Shown here piece by piece: positions 1 to 64,000 of a stretch of DNA of 64,000 nt. The notes under the pieces are model-generated. The model made no database searches. It was not told the origin of the DNA and was given only the letters and a program-made list of their open reading frames with translations. The stretch is from Candidatus Brevefilum sp. GTDB taxonomy: Bacteria; Chloroflexota; Anaerolineae; Anaerolineales; Anaerolineaceae. The first letter of the stretch is position 1. Each line of letters starts with the position of its first letter. The stretch is from positions 24 through 64,023 of the forward strand of contig DAOSSA010000004.1 of NCBI GenBank assembly GCA_035376985.1, written 5' to 3'. A program made the translations under genes and the position numbers.

Positions 1-2
1 AC

Positions 3-239
3 GAAATTGCCCATGAGCTGATGCATAGAGATAAGGATAATTTTGAGAGTAGGGCAATAAAGGAATTAGAAGCGGAAAGTGTTGCTTATGTTGTCTGCAA
101 GCATTTTGGGTTCGAAAGCCTGAATAGCCCTAATTATCTGGCTTTCTTTGAGGTCTCCTCTAAAGAGCTGTTGTCTCACATGGATAAAATTATGAAAACT
201 GCGACCAGAATTATCACTGCGATAAAACCCGTGGCTTGA
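3..239 (+). CDS. 3' part of ArdC/ImmA-like zincin metallopeptidase-domain protein (5' end outside window)
   Basis: The frame is open from position 3: EIAHELMH (HExxH) followed by ELEAESVAYVVCKHFG...NYLA, the typical C-terminal motif of ArdC-type mobile-element proteins. Confidence 0.65.
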   Translation, partial: EIAHELMHRDKDNFESRAIKELEAESVAYVVCKHFGFESLNSPNYLAFFEVSSKELLSHMDKIMKTATRIITAIKPVA

Positions 240-411
240 CAATGTTATAATGGAGTTCTCCATGCGTGGTGAACTCCTATTAATATTTTTGTGCAATGGG
301 TAGTTAAATGAAGACAATCTTGATTTGTGAAATACCCCCTTCTGATATAATTCTTGTTGGTTTAATTAACTAATATTTCCTAATTTATAGAATTAACTAT
401 AATGAGGCATT

Positions 412-999
412 ATGATCTTTGACCTGCTAACTTCTGACAAGCTATTTGATGATGAATTGGAGAAAATTATTAATATCATTGATAATTATCTCAATAGATT
501 GATTAAAATAAAACCTGATGCGGTATTACGAGTTGAAATTGAAGAGGATAAAAATAAAAAGATATGGAAGGGTTATTTTGAGGAGCCCAAAGAACTGGGG
601 AAAGAGGATGTGGTTTATGGACGCATCGAAATTATTCCATTGTTTATTGATTGCGGTTTTCCACTGCAGGTCAAATTGTTCTGTAGTGAACCAAAATACC
701 TCACTTATTGGTCTGGTTTAGAAAATACCTTGTTGAAGAACCTCAATTTGTCTGATGGAAGCCCACCACTCACAAAAAAGCCATGGGATTTAATTCCTGA
801 CCATGCCGATGATCAGACAATCGTAAAATTGTGGCATAAGGGCTATAAAGCTGAAGAAATAGGCTACCGCATTGGAAAAGCTCGCCAAACGGTTTACAAT
901 CGTTTGGGGGAACTTCGAAAAAAGCATGGTGTGAAAATTATTCCTTATGGCAAAACGGTGAAGAACCTTAAAAAACCTCATATTTTTCATAAAAAGTAA
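412..999 (+). CDS. hypothetical protein with C-terminal helix-turn-helix (sigma70 r4/LuxR-like)
   Basis: 195 aa ORF; C-terminal IVKLWHKGYKAEEIGYRIGKARQTVYNRL is HTH-like. Confidence 0.55.
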   Translation: MIFDLLTSDKLFDDELEKIINIIDNYLNRLIKIKPDAVLRVEIEEDKNKKIWKGYFEEPKELGKEDVVYGRIEIIPLFIDCGFPLQVKLFCSEPKYLTYWSGLENTLLKNLNLSDGSPPLTKKPWDLIPDHADDQTIVKLWHKGYKAEEIGYRIGKARQTVYNRLGELRKKHGVKIIPYGKTVKNLKKPHIFHKK

Positions 1000-1084
1000 A
1001 TTCGGTAAATTGACAACGGTAAATTCTATAGATTATCATTGCGGTGTAATTTATTACACCGCTTTTTTATTAGATGAGGTTGGT

Positions 1085-1291
1085 ATGGTAAGACGAATTG
1101 ACGTGACACTCGAACAACATGAGTATTCTGCTTTACTAGAAATGGCAGTTGAAGATTTGCGCAATCCTTCTGACCAACTACGCCATATATTGCGAATGGA
1201 GATAGATAGACGAATGGATAAAATAGAACATCTCAATTTAGGGCAAGATGAAAATTCTGTAAAAAAGAAAAATGAAATTTCAAATGATTAA
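1085..1291 (+). CDS. small putative ribbon-helix-helix/CopG-like DNA-binding protein
   Basis: ATG at 1085 after GAGG; RRIDVTLEQHEYSALLEMAVEDLRNPSDQLRHIL fits a beta-alpha-alpha pattern. Confidence 0.45.
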   Translation: MVRRIDVTLEQHEYSALLEMAVEDLRNPSDQLRHILRMEIDRRMDKIEHLNLGQDENSVKKKNEISND

Positions 1292-1375
1292 ATTGGAAAT
1301 CAAAAAATTGCCGACTTTCTCCAGCCAAGGAATCTCATCGGCAATCTCAATAAACAGCCTACATAGGAGGCTCAT

Positions 1376-3531
1376 ATGAATTATAACACCAATTTACACA
1401 AAAATGAAGATCTCTTCAATGAGATAATTGAGAAATTGCGTCCTGAGCAAGGTCAATCTTGTAAATATCCTGATCATAAAGGTGAATATTGGGTACTTTG
1501 CCCATTTCATGACGATCAGGAGATTGGATCATTCTCGTTTAATACTGAAACATTTAATTGCTTTTCGTGTAACGCTCACGGAAGCCTTTCTGAACTCGGA
1601 AAAAAGTTGGGAATCAACAGCTATTCAAGAATAGAAAGAAAGCCATTTAATGGAATAACATTACAAGAATATTCCGAGGCTAAGAAACTGCCTCTGGATT
1701 TTTTACAGTCCATTCAGGTTTCCCAACGAAAACAGAACGATGTCCCCCAGGTGCACATGCCTTACTTTGATAAGAATGGTAATAAGGTTGGAAACCGTAA
1801 ACGGATATCTTTGGACGGATCACCCCGCTTTATTTGGTCAAAGGGAAGCAAGCCCACCCTCTATGGTCTATCATGGATAGATAAACCATTGCACGATTGC
1901 ATCAAAAATGGAGAGAATATCGACTTTATTATTCTAGTGGAGGGAGAAAGTGATGCTCAAACGCTTTGGTTTCATGATTTTCCAGCACTTGGTGTTCCCG
2001 GTGCAACAATGTGGAAGTCGGAATGGAAAGAATATTTAACCGGTAAAAAGGTATATGTCTGGCAAGAACCGGATGATGGAGGCACACAATTCGTACAGAG
2101 TATAGGTCAAGATATTCCAGAAATTTTGATTTTACGTCCCACTGATGGATTGAAGGATATCAGCGAATATCACGCTGCCGGAAGTAATGTTCCGGAATTA
2201 ATTCAAGCATTGCTGGAATCAGCAGAACCATATTCAAAAATCGTAAACGAAAGATACGTTGAAGAATCAAATGAGATAATCGGAAAGGCATCCCCCGTCT
2301 TTGAAAGTAATGTCTTAGATGAAGTTGTTAGATTATGTAGAGAATTAGGCGTTGTTGGTGAAGAAAGAAACATAAAACTACTTTATTTGGCATTGACATC
2401 AAGAATAACAGATAAGCCAATATCTATTGTTATAAAAGCTGCTTCGAGTGCTGGAAAGTCTTTCATTTTAAAACAGGTGCTAAGATTGTTTCCCCAATCC
2501 GCTTACTATGCGATTTCGTCGATGAGCGAGAAGGCGTTGTTTTATTCACAGGAATCCTTTGAACATCGATTCTTAATATTATTTGAGGAGGCAGGAATAT
2601 CCTCAGAATTCGTCGACTATATTGTTAGGTCACTGCTTAGCGAAGGTTACATAAAACACCTCACAGTTGAAAAAACCGAGTCTGGTATGCAAGACCGGCT
2701 TTTAGGAAAAGAAGGTCCAACAGGGTTCATTACAACGACCACAAAAATTAACTTACATCCAGAAAATGAAACTAGACTGTTATCAATTGATGTTACTGAT
2801 TCACCCGATCAAACAAAAAAAATAATGCTTAGGCATTTGCTACAAATGCTATGGGTAAAAAACCGATCTTGGATATACCAGATAGTATGGTTGCATTTCA
2901 ATTGTGGCTCGAGAGATTTGGAACCAAAGAAGTTATTATTCCATATGCAGAAATTCTCGCTGAAAACACGAATTCATCAGCTATTCGGATGCGTCGAGAT
3001 TTTTCTCTATTGATTAACTTGATAAGTATTCACGTAATAATTTATCAACATCAAAGGGAGAAAGATGAGAATGGCTTTATTATTGCTACGTTAGAGGATT
3101 ATCGAATTATCTATAATCTGACTTCAGATTCAATCAATCAGGCTGCTGAGGGCTCAATTAAACCTACAATTCGTCAGACTGTAAACGCCGTAAGGGAGTT
3201 ATTGCAGGAAGAAAGCAGTGATGAAACCGATCACTTAGGCGAAACAGAACAAAAACCTAAATGGGTTGATAACACCACCTTGGCCAAAAAACTTGGCTTG
3301 AGCACTTCTGCCACGAGTCGGAGGGTTGCAGAGGCTACTGCTTTGGGTTTTCTAGACAACCTGGAATCCAGAAATGGGAAGAGAAAAAGAATTATTCTGG
3401 GAAAAGCAGTTCCAGATGATGAATCTGTTCTTCCTACACCAGATGAGTTAGAAAATAAATGGTTAGCTCTTACCGAATTGCATGCAACAGTGCAACAGTC
3501 ACCAATATTTAGCGAGGACAATGATGAATAA
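1376..3531 (+). CDS. CHC2 zinc finger-Toprim primase fused to P-loop helicase and C-terminal winged helix, split by a -1 frameshift at about 2833-2863 (ORFs 1376-3013 and 2851-3531)
   Basis: CPFHDD...CFSC zinc finger; LVEGESDA and EPDDGG Toprim motifs; Walker A AASSAGKS and Walker B-like FEEAG; the second ORF continues in the -1 frame and ends in an HTH-like segment. Confidence 0.75.
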
Positions 3532-3739
3532 CGAAAATCTCAATTTTAACGGTACAGATATGCTACTTGACGCTCAGGACATTGCTGAGAGATTAAGGGT
3601 TAGCAAGCCTCAGGTTTATCTCATGATGCGCCGAGGTGATTTTCCAGTGGTCAAGATGGGGCGGCTGGTGCGTGCTCGCCAATCGGACATTGAAGAATTT
3701 ATTAATCGAAGCACGTTCTCAATGCGAAGTGGTCCTTAA
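3521..3739 (+). CDS. excisionase/AlpA-like HTH_17 DNA-binding protein
   Basis: LLDAQDIAERLRVSKPQVYLMMRRGDFPVVKMGRLVRARQSDIEEFI; lies directly upstream of the integrase. Confidence 0.8.
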   Translation: MMNNENLNFNGTDMLLDAQDIAERLRVSKPQVYLMMRRGDFPVVKMGRLVRARQSDIEEFINRSTFSMRSGP

Positions 3740-3840
3740 CAATGGGTAATCTCCCCAATGTTATTGGCCTTTTAGTGCTTTGTTTGTTGAGAAAAGAATA
3801 AAGCTAACAGTCAATATATTTTTAATTGAAAGGAGGAAAT

Positions 3841-5010
3841 ATGGCAAGAAAAAGTGGTCAAAATCAGGGTAGTGTCACAAAAAGAAAAAATGGATCTTAT
3901 ATGGTCCAGCTGACTGCAGATGGTAATAGGCTCACCAAGTACTTCAAGACTAAAAAAGAGGCTAATGCCTGGCGAATTGAAACACTGCAAAAAATCCAGA
4001 GCGGATTGTTTTATGCTGGTCCAAGATTGACCTTGTCAGAATATTTTGAGGAATGGCTGGTGGCGCGTAAGGACTCGATTAAACTGAAAACCCTTTACCA
4101 GTACCGACAAATTATCAAGCAACATATTAACCCTGTTCTTGGGAATATCAAGATCAATGAACTGCAGCCTGCAGAGATCCAGGCGTTGTATAATAAGAAA
4201 GTTGAGTCAGGCATTGGGGTGAGGACAGTGGGCTTAATCCATTCTGTCTTGCATTGTGCTTTAAACCATGCGCTTAGATTGGGGATTATTTTTCGCAATC
4301 CTTCTGATGCGGTGTATAAACCAAAAGCCCAAAAAAGAGAAATGGAAGTTCTTGATGAAAACCAGGCAAGGATGCTTCTTATTGCTGCGAAAGGGAAAAG
4401 ACATGAAGCCCTTTATAAACTTGCCATTACAACAGGTCTAAGAAAAGGGGAAATCCTTGGATTAAAATGGGGTGACCTGGATTGGGATACCCATCAACTT
4501 AATGTGCAACGTCAAATTCAAAGAGTGCCTCAAGAAGGCTTAGCCTATTCACAACCCAAAACCGCTGCTGGGCGTCGGATGATTATCTTAGGGTCGGATA
4601 CGATTTTGGCATTAAAGGATCACCAAAAAAGGCAGTGGGTTGAAAGAGAGTTTATGAGGGGTAAGTGGAAGGATCACGACCTGATATTTCCGTCTTCAAT
4701 CGGAACGCCTCTAAGTCAAAGCAACCTCAGTCGTGATTATAAACAACTATTACATGAAGCAAACCTACCGGATATTCGGTTTCATGACTTGCGGCATACA
4801 GCTGCTTCCTTGATGTTGAAACAGGGCATTTCTGTAAAGGTTGTTCAGGAGCGCCTTGGTCATAGTGATGCAGCCATGACCTTGAATGTTTACTCCCATG
4901 TGATCCCAGGTATGCAAAGGGAGGCAGCGGAGAAAATGGATGAAATAACCGCAGTGATTGATATCAGTGAGATGCTTGCTAAAGTGGAGAATCAAAATGG
5001 GTTGCAGTAA
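3841..5010 (+). CDS. int: tyrosine recombinase/integrase
   Basis: Catalytic motifs TGLRKGE, FHDLRH, LGHS and final Y (LNVYSH); N-terminal arm-binding domain; adjacent to a tRNA. Confidence 0.95.
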   Translation: MARKSGQNQGSVTKRKNGSYMVQLTADGNRLTKYFKTKKEANAWRIETLQKIQSGLFYAGPRLTLSEYFEEWLVARKDSIKLKTLYQYRQIIKQHINPVLGNIKINELQPAEIQALYNKKVESGIGVRTVGLIHSVLHCALNHALRLGIIFRNPSDAVYKPKAQKREMEVLDENQARMLLIAAKGKRHEALYKLAITTGLRKGEILGLKWGDLDWDTHQLNVQRQIQRVPQEGLAYSQPKTAAGRRMIILGSDTILALKDHQKRQWVEREFMRGKWKDHDLIFPSSIGTPLSQSNLSRDYKQLLHEANLPDIRFHDLRHTAASLMLKQGISVKVVQERLGHSDAAMTLNVYSHVIPGMQREAAEKMDEITAVIDISEMLAKVENQNGLQ

Positions 5011-5021
5011 GGTTGCAGTAA
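5000..5021. repeat. tandem 11-bp direct repeat GGTTGCAGTAA x2, probable integrase arm-type binding sites
   Basis: Exact repeat overlapping the int stop codon, about 80 bp from the tRNA end. Confidence 0.6.
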
Positions 5022-5099
5022 AAAAAGAGCCCTCATTCTATGAACACCCTTTTTACCCCTATATATGGGGATTTGCTTATCCTTTACCGCCATATCTAG

Positions 5100-5172
5100 C
5101 GCCCCCGGGGCGACTCGAACGCCCAACCAACTGATTCGAAGTCAGGTACTCTATCCATTGAGCTACGGGGGC
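5100..5172 (-). tRNA. tRNA-Arg, anticodon TCG (CCA not encoded)
   Basis: Reverse complement folds as a cloverleaf: acceptor GCCCCCG/CGGGGGC, D arm GCTC..GAGT, anticodon loop CTTCGAA, T arm GGGCG-TTCGAGT-CGCCC. Confidence 0.95.
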
Positions 5173-5346
5173 TAACAAGACTATTATACCGTAAAACTTA
5201 TCCAGGCGGGGCAATCATCTCGATGGAAGCGGTCGATTATTTGGTTTGTCTGTTTTACGATCACTCCCTGCGGTTTCTGTTTATGGTATTACCGCTTGTC
5301 GGAACGATCGTTGTCAACCTCAAGCTTTTTTGGACTTACGATATAT

Positions 5347-5420
5347 TGATATCACTCTTGACAAATCTTAAACATATGCTAAGATATCTTTAAGTAAATA
5401 TAAGTGCGATGCTGATATCT
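5347..5420 (+). promoter_or_regulatory. sigma70-type promoter (TTGACA 5358-5363; TGc-TAAGAT 5377-5385) overlapped by three GATATC palindromes
   Basis: TGATATCA 5347-5354, AAGATATCTT 5381-5390, TGATATCT 5413-5420. Confidence 0.5.
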
Positions 5421-5433
5421 TAATAAGGAAAGG

Positions 5434-6669
5434 ATGCAAACGATGACACACGTTCTTAACTTAACCAGAGATGACCCGGTGATTTATTTAAAAGCCTACG
5501 GTGGGGTACAGATCAAGGGGGTCGAGGGTATGGAAATCACCTGCAATATTGAATCACCCCAACTGGCAACCCTGGTAGAAGAAGACGGGAATGTTTATGT
5601 GACGGTCAATGCTTCCTGCCATTTAGAAGTACCGGTCAATTCATCGATCATAATTGAGCGCGCGATGGGATCTGCTTTGATAAAGCGTGTGAAAAATCCA
5701 ATCACTATTGATAAGGTGCTCGGCAATTTGGTCTTGATCGAGGTTGGACAGGCGGATGTGGACAAGGTCGGCGGCAACTTTTCAGCGCAGCATGTTGCGG
5801 GACACCTGCACATCAGCAAAATCGCTGGCCGGCTGACCGTCGATGACGCCCAATCTCTTGCGTGTGAGAAAGTGGGCGGCAACTGCGTCTTGCGTCAGAT
5901 CCACGCGGATGCCCTGGTAGACAAAGCCGGTGGGTCTTGCCTGGTTCAGAATATCGCAGGAGAAGCGCGCCTAGCAAATTTTGGCGGTTCGTTTAAGGCG
6001 CGCGGGATTAATTTGGGACATGGTGTGAAGGTCGGAGGCAGCATCGAGATTATTGAGTGCAAGTTTGTGCGTGATTTGCGATTGGCCGCTGGTGGAAATA
6101 TTGCCGTCGCGCTTAAAAAGGATCAGACAGACCTTTCACTCAACATCACCTCGGGCAGTGAAAAAATTAAGATTAAGGCTTTAGGTGAGGAGCTATCAAT
6201 TCGAGATTATGAATACCAGCAAAAATTTGGAGATGGCAACCTTTCCGTCGATCTTTCTGCTGGAGGATCGGTATCTATTGCAGAGGCCCCTGAGTCAGGC
6301 GAAGATTTTATCGGAGACCTTTCGGATCGATTCTCTTTCGAGGAATCGGCATTCAGCGAGATGATCCAGGAGCGGATTGAATCAGCCACCCGCCGGGCTG
6401 ACGCAAAAGTTAAAGCAGCCGAAATTCGTTTGGGACAAATTCAAGACCGGCTTGAAAAATTCCGTGGTTTTCCGATTGATATGGGCTTTGAAAATGAAGG
6501 CGTAGAGAAACCCGCGTCGGTACCCAAGCGACCTTCACCGCCTGTTACACGACCAGCAGGGAAAAAGGGCGCCACGGATGAAGAACGTTTGATGATCCTG
6601 AAAATGCTGCAAGAGGGCACAATCACAGTTGATGAAGCTGAAGCCCTCTTCAGGGCAATGGAAAAGTGA
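5434..6669 (+). CDS. DUF4097/YvlB-like beta-repeat protein with C-terminal SHOCT-like domain
   Basis: Repeated KVxGN/KxGGS beta-strand units; C-terminal EERLMILKMLQEGTITVDEAEALF. Confidence 0.6.
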   Translation: MQTMTHVLNLTRDDPVIYLKAYGGVQIKGVEGMEITCNIESPQLATLVEEDGNVYVTVNASCHLEVPVNSSIIIERAMGSALIKRVKNPITIDKVLGNLVLIEVGQADVDKVGGNFSAQHVAGHLHISKIAGRLTVDDAQSLACEKVGGNCVLRQIHADALVDKAGGSCLVQNIAGEARLANFGGSFKARGINLGHGVKVGGSIEIIECKFVRDLRLAAGGNIAVALKKDQTDLSLNITSGSEKIKIKALGEELSIRDYEYQQKFGDGNLSVDLSAGGSVSIAEAPESGEDFIGDLSDRFSFEESAFSEMIQERIESATRRADAKVKAAEIRLGQIQDRLEKFRGFPIDMGFENEGVEKPASVPKRPSPPVTRPAGKKGATDEERLMILKMLQEGTITVDEAEALFRAMEK

Positions 6670-6684
6670 GTGAGGATGTGAAAC

Positions 6685-7326
6685 ATGGATCAGGCTGAAA
6701 GAAAAATTCTGGATATGATTGAGCAAGGGGCGCTAACAGCTGAAGAAGGATTGCGGCTGATTGATGCGATGAATGTCAGCAATAGCGAAGACGATGATTT
6801 ATATAACCTTTCGCCGGAAGGGGTGACGGTTTCTGCTGATGACATCCTGGAACCCTCCGAACCCCGTATCTCTACTGAGGAACTGGAGCGAATGAAGCAG
6901 CTCAAGCGCTGGTGGGTTTTTCCCTTTGCGATAGGTCTGGTAATCACCACTCTGGGCGCCCTGTGGATGTTCGCAGGCTACAGCCGTTCTGGTTTTGGTT
7001 GGGGGTTTTGGCTTTCGTGGATACCATTTATCATTGGGATTTTCGTGTTGTCGCTTAGCTTTCAATCCAGTCGCAGCGTGTGGTTGCACGTGCGCATCAA
7101 ACAAAAGCGAGGTGAGTCACCGCCGCGCATTTCGATCAGCCTCCCGTTGCCACTTTCGCTGACGCAATGGCTCATTAACACCTTTGGCCACAAAATCCCG
7201 GGACTGGATGATCTGCCGCTGGGAGATATATCTGAGCTTCTTGATAGGATATCACCAGAAGAACCTTTTTATGTGCACGTCAACGATAAGGACAACGGAG
7301 AAATGGTAGAAGTATTTATCGGATAG
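6685..7326 (+). CDS. membrane protein with N-terminal SHOCT-like domain
   Basis: N-terminal ERKILDMIEQGALTAEEGLRLIDAM; two hydrophobic helices; 15 bp after the upstream gene. Confidence 0.6.
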   Translation: MDQAERKILDMIEQGALTAEEGLRLIDAMNVSNSEDDDLYNLSPEGVTVSADDILEPSEPRISTEELERMKQLKRWWVFPFAIGLVITTLGALWMFAGYSRSGFGWGFWLSWIPFIIGIFVLSLSFQSSRSVWLHVRIKQKRGESPPRISISLPLPLSLTQWLINTFGHKIPGLDDLPLGDISELLDRISPEEPFYVHVNDKDNGEMVEVFIG

Positions 7327-7390
7327 ACCAGTTTTAATCCGTTAGTGATGCCTCAATCAAATTGCTTACCCCGGGTGTTAATCACACGGA

Positions 7391-8869
7391 TTAGTTGTTG
7401 AAGAAGTTGTAGATCGCGCTGCTGATATTGGCAAATAAAATATTGACGGGGTCAAACACTGCCTGAACGGGGTGGTGGGCAAATATCGTTAAAACATAAT
7501 TACCGCCCGGCGAATAGATCAGCGCGGCATTCCCGTAGGTATGCACCAAGCCGTCGGTTTCTATTGCCCAGCCATGCTTATGGGCAATTCTGGTACCCGA
7601 AGGGACGCCAGCCTGGATCAATACGCCAATTTTGTTGAAAAGCATGATGTCGATCATCTGCTGGCATTTTCTTTGCGTGATCTCGTCAGGGAAGGCGGCA
7701 ATGAGTGATCCGCCCGCGCGCTCAGCACACAGGTAGATATCTTCCATTAACATTCCCATATCGGCTGCTGTGGTTTGGTTGTATCGGTCAGGTCGGGTGT
7801 CAACATCGGTGCGCTGGTTGGCTGGCGTTTCGAAGTCCTGCAATAAGGGCGCGCCAACATAAAAATGGCCAGCCCAAAAGGTGTTCTCCAAGCCTAGGCG
7901 ATGCATATCAGCAGTGACAATTAAAGGGGACAGGTTGGCGTCAATCACCATCATTGCGAGTTGATCAGTGCTGGTATTTTCAGATTGCTGGATCATCTCT
8001 TCCATCAGGGTAATTGCTTCCTCCGGATAAGGTTCTTCCATGGTGCGAAAGGCGGTGACCATCAGCGGAATTTTCACCAGGCTCCAGGATGAGAAAGCGA
8101 TATTGGGCACCAACTCTTCCCCATTACCCTGATGCGCGAGCAGCAGGTTACGGGTAGAGCCTAAATCCTGCATGTAGACTTCAACAACTCCATCGAAACC
8201 GGAGACCTCGATGATCTGTCGGACCATGACTTCTAAATCCGGTAAGGATGGCCTGGGAATGGATGTTTGGTTCAGGGCGAGATTGACCCGCCGGCTGGTT
8301 GGCGATTTAAGAGCATCAAGAGTCTGAAGTGTTGCCCGGTCGATATCGAGGTTGGTGCCAGAAATACCTTCGGCGAATTGAGCAGTACCAGCTATGGGCA
8401 TCGGGGGAATGGCTGGCGCATCATACCGCGCGCTGATCTCTGTGATCAAATAATCCCGTATACGTTTTTCCTCATAAGATGCACTGAGGGGAACCTTGAT
8501 AACTTTTATCTCCCTTTGCCAGAGGAAATTCCAAAAGCCTGCCCAGAAGGGTTCGGTCACGCGCTGGTTGTCAGCAACAGCCAGCATGTGATCGACCTGC
8601 GGCTCAAACCCCAAAACCGCCGGGCGGATTTGGATTGGGTGGCCATCATAGATGATTTCGATAGGTGAGCGATAAACCAAGTAAAGCCGTTCTGCAGCCT
8701 GGGCATAATTCAACCCGCCAATTGGAACATCGCCGACCTGCATGCCCTGAGGGAAATTATTTCGTAAACGACTGTATTCAACCAGTTGAATCGTCGCCAG
8801 AATCAGGGTGAGGAAACTGATCAGGATGGCAGCCCAACGAAAAAGGGGAAAGCGGTGTCTTTGCTTCAT
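7391..8869 (-). CDS. membrane-anchored serine hydrolase (class A beta-lactamase/PBP-like fold) with N-terminal peptidoglycan-binding-like region
   Basis: N-terminal TM helix; SxxK (SLVK), SxN (SEN) and KHG motifs in class A order. Confidence 0.75.
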   Translation of the reverse strand: MKQRHRFPLFRWAAILISFLTLILATIQLVEYSRLRNNFPQGMQVGDVPIGGLNYAQAAERLYLVYRSPIEIIYDGHPIQIRPAVLGFEPQVDHMLAVADNQRVTEPFWAGFWNFLWQREIKVIKVPLSASYEEKRIRDYLITEISARYDAPAIPPMPIAGTAQFAEGISGTNLDIDRATLQTLDALKSPTSRRVNLALNQTSIPRPSLPDLEVMVRQIIEVSGFDGVVEVYMQDLGSTRNLLLAHQGNGEELVPNIAFSSWSLVKIPLMVTAFRTMEEPYPEEAITLMEEMIQQSENTSTDQLAMMVIDANLSPLIVTADMHRLGLENTFWAGHFYVGAPLLQDFETPANQRTDVDTRPDRYNQTTAADMGMLMEDIYLCAERAGGSLIAAFPDEITQRKCQQMIDIMLFNKIGVLIQAGVPSGTRIAHKHGWAIETDGLVHTYGNAALIYSPGGNYVLTIFAHHPVQAVFDPVNILFANISSAIYNFFNN

Positions 8870-8981
8870 TTAGATTATTGTACTTAATTCGGATCGTTTT
8901 TTACAGAGCCAATCCGTCGCTTCACAGCTTGCCTGATCGGTGAAGACAAGAAAGGATGATAATCAGTGGGCGGTGACCAAT

Positions 8982-9452
8982 TTACAGGTCAGGTGTCATC
9001 GTTTCCAACACTGCCAGGGGTTCAAGGTTGTCGGGTTCTTCGATGAGGGAGTCTGCGTAGTGTGTAAATGCGATTTTCCCGCCTCTTCCGATCAGGATGA
9101 CCGTGGGTGTGCCCAGCGAGAAAAATTTTTGTTCCTGGAAATACATTTTTGCAACCCGTGAGCCCTTGTCGCTCAGGATGGTGTAGGGGGTCGGGTGTTT
9201 GGCAAGGTACCGGTTGATCATAACGGGCCCATTCGGTACCACAACCAAAATTTTTGTGTTTAGGCCAGCAAACTGTTCGTGATCATGGCGCAACTGCGCC
9301 ATATGGTTGGTGCAGTGTGGTCAGGCAAAGCCGATGTTGAAGACGAGCAAAACATGCTGGTCCTGGTACAGGTTTGAGAGGGTGATCGATCTTCCTTCGT
9401 GATCGGGAAGAGAAAAATCGGGGGCCTGGTCTCCAGGGGTGAGTTTTTCCAA
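8982..9452 (-). CDS. peroxiredoxin-like AhpC/TSA selenoprotein (UxxC), in-frame UGA at 9321-9323 read as Sec44
   Basis: TTG start at 9452 after GAGG gives LEKLTPGDQAPDFSLPDHEGRSITLSNLYQDQHVLLVFNIGFA-UGA-PHC, continuing in frame into ORF 8982-9302; downstream SECIS-like hairpin. Confidence 0.9.
9285..9302 (-). promoter_or_regulatory. bacterial SECIS-like hairpin
   Basis: mRNA AUGGCGC-AGUU-GCGCCAU: perfect 7-bp stem, G-containing 4-nt loop, starting 18 nt after the UGA. Confidence 0.75.
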
Positions 9453-9755
9453 AACATACCTCTAATCATTCTGCAGCCGTGTTGATACTGGCTAATAATC
9501 GCATTTGTGACTGGTAATCATACTTGATGATCGTGAAAAACGCCATTTGCTGTTTGCAATCCGCAGAGCCTGTGGAGTTCCCCTGCAGTATTTTGATCAC
9601 CTGGCCTCGGGTACAATCATACAGGCTTTCGTGGTGACAAATCAGAATATTTTAAATACGCGTTGCCCTGATTTAATTTGCATGAGTATTTGACTTGTCA
9701 TTAGGCCAGAGATATACTTTCAACTTGAGATAAGCAAGAAAAATTGGAGGTTGTT

Positions 9756-10826
9756 TTGAAAACTGCATTGATCACAGGCATCACCGGGCAGGATGGTTCC
9801 TACCTGGCTGAGTTGCTTTTACATAAGGGCTATGAAGTTCATGGGTTAATTCGTCGTTCCAGTACTTTCAATACTCGCCGAATTGACCATATCTATCGCG
9901 ATCCCCACGGCAATAACGGAAAGGTTAACCTGTTTTTGCATTATGGCGATGTCACCGCCGGTGACACGCTATTGGACGTGCTTTATAATGTGAAGCCCGA
10001 TGAAGTGTATCATTTAGCAGCCCAGAGCCATGTGCGGGTGAGCTTTGATATGCCCGAATATACCGGCGATGTGACGGGATTGGGTACCGTGCGCATCCTG
10101 GAAGCAATCCGCAAAGCCGGGATGAAATCCCGTTTCTACCAGGCCTCATCCAGTGAGCTTTTCGGCGATTCAAAGCCCCCACAGAGCGAAAACACCCCCT
10201 TCAGGCCGCGCAGCCCCTACGCGGCAGCAAAACTTTACGGTTACTGGATTGCCAACAACTACCGGGAAGGTTATGGTATGTACGCGGTCAATGGCATCCT
10301 GTTCAACCATGAATCGCCGCGCCGTGGCGAGACCTTTGTGACCCGGAAAATCACCCGCGGATTGGCGAATATCATGGCTGGCAACCAGAAGCATCTTTAC
10401 CTGGGCAACCTCGAATCCCGGCGGGATTGGGGGTATGCACCCGAGTATGTGGAGATGATGAACCTGATGCTGCAGCAGGAGCAGCCGGAGGATTTTGTGA
10501 TCGGCACCGGGGAGGCACACACGATTGCGGAGTTTCTGGATGAAGCCTTTGGTTATGTAGATTTGGACTGGCATGATTATGTGCGCATCGACCCGCGATA
10601 CTTGCGACCAACCGAGGTGGATTACCTGGAAGCGGACACAAAAAAGGCCAAAAAGCTGCTCAACTGGGAGCCGCGAGTGAAATTCCATGAGCTGGTGCGG
10701 ATCATGGTCGACGCCGACCTGGCACTGGTCGGTCTGGAAGCACCTGGCGATGGAAAGCGGATCATTGAAGAGAAGTTCTCTGGTTGGCACCGCTGGGAAG
10801 ACCAGGTCGTATCGATGGAACGTTGA
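9756..10826 (+). CDS. gmd: GDP-mannose 4,6-dehydratase
   Basis: [59 protein letters not shown]. Confidence 0.97.
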
Positions 10827-10881
10827 CCGTGAAAAAGGTTGAAATTACCTGCGATCTTTGCTATAATTTAATTGTGTAAAA

Positions 10882-11153
10882 AACCAGCGGAAGAGTAACG
10901 CATCACCGCCTGCCAGAGAAGGAACGCCACAGGCTGAAAGCGTCCACAGGAGTGGGATGGGTGAAGTCGCCGCAGGGAATTGCTGAAGAAAGTCCGCCGA
11001 TAACCCAATTCGTGGCGGGTGAGTAGAACGGCACGGGAACGCCCGTTATCGTGTGGCCGGATGATGGTCTGGCATGAGTGCGCTGGCTAAGGCTGGCGAA
11101 TTGAGGTGGTACCGCGGAAGCAACCTTTCGTCCTCTGGGATGAAAGGTTTTTT
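10882..11153 (+). promoter_or_regulatory. T-box riboswitch (valine) with intrinsic terminator
   Basis: AGAGA and GCTG distal-loop motifs, specifier GAA-GTC (Val, 10966-10968), T-box AATTGAGGTGGTACCGCG (11099-11116), terminator AACCTTTCGTCC/GGGATGAAAGGTT plus T tract. Confidence 0.92.
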
Positions 11154-11190
11154 TGTTAATCATATTGATTTTTATTGAGGAGTGTGTCTG

Positions 11191-13890
11191 ATGGCTAAAG
11201 AACTGCCGAAAACCTATGACTTCAACGAAACGGAAGGGCTTATTTACCAGTGGTGGTGGGAGCGTGGTTATTTTAAACCCAGTAATGACCCCCAAGAGAC
11301 GGGTTTTAATCCCGAGATTAAGCCCTTTGTGATCTCAATACCGCCGCCGAATGTAACCGGCAGCCTGCATCTGGGTCATGCCCTATTTGTTGCCATGGAA
11401 GATTTGATGATTCGCTATCACCGGATGAAGGGCGAGCCTGCTTTGTGGGTACCCGGGACGGATCACGCAGGCATTGCCACCCAATTGCAGGTTGAAATGA
11501 TGCTGCGGGAGCAGGGCACCAGCCGCGAGGAGGTTGGACGGGAGAAATTTCTTGAACACGCCTGGGCATGGAAGAAGAAATACGGCGGCATCATCACGCA
11601 GCAAATTCGGCGATTGGGTGCGTCTTGCGATTGGAGCCGAGAGCGCTTCACCCTTGATGAAGGATTAACGCATGCTGTGCGGGAGGCTTTTGTTTTACTG
11701 TACGAAAAAGGTTGGATCTATCGTGGTCCGCGAATGATCAACTGGTCGCCCGGACTGCAAACGGCAGTGTCTGATCTGGAGGTTGTATACTCCGAAGAAC
11801 CCGGCAAGCTGTACTACTTTAAATACCGCATCTCTGGCAGTGATGCCTTCATCCCGGTGGCAACCACTCGCCCCGAAACAATCCTGGGAGATACCGCGGT
11901 GGCAGTCCATCCCGAAGATGAGCGCTTCAAGCATCTGGTGGGAAAGACGGCGCTTGTTCCGATACTGGGACGAGAGATCCCGGTGATCGCTGATGCATAT
12001 GTCGACCGGGAATTTGGTACCGGTGCGCTCAAAATCACGCCTGCGCATGACCCCAACGACTATGTCATTGGAGAACGGCACAACCTGGAGTTTATCAATG
12101 TGATGAATAAAGATGCTACGATCAACGAGAACGGTGGCCCGTATGCCGGGTTAGACCGCATGGCATGTCGGCAGAAGCTGTGGGCGGACATGGAGGCGGA
12201 AGGCCTGGTGATTAAGGTAGAGCCTTATCAGATGAAGGTACCGCGCTCTCAGCGCGGGGGCGAGCTAATCGAGCCGATGATCTCCACGCAGTGGTTTGTG
12301 AACGTGAGCGCCATGGCACAATCTGCTCTGGACGCCGTCAAGGATGGCCGCATTGAGATCATCCCCGAGCGGTTTAAAAAGGTGTACTACAACTGGTTGG
12401 AGAACATTGAAGATTGGTGCATCAGCCGGCAGTTGTGGTGGGGGCACCGTATCCCTGTGTGGTATTGCGATGATTGTGGTGCGAAAATGGTGGCTCGATC
12501 AGAGCCCACGCATTGTCAGCAGTGTGGCAGCACCCATCTGCAGCAGGACCCAGATGTGCTGGATACCTGGTTCTCCTCAGCTCTGTGGCCATTCTCAACG
12601 CTTGGCTGGCCTGAGCAGACAGCGGATCTGGCTTATTTTTATCCCACGTCTGTGATGGAGACGGGATATGATATTTTATTTTTCTGGGTGGCGCGTATGA
12701 TCATGGCTGGCTTAGAGTTCACCGGGCAGGCACCTTTCCACACCGTCTATTTACACGGGATGATCAAGGATGAATACGGACAAATTATGAGCAAAACTAA
12801 GAACAATGTGATCGATCCGCTGATAGTCATGGATGAGCTTGGCACAGATGCGCTGCGATTTACCTTGCTGGTCGGCACAACACCCGGGAACGACCCGAAT
12901 ATTTCGCTGAAAAAGGTGGAAGCCAATCGAAATTTTGCCAACAAGTTGTGGAATGCCGGCCGCTACGTGATCCGCAACCTGGAAAACCTACCTGCTGCGC
13001 CGGACGATGAACCGAATTGGACCCTGGCGGATCACTGGATCCGGGCACGCATGAAGCAGCTCAGTGAAACGGTCAATCGTCTGTTTGAAAGTTACCAGTT
13101 TGGTGAAGCCGGACGCCAGGTTTACGATTTTTTCTGGGGAGAGTTCGCTGATTGGTATTTGGAAATCTCCAAAGATCAGATCGCTGAAGGTGGGGACCGG
13201 GCGTTTTATACGGTGCAGACGCTGGTCAGGATTTTTGATACCTGTCTGCGGTTTTTACACCCGTTCACGCCCTTTGTTACGGAAGCGTTGTGGGGTCACC
13301 TGCGAAGTACGTGTGTAGATGTGTCGGATGCGTTGGCGCCAGAAGGCGGATGGGAGGATGCATTGATTGTTGCCCGCTGGCCTGAACAAGAATCGGCGGA
13401 AGGCTGGGGGTTGGAAGCGATTGAGGATTTTGTCTTGATCCAGGAGATGGTGCGGGCGATTCGCAACATCCGCTCTGAATACAAGGTCGAACCGCAGCGA
13501 AAAATTTCCTGCACGATCGGCGCTGGCGGAAAATCCGCCATGCTCAGCACGCAACGTCAGATATTCGTGTCCCTGGCCGGGATTGACCCGCAGGGGCTGG
13601 AGATTGTTGAGACGCGATTAGAACCGGGGGATGATCGGGTTAATCTGGTGGTGGCGCCGGTGGAGATCAGCCTACCATTGGAGGGTTTGATTGATTTAGA
13701 TGCTGAGCGCGCTCGCCTGGAGAAAGAATTAGGAGAAACGCAAGCACAGATCCAGCGGTTGGAGAATTTACTGGCGAGTCCTTTTGCGCAGAAGGCGCCG
13801 GCGGAGGTGGTGGCGAAAGAGCGCGAGAAGTTGGCAACTTACCAGGAGACTGCCTCTCGTTTACTGCAGCAGTTGGGTGGTAGCTTGTAG
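11191..13890 (+). CDS. valS: valine--tRNA ligase
   Basis: PPPNVTGSLHLGH (HIGH), WCISRQLWWGHRIP, IMSKTKNN (KMSKS), C-terminal coiled coil. Confidence 0.98.
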   Translation: MAKELPKTYDFNETEGLIYQWWWERGYFKPSNDPQETGFNPEIKPFVISIPPPNVTGSLHLGHALFVAMEDLMIRYHRMKGEPALWVPGTDHAGIATQLQVEMMLREQGTSREEVGREKFLEHAWAWKKKYGGIITQQIRRLGASCDWSRERFTLDEGLTHAVREAFVLLYEKGWIYRGPRMINWSPGLQTAVSDLEVVYSEEPGKLYYFKYRISGSDAFIPVATTRPETILGDTAVAVHPEDERFKHLVGKTALVPILGREIPVIADAYVDREFGTGALKITPAHDPNDYVIGERHNLEFINVMNKDATINENGGPYAGLDRMACRQKLWADMEAEGLVIKVEPYQMKVPRSQRGGELIEPMISTQWFVNVSAMAQSALDAVKDGRIEIIPERFKKVYYNWLENIEDWCISRQLWWGHRIPVWYCDDCGAKMVARSEPTHCQQCGSTHLQQDPDVLDTWFSSALWPFSTLGWPEQTADLAYFYPTSVMETGYDILFFWVARMIMAGLEFTGQAPFHTVYLHGMIKDEYGQIMSKTKNNVIDPLIVMDELGTDALRFTLLVGTTPGNDPNISLKKVEANRNFANKLWNAGRYVIRNLENLPAAPDDEPNWTLADHWIRARMKQLSETVNRLFESYQFGEAGRQVYDFFWGEFADWYLEISKDQIAEGGDRAFYTVQTLVRIFDTCLRFLHPFTPFVTEALWGHLRSTCVDVSDALAPEGGWEDALIVARWPEQESAEGWGLEAIEDFVLIQEMVRAIRNIRSEYKVEPQRKISCTIGAGGKSAMLSTQRQIFVSLAGIDPQGLEIVETRLEPGDDRVNLVVAPVEISLPLEGLIDLDAERARLEKELGETQAQIQRLENLLASPFAQKAPAEVVAKEREKLATYQETASRLLQQLGGSL

Positions 13891-13946
13891 CTGGTAGTTG
13901 GTGGCTGGTAGCAGGTAGTTGGTAGTCGGTAGGTGGTAGGTGGTAG
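13877..13946. repeat. degenerate heptamer tandem array (NNGGTAG)x10
   Basis: gtggtag cttgtag ctggtag ttggtgg ctggtag caggtag ttggtag tcggtag gtggtag gtggtag. Confidence 0.85.
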
Positions 13947-14017
13947 CTTAAAAGCTGTATTCAAACCAAGGTATGTTTCCAGAGACCGCGGGACTTTTTA
14001 GCATAGCCGGTGAAGGT

Positions 14018-14205
14018 TTGTGGTAAACCCCGCGGGTCTTTGTTTAATGGTTACTTTAGATTGATGTCACAGAATGAAATAATTTTATTTCTTCAGACCC
14101 GCGGGGTATTGAGGACTTGTGATAAACCTCGCGGATCTCGGTTAATGGTTATTTTGGATTAATGTCGCAGTTGAATTAATTTTATTTCTTCAAACCCGCG
14201 GGGTT
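14018..14205. repeat. two tandem ~98-bp REP/MITE-like units, each bounded by inverted repeats
   Basis: Unit 1 has the perfect 13-bp IR ACCCCGCGGGTCT (14027-14039)/AGACCCGCGGGGT (14095-14107) around an AT-rich core; unit 2 (14117-14205) is a diverged copy. Confidence 0.8.
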
Positions 14206-14217
14206 CTCAGGCGCAGA

Positions 14218-15942
14218 TTACGGCACGCGAAGGTGTTCGCGCTGCATGAGGCGTCTGAGAATGGCCAGGGATGTGGCGTATGTGGAATCAACCCCAAAAT
14301 AAGACAGGGCGCCAGCGCCAAGGTTGCCGCCCTTGGTGAGGGGCGTATCCGAAGCGTAATGAAGAATGCCCAAATCAAAGGGCACGCCATACAGATTAAC
14401 GATTTCATTAACGGGGTGGCGCGTCGGGCGATACAGCTCAGACACAGCCGAAAGATACGGGCCGGCTTCCATTTCAATATCCGTATAGCCTTCGCGGTAA
14501 ATCACTTCCATGACCTGAGAATTTTGCAGATAAGTTCCTAAAACAGAGACTGATTTCTGGTTATCTAAAACCGTGCCATAAACGAGGTATGGTCTGACAT
14601 CGCTGGCAGAGAAACAGTTGTGAAACATGTAGGTGTTTTGTGAATGCTCATCATAGATTACGTTGGGGATCATCACATCCCCACGGCGCCCGTTGAGGGT
14701 CGCTGCCTTGCCCATGATGTAGATTCCCAGCAACGAATTGGCGTGTTCTGCAATTTTTACCAGCAGGTTGTATGCGGCAAATCCAAGTGGATAATCAATA
14801 TTCAGAATGAGGGCGTCGCTTGCTTTCAGAAATGACCAATCCGCATCCTGGGCAGAAAATCCGGTTGGTGAAAGGCGGGGATCGATGGTCTCGGGATTGA
14901 GGGCAGCCAGATCAATAATTTGCGCCTCAATGTCGAAGGCATGTTCGCTGGGTAAGCGGTAAACGCCGTTTGATCCCTCAAATTCTGCCTGTGCAGCAAC
15001 CAGGTCTTTACCCTGTGGCGTGGCCTGGTATTTCTTCAGGACATAGTAAAGAAAATTTTCAGGCCGCGAGGGGATTTCTTGCTGGTTGATATCGCGCCAT
15101 TCAGCCAGCAGATCTTCATCGCCGGCGGTGTGAAGGTAGTGGGCCAGGCGCTCTTTCTGGGTGAGGGCAAAGCCAGTCAGCAAATTGGGAATACTGTGAG
15201 TGTTGCTGGAAATGAAGTAGACCGGCCGGTGGTTGATCTGCGGAACACTTGTTGCGATATTATCCCACCAGTAACGGGTGGCCCGGCGATACTCATTGAG
15301 AGACCCGCTGAGAAGCTGCACCTCCAGATCTAATTTCTGTGACTGGATGCGGTTAAGCATGGGTTGAAATCCTTCGCCCCAGATAATTTGCAAACGCCGC
15401 AGCTCAATTGGCGAGATCCTGAGGTGATGGACTAAATTGTCAAAGCCTTCCATTTCGCTAAGCGAGGCGCTGGTCAGGATTTCACGTGGGGCATCGACCA
15501 AGAAACGATGGAGTTTGTTCCATTCGATCTGGTACGCAGTCAACAAGGGGATGACATCATCAATATCCGAGCGAGAGGCAATATAGCAAGCCAACAAGCT
15601 TTTGCCGTCAAAGAAACAACGGCGGCGGCGGGCGCGTGCGGTCGCCGCAGTCCAATTTTCAATAGCGTGGTAGCCGAATTGTTCAAACACAGTCCCGCTT
15701 TGCGCTAATAAGACGGCCTGGACATCCGGTATACAGTCTGGCAGGCGTAAATTCGCATAGATAAAAGCATAAATATCCGGTTGTTCCTGGCGCGCAAGCG
15801 GATGCAGGGAAGAGTTCATCCCCGCGTGAACTTCTTCAAGCGAGCGGATGCGCACCCGTTCTGTTGAGCGCAGCAATGAGTAGATTGTGCGAATGTAGAG
15901 GTCAATTTCATCAGAGGCTCGGGTTGGGACGGTTCTTTCCAT
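14218..15942 (-). CDS. conserved hypothetical protein (DUF6909-like) with C-terminal nucleoside phosphorylase-like motifs
   Basis: 574 aa; N-terminal EIDLYIRTIYSLLRS; C-terminal MGKAATLNG and DIEMEAGPY resemble PNP/UDP-family motifs. Confidence 0.55.
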   Translation of the reverse strand: MERTVPTRASDEIDLYIRTIYSLLRSTERVRIRSLEEVHAGMNSSLHPLARQEQPDIYAFIYANLRLPDCIPDVQAVLLAQSGTVFEQFGYHAIENWTAATARARRRRCFFDGKSLLACYIASRSDIDDVIPLLTAYQIEWNKLHRFLVDAPREILTSASLSEMEGFDNLVHHLRISPIELRRLQIIWGEGFQPMLNRIQSQKLDLEVQLLSGSLNEYRRATRYWWDNIATSVPQINHRPVYFISSNTHSIPNLLTGFALTQKERLAHYLHTAGDEDLLAEWRDINQQEIPSRPENFLYYVLKKYQATPQGKDLVAAQAEFEGSNGVYRLPSEHAFDIEAQIIDLAALNPETIDPRLSPTGFSAQDADWSFLKASDALILNIDYPLGFAAYNLLVKIAEHANSLLGIYIMGKAATLNGRRGDVMIPNVIYDEHSQNTYMFHNCFSASDVRPYLVYGTVLDNQKSVSVLGTYLQNSQVMEVIYREGYTDIEMEAGPYLSAVSELYRPTRHPVNEIVNLYGVPFDLGILHYASDTPLTKGGNLGAGALSYFGVDSTYATSLAILRRLMQREHLRVP

Positions 15943-16257
15943 GAAAACTCACTTATTCAGATGCTTGTGTTTGGCGTTGAAAAACTAATTCTTCTAAATT
16001 TCTAAGTCTTATTCTACCCTGATTAATGCCGTTTCAAACTTATTAACCGGCTGTGCTGATCAGCCTGCGTTTCTTTTCTGCAAAAAACCATGTGATTACG
16101 GTTTGCGTTGTGGAAAGAGAATTGATTAATCAAGCGATTTGCATTAAGTCGATAAGGAGTTTCTCCTGGCTGAGCTGGTTATCGTTGTTTGGTTAACGAA
16201 ACTTCATTCCTTCGGTACAATATAACCAATGTTTTTGATCTTGAATTTGAGAGCGTG

Positions 16258-16884
16258 ATGATGATAAAAACCATCTTCTTTGATTTTGGCGGTGTGATTC
16301 TGAAACAGCCCAATGAGCGCAAGTTGAAACTGTGGAAGAAAGCTCTGGGCGTCAAGGACCATCCTGAGGTTCTGGATATGCTGGAAAACCCGCATGACTC
16401 TCAACTGGTCAAGAACATCTGCCTGGGAAAATTGCCAGAGGATTATTTGTGGACCATGATGGCTGAGAAATGGCACCTGAGACCCGCGGTGATTCGGTTC
16501 TTAAAACGAAGGATGTCCTCGAAACGCCAGATAAACCAACCGATTGTCGATTTTTTGGCGGAACTGCATGGTCAATACCAAATTTCGATTTTAAGTAATG
16601 CGGGCGATCAAACCCGGAGGCTGCTGGAGGATACCTACCAGCTAAAGCGTTATGTGGACGATATCATCATTTCTGCAGAGGAGGGAGTGATTAAACCAGA
16701 TCGGCGCATTTTTGAAATCGCTATGTCACGTTTGGGCACAACGCCTGGGCGTTCACTTCTTTTAGATGACCATCTGCCCAATGTAATGGCCGCACGGGAA
16801 TTTGGCATGCATGCGGTGCATTTTATCAGCTCGCACCAGGCGATTGATACGGTGCGCGTCCACCTGGATGGAAGGCATTCCTGA
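16258..16884 (+). CDS. HAD-family phosphatase
   Basis: FFDFGGVI motif I, LSNA motif II, KPDRRIF motif III, LLDD motif IV. Confidence 0.9.
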
Positions 16885-17549
16885 TGCTGTACCTGGTTGC
16901 GACGCCGATTGGCAACCTGGGTGATATTACACTGCGGGCATTGGACGTGTTGCGTTGTGTAGATCTGATTGCCAGCGAAGATACGCGCAAAACCTCAATT
17001 TTGTTGGGACATTATGATATTCACAAGCCCCAAAAGAGCTATCACGCCTTCAACGAGGAGAAGGTTGTGCCAAAGCTGGTTGACCTGCTTCTGGAAGGGA
17101 AATCGATTGCGGTGGTCTCCAGCGCAGGGACGCCGGGCATCTCTGATCCCGGCTATTCGCTGGTGCAGGCTGCGATTGTGCATGAGATTCCGGTCACAGC
17201 GATACCGGGCCCCAACGCCCTGGTGCTTGCGTTGACCTTATCGGGCTTACCCGGGCACAGTTTTACATATAAGGGCTTCTCGCCACGCAAATCCGCAGCA
17301 CGTCGGCGGTTTATCAGCACTGAAGCGGAATCGCCCCATACTTTGATCTTCTATGAAAGCCCTCACAGGATCCAGGCGTTTCTGGCAGATGCGTTGGCTG
17401 TCCTGGGAGATCGACAGGCAGCGCTGGCTAACGATTTAACCAAGAAGTTTGAATCCCTTCAACGGGGTCGATTGAGCGAACTACTGGAAACATTTAATCA
17501 GGAAGCCCCCCGCGGCGAATACACGGTGGTGATTGAAGGTGCGCGGTAG
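16884..17549 (+). CDS. rsmI: 16S rRNA (cytidine1402-2'-O)-methyltransferase, copy 1
   Basis: [45 protein letters not shown]. Confidence 0.92.
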
Positions 17550-17557
17550 GCGCTTTC

Positions 17558-18313
17558 TCAGAACTTGAAGGGCGAAAAGTTGGTTTCATCGTCGAAAACG
17601 TCGATACCTTCTGTGTGTTTTAACCTGTTAACAACCCGGTAGGTGAGGGGTGTTACGACGATTTCGATACCAAGTTTAAAGATATAATTAGTAATGGTCA
17701 GACTCCAGAACAAGCTCCATGGGAACACACCCAGGGCACTGGCAATTAAGATGAAGGTAAAGGTGTCAAAAGCCTGTCCGATGACACTGCTGCCGATCGT
17801 GCGAGCCCACAGGAATTTCCCTTTGGTACGGATTTTCATCGAAGCCATGACAATGGCATTGGAAAAAGATCCAGCCAGATAGCCTGCCAGGCTAGCCACA
17901 ACGATGGCACCCGAGCTCATGCTCCCCAGTATCTTGTTGAAGTTTTCCTGGCCGACCCTGGTCTGCCAGGTGACCTCTCCGGGAAGCACCTGGACAAACC
18001 AGAACACCAGCGCACTGAAGGCCAGGGCGCCAAAGCCGAGCCAGATAATGCGCCTTGAGCGTTTGAAACCGTAAACTTCGGTCAGAACATCACCAACGAT
18101 ATAGCTGATTGGGAACAGGATTGTCCCGGCGTCAAAGCTGAGAGACAAGTTCCCCAGGCGGGCTCCCCAATCGATGATCTTGGCAGAGGAGGCAATATTG
18201 CTGAGTACCAGTGTAAGGACAAAGATCGTTGTGAGGATGTCCAGATAATGAAAGGATTGTGTTTCGGAGAGAGTGTTTTGTTTTTTCACAGTAGGCTCCG
18301 TTTGAATACTCAA
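17558..18313 (-). CDS. yhhQ: queuosine precursor transporter (YhhQ/VUT family)
   Basis: LFPISYIVGDVLTEVYGFKRSRRIIWLGF and ARTIGSSVIGQAFDT motifs; multiple TM helices. Confidence 0.88.
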   Translation of the reverse strand: MSIQTEPTVKKQNTLSETQSFHYLDILTTIFVLTLVLSNIASSAKIIDWGARLGNLSLSFDAGTILFPISYIVGDVLTEVYGFKRSRRIIWLGFGALAFSALVFWFVQVLPGEVTWQTRVGQENFNKILGSMSSGAIVVASLAGYLAGSFSNAIVMASMKIRTKGKFLWARTIGSSVIGQAFDTFTFILIASALGVFPWSLFWSLTITNYIFKLGIEIVVTPLTYRVVNRLKHTEGIDVFDDETNFSPFKF

Positions 18314-18330
18314 GTTAAGTATACCTTGCT

Positions 18331-19074
18331 ATGCATCATTTCTTTTTAAGCCCGGATGACATCCACGATTTACAGGTCATCTTCCCTGCCCAGGTTTCTC
18401 ACCAAATCAAGCATGTCTTACGCCTGGCGACAGGCGATCGTGTCGCTGTGCTGGACAATTGTGGGTCAATCTACACTGTAGTTCTGCGGAATGAAACTGC
18501 AGGAGGTCAACGCGTTGGTGATATTGTTAGTACTCAAATGGCTACATCCGAACCCCAGGTGCAGATTTCGCTTTTCATTGGACTGTCCAGCCGTGAAAAG
18601 ATGGAGTGGATTTTCCAGAAGGGCACTGAAATTGGTGTGTCTGCTTTTTGCCCTTTTGTTTCTACACGGACATTGGTGAGCAATACCGGATTGACTGAGG
18701 GAAAAATGTCTCGCTGGAAGCGGATCATCCAGGAAGCAGCAGAACAATCCGGGCGTGGAAAGCTGCCGGTGCTGAATGCACCGGAGAAATTGGCTGATTG
18801 CTTGCGTAATGCAACCCAAACGAATGGGCTGTGCCTGCTGGCTTGGGAAGGCTTGCCTGAGGATGGGGCTAACTTAAAGGAAGCACTGCGAGGTTTCACA
18901 GGAGACAAGCTGGCGTTGTTCGTGGGACCAGAAGGCGGCTTTTCTGATGCTGAAGTGGCTTCAGCGCAGGGTGCTGGATGCCAGGTGGTTACCCTGGGCG
19001 CCCGGATTTTTCGAATGGAAACAGCAGCGATTGTTTTTCCGGCCCTGGCTCTTCATGAGCTTGGTCATGTATAA
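18331..19074 (+). CDS. rsmE: 16S rRNA (uracil1498-N3)-methyltransferase
   Basis: HQIKHVLRL, QKGTEIGV, EAAEQSGR, VGPEGGFS, LGARIFRMETAA. Confidence 0.95.
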   Translation: MHHFFLSPDDIHDLQVIFPAQVSHQIKHVLRLATGDRVAVLDNCGSIYTVVLRNETAGGQRVGDIVSTQMATSEPQVQISLFIGLSSREKMEWIFQKGTEIGVSAFCPFVSTRTLVSNTGLTEGKMSRWKRIIQEAAEQSGRGKLPVLNAPEKLADCLRNATQTNGLCLLAWEGLPEDGANLKEALRGFTGDKLALFVGPEGGFSDAEVASAQGAGCQVVTLGARIFRMETAAIVFPALALHELGHV

Positions 19075-19158
19075 TTTTCGGTAATGTGATATGATTTGGT
19101 AACTTTAGTCTTTATTCAGAGTTAAACAGTGTAATCATCTTTAGAATAGGAATTCAAC

Positions 19159-20082
19159 TTGAAACAGATCTGTATTATTGTTAATCCGACTGCGGGTAAG
19201 GGTGCAGCAAAAAAATTGCTGCCTGAAATTAAACTGGTTATCGATGGGCTCGGTCTGGACTATGAAATTAAATTTACAGACCACCCCGGGCATGGCATCC
19301 AATTGACAGAAGAAGCTTGTTTTGAAGCATACAAGACTCTGGTGGCGGTTGGGGGAGATGGGACGGTTAACGAAGTCATCAACGGGATGATGCGTGCAAA
19401 ACAGAAGAACACATTGCTGCCAAACCTGGCGGTTTTACCTGTAGGGCGTGGAAATGATTTTTCTTTTGGTATGGGTATTCCCCAGGATCTTGTCGCAGCT
19501 TGCCAGTTGTTAGCAAACGGAAATTCCAGGGAGATTGATATTGGTTTTGTGAAAGGTGGCGACTATCCTGAGGGCCGTTATTTTGGAAATGGCGTTGGCA
19601 TCGGATTTGATACAGTTGTTGGATTTGAAGCAGCGAAACTTCCGCCTTATATCAGCGGCGTTCCGGCATACCTGTACGCAGCACTAAAGACCATCTTTTT
19701 ATTCTTCAATGCACCGCTTATTCGGTTAGATATTGATGGCGAAATCATCGAACAACCCTGTATTTTGGTGTCGATGATGAATGGGCGGCGGATGGGGGGT
19801 TCTTTCATGTTTGCGCCCGAGTCCGAATCTGATGATGGTATGTTAAACCTGTGCATTGCCGGGCAGGTAACCCGGTGGCAGGTTTTAGGCTTGATTCCGC
19901 AGGTAATGTCCGGCACACAGGAGGAAAATCCAGCGATTAAGATGCCCACAGGAAAGGCGATCAAGATCAGCGCAATTGAGGGCACATTGCCTGTGCATGC
20001 TGACGGCGAAACGATTTGTGTCGCCGGTGAAGCCCTTGAAGTTGATATTCTCCCACGAGCTTTGAGGTTGGTGTCTCCATGA
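19159..20082 (+). CDS. diacylglycerol kinase family lipid kinase
   Basis: IVNPTAGKG, VGGDGTVNEV, PVGRGNDF, HADGE. Confidence 0.92.
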   Translation: MKQICIIVNPTAGKGAAKKLLPEIKLVIDGLGLDYEIKFTDHPGHGIQLTEEACFEAYKTLVAVGGDGTVNEVINGMMRAKQKNTLLPNLAVLPVGRGNDFSFGMGIPQDLVAACQLLANGNSREIDIGFVKGGDYPEGRYFGNGVGIGFDTVVGFEAAKLPPYISGVPAYLYAALKTIFLFFNAPLIRLDIDGEIIEQPCILVSMMNGRRMGGSFMFAPESESDDGMLNLCIAGQVTRWQVLGLIPQVMSGTQEENPAIKMPTGKAIKISAIEGTLPVHADGETICVAGEALEVDILPRALRLVSP

Positions 20083-20813
20083 AAACCCCACTGACCTGGG
20101 TGGTCAATACAATCATTCGGACCATCCTGTATTGCCTGCTTAAAATTGACATATCAGAGATAAAAAAGGTGCCCAAACGTGGTCCGCTGATTCTTGCTGT
20201 TAATCATGTTAATTTTTTGGATGCGCCTGTGCTGATCACCCACATGGGATCACGGGCATTTACAGGGTTTGCCAAACGCGAAACCTGGGATAACCCATTG
20301 ACGGCATTTTTGTTTACCCTGTGGGGCGGAATTCCGATTGATCGTGGGATTGCTGATTTCAATGCTTTCAAAGCGGCTAAAGATGCGTTACTGGTCAAAA
20401 AGCAACTTTTAGCCATCGCTCCGGAAGGTACACGTTCAGGCGACGGTCGTTTGCATCAAGGAAAACCCGGTATCGCCATCCTGGCGAGCAAGGCTGATGT
20501 ACCAATCCTCCCGATGGTCTATTATGGGCACGAAGATATCTTACAAAATCTTCGCCGATTAAAACGGACACCATTTCATGTAAGAGTTGGTAAACCCTTT
20601 CGGTGTAAGTTCTCTGGTCAGGAGAAAAACAAAGAGGTTATGCAAGCCGTAACCGACGCCATCATGCTGGAAATTGCTGACCTGCTGCCTGAGAAATACC
20701 ACGGAGAATATCGGGGAGTTACGATTGACCGTCGAAAGTACCTTGAATATAACGATTCAACTTCGGGGGAGGAGATTCCGCAGGCGCTTGGAGAGCAATT
20801 TTCCCACGCCTAA
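20079..20813 (+). CDS. plsC: 1-acyl-sn-glycerol-3-phosphate acyltransferase
   Basis: NHVNFLD (HxxxxD) and APEGTRS motifs. Confidence 0.88.
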   Translation: MKTPLTWVVNTIIRTILYCLLKIDISEIKKVPKRGPLILAVNHVNFLDAPVLITHMGSRAFTGFAKRETWDNPLTAFLFTLWGGIPIDRGIADFNAFKAAKDALLVKKQLLAIAPEGTRSGDGRLHQGKPGIAILASKADVPILPMVYYGHEDILQNLRRLKRTPFHVRVGKPFRCKFSGQEKNKEVMQAVTDAIMLEIADLLPEKYHGEYRGVTIDRRKYLEYNDSTSGEEIPQALGEQFSHA

Positions 20814-22214
20814 ATTGCGACCGCTTTTATCTTCCACCAGCAGATACTGACCTTGAGGGTGCAGATCTATTTTAGGATTGCGAATATCCCGCCGATCGAT
20901 CCATTGGGCGAGTTGTGAATCATCAAGCTGGGCTTTTCCCCGGATAAATAAGTGACCGAAACGGCTGGCAAATTCATAAGAAGGGTGGAAATTTTCTGAA
21001 ATCCACTGACCGATTTGCATGCCAATCAACTCAAAGGGGAGCGTTTGGAACCTTTCGAGGTAGACCAGAGGAATGAGAAAGATGCCTTCGTGTCGCTTAA
21101 AAAGCTGGAGGTGATACCCGGCGAGGATTTCATCAAGGGCAAATCCATAAGCATCCCAAATCTGTTCACAAATCGCAGACTGAAGATTGAGCGTTGCTGC
21201 TTCAAGCTGGGTGCGAGAAAAGTCGCGGGTGGGGGGCGCCTGAGGTGTTACAGGGATTACGCCTGTTTTTCGTAAACGTGCGCAAAAGAAGCCCGACATG
21301 CCGGTCTGATGCGGCCAGAGTCGCAGAGTATTCTGTAGTGAGGGATGGAAAACCTGGTCTGCATAGGCGGTCAGCCCGGGGACATGGAAGGGTACCCTGC
21401 TGGCGAGATCTTCAACAATCAGGGCGCCGGGGTACAACTTGAGAACCTGGTCAATCACAGCCTCGTTCTCCTCGGGAGCCAGTGAGCAGGTGGCGTAAAC
21501 GATCTGTCCGCCAATCTTAAGGGCGCTCAACCCGCTGATGAGAAGCCGGATTTGCATTTCTTGCAGACGAAGCCGTTCTGAATCGGTGGTTTCCCTGAGG
21601 GGGTGGCTGGGTGTCGGGCGGAGGTTCTCCATGCTGCAGGGGGCATCCAGCAAGATGCTATCAAAAGTCTCGGGATACCACCTGCCAAAGGATTCTCCGG
21701 GAAAATGGGTTACAGCCTGGTTGATGGCGCCCCAATTAGCGATGACGGAGCGTAAAGCGGGGATGCGTCTCTGGCTGGCATCATTGGCGATGATAAAACC
21801 CATATCCTGTGTGCGGTCAACCAGGTGGGTTGTTTTTCCACCGGGTGAGGCGGCTATGTCGAGGATCAACGGTCGCTGTGCCTCAAAATCCAGCAGGCTG
21901 ACCGGAACCATTGAGGCTGCATCCTGCAGGTAATATCCGCCCATGCTGTGTTCTATCGTCATGCCGGGCGAGGTGCTGGCGGATTCGATCAGCCAGGCGT
22001 TGTCACAGAAGGTGATAGGTTTAATTTCCCAGCCGTAACGTTCTGCCAGGGCATGGATCGATGTTGCTGGGTGCGCTTTGAGTGAATTGAGCCGAATACC
22101 GGTGGACAGGGGGGCATCCTGAATTGCCCGGATCTTCTGGAGTTCTTCCTCGCTGAGGATCTCTGAAAAACGTGCCAGGCTTTGGACTAGTTTACTCGCG
22201 CCGGGATCAGCCAT
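20757..22214 (-). CDS. rsmF: RsmF/NOP2-family rRNA cytosine-C5 methyltransferase
   Basis: QDAASM, DIAASPGGKTT, DAPCS (motif IV), YATCSLAPEENE (motif VI), C-terminal RsmF-like domain. Confidence 0.85.
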   Translation of the reverse strand: MADPGASKLVQSLARFSEILSEEELQKIRAIQDAPLSTGIRLNSLKAHPATSIHALAERYGWEIKPITFCDNAWLIESASTSPGMTIEHSMGGYYLQDAASMVPVSLLDFEAQRPLILDIAASPGGKTTHLVDRTQDMGFIIANDASQRRIPALRSVIANWGAINQAVTHFPGESFGRWYPETFDSILLDAPCSMENLRPTPSHPLRETTDSERLRLQEMQIRLLISGLSALKIGGQIVYATCSLAPEENEAVIDQVLKLYPGALIVEDLASRVPFHVPGLTAYADQVFHPSLQNTLRLWPHQTGMSGFFCARLRKTGVIPVTPQAPPTRDFSRTQLEAATLNLQSAICEQIWDAYGFALDEILAGYHLQLFKRHEGIFLIPLVYLERFQTLPFELIGMQIGQWISENFHPSYEFASRFGHLFIRGKAQLDDSQLAQWIDRRDIRNPKIDLHPQGQYLLVEDKSGRNLGVGKLLSKRLRNLLPRS

Positions 22215-23040
22215 TGTGAGCTCCCAGGCTTTTATCAATCAGAAAGACAATCTCGTTTTCGATCTTTATTTCCTGAATGGGCAGGCCTTCAGGCAGGTTG
22301 GAAAAGACCAAATCTCGATGCCTTTGTTGCAGGCTGTGGGTGCCGGAGAGGTCAGTAGCAGGTAAGGAGACAGCCAGTGTTTTAACGTTCAGAGCACTCC
22401 AGAAGGCACGGTTGCATCCGGGTTGACGCTTTTCGAAACGATGCGCCTCTTTGAAGAAAAACGCGAGATCAGCGGCGCCTTCTGGTGGGTTTACGAGGAT
22501 GTCCCTGTTTTCAGCCAGGGGTGTTAATCCGATTTTTGATAGAAAAAGGTTGATAAAGTCCACCCTGGGTTGGATGATATCAAAGGCATGGTAGCGGACT
22601 GAAGCAGGTAGCCCCATCCAGGGGAACGCCAGGGGATGCAAGCCGCAAGCCAGGTCGAAGATCACCTGCGGTTTTCCAGGCGCATGGAAAAGTTGTGGGT
22701 AAAACTCGTCCATAATTGGGATGCGTTCTGCTGTGGAAGCATGCTGAGAGAGCACTTTGAGGCAAAAATTCTTCAACTGCGGTGAATCGAGGGCTAAATC
22801 TTCGATTTTAAACAGTTCTTTTGTCAGGGCAGGATAATCGGGCTGACCCAGGTAGGGTGCGACGATGTTGTGTAATTTCCGCCGAACGGCTTTGAGGGTC
22901 GCTTTTTGTGACCCCTGCTGAAGCGTTTCTTGTCGGACCAGGTCTTCAACGGTGGCCTGATTTAGCCCCAGATGACGGTATTTCTTTGTGCTGAGGATCT
23001 GACCCACAAGCCCCTGGACGAGCTGGTTTTCAACCTTCAT
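22207..23040 (-). CDS. ArmA/Rmt-family 16S rRNA m7G1405-type methyltransferase, divergent paralogue
   Basis: HASTAER, DLACGLHPLAF, YHAFDI, LAFFFK motifs; C-terminal motifs deviate from the family. Confidence 0.8.
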   Translation of the reverse strand: MKVENQLVQGLVGQILSTKKYRHLGLNQATVEDLVRQETLQQGSQKATLKAVRRKLHNIVAPYLGQPDYPALTKELFKIEDLALDSPQLKNFCLKVLSQHASTAERIPIMDEFYPQLFHAPGKPQVIFDLACGLHPLAFPWMGLPASVRYHAFDIIQPRVDFINLFLSKIGLTPLAENRDILVNPPEGAADLAFFFKEAHRFEKRQPGCNRAFWSALNVKTLAVSLPATDLSGTHSLQQRHRDLVFSNLPEGLPIQEIKIENEIVFLIDKSLGAHNG

Positions 23041-23843
23041 TTTGTCACCAAAAAAGCCAGTTCGGTTTGGAAAAGAAACTCCTGGATACCCCAGGGTTTT
23101 TCACTGACCAGCTTTAAAAAATGCTCTTTGTAGAATGAGGACATGCCTTTTTTGCGCCCAGCCAGGCTATGAATAGGAAAGCTGACCAGGATGTGATCCG
23201 CAGGTATGCTCTCCAGCAAACGGTCACCGATAGATTTTTCCATTTGTTCCAAACAGGGGATCGATTTAAGTAAAAAGGCTACCTGGGCTCTTTCGGCGGG
23301 AACCTCAGCTACCAAATCGCAGGACTCAGCCGCGCCGTTGATGTTGAATTGACCAAAAAAAGCATTGACCAATTCCAGCAGATCCAGGTAGATGTCGCAG
23401 GCAAAATACTGTACATGGTCTGCAACGGGCATCCAGGGGAGCGCCAGGGGGTTCATCCCACACGCCAAATCGTTGATGCTGGTGACCGGGGCGATCGGCG
23501 CCAGGCAGGTTTGGAAAAAAGTTTCAATAATGGGCAGGCGTTCTTCAGTGGAGGCATGGGATTGCAGCATCCGCCGGCAGAAATCCTGGGTTTCAGCCGC
23601 ATTGAGCTCTCTGGGGAGATCTTCCAACTGTTGGGTGGCAGCGGCGTAACCTGCTTTATGTTTGAGATAGGCACCGCCAACCTGGTGGAGTTTGTTGCGC
23701 ACAAACTTGACAGCAGCTTTACCTGTCAAACCAGCAGTGATTGCTTCCTGGCTGAGACGCCGAACCAGGCTCGAGGTGATGTGCTTGTATTTAGCCCCCG
23801 AGAGCACTTGGATGACTAACTGCTCGAGCTGTGGGTTACCCAT
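23037..23843 (-). CDS. ArmA/Rmt-family 16S rRNA (guanine1405-N7)-methyltransferase
   Basis: HASTEERL, DLACGMNPLAL, ACDI, FLLKSIPCLEQ, VSFPIHSLAGRKKGM all match RmtB/ArmA/Sgm signatures. Confidence 0.9.
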   Translation of the reverse strand: MGNPQLEQLVIQVLSGAKYKHITSSLVRRLSQEAITAGLTGKAAVKFVRNKLHQVGGAYLKHKAGYAAATQQLEDLPRELNAAETQDFCRRMLQSHASTEERLPIIETFFQTCLAPIAPVTSINDLACGMNPLALPWMPVADHVQYFACDIYLDLLELVNAFFGQFNINGAAESCDLVAEVPAERAQVAFLLKSIPCLEQMEKSIGDRLLESIPADHILVSFPIHSLAGRKKGMSSFYKEHFLKLVSEKPWGIQEFLFQTELAFLVTK

Positions 23844-24933
23844 GGTCGTTCTGCAGCCTTTCTGTGAGCTGGGTCATGAAGCGCAGGTTGTGCAGGGTCG
23901 CCAGGCGGTGATAAAGCCAGTCTCCGGTTTTGAAAAGGTGGTGCAGATAACCCAGGCTGTAGTGCTGGCACACGGGGCAATCGCAATCATCTGATATTGG
24001 TCGATTGACTTTGATGTGTTTTTTATCCTGGAGATAGATATATTCCAGCCAGTCTTCACCCTGCAGGGGCTGACCCGGTGGAATGTTGTAACGCATCAAA
24101 CGGCCGTGTCGGGCATCACGGGTGGGCAAGGCGCAATCAAAGAGGTCATAGCCGAGGCGAAAAGTTTTAACCAGGTTGAGCGGATGCCCGATCCCCAGCG
24201 CGTGCATGGGATAAGTGGAAGGCACCAGCTCTCGAGTCAGTCCGACAATGTCTGTGAGCAATTGTCCCTGGGAATCCAACGGCCAACCGCCATAGCCAAA
24301 GGCGTCAAAGCCGATCTCCAACAAGCCATCTGCGCATTCCTGGCGCAGGTCGGTGTAACCACCGCCTTGAATCACGCCGAAGATCAGGGGGCGGTCTGCA
24401 CCGGAAATTTTACGCTGATCGAGTTGGAGATTGTATTCCTGCTTGCAGCGCTTCGCCCAATCCAGAGTGCGCTTGACACTGATTTCTTGCTCTGCGCGAG
24501 ACGCGTCCACGTGGGTACAGTCATCGAGGCAGATGACCACATCACTGCCGTAACTGATCTGTAATTGGATGCTCTTCTCTGGCGAGAGGAGCAGTTTTCT
24601 GCCCTTGCCTTCGGGACGGAAGAGGATGCCGCGGTCGGTGAGGGTGCCGAACTGGTCGGATTGGTGGATCAGCGAGTATGCCTGGAATCCGCCCGAATCG
24701 GTCACAATCACTTTGTGCCAGTCGGCAAAGTTGTGCAAGCCAGAAAAGGATTGAATGGTACTCGAACCGGGTTTCTGCATCAGGTGAAAGGTGTTCATAA
24801 CCAGGCCTTGAATGCCAATGCTCTCCAAGTCGCGTGAATCCACTGCGCGCACATACCCCAGGGTTGCATCGGGGAGAAAAGCTGGTAAGGCGAGAGCTTT
24901 ATCCCGAATTTGCATTTTTTGTGATGTCTGCAT
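23836..24933 (-). CDS. tgt: tRNA-guanine transglycosylase
   Basis: TDSGGFQ, QGG, FDCALPTRDARHG, zinc site CDCPVC...H. Confidence 0.9.
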   Translation of the reverse strand: MQTSQKMQIRDKALALPAFLPDATLGYVRAVDSRDLESIGIQGLVMNTFHLMQKPGSSTIQSFSGLHNFADWHKVIVTDSGGFQAYSLIHQSDQFGTLTDRGILFRPEGKGRKLLLSPEKSIQLQISYGSDVVICLDDCTHVDASRAEQEISVKRTLDWAKRCKQEYNLQLDQRKISGADRPLIFGVIQGGGYTDLRQECADGLLEIGFDAFGYGGWPLDSQGQLLTDIVGLTRELVPSTYPMHALGIGHPLNLVKTFRLGYDLFDCALPTRDARHGRLMRYNIPPGQPLQGEDWLEYIYLQDKKHIKVNRPISDDCDCPVCQHYSLGYLHHLFKTGDWLYHRLATLHNLRFMTQLTERLQNDHG

Positions 24934-24934
24934 T

Positions 24935-25636
24935 TTAGCGTTTCCTTTGCAGCTTGTTGAGGTTGAGGATCAGGACAAACTCACGCTTCTGACCAGTGAC
25001 CTTTGGCAGGATGTCTGCGATGTGCCCCCGGTAGATCGTTTCTTGCTTGAGGGTCAGGTCGCATGCCAGGAGGATATCCTGGTTCTTCCCAAACACAGAC
25101 TGAACTTCCGTCAGAAGTTTGGTCAGACGGTAAGGCGTGTCCATCAGAATCACCGGGACGGATTCGGATTTATATTTGGCAAGAAAACTTTCGCGATGCT
25201 CGCTTTTTACAGGTGGGAACCCTGCAAATATGAAGCGATCGATGGGAAAATTACTAAGTGAAAGAGCACCCATCAAAGAGGAAGGCCCCGGAACCGGTGA
25301 AATCGAGATGCCCGCCTGGTAGCACAGGTCGAGCAGGTGCCGCCCCGGGTCGGCAAAAACAGGCGTGCCGGCATCTGAGATAATGGCCATAGATTCGCCC
25401 TGGGCCAGGCGCAGGACGATGTGATCCGATTCCTCGGATTCATTGTGTTCGTTTAAGGTGAGCAGTTCGTTTTCTACACCCAGTTGACGGAGCAGGCGGC
25501 TCCCCTGGCGGACTTCTTCACAAATGATGGCATCGACCTGCTTGAGGATATCCAGAGCGCGCAACGTAATGTCACGGGGGTTGCCAATGGGCGTTGCAAT
25601 GATGTACAAAATGCCCAATTTTTCTGTGTGTGTCAT
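24935..25636 (-). CDS. rsmI: RsmI-family methyltransferase, copy 2
   Basis: LYIIATPIGNPRDITLRAL, SDAGTPVFADPG, PVPGPSS, MDTPYRL. Confidence 0.88.
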   Translation of the reverse strand: MTHTEKLGILYIIATPIGNPRDITLRALDILKQVDAIICEEVRQGSRLLRQLGVENELLTLNEHNESEESDHIVLRLAQGESMAIISDAGTPVFADPGRHLLDLCYQAGISISPVPGPSSLMGALSLSNFPIDRFIFAGFPPVKSEHRESFLAKYKSESVPVILMDTPYRLTKLLTEVQSVFGKNQDILLACDLTLKQETIYRGHIADILPKVTGQKREFVLILNLNKLQRKR

Positions 25637-25753
25637 GGGTTTAATTGTAGCATTACTCCCAGTGTGTTGAGAAGTTGATCTTTTAGAAACTGGTCAAGGG
25701 GTTGGTAATATGGCATAATCTAAGCAGGTTTGTTGTCAAGGAATTGGAGAATC

Positions 25754-27295
25754 ATGAAAAAGACCAGCCGGCTCAGCCGGATTTCTCTGCTTTTATTTAT
25801 CTTTTTTGGGCTGGGTAAATTGGTGGCGATCGTGCGGACCGTCATCATTGGCAGGCAATTTGGCTTATCCGCAGAACTGGATGTTTTCAATGCCGCTAAT
25901 AATTTACCCGATCTATTGTTTGCACTTATTTCAGGTGGTGCGCTGGCGATTGCATTTATCCCTGTTCTCTCGGAGACACTGGCAAAAGAAGGGCGGGAAT
26001 CGGCATGGAAATTGTTTTCACGGATTGCGAACCTGGCATTTCTCGTCACAGCAGTTTTGGCGTTGGTAATTGCGGTGTTTGCAAAACCGCTGGTTGGCTG
26101 GGAGTTAGGGATTGCTCCCGGGTTTTCAACTGAACAACAGGTTCTGGCAGTTCAATTAATGCGCTTGAACCTGGTTGCCACTCTTATCTTTTCGATCAGC
26201 GGTCTGGTGATCGCTGGATTGCATGCCAATCAACATTTCCTTCTACCGGCAATGGCGCCGCTGGTCTATGACGGAGGGCGGATTTTTGGGGCTATCATAT
26301 TAGCACCGAGTGTTGGGTACAAGATTGCCGGGATTCAATTGCCTGCTTTCGGTATGGGAATTCATGGCTTGGTCTACGGTGTGATTATTGGCGCAGCGCT
26401 ACACTTATTAATTCAGGTGCCGGGCTTGATCAAGCATAAATTTAAATGGTTTGCCAGCCTGAACCTGAAGGATCAATCGGTCCAAAATGTATTAAGGTTG
26501 ATGGGGCCGCGTTTGGTAAATATGGTCTTCATTCAATTGTTTTTCCTGGCACAGGACAACCTGGCCTCACGATTACCAGAAGGTTCTTTGACAGCCTTGA
26601 GTTTTGGCTGGTGGATTCAACAAGTGCCTCAAACAATGATCGGCACCGCGATTGCGACCGCGTTGCTGCCGACCCTGTCAGATCATATTGCAGCGGGTGA
26701 GCAAGCAGCATTCAAAGACACGATCGAGCGATCGTTAAAGGTGATGATTGCCGTATCTTTGCCGATTGCGGTGATCCTGTCACTGACCAGTTTGCCGCTG
26801 ATCCAGGTGGCCTTTAATTATAGTTTGGGTGAATCACAAATGATTCTGAGGGCTACGCAGGCCTTTCTGGTCGGATTGCTGGGACACAATATTGTGGACC
26901 TGTGTGTGCGCTCGTTTTTTGCCCGTCAACGCCCACGCGAGCCGCTGGCAATTTCAGCCCTGGGATTCTTGATCAACCTTGGATTGGCGATCGTGATGAT
27001 GGGGTGGCTGTCCTTTGGGGGAATCGCGCTGGCTAACTCACTTTCGTATAGCATTCAAGGTTTGTTGTTAATTATCATGCTCAACCGTCAACTACCTGAC
27101 AATTTTCGATTGGGAGCTGCGCTATTGCGGGGAGGATTGAGCGCGTGCCTGGCTGGATTAAGCATCTGGTTGGTGATGAATGTGATTCCAATACCGGTTT
27201 CAGCACTGGGATTGGCATTAGCAGCGATTGTTATCGGTGCACTGGCAGGCGCAATCCCGATCTGGAAAGATATCCGTATGCTTGTCCACCTGTAG
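25754..27295 (+). CDS. murJ: lipid II flippase MurJ/MviN
   Basis: DVFNAANNLPDLL, AFIPV, TALLPTLS; about 13 TM helices. Confidence 0.9.
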   Translation: MKKTSRLSRISLLLFIFFGLGKLVAIVRTVIIGRQFGLSAELDVFNAANNLPDLLFALISGGALAIAFIPVLSETLAKEGRESAWKLFSRIANLAFLVTAVLALVIAVFAKPLVGWELGIAPGFSTEQQVLAVQLMRLNLVATLIFSISGLVIAGLHANQHFLLPAMAPLVYDGGRIFGAIILAPSVGYKIAGIQLPAFGMGIHGLVYGVIIGAALHLLIQVPGLIKHKFKWFASLNLKDQSVQNVLRLMGPRLVNMVFIQLFFLAQDNLASRLPEGSLTALSFGWWIQQVPQTMIGTAIATALLPTLSDHIAAGEQAAFKDTIERSLKVMIAVSLPIAVILSLTSLPLIQVAFNYSLGESQMILRATQAFLVGLLGHNIVDLCVRSFFARQRPREPLAISALGFLINLGLAIVMMGWLSFGGIALANSLSYSIQGLLLIIMLNRQLPDNFRLGAALLRGGLSACLAGLSIWLVMNVIPIPVSALGLALAAIVIGALAGAIPIWKDIRMLVHL

Positions 27296-27319
27296 GTTAA
27301 CTGAGGTATAATCCTGCCG

Positions 27320-28429
27320 ATGGATCAAACAGAGAAGACCAATCAAACTGAGCAACCAGCCAATGATCGAGAAAGAGAAAAGAAGAAGTTTCTCGAACGT
27401 CGGTCAGCCTGGTATTTGATTGCTGCTGCGCTGGTCCTGGTTTTTTTAGCCATCGGTACCCTTGCCGGGGGAGCACGCGCGATTAATGACCGGATATCAC
27501 TGGCTGAAAACCAGGCTGAATCCAGGGTCAAATCGCAAATTGACGGCGCCCGCCTGGATATCGAAGAAGGGCGATATGAGGTTGCCTTGGATCGCCTGGA
27601 CTGGATATTGGATGAGATGGCTGACTTTCTCACAGAAGCAGAACTCGCTGAAATTGGCGAACTTTACAGTCAAAGCCTGGTACTGATCAACTCAAGGACA
27701 ACCGCTACACCGCAACCCTCGCCTATGCCAACCCAGTTGGCGTTCACACCCACACCTGATTTACGGGGTGTCCAGGAATTATTCGAAAATACGCTTCAAT
27801 TGTATGCCAGCGGACAGTGGGATGAAGTCATCCGCTCTTTACAGGCGTTGAGGGAAAATGATTTACATTTTCGCGCAATCGAGGTGGACGGTTTGTTATA
27901 TGGCGCTTTACGCAACCGGGGAATCCAAAAGATATTGGCAGAAAACAGTTTAGAACCGGGAATATATGACCTGACACTGGCTGAACGCTTTGCGCCCTTA
28001 GATTCAAGCGCTGAAGGCTTGCGTACCTGGACCCGATTGTATATCACAGGTGCCAGTTACTGGGATGTGGATTGGTACCAGGTTGTCTTTTATTTTGAAC
28101 AGGTTTACCCTCACCTGCCAAACTTGATGGACGGGACGTTCATGACCGCCACAGAGCGTTTTCGCATCGGTGCCATTGAATATGCAAAGCAGCTTTTCGA
28201 AGCTGGAGATTATTGTTTAGCCCAGGAATACCTGGAAAAAGCGCTGATGATCAGCGAAGACGCGGATGCCAGATTGCTATCTCAGGATGCAGCAGAAGCT
28301 TGCCTGGGAGGTTATCCCCCGCCTGGAGAGGAGCAAAATGGCGAATCAACGCCCACGCCGATTGAGGAGCCAACATCAGTGCCGACAGAAGAAACAACAC
28401 CTGAACCAACCGAAACACCGGGTGGGTGA
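27320..28429 (+). CDS. membrane-anchored helical-repeat (TPR-like) protein with PT-rich linkers
   Basis: Single N-terminal TM helix, helical repeats, PTP/TEE-rich C-terminus. Confidence 0.55.
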   Translation: MDQTEKTNQTEQPANDREREKKKFLERRSAWYLIAAALVLVFLAIGTLAGGARAINDRISLAENQAESRVKSQIDGARLDIEEGRYEVALDRLDWILDEMADFLTEAELAEIGELYSQSLVLINSRTTATPQPSPMPTQLAFTPTPDLRGVQELFENTLQLYASGQWDEVIRSLQALRENDLHFRAIEVDGLLYGALRNRGIQKILAENSLEPGIYDLTLAERFAPLDSSAEGLRTWTRLYITGASYWDVDWYQVVFYFEQVYPHLPNLMDGTFMTATERFRIGAIEYAKQLFEAGDYCLAQEYLEKALMISEDADARLLSQDAAEACLGGYPPPGEEQNGESTPTPIEEPTSVPTEETTPEPTETPGG

Positions 28430-28456
28430 GTTATAAAATATTATCAAAAAAGGATT

Positions 28457-28486
28457 GCCATCCCAGATCATCAGGATGGCTTTTTT
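28457..28486 (+). terminator. intrinsic terminator, possibly bidirectional
   Basis: GCCATCC/GGATGGC stem followed by T6 and preceded by an A-run, between convergent genes. Confidence 0.65.
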
Positions 28487-28501
28487 GTTGGATTGTTGGG
28501 G

Positions 28502-29836
28502 TCAGACGAGTTTGCCGATCAGGTCGTAGGTGATTGCACCATGGATCTTCACTGCCACTATTTCGCCAATCGGGGCAATTCCTTCAACTAAAACCAGGCC
28601 GTCAATTTCGGGCGCATCCCGGTAGGATCGTCCAATTGAGATTTGGTTTTCATCGTCAATGCCTTCAATAATGACATCCAGCACCTTATCGATGAAGGAT
28701 TGATTGCGCGCCAAAGAGATCTCAGCTTGAATTTGCATGAGTTGTTCAACCCGTTTGGCTTTGGCATCTTCTGAGATCGGGTCGTCCAGGGGCTCGGCAG
28801 GAGCACCAGGTTCAAAGGAATAGGCAAACGTTCCCAGGTGATCAAAACGCTGGGCTTGGACGAAGTCCACCAACCTTTGGAAGGCAAGGTCATCCTCACC
28901 GGGAAAACCGACGATCATCGTTGTTCTCAGGGCAATATCTTCGATTTCAGCACGGATGCGGGCAAGTGCCTGCGAAACAGCTTCAATATCAGATGGGCGG
29001 CGCATCGCACGCAGGACGGCCGGGTCAGCGTGCTGGAGGGGGATATCCAGGTAGGAAAGGATTTGTGCTTCAGTTTTCATCAACTGGATTAGATTGTCTG
29101 TCACATAACCTGGAAAGGCATATAACAAACGGATCCAGGGAATGTGGGGGACTGCCCTGAGCAGAGCTTCTAACAACCGGGTTAACCCGTCCTGCATCCC
29201 CAAATCGTGCCCATAATCTGTGGTGTCCTGGGCGATGAGAATGATCTCCTTGATTCCACGATCCTGTAAAGCTTTTGCGTCCTTAATAATTTCATCGATT
29301 GGGCGGCTGATCAGATTGCCTTTGATCAATGGAATCAAGCAATAGGAACACGATCTACGGCAGCCATCAGCGATTTTTAGATAGGCGCTGCCACCCTGGA
29401 TAGCTACTCGGTGTGTTTCAACTGGACCTGAAGTTATTTGAGAGAGATGTAAATAAGGTTTCTTCCTGTCATGCCGATTGACTTGATCAACGACATCCAG
29501 GATGTCCATCCAGTGCCTGGTGCCCAGGATCCCGTCCAAGCCGGGCACAGAATCGAGTAATTCCTGACGGTGCAGTTCGGGCATGCACCCGGCAGCGATC
29601 AATTTCTGCCAGGGCTGTTTTTCAGTGGCCAGGCTCCTGAGTATTGAGATAGCTTCCCGGCGGGCTGCTGTCAAAAATCCGCAGGTGTTGACAATCAGGT
29701 ATTCCGATTTTTGAGGGATACTGGAAGCGACCAATCCACGCTGATTCAACAACCGGGACATCGATTCTGAATCCACCAAGTTTTTGGGACAGCCCAGGGA
29801 AACCAGGTGATAAGTCCCTTTAGCCTGTTTAGTCAT
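28502..29836 (-). CDS. rimO: ribosomal protein S12 methylthiotransferase
   Basis: SLGCPKNLVDSE, NTCGF, radical SAM CRRSCSYC, C-terminal TRAM domain (GRSYRDAPEIDG). Confidence 0.95.
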   Translation of the reverse strand: MTKQAKGTYHLVSLGCPKNLVDSESMSRLLNQRGLVASSIPQKSEYLIVNTCGFLTAARREAISILRSLATEKQPWQKLIAAGCMPELHRQELLDSVPGLDGILGTRHWMDILDVVDQVNRHDRKKPYLHLSQITSGPVETHRVAIQGGSAYLKIADGCRRSCSYCLIPLIKGNLISRPIDEIIKDAKALQDRGIKEIILIAQDTTDYGHDLGMQDGLTRLLEALLRAVPHIPWIRLLYAFPGYVTDNLIQLMKTEAQILSYLDIPLQHADPAVLRAMRRPSDIEAVSQALARIRAEIEDIALRTTMIVGFPGEDDLAFQRLVDFVQAQRFDHLGTFAYSFEPGAPAEPLDDPISEDAKAKRVEQLMQIQAEISLARNQSFIDKVLDVIIEGIDDENQISIGRSYRDAPEIDGLVLVEGIAPIGEIVAVKIHGAITYDLIGKLV

Positions 29837-31196
29837 CGCTCTCCAGCGGGTTGGGCGTCGCTTGAGGTGTTGGGGTGATGGTGGGTGTGCTGGTGGGGGG
29901 AGGTAAAACTAGGCCTTTGACATTGAAGATCAGATTGGCAATCTGACCCGGCAACCCTTGTGAGCCTATATCTTGATTGTTGAAAAGGATTTGCAGGGCG
30001 CCGATATTGCCGGTGAGAATGTCAATCTGAACCTGCCCGGAGTACTCATAAGCATTTCCGGGGATCAAACGCCCCTGAAATACCTGTTTGTCGTCGACGG
30101 TCACCTGCACCCATAACCGTTGCCGGGGGATCAGGATGATATTGATGGGATCTGAACTGGCAATTAGTGTAAATAAGGGTTCTATGTCCTCAGGTTCCGG
30201 GTTCTCGGAGTTAAAGTCCTGATCTTCGATGATGACCGTTGTCTCATTCTCAGTGTTAAGCACAGGTGTGGGCGCCTCGGTTGCCAGGAGAACATCAGAA
30301 ACACCGGGAATGTCACTTCCAATACGGTCAGGCATCTCGTTGTCGAGGATGCGGTTGACACCCCAGATCACGAAAGTCGCAAATGCCAGGAACAGACCTG
30401 CGATGACGAGCAGATCGAGGGTGAAGAAATTCTTGAGCCGCAAAGCTGTCGGCGAGATTTCGCGGGCTGAACGCTTGCCTTTTTTCGCCAACGCATCCTG
30501 CCTTTCAATGCGACGCAATTGGAGGGCTTCAGCGTAATTGGTGAGCAGGGTTTCGGAATCCAGGTTTAGAAAATCAATATAGTTTACCAGCAAGCCCTTT
30601 GCCTGGACCGGTGAAGGTAATTGATCAAATTGCCCTGCTTCAATTGCCACAATGTGTTGCGGTGAAATGTGGAGGTTATCATGAACCTCATCGATTGATA
30701 AGCTGAGTAATTCACGCTGTCTCTTGATTTGATTTCCTATGGCTTTGAACAACTTCTCGGAGACTTTTGCCTCAGGCTTTGCCTGGTTGGTCTCGAAATC
30801 GAGATCTGTTGGCGAGGGCAACGGTGGTTGTTCCTGATCAGGAGCTGATTCTGGAGCAGGTGTGAGATCGGGTTCTGGCAGGTCAATGGATGGTTCAACC
30901 ACGGCTGGCTGGTCTTCCTCTTGCGATCCGGGTTCTTCTGTCAAAGCAATTAACTGTTTGCCTCCCGCCAGGTGATATCCGCCAACGGTCAAATCTTCCA
31001 GTTGGAGGCCCAATTCACTGGCGTACAGGCGTAAAAAACCGCGCAATTGAACGGTTGAGGGCAAGGAATCCACATCATTCTCCTCCAGTGCTCGAAGGTA
31101 AGCCAGGGAGATGTGGGTTTTTAAGGCAATCGTTTCTAAAGAGATCCCCCGGGATTCCCGGATTTGTTTTAATTGTGCTCCGATAGAAGATTGCAT
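29829..31196 (-). CDS. rodZ: RodZ-like protein with two HTH_25 domains, TM helix and DUF4115
   Basis: Two copies of the xxIxxxYLxAxExxxxxxLP...RGFLxxYA motif; TM helix; C-terminal GNIGAL domain. Confidence 0.75.
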   Translation of the reverse strand: MQSSIGAQLKQIRESRGISLETIALKTHISLAYLRALEENDVDSLPSTVQLRGFLRLYASELGLQLEDLTVGGYHLAGGKQLIALTEEPGSQEEDQPAVVEPSIDLPEPDLTPAPESAPDQEQPPLPSPTDLDFETNQAKPEAKVSEKLFKAIGNQIKRQRELLSLSIDEVHDNLHISPQHIVAIEAGQFDQLPSPVQAKGLLVNYIDFLNLDSETLLTNYAEALQLRRIERQDALAKKGKRSAREISPTALRLKNFFTLDLLVIAGLFLAFATFVIWGVNRILDNEMPDRIGSDIPGVSDVLLATEAPTPVLNTENETTVIIEDQDFNSENPEPEDIEPLFTLIASSDPINIILIPRQRLWVQVTVDDKQVFQGRLIPGNAYEYSGQVQIDILTGNIGALQILFNNQDIGSQGLPGQIANLIFNVKGLVLPPPTSTPTITPTPQATPNPLESDD

Positions 31197-31212
31197 ATCA
31201 GTATTATATTCT

Positions 31213-31255
31213 AAAAAGAAACCGGCCTGTTGTGCGATTCATCAACAGGCCGGTT
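31213..31255 (-). terminator. intrinsic terminator of rplI
   Basis: 13-bp stem AACCGGCCTGTTG/CAACAGGCCGGTT with TTCTTTTT tail on the minus strand. Confidence 0.8.
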
Positions 31256-31276
31256 GAACCATGTTCGGGCGAAAAA

Positions 31277-31870
31277 TTATGCTTCAGATTGTTCCGCTTC
31301 GTCTTCAACCTCATCTGGCAGGATTTCTTCGAGGTCAACCGGTTCCTCTTCGTCCTCAAGCGCTGGTTCTGCTTCGCCGTGAACTTCTTCTTCCTCTGAG
31401 GTCGGTGTTTTCGGAACCGGCAGTTCGCCTTCACGATGAACGATCACGGTGATTTCGGGGACGAGGTCCATGGTCAAATGAATCGGAATGGTGTAAGCAC
31501 CAATTTGGCGGATGGGTTCTGTCTCGACCTGGCGCCGTTCCAGTTCAATTTGGAAGTTGGCGAAAATGGCTTTGACAATCTCATCGTTGCTTACAGAACC
31601 GTAGAGCCGCCCGGTTTCACTGGCTTTTACGGGGAAAGCGAGGGTCTTACCGCTAAGGACTTCAGAAACTGCACTTAATTCCTCATTGAGCGCTGCGCGC
31701 CGTTCAGTGGCTTTAACTCTGATGCGTTCTGCTTGCTGCAACGCGCCTTTTGATGCTGGAATGGCCAAACCCTGGGGGATCAGGTAATTGCGCCCATAAC
31801 CTGCGGCGACTTTTTTAATCTCACCTGCCCGTCCTAATTTATAAACGTCTTTGATCAATACAACTTTCAT
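31277..31870 (-). CDS. rplI: 50S ribosomal protein L9 with acidic C-terminal extension
   Basis: MKVVLIKDVYKLGRAGEIKKVAAGYGRNYLIPQG; GRLYGSV; Glu-rich tail. Confidence 0.97.
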   Translation of the reverse strand: MKVVLIKDVYKLGRAGEIKKVAAGYGRNYLIPQGLAIPASKGALQQAERIRVKATERRAALNEELSAVSEVLSGKTLAFPVKASETGRLYGSVSNDEIVKAIFANFQIELERRQVETEPIRQIGAYTIPIHLTMDLVPEITVIVHREGELPVPKTPTSEEEEVHGEAEPALEDEEEPVDLEEILPDEVEDEAEQSEA

Positions 31871-32052
31871 TTTATGCAAGCCCTTTCGTTTATCTAAATG
31901 ATGTCTTGCTCGAAGGGTACAACGAACAAGCCAAGGAATTTTACTCGAAATACAAATTAACAGCAACAGGTTGATGAGTAAAAACAGACAAAATTCAGCA
32001 CATGGTTTCGGGTATACTAGTGAAAAGCTACAATTACTGGCATGAGGTGCGT

Positions 32053-33705
32053 ATGGCAATCGAACAAGAGAAACAACGATGGGAAAATGAAGTGTATCAT
32101 CCGCTGATCAAACGCTTCCCCGAACGAAAGGAAGGCTTCACAACATCCTCCGGCATTGAAATACCGCCAATCCTGTTGCCGCCTGAAAAACAGGAGTATA
32201 TGGAAGATTTGGGCTTTCCTGGTGAGTATCCGTATACGCGCGGCGTCCAGCCGACGATGTATCGTGGTCGATACTGGACCATGCGGCAATACGCGGGATA
32301 TGCCACCGCTGAGGAATCGAATCAACGTTACCGCTATTTGTTGGACCAGGGACAGACCGGCCTGTCTGTGGCTTTTGACCTTCCGACACAAATTGGCTAT
32401 GATGCCGATGATGCGATGGCGCTGGGCGAGGTAGGGAAAGTGGGCGTTTCGATTTCATCGGTGCGGGACATGGAGACCCTGTTCAAGGACATCCCTTTGG
32501 ATAAGGTTTCAACCAGTATGACGATTAATGCGCCTGCTTCTATTTTGCTGGCCTTTTATATCGCCGTGGCAAAAAAGCAGGGTGTTGCGTTGAATACATT
32601 AAGGGGAACGATTCAAAACGACATCCTCAAGGAATATGTGGCGCGGGGGACGTATATCTTTCCACCCGAGCCTTCGATGCGTTTGATCACAGATGTGTTT
32701 CGGTTCTGCAAAGATCAGATTCCGTCCTGGAATACCATCAGCATTTCGGGTTACCATATTCGGGAAGCGGGGTCCACCGCAGCACAAGAGGTCGCATTCA
32801 CGCTGGCAAATGCTATCGCTTATATCCAGGCAGCGATTGATGCGGGATTAGAGGTCGATGAATTCGGCAACCAGCTCTCATTTTTCTTTAACGCACACAA
32901 TGATTTTTTTGAAGAAATTGCAAAATTCCGGGCTGCCCGGCGGCTGTATGCCCGAATCATGAGAGAACGATTTCACGCGCAAGATGATAAAACCTGCCGA
33001 ATGCGGTTCCACACCCAAACCGCAGGCTCAACATTAACGGCTCATCAGCCTGAAAACAACGTGGTCAGAGTGACATTGCAAGCGCTGGCGGCTGTGTTGG
33101 GCGGGACGCAATCGCTGCATACGAACAGCATGGACGAGGCGCTGTGGCTGCCAACAGAAAAATCAGTCCGGGTTGCGCTGCGAACCCAGCAGATCATCGC
33201 CAACGAATCGGGCGTTGCCGACAGTGTGGACCCAATGGCAGGATCTTATTTAATTGAAGCATTGACAGACCAGATAGAGGCGATTGCCCGTGACTACATC
33301 GAAAAAATTGATGCCCTGGGCGGTGCGCTGCAGTCCATCAATTCTGGCTTCATGCAAAATGAAATCCTGGATGCAGCCTACCGGGCTCAACGTGCGATTG
33401 AAACAGGCGAACAGATCGTGGTGGGCGTGAATGAGTTTCAGGTCGATGAGGTGATCGAACTAGAGGCATTGTCCGTGGACCCGAAAGTTGAAGAAAATCA
33501 AAAGAGGCAACTGGCTGAGTTACGGGCTTCTCGGGACAACGAAACCGTCAGCGCTCTGTTGGGAAAGCTGGAATCTGCTGCCCGCAGTGATGAACCACTG
33601 ATGCCTGTATTTATTGAGTGCGCGGAAAATGAAGTCACCCTGGGCGAGATTTGCAGTATATTGCGCGCGGTGTGGGGACAGTACCAACCGCCGACTTTTA
33701 TCTGA
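32053..33705 (+). CDS. methylmalonyl-CoA mutase, large (substrate-binding) subunit
   Basis: [42 protein letters not shown]; no B12-binding domain. Confidence 0.93.
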
Positions 33706-33719
33706 AAGAGAGAAAAACC

Positions 33720-34127
33720 ATGGCAAAAATAATAAAGATCAATCATGTTGCCATTGTTGTAAGAGATATCGAAGAATCACTGATGTTTTGGCGCGATCAG
33801 CTCGGCTTAAAGCTGGATCATGTGGAAGACGTGCCTTCACAGGCATCGATGGTGGCCTTTATTCCGGTGGGCGAAGGTGAAATCGAATTGGTCCAGCCTA
33901 CGGATATGGACACCGGGTTGGGAAAATACCTTGAAAAGCGGGGCGAGGGCATGCATCACCTGTGCATCGAGGTTGATGATATCGATGAGATGCTTGCCGA
34001 CCTCAAGGCTAAGGGTGTGCAGTTAATTGATGAAGTCGCCCGAGACTTGCCAGGTCGCCGAATGGCATTTATTCATCCCAAGGCCGCCAATGGCGTTCTG
34101 GTTGAACTTTATGAAATTGTAGAATAA
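33720..34127 (+). CDS. mce: methylmalonyl-CoA epimerase
   Basis: [37 protein letters not shown]. Confidence 0.92.
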
Positions 34128-34156
34128 ACCATATAATACGAGAAAAGGAATACTCT

Positions 34157-34684
34157 ATGTCACAAGCCCAAAAACGTTGGTCCAACCCGCCTGGGATGAT
34201 CTTGAATGAGGAGAAAATTTACCACGCTGTGCTGCACACCGATAAAGGTGATCTGATGATCAAATTATTCAGTGACCTCACCCCACATACAGTGAACAAT
34301 TTTGTGTTTCTCTCAAAAGCCGGGTATTACAACGGCGTGATCTTTCACCGCGTGATTGATGACTTTATGGCTCAGACGGGCGACCCGACGGGTACAGGCA
34401 GGGGCGGTCCTGGTTACAGCTTTGAGGATGAGTTTCACCCAGACCTGATACACGATCGACCCGGGATTGTGTCCATGGCTAATGCCGGTCAGAACACCAA
34501 CGGTTCCCAATTTTTCATCACCCATGTGCCGACACCCTGGCTGGATGGGAAACACAGCGTCTTTGGGGAGCTTGTGGAGGGCCTGGACGTGCTGTTTTCT
34601 ATCCCACAACGTGACCCCATGCGTCCGGAATATCCAGGTGTAAAAATTAATACGATTGAAATCATTGAGTCAGACCGCGAATAA
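34157..34684 (+). CDS. cyclophilin-type peptidyl-prolyl isomerase
   Basis: [43 protein letters not shown]. Confidence 0.96.
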
Positions 34685-34694
34685 CCTGCCCGAA

Positions 34695-35306
34695 TCAGGT
34701 GTGCAGGATGATTGTGTCTATGATCAGCAGCGCTGCCCTGGTGAAGTAATCCAGCGGCAACGAAGGCATTGATCCGGGTGACCTGGCTGCCTGTTCAGGC
34801 AAAGCAGGCAGGTGAATAAAACCTGCGCTGATGCGCTTGTTCTGAGCAGCAACCCAATGCATCAGGGCATAAAAAACCTGGTTGCATAAATACGCGCCCG
34901 CGCTGAGAGAAATTTCTGTGGGAATCTCCTCGTCAACCAGTGTAGATAAAAGCTGCTCAACAGGAAGGGTGCTGAAATAAGCAGCCGGACCGTTGGGATC
35001 GATGGGCTGATTGGTGACGGTCACCCCGGCGTTATCTGCGATTGAAAAATCCATCAGGTTGATAGCCACCCGCTCCAGCGAGATTTTTGTTCTGTTGGCA
35101 GCTAAACCAAAGGCCAGTATGGCGTCCGGCTGGTTGTCTGCAAGCAGCGATAGCAATCTCTCGGGCCCCAGGAGATGGTGAACTGGCAAAATCCCTTTTA
35201 CAAGCTGAACATCAAGGTATTGGGCAGGCAAGCTTTCAACCAGCAGTTGGCTGGGGTTAACGGGGTGTTCATGAAAGGGTTCAAACCCTGTGATCAGAAA
35301 TTTCAT
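34695..35306 (-). CDS. pcp: pyroglutamyl-peptidase I
   Basis: LITGFEPF, NPS, ERVAIN, SAGAYLCN, GFIHLP. Confidence 0.93.
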   Translation of the reverse strand: MKFLITGFEPFHEHPVNPSQLLVESLPAQYLDVQLVKGILPVHHLLGPERLLSLLADNQPDAILAFGLAANRTKISLERVAINLMDFSIADNAGVTVTNQPIDPNGPAAYFSTLPVEQLLSTLVDEEIPTEISLSAGAYLCNQVFYALMHWVAAQNKRISAGFIHLPALPEQAARSPGSMPSLPLDYFTRAALLIIDTIILHT

Positions 35307-35348
35307 ATTACGCCTCCTGGCTTGATCATCTTCTTGCCTTATGCGGAA

Positions 35349-35436
35349 GGGTCGCGATCTCGCGAGCTCATTGCCGGGGAATGAGCGAGAAATTCCCAGC
35401 CAGCTTTGTCCGGCGAGGTTACCCTGATGACGACCC
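35349..35436 (-). ncRNA. candidate structured RNA in the pcp 5' leader
   Basis: Between TG-c-TATAAT (35454-35462, minus strand) and the pcp SD: closing stem GGGUCG/CGACCC, AGG-GUAA-CCU, GCCGG/CUGGC, and a long CUCGC-UCAUU/AAUGA-GCGAG arm. Confidence 0.45.
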
Positions 35437-35541
35437 GGTTTTGTTTTGGGTTGATTATAGCACTCATTTTTCCAGGCAAGCTTTACAGGGCTTTTCTAAG
35501 GTGAATAACAGGGTGATTTTCTTATCTTCATGGCTTGCCTG

Positions 35542-35550
35542 TGATATAAT
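35542..35550 (+). promoter_or_regulatory. extended -10 promoter (TGaTATAAT) of the ssnA-cof-xdh operon
   Basis: Consensus TGnTATAAT 47 bp upstream of the ssnA ATG. Confidence 0.6.
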
Positions 35551-35597
35551 TTTTTTGTAAATTAATCGTTTGTGATATTCTGACAGGAGAAAATGAT

Positions 35598-36953
35598 ATG
35601 CTGATCACCAATGGGAAACTGATACCATGGGGTTCTGAATATCAGGTCATGCCCGAGGGCTGGGGTCTTCTGATCCGCGATGGTGTGATTCAGAAGATTG
35701 CACCTCAAAATGAACTGATTAAGGATTATCCCGAAGAAGAAATTTTAGATGCCGGGGGTCAATACGTGATGCCGGGAAATATCTGCGCCCACACCCATTT
35801 TTACGGCGCTTTTTCACGCGGTTTGGGCATTCCTGGGGAGCCCGCCAGCACCTTTACGGAGATTCTGGAAAAACTCTGGTGGAATCTCGATAAAGCTCTG
35901 GATGAAGATGGCGTCCGCTATTCAGCACTGGTGTGTCTGGTGGATGCGATTAAGCACGGTACCACAACGTTAATTGACCACCATGCCTCACCCACTGCGA
36001 TTGATGGCTCATTGGATATCATCGCTGAGACGATAAACCAGGCTGGTCTGCGGGCATCCCTGTGTTACGAGGTCACCGATCGGGATGGGGCTGAAAAATC
36101 CGAGCAAGGTTTGCAAGAAAACCTGCGCTTTGTTAAGCGAATCCAGAATAGGGACCCGCAGGATTCGCTGCTGCGGGCGCATTTTGGCCTACACGCCAGC
36201 CTGACCCTGTCGGATGAAACCCTGTCTCGCGCGGAAGAACTTTGCCCTGCGGGGATTGGATTCCACATCCATGCTGCTGAGGGAATGGCAGACCAGGTCT
36301 TTAGCCTTGAAACCTCGGGAAAGCGGGTTGTCCATCGCCTGGATCAATTTGGGATATTGCGGCCCGAATCAATTTTGGCGCATGGCGTGCATCTGGACCA
36401 GGGTGAAATTGAACGCCTGGCAGAAACGCAAACCTGGCTGACGCACCAACCCCGTTCGAATATGAACAATGCCGTTGGCGTGGCTCCGATTGAAGATATG
36501 CTGGACGCGGGCATGCGAGTTGGTATGGGAAATGATGGTTTTTCTAATACGATGTGGTTGGAATGGAAAGAGGCGTACCTGCTGCACAAACTGTACCATC
36601 GCGATCCACAGCGGATGGGCGGTTACACCGTAACCAGGATCGCTGTTGACAACAACGCTGCGCTGGTGACTGAGCTGTTTGACGGCTTGCTGGTAGGCTG
36701 TATATCTGAGGGTGCCGCGGCTGATTTAATCTTCGTTGATTATCACCCCTTTACACCATTGACAGGCGGAAACCTGCCCTGGCATATCCTGTTTGGTTTC
36801 CAGGAAAGCATGGTCACAGCCACCATCGTCGCCGGTAAACCCCTGATGTACCAGCGACAGTTGATGACTCTTGATGAGGACGCGATCGCGGCCAGGGCGT
36901 TAGAAATTGCATCAGAGACCTGGAAACGGTTCGAAGAGATTGCTACCCAATAA
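35598..36953 (+). CDS. ssnA: SsnA-like amidohydrolase
   Basis: PGNICAHTHFY, GTTTLIDHHAS, HFGLHASLTLSD, FHIHAAE, HQPRSNMNNAVG, GNDG. Confidence 0.88.
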   Translation: MLITNGKLIPWGSEYQVMPEGWGLLIRDGVIQKIAPQNELIKDYPEEEILDAGGQYVMPGNICAHTHFYGAFSRGLGIPGEPASTFTEILEKLWWNLDKALDEDGVRYSALVCLVDAIKHGTTTLIDHHASPTAIDGSLDIIAETINQAGLRASLCYEVTDRDGAEKSEQGLQENLRFVKRIQNRDPQDSLLRAHFGLHASLTLSDETLSRAEELCPAGIGFHIHAAEGMADQVFSLETSGKRVVHRLDQFGILRPESILAHGVHLDQGEIERLAETQTWLTHQPRSNMNNAVGVAPIEDMLDAGMRVGMGNDGFSNTMWLEWKEAYLLHKLYHRDPQRMGGYTVTRIAVDNNAALVTELFDGLLVGCISEGAAADLIFVDYHPFTPLTGGNLPWHILFGFQESMVTATIVAGKPLMYQRQLMTLDEDAIAARALEIASETWKRFEEIATQ

Positions 36954-36991
36954 GCCTTTACCGGTTGAAAACAGAAGATAAGGAATACAGC

Positions 36992-37678
36992 ATGGTTGAT
37001 GAGACAAAACAATTGTATACACTCGGCATCGTTGGCGGGACAGGGAAAGAAGGCAAAGGTTTAGCTTACCGCTGGTTAAAAGCTGGGCATAAAGTCATTA
37101 TCGGCTCACGCAACTTTGAAAAAGCTCAGAAAGCAGTCGTAGAGCTGACTGAATTCATGGGCTATACCCCAGAAGGACTGAGCGGTATGGATAACAGGGC
37201 TGCCGTAGAAGCCTGTGACATTGCAGTGATAACCGTACCCTATGCCGGGCACAAATCTACCCTGGAAGATTTAAAAGATGCCTTGCAGGGCAAAATTGTG
37301 ATGGACGTTGTTGTCCCGCTTGTACCGCCGAAAGTTTCTAAGGTGCAAATGCCTGAATCGGGTTCTGCAGCGCAGGAAGCCCAGGCAATCTTAGGAGACG
37401 CGTGCCAGGTTGTGGATGCTTTTCAAAATATTTCTCATGAAAGGCTGTTGGGAGAGGGCGATACGGATTGTGATGTTTTGGTGTGCGGAAAAAGTAAGGC
37501 CGCGCGCGAGGTCGTGATCGGGTTGGTGGCTGATACCGGATTGAAGGGGTGGGACGCCGGACCGATTGAAAATGCGGTTGTTGTGGAAGGATTAACCTCG
37601 GTATTGATCGGTCTTAACCAGCAATACAAGGTGCATGTTGCCGGCATTCGCATCACCGGAATTTCTGATCAAACATAA
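36992..37678 (+). CDS. npdG: NADPH-dependent F420 reductase (F420H2:NADP+ oxidoreductase)
   Basis: GIVGGTGKEGKGLA, IIGSR, TVPY, DVVVPL, AFQNIS, DVLVCG, DAGPIENA. Confidence 0.92.
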   Translation: MVDETKQLYTLGIVGGTGKEGKGLAYRWLKAGHKVIIGSRNFEKAQKAVVELTEFMGYTPEGLSGMDNRAAVEACDIAVITVPYAGHKSTLEDLKDALQGKIVMDVVVPLVPPKVSKVQMPESGSAAQEAQAILGDACQVVDAFQNISHERLLGEGDTDCDVLVCGKSKAAREVVIGLVADTGLKGWDAGPIENAVVVEGLTSVLIGLNQQYKVHVAGIRITGISDQT

Positions 37679-37679
37679 G

Positions 37680-38447
37680 ATGGGACTGAACCTGATCCCA
37701 TTAGAAGGCTTTCCCCTGGTCAAGCCCGGGGATGACCTGGCGAGTCTGGTTGTAGAAGTTTTGGCAAAGAACGGCTTTTCGCTGCAAGACGGTGACATCG
37801 TGGTACTTGCGCAGAAGATTGTTTCCAAGGCAGAGGGCCGCCTGGTCAACCTGACAACAGTCGATCCCTCAGAAGCTGCGCTGGATTATGCACACATCAC
37901 TGGAAAAGACCCGCGTTTGGTCGAGTTGATTCTGTCGGAATGCCGGGAGGTCGTACGTGTCCGCCAGGGATTGATGATTGTCGAGCATCGCCTGGGTTTC
38001 ATCAGCGCCAATGCGGGCATTGATCATTCGAATGTTTCCGGTCCCTGGGGTGAGCCCAAAGATTGGGTTCTATTATTGCCTGAAGACCCGGATGCTTCAG
38101 CAGCGCACCTTCGGGCGCAATTGCAGGCTCGCTATGCTTGCCGCCTGGGCGTCTTGATCATTGATTCGCACGGGCGCGCCTGGCGTAATGGAACCATCGG
38201 GATGACGATTGGATTATCCGGGCTGCCGGGCCTGATCGATTTGCGCGGACAAGAGGACTTGTTTGATTTCCGCTTGCGGGTTACGCAGGTGGCTGCCAGT
38301 GATGAATTAGCAGCAGGCGCATCGCTGATGATGGGGCAGGCTCGGGAGGGGACTCCGGTAGTGCTGGCGAGAGGATTCCCATACCCGCTGCGTGAGGCAT
38401 CGCTGTCTGAGTTGATCCGGAACAAGGAATTCGACCTGTTTAGATGA
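37680..38447 (+). CDS. cofE: coenzyme F420-0:L-glutamate ligase (single domain)
   Basis: AQKIVSKAEGR, ANAGIDHSN, LLPEDPDASA, DSHGRAWRNG, DELAAGA. Confidence 0.93.
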   Translation: MGLNLIPLEGFPLVKPGDDLASLVVEVLAKNGFSLQDGDIVVLAQKIVSKAEGRLVNLTTVDPSEAALDYAHITGKDPRLVELILSECREVVRVRQGLMIVEHRLGFISANAGIDHSNVSGPWGEPKDWVLLLPEDPDASAAHLRAQLQARYACRLGVLIIDSHGRAWRNGTIGMTIGLSGLPGLIDLRGQEDLFDFRLRVTQVAASDELAAGASLMMGQAREGTPVVLARGFPYPLREASLSELIRNKEFDLFR

Positions 38448-38454
38448 GGCTTTG

Positions 38455-39009
38455 ATGTACGCCATAATCAGCGAGTTAGATCAAGAATCTTCGGTCGTCG
38501 TCAAAGACCTGTGGGGCAGGTTGCGGGAGGCTTGCGGACTGATGGCAATTTATGAGCTCCCGACGCCGCACTTTACCTGGTTTGTTGCTGAAAACCTGGA
38601 TGTTCCTGCCATTGAGGACATTCTGGCTGAACTTTCCGCCAGCACCTGTCTGTTAACCAGCTATGTATTTGGCTTCGGTATTTTTTCTGGAGAAAGGCCG
38701 GTTTTTTATCTACCTTTGGTCAAATCGCAGGCGATGATAGATCTTCACAATGAAATTTGGCGCCGATCGATTGAGCATAGTGAGCAACCCAATCCATACC
38801 TTTCACCTTCTTTCTGGATGCCGCATATCACCCTGGCAATTAATGATATAACTCGGGAAAGCCTGGCATGTGCTCTTGAATCGGTTGCCTTTGACGCGGT
38901 GGAAATGGAAGTTTCTGGGAGTAACTTGATCGTTGTATCACAGAGCGATGCCTCATCAACGATGACTTATAAACGATTTTATTTTAAGAGTTACGGGAGC
39001 GTATTTTGA
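38455..39009 (+). CDS. 2H phosphoesterase (2'-5' RNA ligase/cyclic phosphodiesterase superfamily)
   Basis: Two intact HxT motifs: PHFTW and PHITLA. Confidence 0.8.
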
Positions 39010-39950
39010 AAGTTGTCGCATTGACCGGTGGGGTGGGCGGCGCAAAGCTGGTCAATGGACTGGCAGCGCTGCTATCACCGGAAGAGCTGAGTGTGATCGT
39101 CAATACTGGCGATGATTTTGACTGCTGGGGGTTGAGGGTCTGCCCTGACCTTGACACGGTGTGTTATACCCTGGCTGGTCTGGCCAACCCGAAGACGGGA
39201 TGGGGACAGAAAGATGAAACCTGGGAAATTCTTGAAAAGGTTAGAAACTTGGGCGGGTCGACCTGGTTTAAAATCGGCGATAATGATTTGATAACCCACC
39301 TGAGGCGAACAGAGCTGCTCTCGGAAGGGAAAGCGCTTTCATCCGTGACACAGAATTTGTGCTCAACCTGGGGCGTAAAACTCCAGGTTCTTCCAATGAG
39401 CGACGATCCTGTTCGGACCATTGTCCATACTGCAGAACACGGTGCGCTGGCATTTCAACGCTATTTTGTTCAGTTGGCCTGTCAACCGGTCGTGCGTGCA
39501 TTTGAATTTTGTGGGGCTGAGGTTGCGTCTCCCGCACCCGGCGCTCTTGCTTTGATTGATGAGGCTGATGTGGTCATCTTCACGCCCTCCAACCCCTTTG
39601 TCAGTATTGACCCGATCCTGGCAATTCCCGGGTATCGTCAAGCGATCAAAAAGAAGCCCGTCATCGCTATTTCGCCCCTGGTGGGCGGAAAAGCAATAAA
39701 AGGCCCTACTGCGAAAATGTACCACGAGCTGGGAATTGTGCCTTCAGCCTCAGCAGTTGCCGGGCACTATCAGGGTTTACTGTGGGGGTTTGTTTTTGAC
39801 ACGCAGGACCGAACTGAATTGGAAAAAATTGAGCGTTGGCGTATAATTCCATTACTTACAAATACCTTTATGAAAGATATTCAGGACCGCATTCGCTTGG
39901 CTGAAGAAGTGATAAAATTTTGCGAGTCGATCCTCACCAGGAGTTTTTAA
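39006..39950 (+). CDS. cofD: 2-phospho-L-lactate transferase
   Basis: [44 protein letters not shown]. Confidence 0.95.
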
Positions 39951-39954
39951 ATCC

Positions 39955-40569
39955 ATGAGTTTATGGACAATCGTTCCAGTTAAACCTTTACGACGCGGAA
40001 AATCGCGACTTTCGGAGATTCTCTCCGAAGATGAACGTTACCGACTTAATCATTACCTGTTATCCCATACCATTGACATATTATTACAGGTAGAAACAAT
40101 CTCAGAGATCCTGGTAGTCAGTCGAGATTCCGATGTGCTGACAATTTCTCGAGAAAAGGGTGTGCGCACGGTGACAGAGAATGGCACACCAGAATTGAAT
40201 AATGCATTGCGAAGAGCCTCTTTATTTTCAAAGCTGTTTGCAAATGAGGGTGTCCTCATTGTCCCGGCGGACTTACCCCTGATAACCTCTAAGGATGTTA
40301 GCGACTTTCTTGCACAGCGCAAAGAACCGCCGACCATGGTGATCAACCCTGATCGCCACCGGTTGGGTACAAATATGTTGTTCTTAAATCCGGCAGGTCT
40401 GATCAACTTTTCTTTCGGCACCGATTCTTTTGAATGCCATTGCAGATTGGCCAGGCAACAAGGTGCAGAGGTGATTGTTCATGAAAATCCACGCATCGCT
40501 TTAGACTTGGATGTTCCGGAGGATTATGAAATCCTCCAATCGAGCAATGTTTTACCAGTGCGACAGTAA
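39955..40569 (+). CDS. cofC: 2-phospho-L-lactate/PEP guanylyltransferase
   Basis: IVPVKPLRRGKSRLS, LNNAL, PADLP, GTN, SF..H, DLDVPED. Confidence 0.93.
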   Translation: MSLWTIVPVKPLRRGKSRLSEILSEDERYRLNHYLLSHTIDILLQVETISEILVVSRDSDVLTISREKGVRTVTENGTPELNNALRRASLFSKLFANEGVLIVPADLPLITSKDVSDFLAQRKEPPTMVINPDRHRLGTNMLFLNPAGLINFSFGTDSFECHCRLARQQGAEVIVHENPRIALDLDVPEDYEILQSSNVLPVRQ

Positions 40570-40600
40570 ATGGTTAATAAATTAGTGGAAAAGGAAAAAA

Positions 40601-41602
40601 ATGACAATAGAAAGAGTAGCCCTGTATTTACAAGATGCCCATGACCTGCGAGATGGATTGGATTTTGTAAAATATGCTGAAGAGCGAGGTTTTGAGGCGG
40701 TTTGGCAGGCTGAAAGCCGCCTGGTTCGAGATGCCATTGTGCCAATGGCTGCCTATGCTGCAGTTACCGATAAAATCAAGGTTGGGTCTGGCGTCATCAA
40801 CAACTGGACCCGTAATATCGGTTTGCTGGCATCGACATTTCTCACGCTGGACGACCTGGCGCCAAACCGGATTATTTGCGGCATTGGCGCCTGGTGGGAT
40901 CCACTGGCAAAGAATGTGGGCATCGTCCGTAAAAGCCCAATGACGGCGATGGAAGAGACCATCACCGTCTTGCGTCGCCTGTTGAACATGGAACGGGTGT
41001 CGTTTGACGGCGAATATGTACATGTCACCGGGATTGAACTGGATGTGGTGCATGGTCGTCGTGAACCCCGGAATGTCCCGATTATGATCGGGGCAACTGG
41101 TCCAAAGATGATGGAGTTGACTGGAAAAATTGCAGATGGCGCTGTTTTAAATTACTGTGTTCCGCCAGAATATAATGAACAGGCGATTGATGAGCTGAAG
41201 AAGGGCTTGAAAGCATCTGGACGGACTTTGGATGATCTGGATCGCCCACAACTGGTTGTGTGCTCTGTCGACGAGGATGGCGAGAAAGCCAAAGACACCA
41301 GCCGTGAACTGCTGACGCAATACCTGGCACAACAGCCACATATTGCGAAGGCTTCCGGTGTTTCGATGGATATTGTGCACGAGATCCAGTCGATTCTTGG
41401 CTGGCCTGCCACGCATGAGCAAATCCAGCAAGCCAAGCACCTGGTACCGGATGAGTTGATCCATCGCATTACAGCCAGCGGCACCCCTGATGAGGCACGC
41501 GTCAAGGTGCAGGAATATATTAATAACGGTGCAACCTGCCCGATCCTCTACCCTGTTGGCGGCAATGTGAAGGTTTTGATTGATACTTTTGCTACAAAAT
41601 GA
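40601..41602 (+). CDS. luciferase-like (LLM) oxidoreductase, Mer-like, probably F420-dependent
   Basis: [34 protein letters not shown]...G..ADG; immediately follows the cof genes. Confidence 0.85.
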
Positions 41603-42078
41603 AATTAACTGAGAAACAACCTGGTTCGAAAACTTGTTTTGTGTGCGGCAGGGAAAACCTGGCTGGACTCAAACTTGAGTTTTATGTGATTGAACCCGGG
41701 AAGGTTTGTTCGTATTTTAACTTGCCTGAGCATTATGAGGGCTATCCCGGGACCATCCACGGCGGTATCATCGCTGCCATACTGGATGAATGTGGCGGTC
41801 GGGCTCAAATGACCGAGCCAAACCGATTTATGGTTACCGCTCAATTATGTATCCGTTATCGCCGACCGGTTCCATCGCGAACAGACCTGGTCGTCTACGG
41901 AGAAGCAGGTGAACGCCGAGGACGGGTATCCTTTGCCCGCAGCGAAATCCAGAGTGTAGATGGAAAGATTCTGGCTGATGCTGAATTGGTGCTGATGGAC
42001 ATTCCTGAATCTCAGTTTGCGGATGTGGATCTGGAAGCAATGGGTTGGCGGGTTTATCTTGATGAGGAGGCTGGATGA
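41599..42078 (+). CDS. PaaI-family hot-dog thioesterase
   Basis: [37 protein letters not shown]. Confidence 0.88.
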
Positions 42079-42848
42079 TTGGTGAATATTTCAGACCAAA
42101 GACAGTAGAAGAGGCGTTGTTATTATTAACCGAAAAGGGAAAGATTCGGAAACCTCTGGGTGGCGGAACCAGCTTGAGCCGGCAGGTATCACGACATTTC
42201 GACGTGGTCGACTTGCAAAACGTTGGTTTGGATCGCATTGAGGAAAGCGGTCAAAACTTAGTGGCAGGGAGCACGCTTCGTTTTGATTTGCTTTTAGCAC
42301 ACCCCGGGGTTCACCCTGAGATCAAGCGAGCAATCCGCATTGATGCTTCAGAAAACAACCGAAACATGGCTACCCTGGGCGGATGGATGGTGAACAGCGA
42401 TGGTCGTTCGCTGACGACAACCGCATTGCTGGCAATGGATGCAAATTTAACCTGGGAGCCAGAGGCTGTTCAGATACGGCTTGGCGATTGGCTGCCCCTG
42501 CGCAGTCAGAATCAACCCGGCGTGTTGATGACAGAGGTAGCCTGGACCACGGGCGCAAGGCTTGTTTTTGAGTATGTGGCGCGCTCTCCGAAGGACCGCC
42601 CAACCATGATTGTGGCTATGGCTCAGTGGGGTTCAGGCAGGACACGTGTGGCCTTGGGTGGCTTTGGCGATGCGCCCATCATCGCTGTAGATGGCATAGG
42701 AGCCGATGGGGTGGATATCGCCAGTCGGTATGCCTGTTTAGAGGCTGGAGATCAATGGGCGTCTGCGGAGTACCGGCGTGAGGTCGCTGCAAAACTTGCC
42801 TTGCGTTGTGCGGCGCGTGTGGATGCCATCAAAGGAAGTGGTGCCTGA
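42075..42848 (+). CDS. molybdenum hydroxylase FAD-binding subunit, YgfM-like
   Basis: EYFRPKTVEEAL, LGGGT, RNMATLGG; short (257 aa). Confidence 0.75.
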   Translation: MIGEYFRPKTVEEALLLLTEKGKIRKPLGGGTSLSRQVSRHFDVVDLQNVGLDRIEESGQNLVAGSTLRFDLLLAHPGVHPEIKRAIRIDASENNRNMATLGGWMVNSDGRSLTTTALLAMDANLTWEPEAVQIRLGDWLPLRSQNQPGVLMTEVAWTTGARLVFEYVARSPKDRPTMIVAMAQWGSGRTRVALGGFGDAPIIAVDGIGADGVDIASRYACLEAGDQWASAEYRREVAAKLALRCAARVDAIKGSGA

Positions 42849-42849
42849 G

Positions 42850-45846
42850 ATGAAAATCATACTGAATATTAACAATCAAGACTATCCCCTTAATGTTCCT
42901 GTTGGCGAGCGTTTACTGGAAACCCTGCGAAGGCTTGGTTTTTTCAGTGTCAAGTACGGCGGATGTGAAAAAGGAGAATGCGGCGCATGTGCTGTGCTTT
43001 TTGACGGTCGCCCGGTAAATAGCTGCACAATGTTTACAGCCCAGGCTGAAGGTCACAAAATCCAGACCGTGGAAAGCCTGGGTGAACACCCGGAACAGGG
43101 TTGGAAACGGACGCAGGGTTTGCATATTATTCAGCAAGCCTTTGTCGATACGGGTGCGATCCAGTGCGGTTACTGTACGCCAGCCATGGTATTGGTGAGC
43201 AAAGCCCTGTTAAATAAAAACCCTTCGCCCTCGGAAGAGGAAATTCGTGATGCCCTTTCTGGCGTCCTGTGCCGCTGCACCGGTTATGTGAAGCCGGTAC
43301 AGGCCGTTATGCGAGCTGCGGCGACCATGAGGGGTGAAAAGGTTCCTCCCATTGGTGAGCCAATTGATATTGGTGATTTATTAGATTTTGATCGGGGTCT
43401 CCCGGAGGACGGTGCGCCGATGACCTCTGACGGCGGAACAATGACTGAAACGCTGGTCTTCCCGAAGATAAAGGTCGTTGATGCGCGTTCACCATTGAAA
43501 ACGGTGGGTCACGGTGAACCTAAGGTGGATGCGGTCAAACTTGTGCAGGGCAAACCAGCCTTTGCTGCAGATTTTGAAAGGCGGGACATGCTGGTAGCCA
43601 AGGTGCTGCGAAGTCCCCATGCCCACGCGAACATCAAGCACATTGATACCTCGGAAGCAGAGGCGCTTCCTGGTGTGGCAGCCATTCTTACCTGGAAGGA
43701 TATTCCCAGGGTTGTCTATTCTACGGCTGGACAATCGCATCCCATTCCGGGACCGTTAGACATGTTTTCACTGGACAAAAAGGTCCGCTTTGTAGGCGAC
43801 AAGGTGGCGTTTGTGGCTGCTGAAACAGCTGAGATCGCAGAAGCCGCGTTGAAACTGATCAAGGTGGAATATGAAGTCTTGCCTGCCATTATTGATCCCA
43901 CCAAAGCGATGGATGAAGGCGCTGTGGTCATTCATGATGAAGAAGAATACGTCAATTTTGATGAATCTGACCCCTCGCGCAACCTGGCTGCTGAGATCCG
44001 CGTGGATATCGGCGATGTTGAACAGGGTTTTGCCGAGGCAGAGCGCATCTTTGAAGCTGAATACGTTGTACCCAAGGTGCAGCAGGCGCATATCGAACCG
44101 CACGTGGTGGTGACATACTGGGATGAGGACGACCGCCTGGTGATTATCACCAGCACCCAGGTGCCCTTCCACGTCCGGCGCCAGATTGCTCCGGTGTTAG
44201 ATTTGCCGGTCAAGCGTATCCGGGTGATCAAACCCCGCATCGGTGGCGGTTTTGGCGGCAAGCAAGAAGTTCAGATCGAAGATGTTCCGGCACATCTGAC
44301 GATTGCGACGGGACGCCCTGTTATTTATGAAATGACCCGTGAGGAGGAATTTATTGGCTCCCGGGCACGCCATCCCATGCGCATTCGGTTGAAAACCGGG
44401 GTCAAGCAGGACGGCACGATAACTGCGAATGAAATGTACTGCCTGAGCGATACCGGCGCTTATGGGTGCCATGCTCTGACCGTGGCAGGAAATACCGGGC
44501 ATAAGGCGATGGCGCTGTATGTCGGTGACGGACCCTACCGCCAACAGCCCAATATCCGGTTTTATTCCGATGTTGTCTATACCAATACGCCGCCTTCAGG
44601 CGCCTTCCGTGGTTACGGTGTTCCACAAGGATTCTGGCCTGTTGAACGGCACATGGAGACAATTTCAAAAGCTCTAGGCATCGATCCGATTGAATTCAGG
44701 TTGATGAATGCCCTCAGACCAGGCGAGTTACACCCCTTCAGTACAGCCTGGAGCGAGGGACGAGAACCCAAGCCTGAAAAAGTGTACACGATTGGCCTGG
44801 AAGAGTGCGTCTATCAGGGCAGGATGGCCATTGATTGGGACCATAAGTTTGGTAACGCGGCATGGCACACCATCCCTGGCAGCGAGCATTTGCGCAAGGG
44901 AATTGGGGTTGCTATGGTGATGCAGGGGACTGCTATCCCCTACCTGGATATGGGCGGCGCCAGTATTAAAATGAATGATGACGGGTCATTTAACCTGCTG
45001 GTCGGCGCTACAGACCTGGGGACCGGTTCGGACACGGTATTGGGTCAGATGGCAGCCGAAACCCTGGGCGTTCGTTTGGACGATATCCTGGTGTATTCAT
45101 CGGACACGGATTTCACACCCTTTGATGTGGGTGCTTACGCATCCAGCACAACGTACATCTCCGGTACAGCAGTGGTCAAAGCAGCAGAGAAGGTCGCTGA
45201 GCAGATTCGCGAGCGGGCAGCCTTGATGTTTGCTGAAAATGGCGATGAGGTGGACCATAACGAGATACTGCTGGAAGACCGGAAGGCAATTGCACCTTCA
45301 GGCAATTCCTTCAGTATGGAAGAGATTGCCCTGCACGCGCTGCACGCATCCGATCAGAGGCAAATTATGGGAGTTGCTTCGCATGTGTCCCCGGTTGCTC
45401 CACCGCCTTTTGCAGCGCAATTTGCTGAGGTGACCGTTGATATTGAAACCGGTATGGTTACAGTGGATAAACTGGTTATGGCCGTTGATGGCGGTGTGAT
45501 CATCAACCCTGTCACAGCATCAGGTCAGGTTGAAGGCGGGATGGCCCAGGCCCTGGGTTACGCGGTGACCGAAGAAATGGTATACGATGATTTAGGACGG
45601 GCGAGGGAGCGTGACCTTGTGGACTATCACATTTTCCGCTCGGATGAAATGCCTGAACTGACGACTATTTTCGTGGAAACCTACGAACATTCACATCCTT
45701 ATGGCGCAAAAGCTGTTGCGGAAATCCCGCTGGATGGAGTTGCACCTGCTGTTGGTAATGCGATATTAGATGCGTGCGGAGTTTCACTGCACGAAATCCC
45801 TGCCTTGCCCGAGAAAATCTGGAAAGCTTTAACAACCTCGGAATAA
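42850..45846 (+). CDS. molybdopterin-dependent oxidoreductase with fused N-terminal 2x[2Fe-2S] domain, XdhD-like
   Basis: GCEKGECGAC, QCGYC, CRCTGY, IGGGFGGK, GAFRGYG, ASSTT, GQVEGG, AKAVAE. Confidence 0.9.
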   Translation: MKIILNINNQDYPLNVPVGERLLETLRRLGFFSVKYGGCEKGECGACAVLFDGRPVNSCTMFTAQAEGHKIQTVESLGEHPEQGWKRTQGLHIIQQAFVDTGAIQCGYCTPAMVLVSKALLNKNPSPSEEEIRDALSGVLCRCTGYVKPVQAVMRAAATMRGEKVPPIGEPIDIGDLLDFDRGLPEDGAPMTSDGGTMTETLVFPKIKVVDARSPLKTVGHGEPKVDAVKLVQGKPAFAADFERRDMLVAKVLRSPHAHANIKHIDTSEAEALPGVAAILTWKDIPRVVYSTAGQSHPIPGPLDMFSLDKKVRFVGDKVAFVAAETAEIAEAALKLIKVEYEVLPAIIDPTKAMDEGAVVIHDEEEYVNFDESDPSRNLAAEIRVDIGDVEQGFAEAERIFEAEYVVPKVQQAHIEPHVVVTYWDEDDRLVIITSTQVPFHVRRQIAPVLDLPVKRIRVIKPRIGGGFGGKQEVQIEDVPAHLTIATGRPVIYEMTREEEFIGSRARHPMRIRLKTGVKQDGTITANEMYCLSDTGAYGCHALTVAGNTGHKAMALYVGDGPYRQQPNIRFYSDVVYTNTPPSGAFRGYGVPQGFWPVERHMETISKALGIDPIEFRLMNALRPGELHPFSTAWSEGREPKPEKVYTIGLEECVYQGRMAIDWDHKFGNAAWHTIPGSEHLRKGIGVAMVMQGTAIPYLDMGGASIKMNDDGSFNLLVGATDLGTGSDTVLGQMAAETLGVRLDDILVYSSDTDFTPFDVGAYASSTTYISGTAVVKAAEKVAEQIRERAALMFAENGDEVDHNEILLEDRKAIAPSGNSFSMEEIALHALHASDQRQIMGVASHVSPVAPPPFAAQFAEVTVDIETGMVTVDKLVMAVDGGVIINPVTASGQVEGGMAQALGYAVTEEMVYDDLGRARERDLVDYHIFRSDEMPELTTIFVETYEHSHPYGAKAVAEIPLDGVAPAVGNAILDACGVSLHEIPALPEKIWKALTTSE

Positions 45847-45855
45847 AGATGAGCT

Positions 45856-45899
45856 AACCTTCCGCCGATTGTTTGAATGGACACATTTGGCGGAAGGTT
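45856..45899. other. 11-bp intercistronic hairpin
   Basis: AACCTTCCGCC/GGCGGAAGGTT with a 22-nt loop and no long U tract. Confidence 0.55.
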
Positions 45900-45955
45900 T
45901 AACCTCGAGGAATAATATTTGTTCCTGGAGTTTTGAGTTTGATTGAGGATTTGTG

Positions 45956-46744
45956 ATGAACATTGTCGAGCTGTTGAATGAAGCTTTAGCAGAGGGAAAG
46001 CCTGTTGTGATGTGCACGATTGTGAACACAAAAGGTTCTGTGCCGAGGCACGCAGGCACCAAAATGCTGGTTTACAGTGAAGGGCATTTTGAAGGCACGG
46101 TTGGCGGGGGTGAGGTGGAAAACCGGATTCTTGCTGAAGCAATGGCAGCATTTAAAGATGGAAAAACCCGTTTTTTAACCTACGATATGATCGATCCTGA
46201 ACGCGGTGATGCAGGCATTTGCGGCGGGATTGTGACCGTCTTCGTGGAGCCGTTTCTGACATTGCCAACTGTCGTTGTCGTTGGCGCCGGGCATGTCGGG
46301 CGGCCGATTGTGCACCTGGCAAAGTGGCTTGGGTTTCGTGTGGTCGTGAGCGATGATCGCGAGGAACTGTGCACCCCGGAGGAAACACCAGGCGCAGACC
46401 TGTACCTGCCAGCCCTGATAAGCCAGATACCAGAAAAATTACCCCTGGATTCACGCACATTCCTGGTGCTGGTTACCAGGGGCTCGGATATTGATGTGGA
46501 AGGTTTGCCAGCCCTTTTAGAAACGGATGTGCCGTATATCGGCTTGATTGGTTCTAAACGGCGTTGGGCGCATACACAAGAGAAACTGATTGAAAAAGGG
46601 GTCTCGAAGGAAGCCTTGGCAAGGGTGAAATCACCGATCGGGTTATTTATTCATGCAGAAACGCCCAATGAAATCGCCATCAGCATTATGGCTGAGATCA
46701 TCGATCATTACAACCAGATGAAAAAACATTTTCAAAGAGCATAA
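45956..46744 (+). CDS. xdhC: XdhC/CoxF-family molybdenum cofactor insertion protein
   Basis: GSVPRHAGTKM, GTVGGG.VE, CGG, GAGHV, YIGLIGS, PIG, ETPNEIA. Confidence 0.9.
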   Translation: MNIVELLNEALAEGKPVVMCTIVNTKGSVPRHAGTKMLVYSEGHFEGTVGGGEVENRILAEAMAAFKDGKTRFLTYDMIDPERGDAGICGGIVTVFVEPFLTLPTVVVVGAGHVGRPIVHLAKWLGFRVVVSDDREELCTPEETPGADLYLPALISQIPEKLPLDSRTFLVLVTRGSDIDVEGLPALLETDVPYIGLIGSKRRWAHTQEKLIEKGVSKEALARVKSPIGLFIHAETPNEIAISIMAEIIDHYNQMKKHFQRA

Positions 46745-46761
46745 ATTGGAGTTAACGGCGT

Positions 46762-48180
46762 ATGTGGAAAAAATACATTTTAGCAGATTCAATTGAGGCA
46801 GCGGTTGCGGCTTTGACCGAAGCGGAAGAAACCGCGCGGATTATCGCTGGCGGTACCGATCTGATTCTTGAGCTGGAGCGTGGTACTCGTCAGGGCATCA
46901 GCACTCTGATTGATATCACCCAAATACCGGGTTTGGATGAAATTTGGGAAGACAGCGACGGCTTGATCCACATCGGTCCATTGGTGACTCATAATCACGT
47001 GCTGGCCTCACCGTTGATCCGTGAGAAAGCCTTTGCTCTCCTGCAAGCCTGTTGGGAGGTTGGCTCACCTCAAATCCGCAATCGAGGGACGGTCGTTGGC
47101 AATTTAGTAACAGCATCCCCGGCGAATGATACCATCAGCCCTTTGATGGCCCTTAAGGCAAAGCTCAGGCTGGTGTCAACTCGGGGAGAACGCATCGTCT
47201 CCCTGGAGGATTTTTACACTGGTGTACGCAAAACTGTGATGAAAAACGATGAAATCATTACGGAAGTATTCTTCCCAGCGCCTGGAACTCACCAGGTATC
47301 CTATTTTATTAAAACAGCCCTGCGCAAAGCCCAGGCAATCTCAGTCATTAATATCAGCCTTCTGCTGTCGATACAGGGAGATGTGATCGATGATGCCAGG
47401 ATTACCCTGGGTGCAGCTGCGCCAACGATCATCCATGCTGAGGCAGCGGAAGCCTTTCTTTCCGGAAAGCAGTTAAGCGACACAGTGATTGAACAGGCGG
47501 CTGAATTGGTGGCTGAGGCTGCATCACCGATTTCGGATTTGCGCGGCTCCGCCGATTATCGGGCGTACATGATGGGCGTAATCGCACGACGAGCTTTGAC
47601 CGCCATTGCCAACGGTGTCGATAAAACCCAAATTCCGAGTGAACCGATTTTGCTGATGGGGTCGGGCTTGCATGTAAAAGCACCCCAATTGCCCTGGACG
47701 GGCGAGGAGATCCACACCTGGATCAACGGGAAGGAATATCGTTTTAGAACAGGATTTTCAAAGACATTATTAAATTTGATCCGTGATGAGGCGGGGTTAA
47801 CCGGCACGAAAGAAGGTTGCGCTGAAGGTGAGTGCGGCGCCTGTACGGTTTACTTGGATGGCAGGGCAGTGATGAGCTGCCTGGTACCGGCGCCCCGGGC
47901 GCATGGCGCAGAGATTGTAACGATCGAGGGCATGCGCGCTGGTGAAAAATTGCACCCGGTTCAGGAAGCTTTCATCGAACACGGCGCAGTTCAATGCGGT
48001 TTTTGTACTCCCGGGTTTGTGATGTCAGCGGTCAAGTTGCTTGAAGAGCGCGAAACCCCTTCACAGGCTGAGATCCGGCAGGCAATTACCGGGAACCTGT
48101 GCCGCTGTACAGGCTATTATAAGATCATTGAAGCGATTGAGAGCGCCAGCCAGCGGATGCATGCTGGTGACCAGGTATAA
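46762..48180 (+). CDS. xanthine dehydrogenase FAD-binding subunit fused to a C-terminal [2Fe-2S] subunit
   Basis: IAGGTD, SPQIRNRGT, then GTKEGCAEGECGAC, QCGFC, GNLCRCTGY. Confidence 0.9.
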   Translation: MWKKYILADSIEAAVAALTEAEETARIIAGGTDLILELERGTRQGISTLIDITQIPGLDEIWEDSDGLIHIGPLVTHNHVLASPLIREKAFALLQACWEVGSPQIRNRGTVVGNLVTASPANDTISPLMALKAKLRLVSTRGERIVSLEDFYTGVRKTVMKNDEIITEVFFPAPGTHQVSYFIKTALRKAQAISVINISLLLSIQGDVIDDARITLGAAAPTIIHAEAAEAFLSGKQLSDTVIEQAAELVAEAASPISDLRGSADYRAYMMGVIARRALTAIANGVDKTQIPSEPILLMGSGLHVKAPQLPWTGEEIHTWINGKEYRFRTGFSKTLLNLIRDEAGLTGTKEGCAEGECGACTVYLDGRAVMSCLVPAPRAHGAEIVTIEGMRAGEKLHPVQEAFIEHGAVQCGFCTPGFVMSAVKLLEERETPSQAEIRQAITGNLCRCTGYYKIIEAIESASQRMHAGDQV

Positions 48181-48198
48181 AGCAGAACAGGAGTTAGC

Positions 48199-50409
48199 AT
48201 GGCATATATTGGTAAATCTGTAACACGGATTGATGTCAGAGACAAAGTTACGGGAGAAGCACTTTACCCCGCTGACTTTTCGCTGCCAGACCAGGCATAT
48301 ATGAAAATTCTATTTGCAGGGAGACCTCACGCAGTGGTCAAAGCGATCGACACAACTGCGGCAGAAGCCATGCCCGGCGTTCTGGCTGTATTGACGGCAA
48401 AGGATGTGCCGGTGAACGAATACGGGCTAGGAACGAACGATCAGCCTGTTTTGTGTGGACCGGGGTCATCCAAACCCTTCGCGGATCGGGTACGGTTTGT
48501 GGGAGACCAGGTGGCGCTGGTTCTGGCTGACACTGAGCAGATTGCAGCTGAAGCTTGCAAGAAGATCGTCGTTGACTATGAAGATCTGCCGGTGTTTGAT
48601 TCGCCAGAGGCTGCCATGGTGGATGATGCCGTCTTGCTGCATCCGGATCATGGGTCAAATGTTATTCTTGAATATCAAATCTTGCATGGTGATGTGGAAT
48701 CCGCATTTGGCGATTGCGATGTAATTGTAGAATGCGAGTATCACACACCAATGCAGGAGCATGCATATCTGCAGCCTGAAGCCGGGGTCAGTTATTTCGA
48801 CGAGGAAGGACGGGTCACGGTTGTTGTGGCCGGTCAATGGACACATGAAGATCGAAACCAAATTGCCCATTCGCTGGACCTTCCCCTTGACCGGGTGCGG
48901 GTGATATACCCGGCGATTGGCGGCGCATTTGGCGGTCGTGAGGATATGTCGGTGCAGATTGTACTGGCGTTAGCTGCTAAATATTTACATGACCGGGGGA
49001 TCAACCGTCCGGTAAAAGTCGTCTGGAGCCGAGAAGAATCGATCATTGGTCATCACAAGCGCCACGCCTACAAACTGGTTGCTAAATGGGGTGCCACAAA
49101 AGATGGGAAGATCATCGCTGCCCAGGTGGATGTGACGGCTGATGGCGGCGCGTATGTGTACACATCGAACAAAGTGCTTGGCAACGCTACATTGATGAGC
49201 ATCGGCCCCTATGAGATTCCCAACGTGCAGGTGAATTCGAGGGCAGTGTATACGAACAACGTTCCAGGGGGCGCATTTCGCGGATTTGGCGGACCGCAAG
49301 GGGTGTTTGAGGCGGAAATGCAGGTCAATCGCCTGGCAGAAGCTTTGGGTATGGACCCGGTTGAGTTGAGAATGCGCAATTTGATTGAAGACGATTCGAT
49401 TTTGTGCACCAATACCAAGCCACCCAAGGGCGTGACGATTAAACCCGTGTTGGAAGTTTGTGCAACCAGGGCTGGCTGGGCTAACACGGACACAGGCTGG
49501 AACGCGCCGGCGAAAATGGGTTCCACAGATGCCCTGAAACGCGGCCGCGGCTTGGCGGTTGCTTTCAAGAATATTGGTTTTTCATTTGGTGCAAAGGAAA
49601 ATTGCCATGCAAAAATTGAATTGCATGGAAAAACAGAGATTGAGCGCGTTGTGTTATATCACGCTGGTGCAGAGGTGGGCCAGGGTGCGCACACAATTTT
49701 CAAGCAGTTCGCTGCTGAAGCTCTGAATGTTCCGCTGGAGAAAATCGAAACGGAGTATTCAGATACAGCTTTTACCGGAGATGCAGGCAGTGTTTCAGCA
49801 TCACGAATGACCTTTATGGCGGGTAACGCGATTAAGGGAGCGGCAGATTTAGCTCTGGAGAAATGGGCAGCAGAAGAACGGCCTGCAATCGGTGATTATG
49901 TCTATTTTGCACCTCCAACCTCACGTTATGCACCTGTTACCGGGGAGTGTTATCCAAATATTTCTTATGGTTATGTGACAGAAGTGGTTGAGCTGGAAGT
50001 GGATACAGAATCTGGCAATGTCCGGATATTGAAGATCTATTGTGCGGACGATGTCGGTAAGGCGATTAACCCGATGCAAGTTGTCGGTCAGATTGAAGGT
50101 GCACTGGTCCAGGCGGTGGGATATGCAGTCCTGGAAAACTTCATCCACAAGGGTGGATACGTCCAAACCAATTTGTTGTCGAATTATTTAATTCCCACGG
50201 TGTTGGATATCCCGGATGAAATTGAATCAATCGTCCTGGAATACGCTGAACCCAACGGCCCATATGGTGCACGGGGTATGGCTGAGATGCCTTTTCTGCC
50301 ATTAGCACCAGCGGTGATGCATGCGATGTATGATGCGACCGGTGTGTGGTTCCACGAATTTCCCCTCACGCCGGAACGGGTGCTGCGGGGTTTGGGAAAA
50401 ATAAAATGA
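48199..50409 (+). CDS. xanthine dehydrogenase/purine hydroxylase molybdopterin-binding subunit
   Basis: QEHAYLQPE, IGGAFGGR, GAFRGFG, SASRMT, GQIEGA, GARGMAE. Confidence 0.92.
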   Translation: MAYIGKSVTRIDVRDKVTGEALYPADFSLPDQAYMKILFAGRPHAVVKAIDTTAAEAMPGVLAVLTAKDVPVNEYGLGTNDQPVLCGPGSSKPFADRVRFVGDQVALVLADTEQIAAEACKKIVVDYEDLPVFDSPEAAMVDDAVLLHPDHGSNVILEYQILHGDVESAFGDCDVIVECEYHTPMQEHAYLQPEAGVSYFDEEGRVTVVVAGQWTHEDRNQIAHSLDLPLDRVRVIYPAIGGAFGGREDMSVQIVLALAAKYLHDRGINRPVKVVWSREESIIGHHKRHAYKLVAKWGATKDGKIIAAQVDVTADGGAYVYTSNKVLGNATLMSIGPYEIPNVQVNSRAVYTNNVPGGAFRGFGGPQGVFEAEMQVNRLAEALGMDPVELRMRNLIEDDSILCTNTKPPKGVTIKPVLEVCATRAGWANTDTGWNAPAKMGSTDALKRGRGLAVAFKNIGFSFGAKENCHAKIELHGKTEIERVVLYHAGAEVGQGAHTIFKQFAAEALNVPLEKIETEYSDTAFTGDAGSVSASRMTFMAGNAIKGAADLALEKWAAEERPAIGDYVYFAPPTSRYAPVTGECYPNISYGYVTEVVELEVDTESGNVRILKIYCADDVGKAINPMQVVGQIEGALVQAVGYAVLENFIHKGGYVQTNLLSNYLIPTVLDIPDEIESIVLEYAEPNGPYGARGMAEMPFLPLAPAVMHAMYDATGVWFHEFPLTPERVLRGLGKIK

Positions 50410-51227
50410 AACCGTTTGTGCTCATCCGGGGCGGCGGCGACCTGGCAAGCGGGGTTGCGATTCGATTGCATCGGGTGGGCATTCCTGTTTTAATTGTTGA
50501 AACCAACCAACCAACGGCCGTGCGGCGTTCAGTTGCCTTTGCACAGGCAGTTTATGATGGTGAAGCATTGATCGAAGGCACAGCCGGACGATTGATCGGA
50601 TATCCAGAAGAGATGCTGTCTTGCTGGAACGAGGGCACGGTGCCGGTCATGGTTGACCCCGAACTGGAATTGATTTCAGTTTTCAAACCATTGGTGATTG
50701 TTGATGGGCGGATGCGAAAAACCAGCCAGGTTCTTTCCCTGGATATGGCGCAACTGGTGGTTGGGTTGGGACCGGGATTTACAGCGGGTGAGAACTGCCA
50801 TGCAGCGATTGAAACTAATCGAGGACATTTTCTGGGACGGGTTTACTGGCAGGGCAGTCCGCAAGCAAATACCGGCATCCCAGGGGAGGTTGAGGGTTAT
50901 ACTCGGGAGCGGGTGTTGTATGCCCCGACTGATGGAATTGTTCAGACCCTGGTTGATTTTAGCGACCATGTGCAGCCAGGTGACCCGGTGATTACTATCG
51001 GAAATCAGACCATAAAGGCGTCTCTTGCGGGCCTTGTGCGTGGGCTGATCCACCCGGGTATTTGGGTTAAGCAAGGCACAAAGGTAGCCGATATTGATCC
51101 GCGAACTGAAGATTTTCGCTGCTGGACAGTTTCAGAAAAAGCCCTGGCGATAGGCGGTGGGGTTTTGGAGGCAATTTTGACCCAACCTGAAATTCGTGCT
51201 TCCCTGTGGAATGAACTGGACCAATGA
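50406..51227 (+). CDS. yqeB: selenium-dependent molybdenum hydroxylase system protein YqeB (EF2563 family)
   Basis: VLIRGGGDLASGVA, AVRRSVAF, LGPGF, ETNRGH.LG, GTKVADIDPR, SEKALAIGGGVLEA. Confidence 0.92.
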   Translation: MKPFVLIRGGGDLASGVAIRLHRVGIPVLIVETNQPTAVRRSVAFAQAVYDGEALIEGTAGRLIGYPEEMLSCWNEGTVPVMVDPELELISVFKPLVIVDGRMRKTSQVLSLDMAQLVVGLGPGFTAGENCHAAIETNRGHFLGRVYWQGSPQANTGIPGEVEGYTRERVLYAPTDGIVQTLVDFSDHVQPGDPVITIGNQTIKASLAGLVRGLIHPGIWVKQGTKVADIDPRTEDFRCWTVSEKALAIGGGVLEAILTQPEIRASLWNELDQ

Positions 51228-52570
51228 ACCTGAGGCTGGCGCTCGGATTAACTGGTGTTGAGACGATTGCCTTTACAGGCGCTGGCGGGAAGACCAGCGC
51301 CATGGCAACCCTGGCTATGGAACTGCCACCGCCTGTTGTGATGATCACTACCACGCACCTGGGAAAGTGGCAAGAAGGCATCGCCCAGCAGCATATCATT
51401 ATCACATCGCCTGATGCTTTGAAGAAAAGTGACTTGTTGGGCTTGAAGACGATCCTGGTCACCGGACCTCCCGGTAAAGATGAACGCTGGGGAAGCCTTA
51501 ACCCGGAATCGCTTGAGAAACTATCCCGGATATGCCGTGAAAACGAGGTGCCCTTGCTGATTGAAGCGGATGGCGCTCGTCAATGCCCGCTTAAAGCGCC
51601 TGCAGATTACGAACCGGTGATTCCATCCTGGGTTGACCGGGTGGTGGTTATGGCCGGGCTGGGCGGCCTAAGAAGACGATTGAGTGCGGATACGGTACAC
51701 AGGCCGGAGTTGTTTTCGCAAATAGCCGGTCTGGCGATGGGGGAGGAAATCAAAGTTGAGCATGTGGAACGAGTGTTGCGCTCAACTTCGGGTGGCTTAA
51801 AAGGGACACCGGTTGGGGCGCGCCGAATTTTGTTCTTGAACCAGGCAGAGGATTCGGTTCGGAAAGCCCAGGGGAACAGGCTGGCTAATGCACTTGAGGA
51901 TGTTTACCAGCGGGTGCTGATTGGTTCGCTGGCACAGCCAGAAGCGGACGGACCGGTGTTCAGTGCGCACAGCCAAACGGCTGGTATTATCCTCGCTGCT
52001 GGTGGAAGTGAGCGATTGGGAGTTCCCAAACAGTTTTTAGATTGGTGCGGAAAACCGTTTATCGTCCAGGTGGCGCAAACTGCGCTAACGGCTGGATTAT
52101 CCCCGATGGTCGTGGTTACCGGTGCCCGCCAGACTGAAATAGAGACAGGTTTGGCAAATCTACCGGTCAGGTGTGTGTATAACCCTGAATGGGCGTCGGG
52201 GCAAGCATCATCGCTGAAGGTTGGCTTGAAATCCCTGCCCGACCATTGTGATTGCGCCATGTTTTTGCTCAGCGATCAGCCACAAATTACATCGCACCTG
52301 GTCCGTCAGTTAATTGAGCGGCATCATGCGGTGCGTGCACCGATTACCGCTCCGATGATCCGCGAGCGTCGGGGAAACCCGGTGCTGTTTGCCAGGCAAA
52401 CTTTTGGCGCGTTACGGGAAGTCAGCGGCGATCAGGGCGGGCGAGCCATATTTAACGCTTTTAAAGTTGACTATCTCCCCTGGGTTGATGAGCGTGCCCA
52501 GCTGGATGTTGACCAGGACAGCGACCTGAATAACCTGATCGAGCAGTATTTTGGTGGGCAAGCAAATTAA
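51224..52570 (+). CDS. yqeC: YqeC fused to a MocA-like molybdenum cofactor cytidylyltransferase
   Basis: GAGGKT, LIEADGA...PLKAP (YqeC), then ILAAGGSERLG..K, GQASS, LSDQP, DVD (NTP_transf_3). Confidence 0.9.
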   Translation: MNLRLALGLTGVETIAFTGAGGKTSAMATLAMELPPPVVMITTTHLGKWQEGIAQQHIIITSPDALKKSDLLGLKTILVTGPPGKDERWGSLNPESLEKLSRICRENEVPLLIEADGARQCPLKAPADYEPVIPSWVDRVVVMAGLGGLRRRLSADTVHRPELFSQIAGLAMGEEIKVEHVERVLRSTSGGLKGTPVGARRILFLNQAEDSVRKAQGNRLANALEDVYQRVLIGSLAQPEADGPVFSAHSQTAGIILAAGGSERLGVPKQFLDWCGKPFIVQVAQTALTAGLSPMVVVTGARQTEIETGLANLPVRCVYNPEWASGQASSLKVGLKSLPDHCDCAMFLLSDQPQITSHLVRQLIERHHAVRAPITAPMIRERRGNPVLFARQTFGALREVSGDQGGRAIFNAFKVDYLPWVDERAQLDVDQDSDLNNLIEQYFGGQAN

Positions 52571-52760
52571 TCAATCAAAGGCGCAGACCTTTTAAATCTT
52601 AATAGCTGTTTGGTGTTATTACTCACGAACGGGTAAAATGGAGCAGGTGGATGATCTGGAGAATTGTTTTTGATTGAACAGGGCTAAGGTTGCTGTTTGT
52701 TCTTCCTGATCTCGCCAGATGATAAAAAAATTATAAAGACTTTTGAGAGGATGCATATCG

Positions 52761-53798
52761 ATGTCAATTGCGACCGAAAAAGATGTTTTGAAGGCACTCA
52801 GCCAGGTGCAGGACCCGGAATTACGGCGAGACCTGGTTTCTTTAAATATGATTAAAGATATCAAAATCACCGGCAGCAAGGTAGCGCTAACCGTAGAACT
52901 GACCACGCCTGCCTGCCCATTGAAGAACCAAATCCAAAGAGATGTTGAAAACGCGGTTTTAGCGCTGGAGGGTGTTGAATCGGTCGAGGTCAACATGGGA
53001 GCACGGGTGCCTGAGGATAAAAAGATTACTGATTTGGCGATCAAAAATATTATCGCGGTTGGCTCGGGCAAGGGAGGGGTCGGCAAGTCTACCGTGGCGG
53101 TGAACATGGCTGTTGCCCTGGTGCAATGCGGCGCAAAGGTTGGTTTACTGGATGCTGATATTTACGGGCCGAATGTTCCCAAAATGATGGGTGTGCATAC
53201 CCTTCCGCCCACACCGCAGGACAAGAAGATTCAACCGGCAGAGGCGTTTGGTGTTAAGGTGATGTCGATTGGCTTCATGGTCGGCGAGGGTCAACCGCTA
53301 ATCTGGCGCGGACCGCTGCTGCACTCGGCAATCAAGCAATTTTTGCAGGATGTGGATTGGGGCGAGCTGGACTACCTGATCGTTGATCTGCCGCCGGGAA
53401 CCGGTGATGTTCAACTCTCGTTGGTGCAGACCGTGCCATTAAGTGGCGGTGTGATTGTCACCACGCCTCAGCAGGTTTCTCTCGATGATGCTGCCCGAGC
53501 AGTATCGATGTTTAATAAAATGGAGGTGCCGATTTTGGGCATCGTTGAGAATATGAGCTACTTGCAAATGGAGGATGGCTCTGTGCGGCGCTTGTTTGGC
53601 GAAGGCGGCGGAGAACAACTGGCTGGATGGGCAAAGGCACCCCTTTTAGCCAACATTCCCATCGAGGAAAGCGTACGTGAAGGCGGCGATACGGGCGTAC
53701 CAGTGGTCGTCCGAGATCCGAATTCAGCCAGTGCAAAGGTGCTGATGGGTTTGGCGATGTCGGCTGCTGCGCGAATGAGCATGGTTGTGCTCGGTTAA
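52761..53798 (+). CDS. mrp: Mrp/NBP35 iron-sulfur cluster carrier ATPase with N-terminal DUF59 domain
   Basis: DPEL, LTTPACP, GSGKGGVGKST, DADIYGP, WRGP, DLPPGTGD. Confidence 0.95.
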   Translation: MSIATEKDVLKALSQVQDPELRRDLVSLNMIKDIKITGSKVALTVELTTPACPLKNQIQRDVENAVLALEGVESVEVNMGARVPEDKKITDLAIKNIIAVGSGKGGVGKSTVAVNMAVALVQCGAKVGLLDADIYGPNVPKMMGVHTLPPTPQDKKIQPAEAFGVKVMSIGFMVGEGQPLIWRGPLLHSAIKQFLQDVDWGELDYLIVDLPPGTGDVQLSLVQTVPLSGGVIVTTPQQVSLDDAARAVSMFNKMEVPILGIVENMSYLQMEDGSVRRLFGEGGGEQLAGWAKAPLLANIPIEESVREGGDTGVPVVVRDPNSASAKVLMGLAMSAAARMSMVVLG

Positions 53799-53841
53799 CG
53801 CTTTTTTTGGTCAAGACCTTGCTGTGCTATAATTTTAAATC

Positions 53842-54849
53842 ATGAGTGAACCGTTTATTATTAGCGTTCAATTCGAATCAGTCGGGAAAAATTATTATTT
53901 TGATGCTTCCCGCTATCCGGATCTTCAACCTGGCGACCCGATTGTGGTCCGAACCAGCCGGGGTCTCCAGCTGGCAAATATCACCCAAATCAATTTGGCA
54001 GTCGATGACCTTGAACTTAATGGCTTTAAAGCCATTGAACGACCAGCCACCCCGCAGGACCTATTGCAAAGCAAGACTCTGGCAATCCGAGAACAGGAAA
54101 TCGTTGAAGAAATACGCGCTCATCTGGCTGGACAAGGATTGAGCGCGGTCAAGGTTCTCTCTGCAGAATTTACACTGGATGGTGACCGTTTGTACGTGCT
54201 TATCAATATCGAACCAGCGGTGACTGTGAACGCAAAAAGGCTGCAGCAGGACATCAAACAAATGGTCAAAGGTGTTGAAGTTGACTTGCGCCAGATTGGC
54301 CCGCGCGACGCAGCAAAACTGATCGGGGGTTTAGGGGCTTGCGGCCTGGAATTGCGCTGCTGTTCGAAATTCTTAACAGAATTTGCGTCGATCTCAATTC
54401 GGATGTCCAAAGCACAGGATATCTCGCTGACCCCCTCTGAGATTACTGGAATGTGTGGCCGACTGCGATGCTGTTTGATTTATGAATATGATCAGTACGT
54501 CGAAGCGATTAAGACTCTGCCGAAACGAAAACGGAAGGTGATCACACCTGTGGGCGAGGGAAAAGTTGTGCAGATCTTACCCTTACGGCAGTCGGTCATT
54601 GTGGATATTCCCCAAATTGGGCCGCGTGAATTCTCGAAGGAGGCGCTTGATCGCGCCCAGCGGATCGCAGATGGTCAAGAGGTTGAACCGCTGCCTGAGG
54701 AATTACCACAGGAGGAGCCGGTTTCCATTTGGCTTGAGGACCAGGCTGTGGAGAACGAAGCGCCAGAAACTAAAAGATCAGACATTAAATCAGGTTCAAG
54801 GCAACGGCGAGGTCGAAAAGCCCGCCGAGTGGGGGGCCAGAAGAAGTAA
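53842..54849 (+). CDS. PSP1-domain protein (RicT/YaaT family)
   Basis: RQIGPRD, GACGLELRCC, GMCGRLRCCL.YE. Confidence 0.88.
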   Translation: MSEPFIISVQFESVGKNYYFDASRYPDLQPGDPIVVRTSRGLQLANITQINLAVDDLELNGFKAIERPATPQDLLQSKTLAIREQEIVEEIRAHLAGQGLSAVKVLSAEFTLDGDRLYVLINIEPAVTVNAKRLQQDIKQMVKGVEVDLRQIGPRDAAKLIGGLGACGLELRCCSKFLTEFASISIRMSKAQDISLTPSEITGMCGRLRCCLIYEYDQYVEAIKTLPKRKRKVITPVGEGKVVQILPLRQSVIVDIPQIGPREFSKEALDRAQRIADGQEVEPLPEELPQEEPVSIWLEDQAVENEAPETKRSDIKSGSRQRRGRKARRVGGQKK

Positions 54850-54881
54850 GCCCCTTTCCTGTTCAAAAGGGATATGATCTT

Positions 54882-55610
54882 GTGGAAACGAATGAAAACT
54901 GGCACACAACCAAAAATATCCTCGTCGTTTTAGCACATCCGGATGATCCGGAATTTTTTCTGGCTGGATCGATTGCCCGGTGGATTAAAGCCGGGCACCG
55001 CGTGCGCTATGTTTTGTTGACCAGAGGCGACAAGGGCTCCAATGACCCGCAGCTAACCGCGGGGCAAATTGCCAAAATTCGCATCGATGAACAGAGAGCA
55101 GCAGCTAAATTTTTAGGTGTGATCTCAGTTGACTTCCTGGATTATGAGGATGGTTACCTGATTCCTGACCTTGAGATGCGAGAAGCCATTGTGCGTTTCA
55201 TCCGTAAGTACCGCCCGCAAATTCTCGTAAGCTGTGATCCCGAAAACCTCTTTCCCAGCCAGCAGTATGTTAACCATCCCGATCATCGCGCAGTAGGGCA
55301 GGTCGTGGTGGATGCGGTTTTTCCAGCAGCAGGCAACCGGTTTTTCTTCCCGGAGCTGCTGGAGGAAGGCTATGAACCCCACGAAGTCGAAGAGCTGTGG
55401 ATGAGCCTGACGGGTAAACCGGATGTCAAGCTGGATGTCACTGCGCATTGGAATGATAAACTGCAGGCTTTGAAATTGCACGCCTCGCAGATTGGTGACC
55501 CGCGGGCCTTTGAAAAACGGATGCTCGAACGGGCGAATAACCATCAGGGCAAAGATTTTTATGTCGAAGAGGGGTTTCGGCGAATTATTTTCAGGAGGAC
55601 GTCAGGATGA
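54882..55610 (+). CDS. PIG-L family deacetylase
   Basis: AHPDD, HPDH, HASQ motifs. Confidence 0.9.
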   Translation: METNENWHTTKNILVVLAHPDDPEFFLAGSIARWIKAGHRVRYVLLTRGDKGSNDPQLTAGQIAKIRIDEQRAAAKFLGVISVDFLDYEDGYLIPDLEMREAIVRFIRKYRPQILVSCDPENLFPSQQYVNHPDHRAVGQVVVDAVFPAAGNRFFFPELLEEGYEPHEVEELWMSLTGKPDVKLDVTAHWNDKLQALKLHASQIGDPRAFEKRMLERANNHQGKDFYVEEGFRRIIFRRTSG

Positions 55611-56788
55611 CCATTTTGGACAAGGCTTTCAATCTGCGCGAGGAAACGATCGCCAGGCGGCGTGATTTTCATCAAAACCCGGAACTGGCGTTCAATGAAG
55701 TTCGCACAGCTCAAATTGTAGCCCAAGAGCTGCGGGATTTGGGATTGGAGGTGACCACCGGGATTGCCAAAACCGGCGTGATTGGACTGCTGCACGGTAC
55801 TGCCGAGGCGCCTGTGCTGGGATTGCGCTTTGATATGGACGCGTTGCCAATCCAGGAAGAGACCGGAGCGCCTTACGCCTCTCTGGTGCCGGGGAAGATG
55901 CATGCCTGCGGGCACGACTGTCACACCGCTGTGGGCTTAAGCGTAGCTAAGCTTCTGGCTGCTCATAAGGATGAGCTGCAGGGGACGATCAAGTTTATAT
56001 TCCAACCGGCGGAGGAGATGGATGGTGGGGCGGCGCACATGATTGCAGAAGGCGCCCTGGAAAACCCGAGCCTGGATTACATCATGGGCTTTCATGTATG
56101 GAACGAGCTACCAATCGGTTCATATGGGCTCGTCCCGGGCCCGATGATGGCAGCATCTGAGATCTTTAATGTGAAGATCAGCGGGAAGGGCGGTCACGGC
56201 GCGCAGCCACATGTTACGCGAGACCCGATACTGGCTGCGGCTCACATCATCACTGCGCTGCAATCGATTGTTTCCCGCAATGTCAACCCGCTGGATACGG
56301 CAGTAGTATCCGTCTGCCAGGTTGAAGCGGGTACAGCCAATAATATCATCCCGCAAGAAGCGCTATTAACCGGAACATTGCGCGCCTTCAAACCTGAGGT
56401 GATGGCGAATGTAAAAGAACGCTTCAGGACGATTATCATCGAAATAGCGGGCACGATGGGCTGCCAGGCCGAGATTGAATTAATCACGGTCACTGAACCG
56501 GTGATCAACGACGCGGCGTTAGTAGCACTGATGACCGAGATTGCCCTGGAAATTCACCCGGATGCAAAGATTGTGACGAACATGCAAACCATGGGAGGCG
56601 AAGATTTCTCGCTGATGATGAAAAAGGCTCCCGGCTGTTTTATGATGGTGGGATCAGCTAACCCCGAGCTCGGTTTGAATTATGGGCATCATCACCCAAA
56701 ATTTGATGTGGATGAGTCGTGCCTGCCTTATGCTGTGGCAATCATGGCGCAGGGCGCAATAAAGGTTTTAGAGCGCCGTCCAGGTTAA
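55607..56788 (+). CDS. M20D-family amidohydrolase
   Basis: RRDFHQNPELAFNE, DMDALP, MHACGHD, FQPAEE, EDFS, HHPKF. Confidence 0.93.
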   Translation: MTILDKAFNLREETIARRRDFHQNPELAFNEVRTAQIVAQELRDLGLEVTTGIAKTGVIGLLHGTAEAPVLGLRFDMDALPIQEETGAPYASLVPGKMHACGHDCHTAVGLSVAKLLAAHKDELQGTIKFIFQPAEEMDGGAAHMIAEGALENPSLDYIMGFHVWNELPIGSYGLVPGPMMAASEIFNVKISGKGGHGAQPHVTRDPILAAAHIITALQSIVSRNVNPLDTAVVSVCQVEAGTANNIIPQEALLTGTLRAFKPEVMANVKERFRTIIIEIAGTMGCQAEIELITVTEPVINDAALVALMTEIALEIHPDAKIVTNMQTMGGEDFSLMMKKAPGCFMMVGSANPELGLNYGHHHPKFDVDESCLPYAVAIMAQGAIKVLERRPG

Positions 56789-57079
56789 GATTGCCCTGGC
56801 AGACAGATGCTGGAAGAACATGAGAGGGTGATTTGCTGATTATTTGGAGAATGATCCTGAATCCCCTGTGATAAACCGGAGACTGTGGAGGTAGCTTGGG
56901 GAATATAATATAATGATTGTCCCCTATTTGATCAAATTGCAATATAATTAAGCAGGTATGCAGGTTTCGTCAACTCCATAGATAATCTATGGAAGGTTGG
57001 CAGCCACTTTAGTATACTATGAGTAAGTGACTGCGTTGGTCACACATGATTGGTCTACAATGTAGAAACAGGAGGAACA

Positions 57080-57601
57080 ATGAGTGATATTTTAAGTCAG
57101 GTAACCGGGCAGCAAGATTTTTTGAAAAAGATCCTGGCGAAGATCCCGGGCTTTAAAGGCTATATCGAGCGCGGCGACAGGCGGATGTCGGATAAGCTGT
57201 TGCGCGAGAAGATCGCTGATGAGTTTGACACCCTCAACCAGCGTGTGTCGAGCCTTCAGCGCGAAATGGTCGACCAGGGCGAGCTTGCAGCAGTAGGCAG
57301 CCTGGAGAACGCGGCGATCAAACTGCGCCAGTTTACCGACAGGATACGAACTGCGTCCTACGGCTATGCCGGCATCTTTGATGCGATCAAGATCAAGGAA
57401 GAACAGCTCGACCAAGTCTATCAATACGATTACGCTCTGCTGGAACTTTCTGAAAGCGTGGGGTCGGCCATTGACAATGTGGAAACCTCTATCGGAACGG
57501 AAGGCCAGGATGCAGCCATCCGCCACCTGGTCACCGTCAGCCAGCAGTGTGTGGATGCCTTTAACAAGCGGACCGAAGTGATGCAAGGCATCGCAGATTA
57601 G
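57080..57601 (+). CDS. conserved hypothetical helical protein
   Basis: Strong SD (AGGAGG); KIPGFKGY..R..RR..DKLLR pattern; co-transcribed with the SPFH gene. Confidence 0.6.
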   Translation: MSDILSQVTGQQDFLKKILAKIPGFKGYIERGDRRMSDKLLREKIADEFDTLNQRVSSLQREMVDQGELAAVGSLENAAIKLRQFTDRIRTASYGYAGIFDAIKIKEEQLDQVYQYDYALLELSESVGSAIDNVETSIGTEGQDAAIRHLVTVSQQCVDAFNKRTEVMQGIAD

Positions 57602-57654
57602 CCGACGCAGGCTAGATTGTTATTTGTCTGGATAAAGGATTGGAGTGAATAAAT

Positions 57655-58704
57655 ATGGCTAGAATTTTTGATGTTGTTGAATATCCAAAAGAGATGATGG
57701 ATGAGATCGTGCATCGCTTCCCGGAGACCGGCGTTGCTGATCTGCGGATTGGATCGCAGGTGATCGTCCGTGAATCGCAAAACGTGGTCTTCATGCGTGA
57801 CGGACGTGCTTTAGATGTGTTTGGTCCCGGTCGGCACACGATCACCACTGCTAATATCCCCGGGCTGGTCGGATTGATCGGAAAAGCCTTCGGTGATCGG
57901 ACGCCGTTTACCGCCGAGGTGTTTTACGTCTCGATGCGTGAATTTGCCGATCAAAAGTGGGGCACCCCGCAACCGATTATCGTGCGCAACCCCGGTGTGG
58001 GCCTGGGCGTGGCTTTGCTACAGGGCTTTGGCACTTACAGCTTCCAGGTGGCGGATCCACAGCAATTTGTGACCCAGATCGTCGGTGCACAGGGCTTCTA
58101 CCGCACCAGCGATATCGAGAACCGCCTGCGGATGATGCTGCTGGCGAAATTGACCGATCTGCTGGGCGAGACTACTGCCAAGAGCAACGTGCTAGAGCTG
58201 ATCGGGTTGACCAATGAGCTATCAGCCGGTGTGCGCGCCAAGGCACAGGATGATTTCCGAGCGATTGGTTTGGATTTGAAATCCTTCTACATCGGCAACT
58301 TGAAACCTTCTGAAAAATCTGCAGAGGAACTGCGGGCGATGGGTATGCTCGATATGCAGACCTATACCCAGCTCCAGGCTGCGGATGCGATGCGTGACGC
58401 AGCTCAGAACCCTGCTGGCGGCGCAGGCCTGACCGCTGGCATCGGCGCCGGGATGGGAATCGGGAACGTGTTGACAGACGCTCTAAGCAGCGCCAGCCGG
58501 CCGGCTGCTGCAGCACCTGCTGCAGGCGGCGCAGGGGCAGGCGTGATGCCCGATATCATGACCCCCGTCGAAGCAGCCGAGTTCCTAAAGGTCTCGGCTG
58601 AGGACGTGGTGGCTGCCATCGAAGCCGGTGACTTGCAGGCGCGCAAAATCGGCACGGCATACCGCATCAGCAAGGAAGCACTGCAGGAATTCCTTAAGGG
58701 ATAG
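57655..58704 (+). CDS. SPFH/band-7 (YdjI-like) protein with C-terminal excisionase-type HTH
   Basis: SQVIVRESQ, FGPGRHT, QKWGTP SPFH signatures; C-terminal MTPVEAAEFLKVS...GDLQARKIGTAYRISKEAL. Confidence 0.8.
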   Translation: MARIFDVVEYPKEMMDEIVHRFPETGVADLRIGSQVIVRESQNVVFMRDGRALDVFGPGRHTITTANIPGLVGLIGKAFGDRTPFTAEVFYVSMREFADQKWGTPQPIIVRNPGVGLGVALLQGFGTYSFQVADPQQFVTQIVGAQGFYRTSDIENRLRMMLLAKLTDLLGETTAKSNVLELIGLTNELSAGVRAKAQDDFRAIGLDLKSFYIGNLKPSEKSAEELRAMGMLDMQTYTQLQAADAMRDAAQNPAGGAGLTAGIGAGMGIGNVLTDALSSASRPAAAAPAAGGAGAGVMPDIMTPVEAAEFLKVSAEDVVAAIEAGDLQARKIGTAYRISKEALQEFLKG

Positions 58705-58729
58705 TCGGAGTAAAATTTTTAAATAAAGG

Positions 58730-58753
58730 GATACCCCGCCCGCGCGGGGTATC
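58730..58753 (+). terminator. GC-rich hairpin after the SPFH gene (terminator or REP-like)
   Basis: GATACCCCGC-CCGC-GCGGGGTATC; perfect 10-bp stem. Confidence 0.55.
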
Positions 58754-58760
58754 TGGATTT

Positions 58761-58837
58761 AAATGGATAATGGGGAATAAGAAATAGGAATTAGGTGTTA
58801 GGTGTTAGGTATTAGGAATTAGGAATTAGGAATTAGA
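58761..58837. repeat. degenerate heptamer tandem array, consensus AATTAGG/TGTTAGG
   Basis: aaatgga taatggg gaataag aaatagg aattagg tgttagg tgttagg tattagg aattagg aattagg aattaga. Confidence 0.8.
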
Positions 58838-58866
58838 TGATAGAGCTTGGTTTTACCAGCTAAAAA

Positions 58867-58916
58867 GTCCCTGAAGCGCAGTGAAGGGAGCTGACGCGCA
58901 GCGAGTGGGATCAGCT
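58867..58916. repeat. left copy of the palindromic repeat flanking sucCD
   Basis: Its reverse complement AGCTGATCCCACTCGCTGCGCGTCAGCTCCCTTCACTGCGCTTCAGGGAC aligns to 61019-61086. Confidence 0.8.
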
Positions 58917-59004
58917 TTTCAACTGTCAGCGATGAACGATGAGCTACCCACCACTCGTTTATGGTATAATTTCCTCGACAATTTGTTAGACTTGAATTGA
59001 GCCC

Positions 59005-60147
59005 ATGCGACTTCACGAGTACCAATCTAAAGAAATTTTCTCTGAACATAACATTCCCATACCCCAGGGGCGGCTGGCCGCCACTCCCGAAGAAGCCCGG
59101 CTGATCGCTGATGAACTGCACGGTCCGGTTGTGCTGAAAGCCCAGGTGCTGGTGGGCGGACGCGGCAGGGCTGGCGGCATCAGCCTGGTCAACTCGTCGG
59201 ACGATGCCGAAGAAGAGGCTTCCAGGATCCTGGGGGCGCGCATTAAGGGCATCCCTGTGGGGCGCCTGCTGGTGGAGGAGGCGATCAACATCCAGCAGGA
59301 GCTTTACTTAGGGATGACTGTCGACCGTGAGCGCGGTGAAACCCTGGTGATTGCCAGTGCAGAGGGCGGAGTCAACATTGAACAGGTGGCGCAGGCATCG
59401 CCCGAGAAGATCGCCCGGTTGGGGGTCAACCCCCTGCTGGGATTGCGGGAGTTCCAGGCGCGCAACCTGGCAGCCGAGATCGAGCTGCCGCGACCACTCT
59501 GGCGAGCCTTTGTGATCCTGGCGCTGAACCTGTATAAGGCCTACCAGGATCTGGACGCCACCCTGGCCGAGATCAACCCCCTGGTGATCACCAGCGAGGG
59601 GCGCCTGGTGGCGCTGGACGGCAAGATCATTATCGATGATAACGCGCTGTTTCGACATCCCGCCTTTTTTGATAAGCGGGATACTTCCGCCGAGGCGCCT
59701 GAAGAGGCTGAGGCGCGCAAATTCGGGCTGGCTTATATCAAGATGGACGGCGACATCGGCTGTATGGTCAACGGCGCCGGGCTGGCGATGGCGACCATGG
59801 ACATCATCCAGCTTAAGGGCGGGCAAGCCGCTAACTTCCTGGATATCGGCGGCGGCGCCAGCGCAGAAAAGGTGACCGCGGCCATGCGCATTCTGCTGGC
59901 AGACCCCCAGGTAAAGGCGGTGTTGGTTAACATTTTCGGCGGCATCACCCGCTGTGACGAGGTAGCCCACGGTATCCGCATTGCGCTGGAGGAGATCGAG
60001 ACGCAGGTGCCGTTTGTGATCCGCCTGGCGGGGACCAACGAGGTCAAGGGAACCCGCATTTTGGCGGACGCCAACCTGGAGACAGCGCATACCCTCAGCG
60101 AGGCGGCTGAAATTGCGATTGCACTGGCGGGGAGGGAGACGGCATGA
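59005..60147 (+). CDS. sucC: succinate--CoA ligase (ADP-forming) beta subunit
   Basis: [61 protein letters not shown]. Confidence 0.97.
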
Positions 60148-61013
60148 GCATTTTGGTGAATGGCAACACACGCCTGGTGGTGCAGGGCATTACCGGGCAC
60201 GAAGGCAACTTCCACGCCCAGGCGATGCTGGATTACGGCACGGATATCGTCGCCGGGGTGACCCCCGGCAAGGGCGGCGAATGGGTGCTGGGCGGCAAGG
60301 TGCCCGTGTTCGACTCGGTGCACACCGCAGTGGAGATGACCGGCGCCAACGCCAGCGTGATTTTTGTGCCGGCGCGGGCAGCTGCGGATTCCATCCTGGA
60401 GGCGGCGGATGCCGGCATCGGGCTGATCGTGTGCATCACCGAGGGCGTGCCGGTGAAAGAGATGCTGACGGTAAAGCACATGCTGACGCGCCAGAACGTG
60501 ATTCTGCTGGGGCCCAATACACCGGGAATCATCTCGCCGCCCGTTACGCGTGTGGGTATCATCCCCGGAGAGATCACTTTAGCGGGGAGTGTGGGCGTGG
60601 TGTCGCGATCGGGCACGCTGACCTACGAGGTGATGCACGCACTGATGATGGCGGGGATCGGCACCAGCAGTTGTGTGGGCGTGGGGGGCGACCCGATCAT
60701 CGGGGCAAATTTTGTGGACATCCTGTCGTATTTTGAGGGGGATTCAGCGACTGAAACCGTGGTGCTGATCGGCGAGATCGGCGGACGCGATGAGGAGCGG
60801 GCTGCGAAATATATTGCCGAAGAGATGACGAAGCCGGTGGTGGGTTTTATTGCCGGCCTGGCAGCGCCCGAGGAGACGCGCATGGGGCACGCCGGGGCGA
60901 TCGTGGAGGGGGGCGTGGGCGGCGCCAAGGACAAGGTGGCTGCGCTGGAGGCGGCTGGCGTGCGCATCGCGCGCACCCCGGAAGAGATCCCCGGGTTGAT
61001 GCGGGGGAGGTAG
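60144..61013 (+). CDS. sucD: succinate--CoA ligase alpha subunit
   Basis: [44 protein letters not shown]. Confidence 0.97.
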
Positions 61014-61018
61014 TAGGG

Positions 61019-61086
61019 AGCTGATCCCGCTCGCTGCGCTCAGCCCCTTTCGCTTCGCTACAAGGGTTCCGCTGCGCTTCAGGGAC
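61019..61086. repeat. right, inverted copy of the palindromic repeat flanking sucCD
   Basis: AGCTGATCCCGCTCGCTGCGCTCAGCCCCTTTCGCTTCGCTACAAGGGTTCCGCTGCGCTTCAGGGAC. Confidence 0.8.
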
Positions 61087-61167
61087 GTTGAAGGGGACGG
61101 GGGGGTGAGGAATTGTTGTTTTCAATTATAATCAAACTATAGTCTTACCGGGAGGATTAATACATCT

Positions 61168-61281
61168 ATGGTCAGCAACTTTATCACAAACGATGGTGGG
61201 AGAGATCTTCGGACCCTAGAGCAATACGCTGGCGGAAAATGCTGCTGGGTACGGTTGATACAGGTGAGGAGGGCTACATAG
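61168..61281 (+). pseudogene. short ORF, possible 5' remnant of a PLD/SNF2-helicase-type defence gene
   Basis: Strong SD GGAGGA, then MVSNFITNDGGRDLRT; the FITN start resembles, from memory, N-termini of such helicases; stops after 37 codons. Confidence 0.3.
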
Positions 61282-61353
61282 CGTAGGATTCATCGCGGAG
61301 AGTGTGGAAAATTACTGAAGAAAGTCGGGCGATGATAGAAGGGAGAACTTGAG

Positions 61354-61944
61354 ATGCACAAGGATGTGATCGACATAAATTTTGAGGGCCCTTTTTACTG
61401 GGTCTCTGAACCCGATAAAACCTCGATACTTGAATCTAAGTCTTGTCGTCAATCTGGTGTCTATTTTTGGTCTATTAATTACCAGGAAAAAGAACTGGTA
61501 TATTATATTGGTCAAACAGGACGCTGGTTTTCTTCTCGGCTGGCAGAACATTTCTGTCAGCACGCATCTGGGGGGTATCATCTCTATGAACCAATTGCAT
61601 TTCTGAGTGGTGAAAAAATCCAGGTTTGGCCTGGTCGTTTTGATGCCAACCAAAGGACAACGATCCCAGATTTTTTAGTCCATTTTGATGTATTGGCGCC
61701 TGTCATAAAACAGCTGGCAGGTATTTATCGTTTTTGGGTTGCACCAATGGAAAGTGATAAGCGGCTAAGGGAACGGTTTGAAGCAGCGTTGAGCATTCAT
61801 TTATACAATCAGCCGGGAATTGTAGGCGCTTTTCAGGATCAAGGCATTCGTTATACACCACGCTGGGAGAGTGAAGTTCCGCTGAAAGCTAAAATTATTA
61901 ACTATGACAAATTCCATGGGTTGCCAGACATTCTTGACTTTTAA
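61354..61944 (+). CDS. putative GIY-YIG nuclease
   Basis: SGVYFW...YYIGQTGR...RLAEH. Confidence 0.6.
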   Translation: MHKDVIDINFEGPFYWVSEPDKTSILESKSCRQSGVYFWSINYQEKELVYYIGQTGRWFSSRLAEHFCQHASGGYHLYEPIAFLSGEKIQVWPGRFDANQRTTIPDFLVHFDVLAPVIKQLAGIYRFWVAPMESDKRLRERFEAALSIHLYNQPGIVGAFQDQGIRYTPRWESEVPLKAKIINYDKFHGLPDILDF

Positions 61945-62252
61945 CTCCTTGTTTGATTACCACGTTTGGAGTAATACGATCTAAAGAGTGGCTGAATGAT
62001 AACAAAGGGTTCAAGGACAAAACATGACCCATTACGAGATTATCTGAAAATAATATCACCCTCAAGGTGTAAAGGTGTGTTTTCATTTCTCCTAACAAAT
62101 AAGTTTCTTATATCATAACCGTGATTTTTAACTTATTGCATACTCCGCTTGATGCCATACAGTGAACCTGGTGCAAAGCGTGTACTTACGAGTTGAATCC
62201 AGGTCATAAAATAATGTTTCTCTAATTTTGTTGTGATACAATTAATGCAATT

Positions 62253-63200
62253 ATGAATACAAAGAATGAGAACCAATATCAATCAGATGGTGGTCGCTTG
62301 CCAATAATTATTAAAGAATCAAGTTTGATGTATCAAACTAAAGTTGCGATTGGTCATGAAAAAACCTGTGATTGCAAACCCAATCATCTAAATTGTATGA
62401 CGGGTAAGGAATGGATTAAAAGCCAACTTGGCGTGTGGCAGTTTTATTACGAGGGACGAGACATTCGAGATAAAAACCTTCATCCGGCTACATTTCCAAT
62501 TTCTCTATCAAAAAGAGTAATTGAACTGTTTTCTCATGAAGGAGAATTGGTGCTTGACCCATTTGTGGGAAGTGGAACCACGTTATTGGCAGCACAAGAT
62601 TTAAACCGAAATGCTGTTGGGTTTGATTTGCAAGACGATTACCTTGAACTTTGCCAGAAAAGGTTGGTCAATAATAATTTATTCAATAATTCTCAGCAGA
62701 TTGCCATTCAAGATGACGCCATGAATATTGATCAATACTTTGATCAAGAAACAATAAAATTAATTTGGACGTCACCCCCATATTCGAATTTATTAAATCG
62801 AAAACGAAAAAACAAATCACGCCGGGGTGATGAGAGAAACAATGAGCAATTTGGAAAGGTAGAACAATATTCGCAGGATCCACGTGACTTAGGAACAATG
62901 CCATTAAAACAATACACTCAAAAGATGGGTGATATATTCGAGAGATTGTTACCATTGCTTAAACCAAAAGGGCATTGTGTCATCAATGTTCCTGACATGT
63001 GGTGGGAAAACGAGAGAATCACGATCCATATTGCGCTGGTCGAAGAGTTGCGAAGACGAGGTTTTGAATTACGAAATACTATCATCTGGGATAGAACAAA
63101 TATTGTAAACCGAATCGGGATTTTTGGTTGGCCATCCAATTATATAACCATGGGAACAACCTTTGAATATTTGCTCGATTTTTGGCGCCCTCCTAATTAA
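62253..63200 (+). CDS. site-specific DNA methyltransferase, probably N4-cytosine
   Basis: HPATFP, LDPFVGSGTT (motif I) preceding WTSPPY (motif IV). Confidence 0.88.
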   Translation: MNTKNENQYQSDGGRLPIIIKESSLMYQTKVAIGHEKTCDCKPNHLNCMTGKEWIKSQLGVWQFYYEGRDIRDKNLHPATFPISLSKRVIELFSHEGELVLDPFVGSGTTLLAAQDLNRNAVGFDLQDDYLELCQKRLVNNNLFNNSQQIAIQDDAMNIDQYFDQETIKLIWTSPPYSNLLNRKRKNKSRRGDERNNEQFGKVEQYSQDPRDLGTMPLKQYTQKMGDIFERLLPLLKPKGHCVINVPDMWWENERITIHIALVEELRRRGFELRNTIIWDRTNIVNRIGIFGWPSNYITMGTTFEYLLDFWRPPN

Positions 63201-63303
63201 TCCATTGATTATGGTGATAAATGATTAATGAAGATGAATTCCCGGTTATTTTTTTGTTGATCAAAAAGTATTCTATCAAGCTGAACCTGCCTGGGGTAAT
63301 TTG

Positions 63304-64000
63304 ATGAAAATCTATTCGAAAGAAACGCTTATCGAAGAATTAGTAAACATCCGAAACATGGGTTGGATACCCAATGCGAGATGGGGCAATGTGGGCGGCA
63401 TCGGCAACACGCTTGAAGATCTGTTGGGGATTGAGGAAAATAATCTACCGATTCCTAACGCCGCTGAATGGGAGTTGAAATGTCAGAGAGCAAAATCAAC
63501 GGCATTAATGACTCTTTTTCACATGGAACCATCTCCCAGGGTGTTTAAGTTTGTTCCACAAGTTCTATTGCCAAATTATGGTTGGGAGCATCAGGAAGCC
63601 GGAAAAAAACATAGTAAAGATGAGATGAGTTTTAGACAAACCATAAGCGGTCATCAAAGAAGTGATCGAGGCTTTTCTATTAAAGTTGACCGAGAAAAAC
63701 GAAAGATCAGTGTTTCATTTGATAGTAACAGCGTTGATGGGCGCCATGGAGATTGGTTAAAATCTGTTGGTGATCGAATTGGTTTCGGTGAATTGAACCC
63801 TCAACCTTATTGGGGGTTTGATGATTTAAGAAACAAGGCAGGGACGAAGTTATTAAATTGTTTCTTTATCCGGGCTGAGACGAAAAAGATAAAAAACCAG
63901 GAATATTTCTATTATTCAACAATTATGGTGTTAGAAGAATTTGATGTCGATGGCTTGATTACTGGCTTAGAACAGGGATTTGTTTACGTTGATTTTGATG
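63304..64000 (+). CDS. MvaI/BcnI-family type II restriction endonuclease (3' end outside window; absent from the ORF track)
   Basis: MKIYSKETLIEEL..., GGIGNTLEDLLGIEENNLPIPNAAEWELK, LMTLFHMEP, SFRQTI, YWGFDDL.NK...KL.NCF. Confidence 0.85.
   Translation, partial: MKIYSKETLIEELVNIRNMGWIPNARWGNVGGIGNTLEDLLGIEENNLPIPNAAEWELKCQRAKSTALMTLFHMEPSPRVFKFVPQVLLPNYGWEHQEAGKKHSKDEMSFRQTISGHQRSDRGFSIKVDREKRKISVSFDSNSVDGRHGDWLKSVGDRIGFGELNPQPYWGFDDLRNKAGTKLLNCFFIRAETKKIKNQEYFYYSTIMVLEEFDVDGLITGLEQGFVYVDFD

Follow-up and report, generated by a model that had tools for sequence, protein, structure and literature searches.

A peroxiredoxin-like gene split at an in-frame UGA is very probably a single selenoprotein gene in a Brevefilum-like Anaerolineae bacterium

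When a peroxiredoxin-like reading frame is interrupted by one TGA, does that codon end translation, mark a mutation or stand for selenocysteine (Sec)? The question arises at a locus in a 64,000-nucleotide stretch of DNA (the window) from Candidatus Brevefilum sp., where table 11 gene calling yields two ORFs in the same minus-strand frame, one of 43 aa (9452..9321, TTG start) and one of 106 aa (9302..8982). The first-pass annotation had read this split as a hidden selenoprotein gene; its coordinates were right, and the strand is minus. We conclude that the frame is very probably one intact gene whose product is a cytoplasmic selenoprotein of 156 residues with the Prx/AhpC-TSA fold, in which Sec44 is inserted by way of a hairpin and serves UxxC redox chemistry. 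The internal "stop" almost certainly encodes Sec.

A continuous frame with one UGA

The minus-strand frame contains a single in-frame TGA, and reading through it gives a product of 156 aa, MEKLTPGDQAPDFSLPDHEGRSITLSNLYQDQHVLLVFNIGFA-U-PHCTNHMAQLRHD...TMTPDL, with FNIGFA-U-PHC-TNHMAQLR around the Sec site (Table 1). The TGA falls where it had been placed, at the first-Cys position of a CxxC motif (U44-P-H-C47), and the 106-aa ORF begins at the Met of HMAQLR (Met51, ATG 9302..9300). The GAGG-TTG start proposed from the letters is present as a Shine-Dalgarno-like AGAGG ahead of a TTG. Homologues keep a GGAGG-like block where the window gene has AGAGG (alignment columns 62-70), and the aligned start position in orthologues is TTG, GTG or ATG. 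A promoter/terminator scan returned nothing on the strand of the selenoprotein gene.

Table 1. Features of the selenoprotein locus and of the selenium-related genes in the window.
Feature	Position in window	Strand	Basis or remark
Complete selenoprotein gene (very probable)	8982..9452	minus	156 codons plus TAA stop at 8984-8982
Shine-Dalgarno-like AGAGG	9459..9463	minus	sequence; 6-nt spacer to start codon
TTG start codon	9450..9452	minus	first start codon past the upstream in-frame stop
In-frame UGA, codon 44, predicted to be read as Sec	9321..9323	minus	conservation, Cys homologues, four runs
TGC, Cys47, second residue of UxxC	9312..9314	minus	aligns with the BCP/PrxQ peroxidatic Cys (HMMER vs 2cx3)
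SECIS-type hairpin UAUGGCGC-AGUU-GCGCCAUG	9284..9303	minus	RNAfold and comparative conservation
yqeB	50418-51182		over NCBIfam cut-off
yqeC	51266-51898		over NCBIfam cut-off

The two pieces make one domain when they are read together. Pfam AhpC-TSA (PF00578) matches the read-through product at 1.7e-23 (83.3 bits; gathering score 26). This match runs from residue 6 to residue 128, spans the TGA and bears out the AhpC/TSA identity assigned earlier; Redoxin matches at 3.9e-19. The AlphaFold2 model, built with 29 sequences, is a single domain (pLDDT 89.7, pTM 0.87) in which helix 45-56 (α1) starts directly after residue U44. By inspection, the N-terminus has no hydrophobic segment, signal peptide or anchor. 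Because it has no hydrophobic segment, the protein is probably cytoplasmic.

The TGA is also stable in independent data. Four independent public runs yielded contigs that span the gene: one run each from activated sludge (2016), an anaerobic digester (2025) and a landfill (2018), and one RNA-seq library of a biogas fermenter (2025). At the TGA codon, these contigs do not differ from the window sequence. Reads with TGC or TGT had been named as evidence that would count against Sec, and the contigs of all four runs keep TGA. Two of the runs contribute five SNPs (9069, 9090, 9102, 9117 and 9126), all at third codon positions. The gene is present in the one RNA-seq run, as contigs only, which possibly include DNA.

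The gene is flanked by a divergent gmd and by a downstream beta-lactamase-family gene. This arrangement is kept in the relative G024 and not in G036, while the gene of the paralogous clade described below is flanked by an alpha/beta hydrolase and an NAD-binding protein. None of these neighbourhoods (the window locus, G024, G036 and the paralogous clade) gave a functional lead. The gmd gene ends in TGA at 10824-10826, and its C-terminus is the same as that of its orthologue; judged from this, TGA is an ordinary stop elsewhere in the genome.

Conservation of the UGA codon and the hairpin

A six-frame search of 60 relatives plus the window genome (61 genomes) found homologues in 44, with exactly one in-frame TGA in nearly every match. 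Among 30 aligned homologues (from 29 other genomes), 29 have TGA in the identical column. The lone exception, in G006 (L026), carries a 19-nt insertion within the TGA codon as well as a hairpin mutation, and is apparently either a pseudogene or the product of misassembly. The aligned homologues fall into two clades with ~35% protein identity between them: an orthologue clade (57-94% identity, FNIGFA-U-PHC) and a paralogous clade (about 35-39% identity, FNRGFx-U-P(H/Y/F)C ... GRxPAQ). The arginine of GRxPAQ is retained in the paralogous clade and has been lost in the clade of the window gene.

The pattern extends across the phylum. When the phylum was sampled evenly, with 300 other genomes plus the window genome (301 in total; threshold E<=1e-15), 30 genomes matched, namely 28 new genomes, the window genome and G023, and 29 of these 30 matches have exactly one in-frame TGA. 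Within the orthologue clade, the first, second and third codon positions have diversities of 0.29, 0.17 and 0.57 ahead of the TGA and of 0.26, 0.16 and 0.59 after it. Both flanks of the TGA are under purifying selection as coding sequence.

The Cys homologues, whose alignment had been suggested as a check, place Cys in the TGA column. The full-length Cys forms (P0045, P0049, P0062, P0066, P0067, P0071-73 and P0083) have C-P-F-C or C-S-H-C at the U-x-x-C position. In the two that we examined at the DNA level, L059 and L060, the codon at the Sec position is TGT. In the codon for Cys47, alignment A2 shows no variation at T16 and G17.

Downstream of the UGA, the annotation had described a perfect 7-bp hairpin with a G-containing loop at a distance of 18 nt, and this structure was recovered. 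The stem AUGGCGC/GCGCCAU begins 18 nt past the UGA; in the RNAfold structure it is extended by a U-G pair, so that the predicted hairpin has 8 bp and begins at 17 nt, with the loop AGUU at 9295..9292. The hairpin lies inside the coding sequence, where its codons spell H-M-A-Q-L-R-H. Folded as a single sequence, it has an energy that does not stand out (z = -1.83), and we therefore rely on comparative evidence, which comes from nucleotide-level conservation in 29 sequences. An Rfam scan of 8800-9700 (E<=10) found no SECIS model and returned only chance matches (a snoRNA and a whalefall-1 fragment).

Across the 29 Sec-type sequences, the core 6 bp (UGGCGC/GCGCCA) and the AGUU loop are essentially invariant. 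One stem pair varies (GC:23, GU:5, UA:1), with the UA case, from G001, being a double, compensatory change from G-C; as closing pair, U-G and C-G both occur. The covariation statistics are modest because the stem hardly varies, with one compensatory pair; in control (a), the observed values were reached in 15/500 shuffles. The synonymous sites are more informative. The Ala codon in the hairpin is GCG in 28/28 cases vs 16% elsewhere in the same genes, the Leu codon is TTG in 28/28 vs 13%, and the Gln codon is CAG in 29/29 vs 62%; probabilities computed from such codon usage overstate independence, as the sequences are related by descent. Third-position diversity is 0.18 in the hairpin codons and about 0.6 elsewhere, and since third positions elsewhere are near saturation, we regard the contrast as real. 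Thus, the synonymous sites argue against conservation of the peptide (M-A-Q-L-R) alone as the cause of the stem conservation.

The Cys forms provide a comparison. L059 and L060 keep the HMAQLR peptide, and in both the stem is broken by uncompensated synonymous changes (CGC -> CGA in L059 and GCG -> GCC in L060). With n=2 only, the broken hairpin in Cys forms points in the expected direction. Other Cys forms vary the peptide itself (HMALLR, HLNQLR, HMARLR, HMIRLR), whereas Sec forms do not. The family thus offers an example of constraint at the RNA level, in which Sec forms have an intact hairpin frozen at synonymous sites and Cys forms have the same peptide with a decaying hairpin.

Selenium machinery and other readings of the UGA

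The genome (2.35 Mb, 98% complete) encodes the machinery that the annotation had asked to be sought and whose absence would have spoken against Sec. A tRNA-Sec with anticodon UCA scores 65.6 bits, over the curated cut-off, and ARAGORN agrees (tRNA-SeC, tca); selA (524 bits), selB (357 bits) and selD (335 bits) are all over their curated cut-offs. The selD gene is itself a Sec form, with an in-frame TGA in CAG-U-ASK. Its hairpin GGCGC-GGAA-GCGCU resembles that of the Prx-like gene; we do not build on this likeness, as the spacing is not the same and there are two candidate hairpins in selD.

A genome-wide selenoprotein scan, which was crude and combined a codon-usage score with a hairpin pattern, yielded three further candidates that were checked against NCBIfam and are the only ones to be taken seriously: PrxU (370 bits vs a cut-off of 270), an HdrA2-like protein and a rhodanese-related protein. 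FdhA was rejected as a selenoprotein, its form in this genome being the Cys form. A Pfam search for GrdB/PrdB gave no matches anywhere, and the controls were likewise silent. The presence of yqeB and yqeC in the window was confirmed (Table 1), and the suggested dual use of selenium by the organism, as Sec and in the cofactor trait marked by yqeB/yqeC, is consistent with these two genes and with the Sec-form SelD. Including SelD, the Prx-like protein and the candidates PrxU, HdrA2-like and rhodanese-related, this 2.35 Mb anaerobe would invest Sec in several redox proteins.

In bacterial Sec insertion, a complex of SelB, GTP and Sec-tRNA(Sec) binds an mRNA hairpin and inserts Sec at UGA. At this locus, the hairpin 17-36 nt downstream of UGA-44 would be bound by SelB-GTP-Sec-tRNA(Sec), the components of which are encoded in the genome. 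SelB would bring Sec to UGA-44 in competition with release factor 2, and after Sec insertion translation would run on to the TAA at 8984..8982. Sec insertion, binding of the hairpin by SelB and the substrate are the parts of this account that we infer.

Three other readings of the TGA have to be weighed against Sec. One takes the split frame from table 11 gene calling at face value and treats the TGA as a nonsense mutation, or as TGC or TGT miscalled in sequencing or assembly. Decay of the gene does occur, because the copy in G006 (L026) is disrupted within the same codon. A pseudogene or an error would be hard to reconcile with a TGA column held in 29/30 homologues, and with a single TGA in 29/30 phylum-sample matches, with four independent runs free of any variant at that codon, with a purifying-selection periodicity in both halves and with conserved synonymous sites in the hairpin. 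This reading is left with next to no chance, and we consider it effectively refuted. Another possibility is that the TGA is a real stop and that two products are made, an N-terminal peptide of 43 aa and, by re-initiation at Met51, a protein of 106 aa. Met51 does have an ATG codon, and most database entries are indeed 104-112 aa long and begin at the Met of HMAQLR. Yet each piece is only part of a domain, residues 6-128 are needed together for the Pfam match and for the AlphaFold2 model, and the redox motif straddles the stop. No Shine-Dalgarno-like sequence lies ahead of Met51, the first 43 codons show protein-level conservation in the same frame as the downstream part, and the Cys homologues are continuous, all of which makes two products very improbable.

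We hold it to be just as improbable that the TGA is decoded as an amino acid other than Sec, whether as Trp or Gly under codes 4/25 or by near-cognate read-through with Cys or Trp. Some public gene calls do have W at this position (P0003, P0004, P0005, P0048, P0068 and P0076), for which the best explanation is that automated gene callers applied code 4 to short metagenome contigs. TGA ends ordinary genes here, such as gmd, and the genome has a dedicated tRNA-Sec(UCA) with SelA, SelB and SelD. In addition, the codon occupies a redox-active Cys position at which true homologues carry Cys, not Trp, and it is followed by a conserved SECIS-type hairpin.

Redox chemistry and relation to known systems

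Among solved structures, those closest in sequence belong to archaeal BCP/PrxQ proteins (2cx3, 7e-10) and to ResA-type oxidoreductases. In the HMMER alignment to 2cx3, Cys47 corresponds to the peroxidatic Cys and Sec44 to the Ser/Thr of PxxxT/SxxC, while the Pro of the motif is replaced by Ile40 and the catalytic Arg by Pro116. Three of the four Prx catalytic residues are therefore absent, and the Cys alone is kept. Because the Prx catalytic set is not kept, we read the motif as a thioredoxin-type CxxC with Sec first. The earlier label of a peroxiredoxin-like protein with UxxC was thus pitched at the right level: the protein has a Prx fold without the Prx catalytic residues, and U44 replaces the first Cys of CxxC. 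Membership in named families was rejected in two cases. The best NCBIfam match, NF040769 (SelL-related redox protein), scores 59.4 bits against a curated cut-off of 120 (E 3.4e-16) and aligns with just positions 2-93 of the 173 in the model, over the N-terminal half and its redox motif; for BCP, the score is 56 bits against a cut-off of 140, and the catalytic PxxxT/SxxC...Arg set of a canonical peroxiredoxin is not kept.

From its motif position, Sec44 would sit at the N-terminal end of helix α1, as the attacking first residue of the thioredoxin-type CxxC. Cys47 lies one helical turn away, and the pair could form a reversible selenenylsulfide. Given such a Sec44-Cys47 selenenylsulfide, the product would act as a thiol/selenol-disulfide oxidoreductase rather than as a canonical peroxiredoxin.

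The same selenoprotein may possibly have Sec-based peroxidase activity. Here, peroxide would oxidise Sec44 to a selenenic acid, which Cys47 would then resolve, a GPx-like chemistry on a Prx scaffold. By Foldseek with the AlphaFold2 model, the nearest folds are BCP, AhpE and other peroxiredoxins (TM 0.84-0.91), ahead of ResA (TM 0.73-0.76); the best sequence matches in the PDB are BCPs, with Cys47 aligned to the peroxidatic Cys, and Sec is strongly reactive toward peroxides (PMC13188914). Against this stand the changes at three of the four Prx positions (Pro -> Ile40, Thr -> Sec44 and Arg -> Pro116). A bona fide Sec peroxiredoxin, PrxU, is already in the genome, and UxxC Prx-like proteins are filed in the literature as thioredoxin-like (PMC1088965). 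Operon partners favour neither side. We consider peroxidase chemistry a possible but rather unlikely role and, because of the missing Prx catalytic residues, the true PrxU in the genome and the filing of UxxC proteins, regard thiol/disulfide oxidoreductase activity as somewhat more likely.

A more speculative proposal, which we hold to be improbable though less so than the rival readings of the TGA, departs from both roles. It holds that the Chloroflexota FN(I/R)GFxU-P-x-C...HMAQLR proteins are an almost obligately Sec-dependent class of their own, in line with the UGA in 29/30 phylum-sample matches, with Sec in the catalytic Thr slot beside the Cys at the peroxidatic position. The result would be an Se-S centre on a BCP scaffold that lacks Pro, Thr and Arg, acting on a specific substrate (for example, a low-molecular-weight persulfide, selenide or hydroperoxide) rather than on peroxides or protein disulfides in general. 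Having lost the GRxPAQ arginine, the clade of the window gene would be more specialised still.

Returning to the preferred reading of a UxxC selenoprotein with putative oxidoreductase function, the gene, found in a Brevefilum-like Anaerolineae bacterium of sludge, adds a member to a kind of selenoprotein known since 2004. For that reason, our result is an annotation correction rather than a new mechanism, and it leaves knowledge of Sec decoding unchanged. The correction matters for how the clade is seen. Public databases hold it almost only as headless 104-112-residue "peroxiredoxin" fragments or with Trp at the Sec site, and because of these wrong forms, functional and selenoproteome surveys of Anaerolineae in sludge and digesters will miss it.

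Prx-like thiol:disulfide oxidoreductase selenoproteins, defined by pfam00578 with UxxC/UxxU (PMC9312934, PMC13188914), were predicted in 2004 by Kryukov & Gladyshev (PMC1088965, PMC2398784, PMC9312934, PMC13188914). The family also goes by "Prx-like protein" or "Prx-like 1"; under the latter name the GOS paper lists 225 sequences (pfam00578, UxxC; PMC2398784), and reviews report no biochemical characterisation of members of this family. By the family definition (PF00578 plus UxxC), the predicted product of the window gene is a Prx-like thiol:disulfide oxidoreductase selenoprotein. It shares with the family a PF00578 match over the gathering score, Sec in the first position of UxxC (unlike the TxxU of Sec-peroxiredoxins), CxxC in Cys homologues, a G-loop hairpin just past the UGA and truncation by gene callers. 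It differs in forming a distinct Anaerolineae/Chloroflexota branch with a signature of its own (FNIGFA-U-PHC-TNHMAQLRHD ... VPNGP ... GTPT ... HYAxSxIEEPDN), and its assignment is by definition rather than by alignment to the exemplar WP_010940744.1 (Geobacter).

Among the related families, the likeness is partial in each case. The window protein shares its overall fold with BCP/PrxQ and AhpE (2cx3, 3hjp, 4x0x), and its Cys47 takes the peroxidatic position, but it lacks the PxxxTxxC...R set. PrxU (NF040737) has Sec at the peroxidatic position (TxxU), whereas the window protein has it at the Thr position. NF040769 comprises bacterial PRX_like2-type proteins, and eukaryotic SelL has UxxU; the window protein matches this model in the N-terminal half that includes the redox motif, but with a score under the cut-off it is not a member by the NCBI criterion. 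With ResA/TlpA/CcmG (1su9, 3c71; Foldseek E about 1e-11), it shares a CxxC-type motif at the start of helix α1 on a Prx-related scaffold, and its P-H dipeptide is the same as in DsbA and the ResA variant 3c71 (C-P-H-C). The ResA/TlpA/CcmG proteins rely on Cys and are periplasmic or anchored in the membrane, whereas the window protein has no signal or anchor and is predicted to use Sec.

[quoted passage not shown] Like elements of the E. coli fdhF type and the bSECISearch consensus, the window hairpin is a stem-loop within the coding sequence 3' of the UGA, with a G in its AGUU loop. It differs in having a short, perfect, GC-rich stem and a conserved core without a bulged U, and it is a putative SelB site.

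Overlapping and disrupted reading frames

Over its 5' half, the UxxC peroxiredoxin (Prx)-like selenoprotein gene (window 8982-9452, minus strand) is overlapped by a 69-aa ORF; spurious predictions of this type can hide the true TTG start. The orthologue in one same-genus MAG (L026; G006:C65, about 4910-5381) carries a 19-nt insertion, CTCGAAGAGTGCTTCGCAA, which separates the Sec codon's TG from its A and shifts the frame; its hairpin stem additionally has a G-to-A change. This copy is likely a pseudogene or an assembly artefact.

Features of the selenoprotein locus, the rest of its genome and a related locus
Feature	Location	Strand	Details
69-aa ORF	window 9260-9469	-	ATG start; different frame, overlaps 5' half of selenoprotein gene
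yqeB	window 50418-51182	+	TIGR03309, 342 bits, cut-off 220
yqeC	window 51266-51898	+	TIGR03172, 160 bits, cut-off 73
Peroxiredoxin, 235 aa	C1, TGA at 203401 (outside window)	+	in-frame TGA; NCBIfam PrxU NF040737
HdrA2-like protein, 844 aa, candidate selenoprotein	C1, TGA at 65610 (outside window)	-	DCSI-U-ILAPK
Rhodanese-related protein, 153 aa, candidate selenoprotein	C12, TGA at 39220 (outside window)	-	LTYCT-U-P
selD	C26:29702-30628	+	one in-frame TGA, CAG-U-ASK
Formate dehydrogenase alpha	C1:38717-40804	-	767 bits
Paralogous-clade locus L034	G014:C2, 498-3441		alpha/beta-hydrolase gene, paralogous-clade gene, NAD(P)-binding (NmrA/SDR-like) gene, in this order

The paralogous clade

In the activated-sludge metagenome run X1, contig record 2 (9.3 kb, from another organism in the same sample) matches only window 9269-9302, the hairpin region. 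Since the sequence beside this match reads GFI-U-PFC-RVH, it is a Sec gene of the paralogous clade with the same SECIS core. Across the paralogous-clade loci in our DNA alignment (A1), the sequence immediately 5' of the start is conserved, and in the relative's locus L034, where the paralogous-clade gene comes immediately after the hydrolase gene, this conserved stretch corresponds to the hydrolase gene's 3' end, which suggests that the alpha/beta-hydrolase and paralogous-clade genes form a conserved pair. A ferritin-like 151-aa gene also lies near the paralogous-clade gene in L034.

Selenium use across the genome

The first-pass annotation had placed yqeB and yqeC, which mark the selenium-dependent molybdenum hydroxylase trait, in the same window; this holds, and the two genes adjoin and both score above their family cut-offs. 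SelD is, from its CAG-U-ASK motif and single in-frame TGA, a selenoprotein as well. The candidate HdrA2-like selenoprotein gene has a 9-bp hairpin, and its product scores slightly below the NF040770 cut-off (1032 bits; cut-off 1100), while the rhodanese-related candidate falls under that of NF041203 (59 bits; cut-off 115). No internal stop was found in the formate dehydrogenase alpha gene, so this enzyme is the Cys form.

The 235-aa peroxiredoxin scores 370 bits against PrxU (cut-off 270). Its in-frame TGA occupies the peroxidatic position (FTFV-U-PTE) and is followed 17 nt 3' by the hairpin UAACAGC-GGUC-GCUGUUA. It therefore gives this genome a TxxU Prx together with the UxxC Prx-like protein.

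Follow-up and report, generated by a model that had tools for sequence, protein, structure and literature searches.

The methylation of the N7 position of G1405 in 16S rRNA (m7G1405) is familiar as a mark of resistance in aminoglycoside-producing bacteria and in mobile clinical genes, and the enzymes associated with it (ArmA, RmtA-H, Sgm and FmrO) share with the two paralogues described here a full-length FmrO domain with the same SAM-binding residues and the same N-terminal residues for docking on the 30S subunit. Other decoding-centre enzymes, such as RsmI, RsmH, RsmF and RsmE of E. coli, have helix-44 targets near G1405, and the genes for such modifications are scattered in model bacteria. 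A published tree of the Rmt enzymes already includes uncharacterised homologues from Chloroflexi (bioRxiv 10.1101/712810, 2019), which are most likely the same as, or close to, the proteins of the clades A1 and A2 discussed below. That study placed these proteins in a tree only, with no account of their gene context, of the second paralogue (B) or of a link to a tRNA-guanine transglycosylase (TGT), and our literature searches on a TGT-FmrO link, on TGT similarity networks in Chloroflexi and on Rmt genes in Ktedonobacteria returned nothing relevant. The coupling of fmrO to a divergent tgt gene (tgt2) and the B clade both appear to be new.

The window that we have analysed is a stretch of 64,000 nucleotides from a sludge bacterium, a Candidatus Brevefilum species (Anaerolineae; Chloroflexota), whose minus strand carries the genes rsmI2, tgt2, fmrO-A, fmrO-B and rsmF in this order (Table 1). 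A sequence-only reading of this DNA had described a closely packed, overlapping row of these genes, with host-like composition and no nearby IS, integron or aminoglycoside biosynthesis genes, and all of these observations were borne out. The genes rsmI2 and tgt2 are separated by a 1-nt gap, tgt2 and fmrO-A overlap by 8 nt, fmrO-A and fmrO-B by 4 nt (ATGA), and the overlap between fmrO-B and the rsmF-like gene is 8 nt if the latter starts at the ATG at 22214, or 32 nt if it starts at the TTG at 22238. The GC content of the locus (0.50-0.55) is like that of its flanks, and the gene and domain annotation of the neighbourhood revealed no transposase, integron or aminoglycoside-biosynthesis gene near the operon. 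Its neighbours are murJ, plsC, a DAG kinase gene, the gene for a queuosine-precursor transporter, a second rsmI, and rsmE, which forms part of a wider decoding-centre neighbourhood. Compared with the decoding-centre enzymes of E. coli, the RsmI-, RsmF- and RsmE-type genes are here clustered, partly duplicated (two rsmI copies) and co-transcribed with fmrO and tgt2. Considering jointly the roles proposed below for FmrO-A, FmrO-B, TGT2 and RsmI2/RsmF, we regard it as reasonably probable that the locus is an ancient, vertically inherited and transcribed operon whose RNA-modification enzymes have the top of 16S helix 44 as their target; the enzymatic activities and targets given for all of its products are those that we infer.

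Table 1. Features of the operon and its surroundings, with positions numbered from the first nucleotide of the window.
Feature	Position	Strand	Description
rsmI2	24935..25636	-	233 aa, first gene of the operon; homologue of the RsmI-type (TP_methylase) 16S C1402 2'-O-methyltransferase
tgt2	23836..24933	-	365 aa, divergent tRNA-guanine transglycosylase paralogue
fmrO-A	23037..23843	-	268 aa, Rmt/FmrO-family methyltransferase, predicted intrinsic 16S rRNA m7G1405 enzyme
fmrO-B	22207..23040	-	277 aa, divergent FmrO paralogue (B clade)
rsmF-like	20757..22214	-	last gene of the operon; homologue of the 16S rRNA m5C (C1407-type) methyltransferase
rsmE (16S m3U1498 methyltransferase)	18331..19074	+	matches Pfam Methyltrans_RNA and RsmE NCBIfam models
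queuosine-precursor (preQ0/preQ1) transporter, YhhQ/Vut_1 type	17558..18313	-	Pfam Vut_1 159.7 bits
rsmI1	16884..17549	+	221 aa, better-scoring RsmI copy; TIGR00096 228.7 bits
promoter-like site, extended -10	25644..25673	-	murJ/rsmI2 divergent spacer, just 5' of rsmI2; consensus scan

The second gene of the operon had been taken for a housekeeping tgt that was carried along with the methyltransferases, and this interpretation has to be abandoned. The housekeeping tgt of this genome is a canonical copy on another contig (C7; 523 bits), which is only 31% identical to TGT2, and the TGT proteins surveyed fall into two score classes, comprised of the canonical copies (510-555 bits) and the TGT2 copies (283-338 bits). 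The window's TGT2 matches Pfam TGT (311.8 bits) and the superfamily model TIGR00449, and its score with the equivalog model TIGR00430 (305.5 bits) is marginally under the cut-off of 306.75. It shares with the Tgt of Zymomonas mobilis and E. coli the TIM-barrel TGT domain, the nucleophile D280, D102, D156, the zinc site, R286 and R289, and in 41 TGT2 orthologues D102, D156, D280, Q107, Q203 and the Cys3His zinc site are all invariant. In contrast to these enzymes, TGT2 is an extra copy, its occurrence is tied to the adjoining FmrO, and its switch residues are changed. The peptide switch of TGT, formed by Leu231/Ala232 and held by Glu235, binds the N7 of guanine and then preQ1 (PMC3660597). In the TGT2 orthologues position 231 is Trp in 40 of 41 (L231W), A232P and V233L are each present in 41 of 41, Glu235 is lost in favour of Ser, Ala or Gly, M260L is fixed or nearly so, and a 13-residue insertion is found; because of these changes, the guanine/preQ1 switch is, as far as can be read from the sequences, gone from TGT2. 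The protein would be a catalytically intact base-exchange enzyme that does without the backbone NH/Glu235 switch for reading the N7 of unmethylated guanine.

The distribution of TGT2 follows that of FmrO. Among 401 Anaerolineae genomes, in which TGT2 presence was called by a TGT2 protein search, 61 were positive and all 61 also contained FmrO, the co-occurrence counts given here being phylogenetically non-independent and spanning at least 12 families, several classes and two phyla. In 56 of 75 genomes of the class, tgt2 and fmrO lie within 1.3 kb of each other on one strand. Of the 80 best tgt2 loci across the Chloroflexota and Armatimonadota, 74 have fmrO directly after tgt2, and the six exceptions all carry FmrO elsewhere in the genome. 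In one genome (G451) the two genes have both decayed, side by side, and in other families an RsmI-like gene is linked to them in the order fmrO-rsmI-tgt2. Nothing else at the locus is as unusual as this coupling of a second, divergent TGT paralogue to FmrO across two phyla. We had not expected such a strict dependence, which suggests that a second chemical step takes place at the decoding centre and points to an RNA-modification step at this site of the ribosome that has not been described. Since TGT2 has lost the switch for the N7 of unmethylated guanine and occurs only together with FmrO, its function would depend upon the FmrO product.

It is also conceivable that TGT2 is a second tRNA-guanine transglycosylase with another base preference, e.g. 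for a salvaged precursor, which is clustered with fmrO by co-regulation and has no substrate in common with it. All of the catalytic, zinc-binding and RNA-phosphate-binding residues of the tRNA TGTs are retained in TGT2. Furthermore, QueC is absent from this 98%-complete genome and a precursor transporter (TIGR00697 110 bits, above the cut-off of 50.95) is encoded near the operon, which together indicate that precursor salvage is in use, and the entire neighbourhood is related to translation, where clustering can reflect co-regulation only. However, co-regulation leaves unexplained why TGT2 is never found without FmrO (61/61 genomes and 80/80 best loci) and why tgt2 and fmrO are bicistronic across two phyla despite their changing neighbours. 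Nor does it explain why none of the 41 orthologues retains the guanine-N7 switch, which is needed to bind the outgoing G34. The tRNAs of this genome form an ordinary set, in which Asn, Asp, His and Tyr have one gene each. We consider this explanation unlikely, while giving it some weight.

The dependence of TGT2 on the FmrO product, which we favour, can be put in a more specific form that is tentative and, as a complete scheme, also unlikely, namely that TGT2 is a methylation-primed RNA transglycosylase. FmrO would form m7G at G1405 or a neighbouring guanine of helix 44, and TGT2 would exchange the m7G base. As its pocket is unable to hydrogen-bond a free N7 and contains an invariant Trp and new Asp residues, TGT2 would recognise the cationic m7G as a good leaving group and replace it with another base, either plain guanine, which would amount to erasure, or a salvaged 7-deazaguanine; FmrO-B, where it is present, would then methylate the new state. 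If true, such a scheme would provide both the first case of base exchange in ribosomal RNA and the first use of a methyl mark as the handle of a transglycosylation pathway.

Both of the FmrO proteins match Pfam FmrO (PF07091) over their full length (159.1 bits for FmrO-A and 122.3 for FmrO-B; cut-off 27), they are 34% identical to each other, and the best solved relatives of both in the PDB are Sgm, RmtF, RmtB, RmtC and ArmA. Their scores with the NCBIfam Rmt equivalog NF000466 (208.7 and 151.2 bits, respectively) are under its cut-off of 250, and they are only 25–33% identical to the acquired plasmid-borne enzymes. In a phylogenetic tree that included five clinical enzymes and left out the producer enzymes Sgm, KgmB and FmrO, the Chloroflexota clades were observed to lie outside the clade of these five. 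The proteins are FmrO family members by their Pfam and PDB matches, as had been proposed, but they do not group with the clinical enzymes tested, and by these scores and this branching the earlier suggestion of a source of new Rmt enzymes is not supported where clinical ones are meant.

FmrO-A, which branched within clade A1, retains nearly all of the residues known to be important in m7G1405 methyltransferases, viz. (in RmtC numbering) K20, Y21, R50, H54, Y60, H105, S107, T108, E110, R111, D134, C137, N140, P141, D160, K204, P207, L209, G240, R241, G244, M245 and Y249. Present among these are all six residues (K20, R50, H54, K204, R241 and M245) whose mutation abolishes the activity of RmtC (PMC10288597; bioRxiv 10.1101/712810), and also the R241/G244/M245 loop and K204/P207/L209 motif in common with the ArmA/Rmt/Sgm/FmrO enzymes. 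In the SAM site, H105, S107, E110, R111, D134 and D160 are invariant in 46 A1, 10 A2 and 31 B sequences, and position 108 is occupied by Thr or Ser with a single exception. Of the residues with which RmtC touches the h24/h27/h45 surface of the 30S subunit (K20, Y21, K43, K47, R50 and H54; PMC10288597), K20, Y21, R50 and H54 are conserved in both paralogues and all three clades, and positions 43 and 47 are mostly Lys. The G1405-contact positions Y60 (Tyr/Phe) and K204 are likewise conserved in A and B. Within the 237-246 loop of clade A1, M245 is found in 46/46 and G244 in 45/46 sequences. Position 236, where Lys has been described as conserved in all characterised enzymes, is His in the window's FmrO-A, Arg, His, Gln or Lys across clade A1 and non-basic in B. 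The host's own 16S rRNA has G1405, U1406, C1407 and A1408. On these residue patterns, FmrO-A is probably an intrinsic G1405 enzyme, which would dock on the 30S subunit in the manner of RmtC/ArmA and methylate the N7 of G1405 as a constitutive mark, with high-level resistance to 4,6-disubstituted aminoglycosides as a by-product.

Synteny of the five genes and their flanks holds in all 18 of the same-genus genomes that were fetched, and FmrO is present in 79 of the 401 Anaerolineae genomes, spanning 52 genera. The dN/dS values (0.07–0.37) indicate purifying selection, and contigs from digester metatranscriptomes, which may include DNA carry-over, cover all five genes and span two gene junctions. 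In other families, too, fmrO has rsmI, rsmE and rsmF as recurrent neighbours. What is established at this locus is the order of the genes, their conservation and co-occurrence, the residue patterns, selection and transcription, and the earlier description of these genes as native, chromosomal and vertically inherited is upheld. Horizontal acquisition or carriage on a mobile element is ruled out by the host-like composition, the absence of mobile genes and the fixed synteny throughout the genus. Unlike the acquired and producer Rmt genes, the genes described here are chromosomal, syntenic and class-wide, being neither mobile nor part of a biosynthetic cluster, and they are always accompanied by rRNA housekeeping genes and usually by tgt2.

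These observations bear on the possibility that both fmrO genes are aminoglycoside-resistance determinants, maintained under pressure from producers in the community, with their duplication serving for dosage or a wider spectrum. Resistance and the self-protection of producers are the only contexts in which the family is known, and FmrO-A possesses the residues required for m7G1405 formation. However, such a role does not account for the lack of biosynthetic and mobile genes nearby, the deep vertical inheritance with fixed synteny, the housekeeping rRNA enzymes that are the partners of these genes, or the divergence of B at its target-handling region where a redundant copy would be expected. 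The carriers live by fermentation in anaerobic digesters, a setting in which little uptake of aminoglycosides is expected. This possibility is distinctly improbable, and a housekeeping role, which the sequence-only reading had also put forward, fits better than drug defence because of the surrounding decoding-centre modification genes (rsmI, rsmF and rsmE). In this major environmental phylum the writer of m7G1405 appears to have been a housekeeping gene for a long time, which bears on the origin of the Rmt family and on the role of the mark in a ribosome that meets no drug.

The second paralogue differs from the Rmt enzymes and from FmrO-A in its target-handling region. The B clade is monophyletic (SH-aLRT 99), with a signature consisting of E205 (31/31), R208 (31/31), F209 (25/31) and L245 (30/31). 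Its 237-246 loop is one residue shorter, lacks the G-M pair and is rewritten, as is the 204-212 motif, where FmrO-B carries K-E-x-[HP]-R-F-E. Of the Rmt signature set earlier assigned to both ORFs, FmrO-A has the full set, whereas FmrO-B is without the G-M loop and L-P-x-L-E motifs, and the two cannot be viewed as equivalent enzymes. FmrO-B is not a decaying copy, as it contains no stop codons, its dN/dS is 0.10–0.21 and its clade has invariant residues of its own. The protein would have arisen by an old duplication and would still bind SAM, with the 30S-docking surface and the purine contacts Y60 and K204 kept. It would handle helix 44 differently, and for this reason its target is probably another nucleotide, or else the same region when differently modified; the B clade would then be a natural example of retargeting of the Rmt scaffold. 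A proposal that FmrO-B is dead through loss of M245 was withdrawn, as Leu takes the place of this Met in some homologues (PMC10288597), and the argument for divergence now draws on the 204-212 motif together with the shortening of the loop. Judged by its sequence, FmrO-B might act on G1405 after all, L245 being a tolerated substitution. The B-positive genomes in the class sample were all TGT2-positive (13/13), but with TGT2 taken as present in ~85% of FmrO-positive genomes the chance probability of this is ~0.12 and no nesting is claimed.

Another role considered for FmrO-B is that of a non-catalytic or regulatory partner, which forms a heterodimer with FmrO-A or guides TGT2 to the ribosome. 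The 4-nt overlap of the two fmrO genes suggests coupled translation, every genome in which FmrO-B was found contains FmrO-A as well, and the loop by which helix 44 is distorted is altered in it. Against this, H105, S107, T108, E110, R111, D134 and D160 of the SAM site are kept in the 31 B sequences together with Y60 and K204, and a pseudo-enzyme need not preserve SAM and base-contact residues. Moreover, in one family (f65) fmrO-B lies kilobases away from fmrO-A, adjoining rsmE, which in other families directly follows fmrO-B, and to our knowledge Rmt enzymes have not been reported as heterodimers. We view such a partner role as quite unlikely. Lastly, we know of no transglycosylation of rRNA and all characterised bacterial TGTs act on tRNA, but that the TGT2/FmrO module targets tRNA or another small RNA rather than 16S rRNA is very improbable, as both FmrO proteins conserve K20, Y21, K43, K47, R50 and H54 and the recurrent partners rsmI, rsmE and rsmF all take the 30S subunit as their substrate.

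In the helix-44 operon that we favour, RsmI2 and RsmF, with RsmE nearby, would add neighbouring C1402-, C1407- and U1498-type marks. RsmI2 matches Pfam TP_methylase (104.8 bits) and TIGR00096 (196.1 bits, above the cut-off of 167.9, as is RsmI1, to which it is 38% identical). The RsmF-like protein matches Pfam Methyltr_RsmB-F and RsmF_N, with a weak PUA match; its best NCBIfam model is NF008898 (256.7 bits, below the cut-off of 588), and its gene is the sole member of the NOL1/NOP2/Sun family found in the genome by tblastn. The consensus scan that gave the promoter-like site 5' of rsmI2 yielded a count of such sites not above the shuffled expectation. Carriers in culture include Bellilinea caldifistulae GOMI-1, Dictyobacter aurantiacus S27 and D. 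alpinus Uno16, so that these modifications can be studied directly, by mass spectrometry of rRNA and by simple assays in vitro.

The five genes of the operon are co-oriented in the ORF listing (Table), and the junctions described in the sequence-only reading, viz. a 1-nt gap followed by overlaps of 8, 4, and 8 nt, match this listing exactly. In operon order, the encoded proteins belong to the Pfam families TP_methylase, TGT, FmrO, FmrO, and RsmB-F plus RsmF_N. Based upon NCBIfam models, the first protein is RsmI (196 bits, over its cut-off) and the top model for the last is RsmF; TGT2 scored 305.5 bits with the Tgt model (cut-off 306.75), and FmrO-A (208.7 bits) and FmrO-B (151.2 bits) were both below the 250 cut-off of the generic Rmt model. 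The neighboring genes are a divergent murJ and then plsC, a DAG kinase, rsmE, a queuosine-precursor transporter, and a second rsmI, the latter gene being duplicated in this genome. The RsmF-like gene is the sole member of its family, as no second NOL1/NOP2/Sun-family gene was found in the whole genome by tblastn with this protein, and a homolog of RsmB (m5C967) thus appears to be missing. The host-like composition reported earlier was confirmed (GC 0.50–0.55, the same as in the flanks), as was the lack of a mobile or biosynthetic context, with no transposase, integron, or biosynthetic gene around the operon. The 3' ends of rsmF and plsC overlap convergently, also in the orthologs from the genus.

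Table. Positions of the operon genes and of associated features (window coordinates, unless a contig is named).
Feature	Coordinates	Strand	Length
rsmI-like (rsmI2)	25636..24935	minus	233 aa (ORF listing)
TGT-like (tgt2)	24933..23836	minus	365 aa (ORF listing)
FmrO-A	23843..23037	minus	268 aa (ORF listing)
FmrO-B	23040..22207	minus	277 aa (ORF listing)
RsmF-like	22214 (ATG) or 22238 (TTG)..20757	minus	485 aa from ATG, 493 aa from TTG
rsmF/plsC 3' overlap	20757-20813	minus/plus	57 bp
YhhQ-type queuosine-precursor transporter	17558-18313	minus	
queA	C7:6538-7545		

DNA runs containing this locus came from sludge, bioreactor, and anaerobic-digester metagenomes. FmrO is present in 34 of 36 other genomes of the genus, mostly as two copies, and the entire operon with both flanks was syntenic in all 18 genus genomes fetched. 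For all five genes, the dN/dS values in pairwise comparisons with three genus members ranged from 0.07 to 0.37, which is comparable to the flanking housekeeping genes. These observations uphold the proposal that the locus is native and vertically inherited. All five genes were also matched at 95–100% identity by metatranscriptome contigs from three anaerobic digesters, which bridge the rsmF/fmrO-B and tgt2/rsmI2 junctions, although libraries of this type may contain carried-over DNA.

The phylogenetic comparison with Rmt enzymes that had been suggested was carried out by maximum likelihood with five clinical enzymes (RmtE, RmtF, RmtB1, ArmA, and RmtC), which branched outside three Chloroflexota groups (SH-aLRT 92). 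Two of these groups contain FmrO-A-type proteins, viz. A1 (34 sequences, SH-aLRT 98) and A2 (10 sequences, gene order fmrO-rsmI-tgt2). The third, clade B (19 sequences, SH-aLRT 99), is comprised of FmrO-B paralogs from families f1, f13, and f65; every B copy shares its genome with an A copy, and B often directly precedes rsmE or rsmF.

FmrO-A and FmrO-B are 34% identical, and the closest solved structures for both are Sgm, RmtF, RmtB, RmtC, and ArmA. In an alignment of 87 Chloroflexota sequences with RmtE, RmtF, RmtB1, ArmA, and RmtC from annotated plasmids, members of A1 and A2, including FmrO-A, retain the SAM site (H105, S107, T108, E110, R111, D134, D160; RmtC numbering), the 30S-docking residues K20, Y21, K43, K47, R50, and H54, the base contacts Y60 and K204, and the helix-44-distorting residues P207, L209, R241, G244, and M245, all of them positions where mutation of RmtC abolishes function (bioRxiv 10.1101/712810; PMC10288597). 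The single departure is at position K236, which is His in FmrO-A and variable across A1. FmrO-A is probably an intrinsic G1405-N7 methyltransferase. FmrO-B likewise retains the SAM site, the docking residues, Y60, and K204, but in clade B the motif K-L-L-P-x-L-E is changed to K-E-[AM]-[HP]-R-F-E, with E205 and R208 invariant in 31/31 sequences, and loop 237–246 is one residue shorter, G-G-R-x-K-G-M being replaced by G-[TG]-[HR]-[SN]-L. As Leu245 is present in some functional homologs (PMC10288597), this residue by itself is not disabling in B; the weight is carried by the combined, clade-wide rewriting of what is predicted to be its helix-44-handling surface. The description of the pair as two Rmt enzymes holds for their family, SAM site, and docking residues, but the two proteins are not equivalent, the helix-44 region of B having been rewritten.

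The tgt gene of the operon had been taken for a housekeeping gene, which was not borne out: the canonical copy is located on contig C7 (523 bits), and the operon copy is a divergent paralog (311 bits; 31% identity between them). Throughout the class, TGT scores are bimodal, with canonical proteins at 510–555 bits and TGT2 at 283–338 bits. FmrO was detected in 79 of 401 sampled Anaerolineae genomes (52 genera), and TGT2 orthologs (≥47% identity, E ≤1e-80) in 61 of the 401, all 61 of them FmrO-positive. Of 75 FmrO-positive genomes from outside the genus, 56 have TGT2 no more than 1.3 kb from fmrO and on its strand; TGT2 is directly upstream in 45 of these, and the order is fmrO-rsmI-tgt2 in the other 11. 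When one genome per GTDB species was scanned phylum-wide with the TGT2 alignment, 541 relatives were obtained; among the best 80 of these, which span the Anaerolineae, Ktedonobacteria, Chloroflexia, Caldilineae, and Armatimonadota, fmrO is immediately 3' of tgt2 in 74, and the other six all have FmrO elsewhere in the genome. Six FmrO-positive genomes of family f49 (G133, G174, G205, G235, G332, and G428; loci L069–L074) have no TGT2 but carry rsmI and fmrO as a conserved pair, indicating that FmrO can stand without TGT2 but not vice versa. In another genome of the class (G451:C15:78210-80632), TGT2 with one in-frame TGA and an adjacent fragmented FmrO with one TAG are degraded, which looks like joint loss of the pair. 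The best 80 relatives also include cultured carriers of tgt2-fmrO, viz. Bellilinea caldifistulae GOMI-1, Dictyobacter aurantiacus S27, and D. alpinus Uno16 (loci L100, L107, and L129); in the first, a pair of FmrO genes is separated by about 3 kb (G466:C23:17082-17786 and 20521-21261).

In 41 TGT2 orthologs, the nucleophile D280 (Zymomonas TGT numbering), D102, D156, Q107, G229, G230, R286, R289, and the Cys3His zinc site are invariant, and Q203 is kept in 40. The changes, found in essentially all 41, sit in the pocket wall facing position 7 of the base: L231W (40/41), A232P (41/41), V233L (41/41), G234D (36/41), M260L (41/41), V45D (40/41), and replacement of Glu235 by Ser, Ala, or Gly. In the Zymomonas enzyme, the Leu231/Ala232 peptide can adopt two orientations: binding of guanine exposes the Ala232 NH, which makes a water-mediated contact to N7, whereas binding of preQ1 exposes the carbonyl, the amide then being held by Glu235 (PMC3660597). 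In contrast, Pro232 of TGT2 has no NH and Glu235 is lost, and we infer from these residues that TGT2 would be unable to offer a donor to a free N7, in a pocket probably narrowed by bulkier side chains. Such a pocket would suit a base with a blocked or positively charged N7, e.g., m7G.

As its base pocket is unchanged, FmrO-A would act on the N7 of ordinary guanine, and if one nucleotide were common to both enzymes, FmrO would act first and TGT2 second, an order that matches the one-way phyletic dependence of TGT2 on FmrO. On balance we favor a housekeeping decoding-center operon in which FmrO-A is an intrinsic G1405-N7 enzyme, FmrO-B has been retargeted, and the function of TGT2 depends upon the FmrO product. 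That TGT2 acts specifically on m7G in rRNA is a tentative, rather unlikely proposal drawn from its residues. The main alternative, in which TGT2 would be a conventional tRNA enzyme that prefers another base and is simply co-regulated with its neighbors, is also doubtful. QueA is present and QueC was not found in this 98%-complete genome, and a precursor transporter is encoded 2.4 kb from the operon; hence, the organism seems to salvage the 7-deazaguanine bases preQ0/preQ1 rather than making them.

Chloroflexi homologs of FmrO already appear in a published tree, where they are labeled "uncharacterized" (bioRxiv 10.1101/712810). In full-text literature searches, no description was found of the tandem A/B pair or the B clade, of fmrO clustering with rsmI, rsmE, and rsmF, or of the coupling between TGT2 and FmrO. 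There is a realistic chance that a novel type of reaction is encoded at this locus.

The organism's own 16S rRNA is standard at G1405, U1406, C1407, and A1408. The top of its helix 44 reads GTACACACCGCCCGTCAAGTCATGG (contig C15, about 57427, minus strand, outside the window). When the E. coli numbering is applied by hand, this rRNA has A at position 1409, where E. coli has C, and G at 1491, an A/G opposition that would replace the C1409-G1491 pair lining the aminoglycoside site in E. coli.

Follow-up and report, generated by a model that had tools for sequence, protein, structure and literature searches.

Rmt, Tgt, RsmI and RsmF are enzyme families that work at or near the decoding centre, and the Arm/Rmt family is, to our knowledge, known almost solely as a cause of pan-aminoglycoside resistance. 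RmtC docks on h44/h45 through the N1 residues K20, Y21, R50 and H54, with Y60 contributing base-stacking; its universally conserved lysine, K204, touches N7 of G1405, and each of the substitutions K204A, K236E, R241E and M245A abolishes its activity, leucine being a natural substitute at Met245 (PMC10288597). The SAM contacts, described from the RmtC-SAH complex, are R111, which binds the SAM carboxylate, D160 and D188 (10.1101/712810). Interference of G1405 methylases with RsmF or RsmI is also known (PMC3923132).

The window analysed here, a 64,000-nucleotide stretch of a Candidatus Brevefilum sp. genome (assembly GCA_035376985.1, contig DAOSSA010000004.1), was found to encode two members of this family, which we have designated P1 and P2, within an operon on the minus strand. 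At the head of the operon was RsmI2 (24935–25636), a second RsmI-type (C1402 2′-O) methyltransferase gene besides the copy located at 16884–17549. This was followed by Tgt2 (23836–24933), a second, divergent tRNA-guanine-transglycosylase paralogue with a pocket that reads GGWPLDS in place of GGLSVGE, and then by P1 (23037–23843; 268 aa), P2 (22207–23040; 277 aa) and an RsmF-type m5C methyltransferase gene (20757–22238, with a probable start ATG at 22214), P2's four neighbours all being assigned from profile matches. The RsmF-type gene was the sole RsmB/F homologue of the genome (2.35 Mb, 98% complete), and P1 and P2 were its sole FmrO genes, sharing 34% identity over their full length. RsmI2 and Tgt2 were separated by a 1-nt spacer, Tgt2 and P1 overlapped by 8 nt (ATGGGTAA), the stop codon of P1 overlapped the start codon of P2 as ATGA, and the stop codon of P2 overlapped the probable ATG of the RsmF-type gene as ATGGCTGA. 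With these junctions, the five genes are translationally coupled.

Assignment of P2 was based on its profile scores, an AlphaFold2 model and structural matches. P2 matched the Pfam FmrO profile (PF07091; gathering threshold 27) with 122.3 bits, compared with 159 bits for P1; the P2 match covered positions 4–220 of the 255 in the profile, which indicates that the C-terminal part fits poorly. The NCBIfam equivalog model for 16S rRNA (guanine1405-N7)-methyltransferase (NF000466) has a cut-off of 250 and both proteins fell below it, P2 with 151.2 bits and P1 likewise with 208.7 bits; P2 also scored far under all of the RmtA-H exception models. The AlphaFold2 model of P2 (pLDDT 93.3) predicted a helical N1/N2 domain joined to a class I SAM methyltransferase domain, and its best PDB matches were Sgm, RmtC, RmtB, RmtF and ArmA. 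Foldseek gave query-normalised TM scores of 0.73–0.81 to Sgm, RmtC, RmtB and RmtF over approximately 265–290 alignment columns, the top structural match being Sgm (TM 0.81/0.86). Its domain, its fold and its SAM site place P2 in the FmrO family. As it falls short of the NF000466 cut-off and lacks two sequence features that define m7G1405 enzymes, it should not be classed among the G1405-N7 methyltransferases.

The P2 residues were mapped onto RmtC by an HMM alignment to PDB 8GHU. An earlier note on this DNA had stated that the SAM-site motifs are kept in P2, and its translation did contain both HASTAER (22723–22743), in which R106 is the equivalent of RmtC R111, and DLACG (22642–22656), the SAM motif I, in which D129 and C132 are invariant. 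The N1 docking residues could also be followed: the motif KKYRH (22972–22986) carried K20 and Y21, which correspond to K20 and Y21 of RmtC, and RRKLH (22870–22884) carried R53 and H57, which correspond to R50 and H54 and are followed by Y63 at the position of Y60. P2 has therefore kept the equivalents of the docking residues K20, Y21, R50 and H54 and of the stacking residue Y60, and it has also kept those of the SAM contacts R111, D160 and D188 and of K204 (P2 K197).

The same note had described two altered C-terminal motifs in P2 and the retention of their canonical forms in the neighbouring copy, and the translations agreed with this. P2 read KEAHRFEK, in place of the canonical K-x-L-P-x-L-E, at the position where P1 read KSIPCLEQ, and SLPATDLSGTHSL at the position of SFPIHSLAGRKKGM in P1. 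The rewritten motif, K197-E-A-H-R-F-E-K-R205 (22426–22452), spans the equivalents of RmtC K204 to Q212, the T207 and R211 positions included, such that P2 has KEAHRFE where the canonical K-x-[IL]-P-x-L-E segment would follow beta4. Relative to RmtC, T207 is replaced by H200, R211 by K204 (Q in other genera) and Q212 by R205. The altered loop (22330–22368), the equivalent of RmtC Loop237-246, is one residue shorter and carries the changes K236 to T229, R241 to T234 and M245 to L237. P2 consequently has neither Arg241 nor Met245 of the GR.KGM loop, nor its basic residue at position 236.

An exhaustive search of representatives at 50% identity recovered approximately 1,300 members of the family, which were sorted by motif into three types. 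Type A, the canonical form, was characterised by K.[IL]PCLEQ together with SLGGR.KGM and included P1, Sgm, RmtB and RmtC. Type B, which included P2, combined FFKEAHRFE.R with a loop shortened by one residue, and type C was characterised by FKMYHCLE.R..GAG, one of its representatives being named as Myxococcota. In a maximum-likelihood tree type B formed a single clade (SH-aLRT 86) that was sister to type C (SH-aLRT 98) and apart from all of type A, including the Anaerolineae sequences. Type B, to which P2 belongs, is thus a distinct clade within the Arm/Rmt/Sgm (FmrO) family. Types B and C have in common a His at K+3 and an Arg at K+8, whereas type C retains a full-length loop with its Arg and lacks the Glu at K+1 and the Arg at K+4. 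One type C gene was the sole FmrO gene of a 9.7-Mb genome, where it adjoined a TlyA-like gene and had no Tgt gene nearby. P2 had also been considered as a recent tandem duplicate of the local type A gene, which was rejected as the tree grouped type B with type C, long-branch effects being possible in that grouping. Similarly, a 105-aa ORF downstream of rmtE2 on pMY458-rmtE had been considered as a truncated type B gene and was rejected as it showed no similarity to P2. P1 itself shared only 32% identity with RmtE2.

More than 120 orthologue clusters of P2 were found at 58–74% identity, some of them named Brevefilum or Chloroflexi, and its reading frame was intact in each genome examined. Residues were compared between 112 type B sequences and 130 type A sequences from Chloroflexota. 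The earlier note had proposed that the altered motifs be looked for in orthologues, and K197, E198, H200, R201 and R205 proved to be 100% conserved across the 112 type B sequences, which came from several genera. The matching positions of the type A sequences held K (100%), T or S, P (97%), C (87%) and V, L or I. The type A motif read K-[TS]-[IL]-P-C-L-E-Q, and the L of the canonical segment was 97% conserved. The recurrence of the same altered motifs in all orthologues examined argues against chance or sequencing noise, and the invariance of E198, H200, R201 and R205 indicates a new surface under selection.

The residues expected from RmtC were also retained throughout type B. R106, D154 and D180, which are the equivalents of the SAM contacts R111, D160 and D188, and K197, the equivalent of the catalytic K204, were each present in 112/112 sequences. 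The equivalents of Y21, H54 and Y60 were invariant, that of K20 was K in 110/112 and that of R50 was R or K in all. In the loop, the Arg241 position held T or S in the genus of the window and R, K, Q or H in other type B proteins, and the Met245 position held L or M in many type B proteins outside that genus. The earlier description of the loop as rewired is upheld for the P2 sequence itself, with one correction: a missing Arg241 equivalent (T234) is particular to the window's genus, and many type B proteins outside it retain R or K. The signature of type B as a family is the KEAHR motif together with the loop that is one residue shorter.

Pairwise Nei-Gojobori comparison of ten genome pairs gave dN/dS values of 0.06–0.22 for P2, 0.11–0.37 for P1, 0.09–0.18 for RsmF and 0.04–0.15 for Tgt2. 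The values for P2 were at or below those for P1, and similar to or lower than those for RsmF, contrary to the relaxed selection or decay that the earlier note had raised as grounds for refuting its reading. P2 is intact, under selection and not decaying.

The distribution of the types was scanned using one genome per species and two evenly drawn sets of 400 genomes, one covering the class and the other the phylum. The RsmI2-Tgt2-P1-P2-RsmF arrangement was seen in 29/29 loci of the same genus, and a Tgt2-A-B-RsmF module, the usual setting of type B, was present, at one genome per species, in Anaerolinea, Bellilinea, Leptolinea, Longilinea, Levilinea and Ornatilinea. In both 400-genome samples type B was limited to a few families of the Anaerolineae, namely the GTDB families f1, f66 and, via genome G048, f13. 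With all sets pooled, type A was present in 56/56 genomes with type B, such that type B without type A was not found in any of the 56. Both FmrO copies were kept across at least three GTDB families. The single-copy FmrO genes fetched from other Chloroflexota were all type A (31/31) and most of them adjoined a Tgt2-type gene; across the phylum and on plasmids, the Tgt paralogue paired with type A rather than type B.

Type B was most tightly linked to rsmF. The two genes were adjacent in 67 of the 70 assessable loci, compared with 52 of 69 for type A and type B, and genomes with a B-RsmF pair lacking an adjacent type A gene still encoded exactly two FmrO genes. Genome G645, which belongs to the same genus as three genomes bearing type B, encoded RsmI2-Tgt2-A-RsmF with neither a type B gene nor a remnant of one. 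This is a clean loss of type B and it implies that the function of type B is dispensable. That type B always occurs with type A and can nevertheless be lost suggests that its role is conditional on type A.

The rRNA target was compared in a covariation check of the top of h44. Its 5′ strand (GTCACGTCATGG) and its 3′ strand were identical in genomes with two, one and no FmrO genes, and G1405 was present in all genomes compared. As h44 was identical with or without the module, the rRNA gives no pointer to a new target.

On balance, P2 is likely to be an active, non-redundant methyltransferase of the decoding centre. From its sequence we infer that it docks on the 30S subunit, that it is catalytically active and that its target is other than that of P1. 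P2 would dock through its N1 surface at the h44/h45 junction as RmtC does, and it would bind SAM in the manner of RmtC, with the active-site lysine likewise in place. That the residues for cofactor binding, catalysis and docking are invariant speaks for an active enzyme with the 30S subunit as its substrate. Both of the elements that would force helix 44 open and bring the target into place, namely the segment after beta4 and the equivalent of Loop237-246, have been rebuilt. The newly invariant residues by the catalytic lysine, together with the remodelled loop, argue for a selected change in the opening of h44 or in the base or atom that is presented. The site that P2 methylates may be a different nucleotide or atom at the top of h44; another possibility is that P2, in concert with RsmF, works on h44 that has been modified beforehand by P1, the Tgt paralogue or both. 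The tight linkage of type B to rsmF fits the published interference of G1405 methylases with RsmF or RsmI (PMC3923132). P2 probably does something that P1 does not.

A more elaborate form of this reading, which we put forward tentatively and regard as on the whole doubtful, is that Tgt2, type A, type B and RsmF carry out successive steps of one pathway, the product of which is a compound modification at the top of h44. In such a pathway type B would not be a G1405-N7 enzyme; it would methylate some other atom or nucleotide, and would do so only once type A had methylated G1405, the GGWP-pocket Tgt paralogue had exchanged a base, or both. If this were true, type B would represent a new catalytic specificity in the Rmt fold and the pathway would be one of rRNA base exchange, for which there is no described precedent.

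Among the alternatives, the one that survives best is that P2 is a same-site isozyme, which also makes m7G1405 but on another state of the substrate and so keeps methylation of G1405 stoichiometric. Such a state could be an intermediate from earlier in assembly, for instance, or h44 that already carries m5C1407 or Cm1402. In favour of this reading, P2 retains its catalytic lysine together with the SAM contacts and the N1 docking residues, and many type B proteins outside the window's genus have R or K at Arg241 and L or M at Met245, where leucine is a natural substitute (PMC10288597), so that type B may yet methylate G1405. In the window's genus, however, the Arg241 equivalent is T or S, at a position where R241E kills the activity of RmtC, and the newly invariant residues beside the catalytic lysine point to an altered active-site surface. 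Two enzymes would moreover be serving one methyl group, yet both have been retained across families. We consider this alternative unlikely.

The earlier note had proposed neofunctionalisation, either towards a different nucleotide or RNA or as a regulatory or heterodimeric partner of the canonical copy. Our analysis supports a divergence of P2 towards a function of its own that is under selection, whereas the partner version, in which P2 is a pseudo-enzyme that binds the 30S subunit, P1 or RsmF and guides or limits them without catalysis, is disfavoured and to us improbable. Such a role would suit the constant company of type A in genomes with type B, the close linkage of type B to rsmF and the altered RNA-distorting loop. 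Pseudo-enzymes, however, usually lose cofactor and catalytic residues and the equivalents of R111, D160, D188 and K204 are 100% conserved in type B; the sister type C is found as the sole FmrO gene of its genome; and where the module is split, type B stays with rsmF and parts from type A. Additionally, we know of no heterodimeric Rmt enzyme.

It is just as improbable that the substrate of P2 is another RNA altogether, for instance a tRNA or 23S rRNA, on which it might work with the Tgt paralogue rather than at the 30S decoding centre. The presence of a Tgt-family enzyme in the operon of P2 and the rebuilding of its substrate-contact loops are consistent with such a target, but the N1 residues by which RmtC docks on h44/h45 show little or no variation in type B (K20, Y21, H54 and Y60) or vary conservatively (R50, as R or K), the tightest link of type B is to rsmF, which encodes a 16S h44 enzyme, and the Tgt paralogue pairs with type A. 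Decay of P2 as a duplicate under relaxed selection, to which its lower Pfam and NCBIfam scores relative to P1 might point, is ruled out by its dN/dS values and the invariance of its new motif and has a negligible probability, the intact frames and confident structure model also standing against it.

If P2 is the active decoding-centre methyltransferase that we favour, identification of the type B target would put to the test the way in which the Rmt scaffold selects a nucleotide, might bring a new rRNA modification to light and would also show how bacteria carry m7G1405 without a fitness cost from interference with RsmI or RsmF. The locus provides a chromosomal, vertically inherited setting in which a canonical and a variant Rmt occur alongside a Tgt paralogue, RsmI and RsmF. 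Care is needed in the annotation of resistance genes, as sources call these proteins '16S rRNA (guanine(1405)-N(7))-methyltransferase' when the motifs that define this activity are missing from them.

In the searchable literature on FmrO together with Tgt and on G1405 enzymes of Chloroflexi, only Nosrati 2019 (10.1101/712810) was found to mention such homologues, and this in passing. The homologues mentioned are of the same phylum and family, and that study did not include the division into type A and type B, the operon or the altered motifs. Compared with the acquired ArmA and RmtA-H enzymes, P2 is encoded without a mobile element. P2 resembles RmtC, as bound to the 30S subunit in PDB 8GHU, in having the equivalents of K20, Y21, R50, H54, Y60, R111, D160, D188 and K204. 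Its best sequence match was Sgm of Micromonospora zionensis (PDB 3LCU/3LCV; E 1e-30; profile 189 bits), and with Sgm and the other Kgm/FmrO enzymes of producers it shares the N1/N2 and class I architecture, the HxST.ER and D.ACG motifs and the catalytic lysine. Sgm has the canonical KTLPCLE and SLGQRSKGM, whereas P2 has KEAHRFE and a loop that is one residue shorter and lacks both the Arg and the KGM. The two also differ in their setting, as the host of P2 is a non-producer and P2 is encoded in a housekeeping operon, beside a canonical copy.

Locus L192, located between 6400 bp and 17,300 bp on contig C21 of genome G645, encoded RsmI2, Tgt2, the canonical type A FmrO gene and RsmF, with the type B gene cleanly missing. 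As G645 is a congener of three genomes that encode type B, this locus represents a natural type B knockout, which would be of use in comparing rRNA modification maps.

A third FmrO clade, designated type C, was defined by the motif FKMYHCLE.R..GAG; one of its representatives carries the name Myxococcota. The type C gene of locus L178 (6001 bp–6813 bp; GCA_028281495.1, contig JANQJU010000033.1) was the sole FmrO gene of a 9.7-Mb genome. It was flanked by parB and gloB-like genes, and a TlyA-like gene (S4 and FtsJ) was found immediately upstream.

In the 16S rRNA gene of G000, the genome carrying the window, the base equivalent to E. coli 1409 was an A (GTCAAGTCATGG; contig C15, 2616 bp–2638 bp, outside the window), where every relative whose 16S gene was recovered (28/28) had a C. 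As G1491 was unaltered, this would place an A-G mismatch within the aminoglycoside-binding site of the G000 16S rRNA. A1409 could be genuine or could be an assembly error.

The window encoded two RsmI-type genes within 9 kb, at 16,884 bp–17,549 bp (plus strand) and at the head of the Rmt operon (24,935 bp–25,636 bp, minus strand), the latter being the divergent copy. This operon-type copy was found in the window's family and in genome G048; in most other Anaerolineae, it did not belong to the module. The operon was also surrounded by genes encoding a Vut_1/YhhQ-type transporter (17,558 bp–18,313 bp, minus strand), RsmE (18,331 bp–19,074 bp, plus strand) and a RimO/MiaB-type radical-SAM enzyme (28,502 bp–29,836 bp, minus strand). 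The Vut_1/YhhQ family comprises importers of queuosine precursors. These three genes indicate an unusual clustering of translation-apparatus modification genes here. The G+C content was 0.37–0.39 at the window ends (1 bp–4000 bp and 62,001 bp–64,000 bp) compared to approximately 0.50 elsewhere.

Tgt2, the second, divergent tgt paralogue, was encoded within the Rmt operon (23,836 bp–24,933 bp, minus strand) and had a Pfam score of 311 bits, whereas the canonical copy (G000 contig C7, 61,285 bp–62,343 bp) scored 523 bits. The zinc site of Tgt2 was retained, as were D156, Q203 and the Asp residues required for catalysis (DSGGFQ, DLFDC). However, Tgt2 had no N-terminal hairpin, and GGWPLDS replaced GGLSVGE in the base pocket. 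Across Chloroflexota, Tgt2-type genes adjoined type A FmrO genes, and their best plasmid matches (43–51% identity) were the tgt genes located beside rmtG, rmtB2 and rmtE2 on clinical plasmids.

Follow-up and report, generated by a model that had tools for sequence, protein, structure and literature searches.

An F420 tail-biosynthesis cassette inside a putative reductive urate-degradation operon of Candidatus Brevefilum and related Anaerolineales

The window, a 64,000-nucleotide stretch of DNA from Candidatus Brevefilum sp., contains fifteen tightly packed genes, all on the + strand, between positions 35598 and 52570 (Table 1). Gene identities were assigned with Pfam and NCBIfam profiles, scores being given in bits against the curated cut-off, while the start codons used for spacing are those best backed by Shine-Dalgarno motifs and HMM alignment. 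Read 5' to 3', the order is ssnA, fno/npdG, cofE, a 2H phosphoesterase gene, cofD, cofC, a gene for a Mer-like luciferase-like hydride transferase (LLM), a hotdog gene, ygfM-like, xdhD-like, xdhC, genes for the FAD/Fe-S and Mo subunits of a second molybdenum hydroxylase, yqeB and yqeC-mocA, with successive spacings of +38, +1, +7, -4, +4, +31, -4, -4, +1, +109, +17, +18, -4 and -4 nt. An earlier note on this DNA had described fifteen co-oriented genes, closely spaced with 4-nt overlaps and one gap of about 110 nt; every ORF was recovered on the + strand at those coordinates, and the recomputed spacing agrees, the sole such gap lying between xdhD and xdhC.

Upstream, a divergent pyroglutamyl peptidase gene marks the limit of the cluster. 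Downstream, mrp/apbC follows after about 190 nt and is possibly co-transcribed with the operon, though of uncertain membership; a single metatranscriptome contig, covering 51674-53401, reaches into it. A promoter-like element lies 48 nt 5' of the ssnA start, and Shine-Dalgarno-type motifs precede both ssnA (AGGAG, 35586-35590) and the fno ATG at 36992 (AAGGA). A generic scan for promoters and terminators gave nothing above chance in this region, and an Rfam search of the ssnA leader matched no family.

Table 1. Features of the cluster and its flanks, with supporting profile matches (bits vs cut-off where given).
Feature	Coordinates	Strand	Basis
Promoter-like extended -10 element, TGaTATAAT	35542..35550	+	read from sequence; putative function
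ssnA, amidohydrolase	35598..36953	+	NF005540 490 bits vs 444
fno/npdG, NADPH:F420 oxidoreductase regenerating F420H2	36992..37678	+	ORF open from 36965
cofE, F420-0:gamma-glutamyl ligase	37680..38447	+	TIGR01916 263 bits vs 181; PF01996; ORF open from 37635
2H phosphoesterase, accessory cassette gene	38455..39009	+	PF13563 34 bits vs 27
cofD, 2-phospho-L-lactate transferase (FO + LPPG -> F420-0)	39006..39950	+	TIGR01819 321 bits vs 257
cofC, guanylyltransferase activating C3 acid of linker	39955..40569	+	TIGR03552 155 bits vs 105
Mer-like LLM	40601..41602	+	PF00296 212 bits
Hotdog-fold (PaaI/THEM4-like) protein	41599..42078	+	PF03061, E 1.6e-9; 4-nt overlap with each neighbour
ygfM-like FAD-binding subunit of XdhD-type enzyme	42075..42848	+	PF00941 64 bits
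xdhD-like fused 2Fe-2S + molybdopterin subunit	42850..45846	+	ORF open from 42778
xdhC-type Moco insertion chaperone	45956..46744	+	PF02625, PF13478
FAD + 2Fe-2S subunit, second molybdenum hydroxylase	46762..48180	+	PF00941, PF03450, PF01799
Molybdopterin subunit of second hydroxylase, PucD/XdhA-like	48199..50409	+	PF01315, PF02738, PF20256
yqeB, selenium-dependent molybdenum-hydroxylase maturation	50406..51227	+	TIGR03309 342 bits vs 220; ORF open from 50346
yqeC-mocA fusion, selenium cofactor protein + Moco cytidylyltransferase	51224..52570	+	
mrp/apbC, Fe-S cluster carrier	52761..53798	+	PF10609, PF01883

Several proteins of the cluster resemble those of the E. coli purine locus. SsnA shares 36% identity with E. 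coli SsnA along its full length and matches TIGR03314 at exactly the cut-off (455.5 bits). The XdhD-like protein is 37% identical to E. coli XdhD, again over its full length, and has TIGR03313 (XdhD family) as its best NCBIfam match, at 707 bits and under the 1102 cut-off; it possesses the XdhD-specific loop, its Glu660 aligning with E. coli Glu606, a loop that XdhA does not have. Its ygfM-like partner matches TIGR03312 only weakly (43 bits vs 241). In the second hydroxylase, the Mo subunit reaches 555 bits with TIGR03196 (pucD), under the 784 cut-off, and the FAD + 2Fe-2S subunit matches XdhA-small, XdhB and XdhC-like families, each under cut-off. E. coli YqeB has its counterpart in two proteins here, XdhC for the N-terminal half (36% identity to residues 1-253) and YqeB for residues 260-524 (49%), while the last gene joins a YqeC domain (residues 15-225, TIGR03172, 157 bits vs 73) to a MocA domain (residues 254-436, PF12804, plus TIGR03310 at 134 bits, under 186). 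SelD is encoded elsewhere in the genome, with an in-frame TGA.

The F420 cassette shares with canonical F420 biosynthesis in methanogens, actinobacteria and Thermomicrobia (CofG/CofH or FbiC, CofC/FbiD, CofD/FbiA and CofE/FbiB) a CofC, a CofD and a single-domain, archaeal-type CofE, all above their equivalog cut-offs; CofE consists of the ligase domain alone, the FbiB-type nitroreductase domain being absent. Fno likewise exceeds its cut-off (TIGR01915, 201 bits vs 150; also PF03807). The nearest PDB chain to CofC is 7P97, and the diagnostic residues Ser162 and His145 (roles as in PMC8764529) are Gly and Leu here, from which CofC is predicted to be of the 2-phospholactate/PEP type found in the canonical pathway, not the 3-phosphoglycerate type. 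The cassette departs from the canonical arrangement in that its genes lie inside a catabolic operon instead of a housekeeping set, and in that a 2H phosphoesterase gene sits between cofE and cofD. This protein keeps two HxT motifs (PHFTW and PHITL), and a sequence search gave no PDB relative; 22 of 61 related cassettes carry its gene at this point, after cofE and before cofD or cofC, accessory genes differing between lineages (2H phosphoesterase, nitroreductase, PPase-like, PPOX/FDOR).

A further departure is the lack of FO synthase from this genome and from most of the order; an FbiB-type dehydro-F420-0 reductase is likewise absent from this genome. Neither CofG nor CofH found a match even at E 0.001 in the 98%-complete genome, and closed genomes from its genus and family contain no FO synthase. 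In a sample of 151 genomes of the order, CofH exceeded its cut-off in 12 and CofD in 124, and of 127 genomes counted as having CofD, 115 lacked CofH; a search of eight genomes named to genus or species (Anaerolinea, including an A. thermophila MAG, Brevefilum, Levilinea, Bellilinea and Longilinea) turned up no CofH. With the FO synthase genes absent, only the F420 side chain can be made, and the suggestion in the earlier note that the organism builds its own F420 is thus not upheld. Rather, the FO head group is probably obtained from neighbours and turned into F420 by CofC, CofD and CofE. The lineage inhabits sludge, anaerobic digesters and bioreactors. No FO transporter is evident in the cluster, and we know of none.

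Of all the genes in the cluster, the Mer-like LLM is the best conserved, its median identity across 80 loci being 81%. Its 17 best NCBIfam matches are all F420-dependent LLM families, headed by Mer at 179 bits, and its nearest solved structures are those of Mer, the F420-dependent methylenetetrahydromethanopterin reductase (PDB 8QQ8, 1Z69, 1F07; full-length match to the luciferase-like TIM barrel, E 9e-44). Unlike Mer, it lies in a context of purine catabolism, and a score below the 276-bit cut-off rules it out as a true Mer. Because it falls under the cut-off of every named or curated LLM family, its substrate is assigned from context. It is the sole PF00296 protein in the genome, and a search for FrhB gave no match above cut-off; it is therefore the only candidate F420 user among the families searched. 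YgfK is absent from the genome, which offers just a GltD-like partial match, and it is in YgfK's place that we propose the LLM acts, as an F420H2-dependent 2,8-dioxopurine (yanthine) reductase. The hotdog protein that follows has thioesterase-superfamily proteins as its PDB relatives, and a homologue comes after the LLM in 25 of the 57 loci whose downstream sequence is long enough.

The linkage of cof, fno and LLM genes to ssnA and xdhD, noted earlier in one genome, extends across dozens of Anaerolineales species, in which the order ssnA-fno-cofE-(cofD)-cofC-LLM, then ygfM/xdhD, is repeated, and includes the cultured Bellilinea caldifistulae. Specifically, of 60 related loci that extend far enough upstream, 56 have ssnA, fno and cofE ahead of the LLM, and of 57 that extend far enough downstream, 41 have an XdhD-type or other Mo subunit 3' of it; the core ssnA-fno-cof-LLM is kept even where the Mo genes are elsewhere. 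Across the 151 genomes, LLM and SsnA occur together in 104, LLM only in 11, SsnA only in 9 and neither in 27 (odds ratio 28), while the corresponding figures for LLM and CofD are 105, 10, 22 and 14 (odds ratio 6.7), both ratios being raw genome counts uncorrected for phylogeny. The 22 genomes with CofD and no LLM point to further uses of F420 within the order. The 10 with LLM and no CofD, one closed chromosome among them, carry cofC and cofE, and fit a simple FO-to-F420 scheme poorly.

Genes for a lower pathway lie apart from the operon, on another contig (C3, 85.9-98.2 kb), and encode a hydantoinase (hyuA, 492 bits vs 393), YgeY (466 vs 321), carbamate kinase (397 vs 358), a carbamoyltransferase under its family cut-off, PLP enzymes and 8-oxoguanine deaminase. 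A clear YgeX (diaminopropionate ammonia-lyase) could not be identified in the genome, the nearest candidate being a threonine-synthase-like PLP enzyme. Digester metatranscriptome contigs of at least 99% identity cover the upper cluster and bridge nine of the boundaries between genes, in the stretches ssnA to xdhD and yqeC-mocA to mrp. Adjacent housekeeping genes are covered patchily and ribosomal protein L9 peaks, a pattern that looks like RNA. Against this, the assembled contigs are unstranded and of low depth, DNA carry-over is possible, and coverage in run X27 is nearly flat.

The reductive urate (2,8-dioxopurine) pathway was described in 2025 (Li et al., 2025, PMC12507026; Liu et al., bioRxiv 10.1101/2025.04.24.650524), its steps and the coupling of YgfK to SsnA having been established biochemically in E. 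coli and Clostridium sporogenes, such that the earlier view of the E. coli-type locus as merely linked to urate degradation is outdated. Nor is the coupling to F420 wholly without precedent, as the earlier note had supposed: in one sentence, Li et al. (2025, PMC12507026) predict that a putative F420-dependent luciferase-like reductase replaces YgfK/UacX in Chloroflexota SsnA neighbourhoods, with no mention of cof or fno genes. What appears to be undescribed so far is the placing of a cofactor cassette within such an operon, together with the lack of FO synthase across the order. Compared with the urate clusters of E. coli (ygeW-xdhD region), C. sporogenes and C. difficile, the Brevefilum genes have in common SsnA, an XdhD-type dehydroxylase with its FAD subunit, a second xanthine-dehydrogenase-type enzyme, YqeB, YqeC, MocA and SelD and, on the other contig, the hydantoinase, YgeY, carbamoyltransferase and carbamate kinase. 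They differ in having a Mer-like LLM and Fno instead of YgfK/UacX, F420 tail-biosynthesis genes within the operon, upper and lower modules at separate loci and no clear YgeX; relative to E. coli, moreover, two separate genes, xdhC and yqeB, correspond to the single YqeB there, and yqeC and mocA form one fused gene.

Gene identities, synteny, co-occurrence, the missing FO synthase and YgfK, and in situ transcription together make it reasonably probable that the cluster encodes the upper module of the reductive urate pathway, rebuilt around F420 with FO from outside. The purine part is best read as the known pathway, its ring-reducing enzyme swapped for an F420-dependent one; of the earlier idea that F420 serves as hydride carrier in anaerobic heterocycle degradation, an F420H2-dependent hydride step in purine breakdown survives as the most economical reading. 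We infer the substrate of the LLM, the site of hydride attack, the uptake of FO and the roles of the two molybdenum enzymes as follows. The second hydroxylase, proposed to be a xanthine/hypoxanthine dehydrogenase, would convert hypoxanthine and xanthine to urate, from which the XdhD-like and YgfM-like proteins, as a proposed urate 6-dehydroxylase (2,8-dioxopurine dehydrogenase), would remove the 6-oxo group. Like Mer, the LLM would be expected to use F420H2 as direct hydride donor to an imine-type carbon in an N-heterocycle, here most likely C6 of the C6=N1 bond of 2,8-dioxopurine; in E. coli the NADPH-dependent YgfK performs this reduction. This unfavourable reduction would be drawn forward by SsnA, known to open the pyrimidine ring of the reduced product (Li et al., 2025, PMC12507026). 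NADPH would recharge F420 through Fno and, since Fno takes its electrons from NADPH, Fno and the LLM together would equal YgfK. XdhC, YqeB, YqeC-MocA and SelD would mature two selenium-dependent molybdenum enzymes, while CofC, CofD and CofE would furnish the deazaflavin head group FO, taken up from F420 producers in the habitat such as methanogens, with its phospholactyl-oligoglutamate tail. The ring-opened products would pass to the hydantoinase, carbamoyltransferase with carbamate kinase, YgeY and PLP enzymes of the C3 cluster, yielding ATP, ammonia and pyruvate.

It is unlikely that the F420 module serves some other reaction, the LLM acting on another N-heterocycle, a pterin-type compound or another purine step while an unrecognised enzyme reduces 2,8-dioxopurine. 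The sub-threshold LLM scores would allow it, as would the pterin derivative used by its closest characterised relatives, the Moco/pterin maturation genes in the same operon and a DHOD-like flavoprotein elsewhere in the genome. That flavoprotein (PRK07565), however, the sole PF01180 protein, adjoins PFOR, unlinked to the cluster and far from both purine clusters; YgfK is missing, LLM tracks SsnA strongly, and retention of the ssnA-fno-cof-LLM core without adjacent Mo genes mirrors the adjacency and enzymatic coupling of YgfK and SsnA in E. coli. Slightly less likely still is manufacture of the whole cofactor in-house by an unrecognised, non-homologous FO synthase, with no outside FO needed. Tail genes intact across the order argue for reliable availability of F420, and Bellilinea and Anaerolinea isolates grow in pure culture; purine catabolism is dispensable in rich media, however, so that F420 is not required for such growth. 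Against an alternative synthase also stand the absence of CofG/CofH here and in closed relatives, the canonical nature of CofH in the 12 genomes that have it, and the want of a radical-SAM candidate in all 80 cassettes.

That CofC, CofD and CofE use a head group different from FO, giving a product that is not F420, or merely retailor imported F420 or F420-0, seems quite improbable. The missing FO synthase, relatives with cofC and cofE but no cofD, and lineage-specific accessory genes would all accord with such a scheme, but Fno and the three Cof proteins pass equivalog cut-offs, the client enzyme groups with F420-dependent LLMs, and import of finished F420 would make CofC and CofD superfluous; moreover, the same LLM and CofD occur in each of the 12 genomes with CofH. 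Least of all is it to be expected that shared descent alone explains why the two gene sets adjoin, with no function in common. CofD without LLM and SsnA without LLM do occur, in 22 and 9 genomes respectively, yet 4-nt overlaps indicative of translational coupling run throughout the cluster, its order is held over at least 56 species whose proteins are just 50-60% identical, transcript contigs bridge its junctions, and one genus of the same family (g5) that keeps ssnA lacks both LLM and CofD.

The reading favoured here, a purine pathway rebuilt around F420, has a parallel in actinobacterial Fno/NpdG-coupled reductions such as that of picrate (Npd/Fht), in which an NADPH:F420 oxidoreductase gene likewise stands beside that of an F420H2-dependent reductase, and the reductase dearomatises an electron-poor ring. 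What sets the Brevefilum system apart is that its reductase belongs to another family, with another substrate, that its host is anaerobic, and that genes for the cofactor tail share the operon.

The cluster running from ssnA to yqeC-mocA is real and conserved, and is best read as encoding a variant of the reductive urate pathway that depends on F420, in which an embedded and apparently dedicated cassette for building the F420 tail and recharging the cofactor (fno/npdG, cofE, a 2H phosphoesterase gene, cofD and cofC, beside the gene for LLM, a Mer-like luciferase-like protein) relies on an outside supply of FO, the F420 head group. A scan of the window with Pfam and NCBIfam models places 15 open reading frames, all on the forward strand, across the interval. 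When the start codons best backed by Shine-Dalgarno motifs and HMM alignment are used, they are separated by +38, +1, +7, -4, +4, +31, -4, -4, +1, +109, +17, +18, -4, and -4 nt, matching exactly the gene count, co-orientation and tight spacing described in the earlier note. SsnA, NpdG/Fno, CofE, CofD, CofC, and YqeB exceed their equivalog cut-offs, as does YqeC, which makes up the N-terminal portion of a fusion with MocA, and the 15 genes include one for a hotdog protein. The cluster is bordered upstream by a divergent pyroglutamyl peptidase gene (pcp), and an mrp/apbC gene lies roughly 190 nt downstream. While an extended -10 motif is found 48 nt upstream of ssnA, promoter and terminator consensus scans returned matches no more frequently than shuffled expectation. 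Rfam searches of the window and the ssnA leader yielded a tRNA as the single match and no known riboswitch, and the 291-nt pcp-ssnA leader matched no Rfam family even at permissive thresholds.

Locations of the cluster, of selected features within it, and of features elsewhere in the genome (contigs C1, C3, and C26) or in a related locus (L050)
Feature	Location	Strand	Remarks
ssnA to yqeC-mocA cluster	35598-52570	+	window
pcp-ssnA leader	35307-35597		window
LLM	40601..41602	+	window
XdhC-like gene	45956-46744	+	window; residues 1-253 of E. coli YqeB
yqeB	50406-51227	+	window; residues 260-524 of E. coli YqeB
lower-pathway cluster	C3 ~85,900-98,200	-	outside the window; second purine cluster
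D-hydantoinase	C3 cluster	-	492 bits vs 393 cut-off
YgeY	C3 cluster	-	466 bits vs 321 cut-off
carbamate kinase	C3 cluster	-	397 bits vs 358 cut-off
OTC/YgeW-like carbamoyltransferase	C3 cluster	-	under both YgeW and OTC cut-offs
two PLP enzymes, threonine-synthase-like and CysK-like	C3 cluster	-	YgeX candidates
8-oxoguanine deaminase, GntR regulator, glycosyltransferase	C3 cluster	-	further members
PRK07565 DHOD-like gene	C3:55888-56913	-	sole PF01180 protein of the genome
pyruvate:ferredoxin oxidoreductase (PFOR)	C3:57006-60599		adjoins the DHOD-like gene
SelD	C26:29702-30628		335 bits vs 125 cut-off
third xanthine-dehydrogenase-type set	C1:173,694-177,357		FAD, 2Fe-2S, and Mo subunits; outside both purine clusters
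DHH/CBS-type protein (example)	L050:15245-16597		related locus

A search for cof genes at ssnA/xdhD loci of other genomes, as proposed in the earlier note, finds that the linkage recurs. A scan of species genomes identified at least 592 carriers of LLM and, where enough upstream sequence is available, LLM is preceded by ssnA, fno, and cofE in 56 of 60 loci and by cofC in 57 of 60. An XdhD-type or other molybdenum (Mo) subunit follows LLM in 41 of the 57 loci with enough downstream sequence, and several of the other loci have Mo genes upstream of ssnA. LLM is the most conserved gene of the group (median identity of 81% vs 49-68% for its neighbors), and its close homologs (77-94% identity) are found only in the Anaerolineales of the Chloroflexota, the nearest being labeled Brevefilum and Anaerolineaceae. 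Among 151 sampled genomes of this order, 104 encode both LLM and SsnA, 11 LLM only, 9 SsnA only, and 27 neither (odds ratio 28); the corresponding counts for LLM and CofD are 105, 10, 22, and 14 (odds ratio 6.7), both ratios being calculated without regard to phylogeny. In one genus of the window's own family (g5), ssnA is kept while LLM and CofD are both missing. The cluster is also present, without the 2H and hotdog genes, in the cultured Bellilinea caldifistulae, and cultured carriers such as this make everything proposed here testable. In 19 loci, that of B. caldifistulae among them, a gene for a predicted small membrane protein of ~125 aa separates the FAD/Fe-S subunit gene from the Mo subunit gene.

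DNA nearly identical to that of the window was found in activated-sludge, anaerobic-digester, and bioreactor metagenomes, and four anaerobic-digester metatranscriptomes contain contigs that match at ≥99% identity across the whole cluster. Specifically, single contigs bridge the ssnA-fno, fno-cofE, cofE-2H, 2H-cofD, cofD-cofC, and cofC-LLM junctions, as well as LLM-hotdog, hotdog-ygfM-xdhD, and yqeC-mocA-mrp. Coverage of neighboring housekeeping genes is patchy and the gene for ribosomal protein L9 peaks in three runs, a pattern expected of RNA. These contigs are low-depth, unstranded assemblies, and they are compatible with expression of the cluster in situ and with co-transcription, without being proof of either.

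In the reductive pathway of E. coli and Clostridium, as characterized in two 2025 studies, urate is produced by XDH and is dehydroxylated to 2,8-dioxopurine by the selenium-dependent XdhD-YgfM enzyme (DOPDH). YgfK, an NADPH-dependent Fe-S flavoprotein, then dearomatizes 2,8-dioxopurine, its product having been detected only with coupling to ring hydrolysis by SsnA, and the later steps, involving HyuA, YgeW together with YqeA (ATP-yielding), YgeY, and YgeX, lead to pyruvate (Li et al., 2025, PMC12507026; bioRxiv 10.1101/2025.04.24.650524). Much of this pathway can be recognized in the present genome, which is 2.35 Mb in size, in 35 contigs, and 98% complete. SsnA (NF005540, 490 bits vs a cut-off of 444) is 36% identical to its E. 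coli counterpart. The XdhD-like protein, a fused 2Fe-2S and Mo subunit, finds its best family in TIGR03313 at 707 bits, under the 1102-bit cut-off; it shares 37% identity with E. coli XdhD along its full length and contains the XdhD-specific loop that is missing from XdhA, its Glu660 aligning with E. coli Glu606, the residue singled out by Li et al. (2025, PMC12507026). The FAD subunit bears a weak resemblance to YgfM. A second Mo enzyme, composed of an FAD plus 2Fe-2S subunit and a PucD-like Mo subunit and also found with E. coli protein queries, is encoded between xdhC and yqeB. These two genes together correspond to the single 541-aa YqeB of E. coli, while yqeC is fused to mocA. The selenium-cofactor trait is present: YqeB scores 342 bits (cut-off 220) and YqeC 157 bits (cut-off 73). 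SelD is also encoded, and its gene contains one in-frame TGA, such that SelD is probably selenocysteine-containing, which in turn implies Sec-decoding machinery. A third xanthine-dehydrogenase-type set was observed on another contig.

The second purine cluster likely represents the lower half of the urate pathway, with its GntR gene as a candidate regulator, although no protein of the genome matches YgeX over the cut-off. Within 10 kb of LLM, none of the 80 related loci contains lower-pathway genes, the only matches being cross-matches to ssnA.

The dearomatizing step is where the present genome departs from this scheme. A search with E. coli YgfK gave only a GltD-like partial match, and no canonical PyrD was detected, the single PF01180 protein being the DHOD-like one adjoining PFOR. 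A published neighborhood network shows Chloroflexota to be without YgfK and UacX, and an F420-dependent reductase is predicted for them in one sentence, with no mention of cofC, cofD, cofE, or fno (Li et al., 2025, PMC12507026). The assertion in the earlier note that no described pathway has this coupling must therefore be softened, since an F420-dependent reductase has been predicted in print, but it holds insofar as the coupling itself amounts to that brief prediction. Apparently undescribed until now are the embedded cassette and its variants, together with the order-wide lack of FO synthase.

The candidate for the missing activity is LLM, which matches PF00296 at 212 bits. Its 17 best NCBIfam matches are all to F420-dependent families (E 1e-52 to 3e-17, Mer first, all under cut-off), its best FMN-dependent match reaches only E 1e-9, and its nearest PDB structure is Mer (E 9e-44), with Fgd at 1e-15. 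By these comparisons LLM is closest to the F420-dependent, rather than FMN-dependent, subfamilies of luciferase-like hydride transferases. Mer proper it is not, by score: 179 bits vs 276 for NF002619 and 173 vs 349 for TIGR03555, both under the equivalog cut-offs. Since LLM is the sole PF00296 protein of the genome and no FrhB match exceeds the cut-off, it is the only candidate F420 user among the F420-dependent families searched, and the cassette appears to be dedicated to it. The recharging partner, Fno/NpdG, scores 201 bits against TIGR01915, where the cut-off is 150.

From the published intermediates and their chemistry, a mode of action for such an enzyme can be proposed. C6 of 2,8-dioxopurine would become the CH2 of ureidomethyl-hydantoin and, with C6 ending as CH2, the two-electron step would amount to transfer of a hydride onto the C6=N1 imine, whose carbon would be of the type that Mer-type enzymes reduce with F420H2. 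Fno and LLM would thereby do jointly what NADPH-dependent YgfK does alone, and LLM is proposed to be a non-homologous replacement for YgfK/UacX. A clean displacement of these enzymes was sought in relatives positive for SsnA and negative for LLM; neither YgfK nor UacX adjoins ssnA there, the gene standing alone or, in one case, with a mocA-like gene. Were LLM such a replacement, the dearomatizing step of anaerobic urate breakdown would take three forms, namely NADPH/YgfK, ferredoxin/UacX, and F420H2/LLM, and the small Fno and LLM pair could be simpler than the 1032-residue YgfK in engineered urate degraders that make F420. The reason for F420 genes in Chloroflexota was listed as an open question in a 2021 FEMS review of F420, and the cluster offers a concrete physiological answer.

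The earlier note's claim that the pathway builds its own F420 fails on the head group. CofC, CofD, and CofE are canonical, yet a search of the genome at E ≤ 0.001 recovered no FO synthase (CofG/CofH or FbiC), and without it the organism is unable to produce F420 by itself. Of the 151 genomes sampled across the order, 124 have CofD over the cut-off and only 12 have CofH over the cut-off; of the 105 genomes with both LLM and CofD, 93 are without CofH. A search of eight genus- or species-named genomes, from Anaerolinea (including an A. thermophila MAG), Brevefilum, Levilinea, Bellilinea, and Longilinea, likewise detected no CofH. Gaps in assembly would provide a trivial explanation, but cofG and cofH are also missing from closed genomes belonging to this genus and this family. 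The simplest reading is that FO is taken up from F420 producers sharing the habitat. No transporter that might serve as FO importer was found among the clustered ORFs of the 80 loci, and nothing relevant to FO salvage or to F420 auxotrophy emerged from the literature searched. It is tentatively proposed, with somewhat less than even confidence, that most of the order retains only the tail-building half of F420 synthesis, within a purine-catabolic operon, and that anaerobic purine/urate breakdown by these bacteria, which are abundant in digesters and sediments, relies on FO from methanogens or from other organisms that make F420. Bacteria that are very common in methanogenic reactors appear reliant on an outside F420 head group. 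If true, FO from methanogens would constitute a cofactor-precursor cross-feeding link, undescribed in the literature searched, and a possible second reason for the better growth of Anaerolineales beside methanogens.

With respect to the tail, the structure nearest to CofC (7P97, a 3-phosphoglycerate enzyme) suggested a protein of the 3PG-F420 type, an assignment opposed by the residues whose diagnostic roles were established in Mycetohabitans CofC (PMC8764529): Ser162 is Gly here and His145 is Leu. CofC is predicted, from these positions, to be of the ordinary 2-phospholactate/PEP type. CofE comprises the ligase domain only, and lacks the FbiB C-terminal nitroreductase domain, the dehydro-F420-0 reductase that is required if PEP is the linker precursor. 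In 23 of 61 cassettes a nitroreductase resembling this domain is encoded, but it has no close homolog in the present genome (best match 30% identity, E 2e-4). It lies between cofE and cofD (L009, L015, L030, L032, L041, L055, L062, L080, and other related loci), is sometimes fused to a pyrophosphatase-like domain, and often occurs with genes for pyrophosphatase-like and small PPOX/FDOR-type proteins. The 2H phosphoesterase, which in the window contains both HxT motifs, is encoded in 22 cassettes; three have both enzymes and 19 neither, such that the 2H gene and the nitroreductase set are mostly mutually exclusive (Fisher p 0.005, phylogeny ignored). A candidate role for the 2H enzyme lies in saturated-linker chemistry or in metabolite repair. 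If these readings are true, lineage-specific accessory genes (2H vs nitroreductase, PPase-like, and PPOX) and cassettes without cofD would mark undescribed variants of linker chemistry.

In ten LLM-positive genomes, including a closed one, cofC and cofE occur but cofD does not. Two of their loci (L090, on the closed chromosome of genome G013, and L091, of G018) are arranged ssnA-fno-cofE-(FDOR)-cofC-LLM, and CofD has no match at E ≤ 1e-20 anywhere in either genome. The canonical pathway offers no explanation for genomes that keep cofC and cofE while lacking both cofD and cofG/H. In the Mo-enzyme part of 24 related loci, a DHH/CBS-type protein that by its motifs resembles family II inorganic pyrophosphatase is encoded after xdhD.
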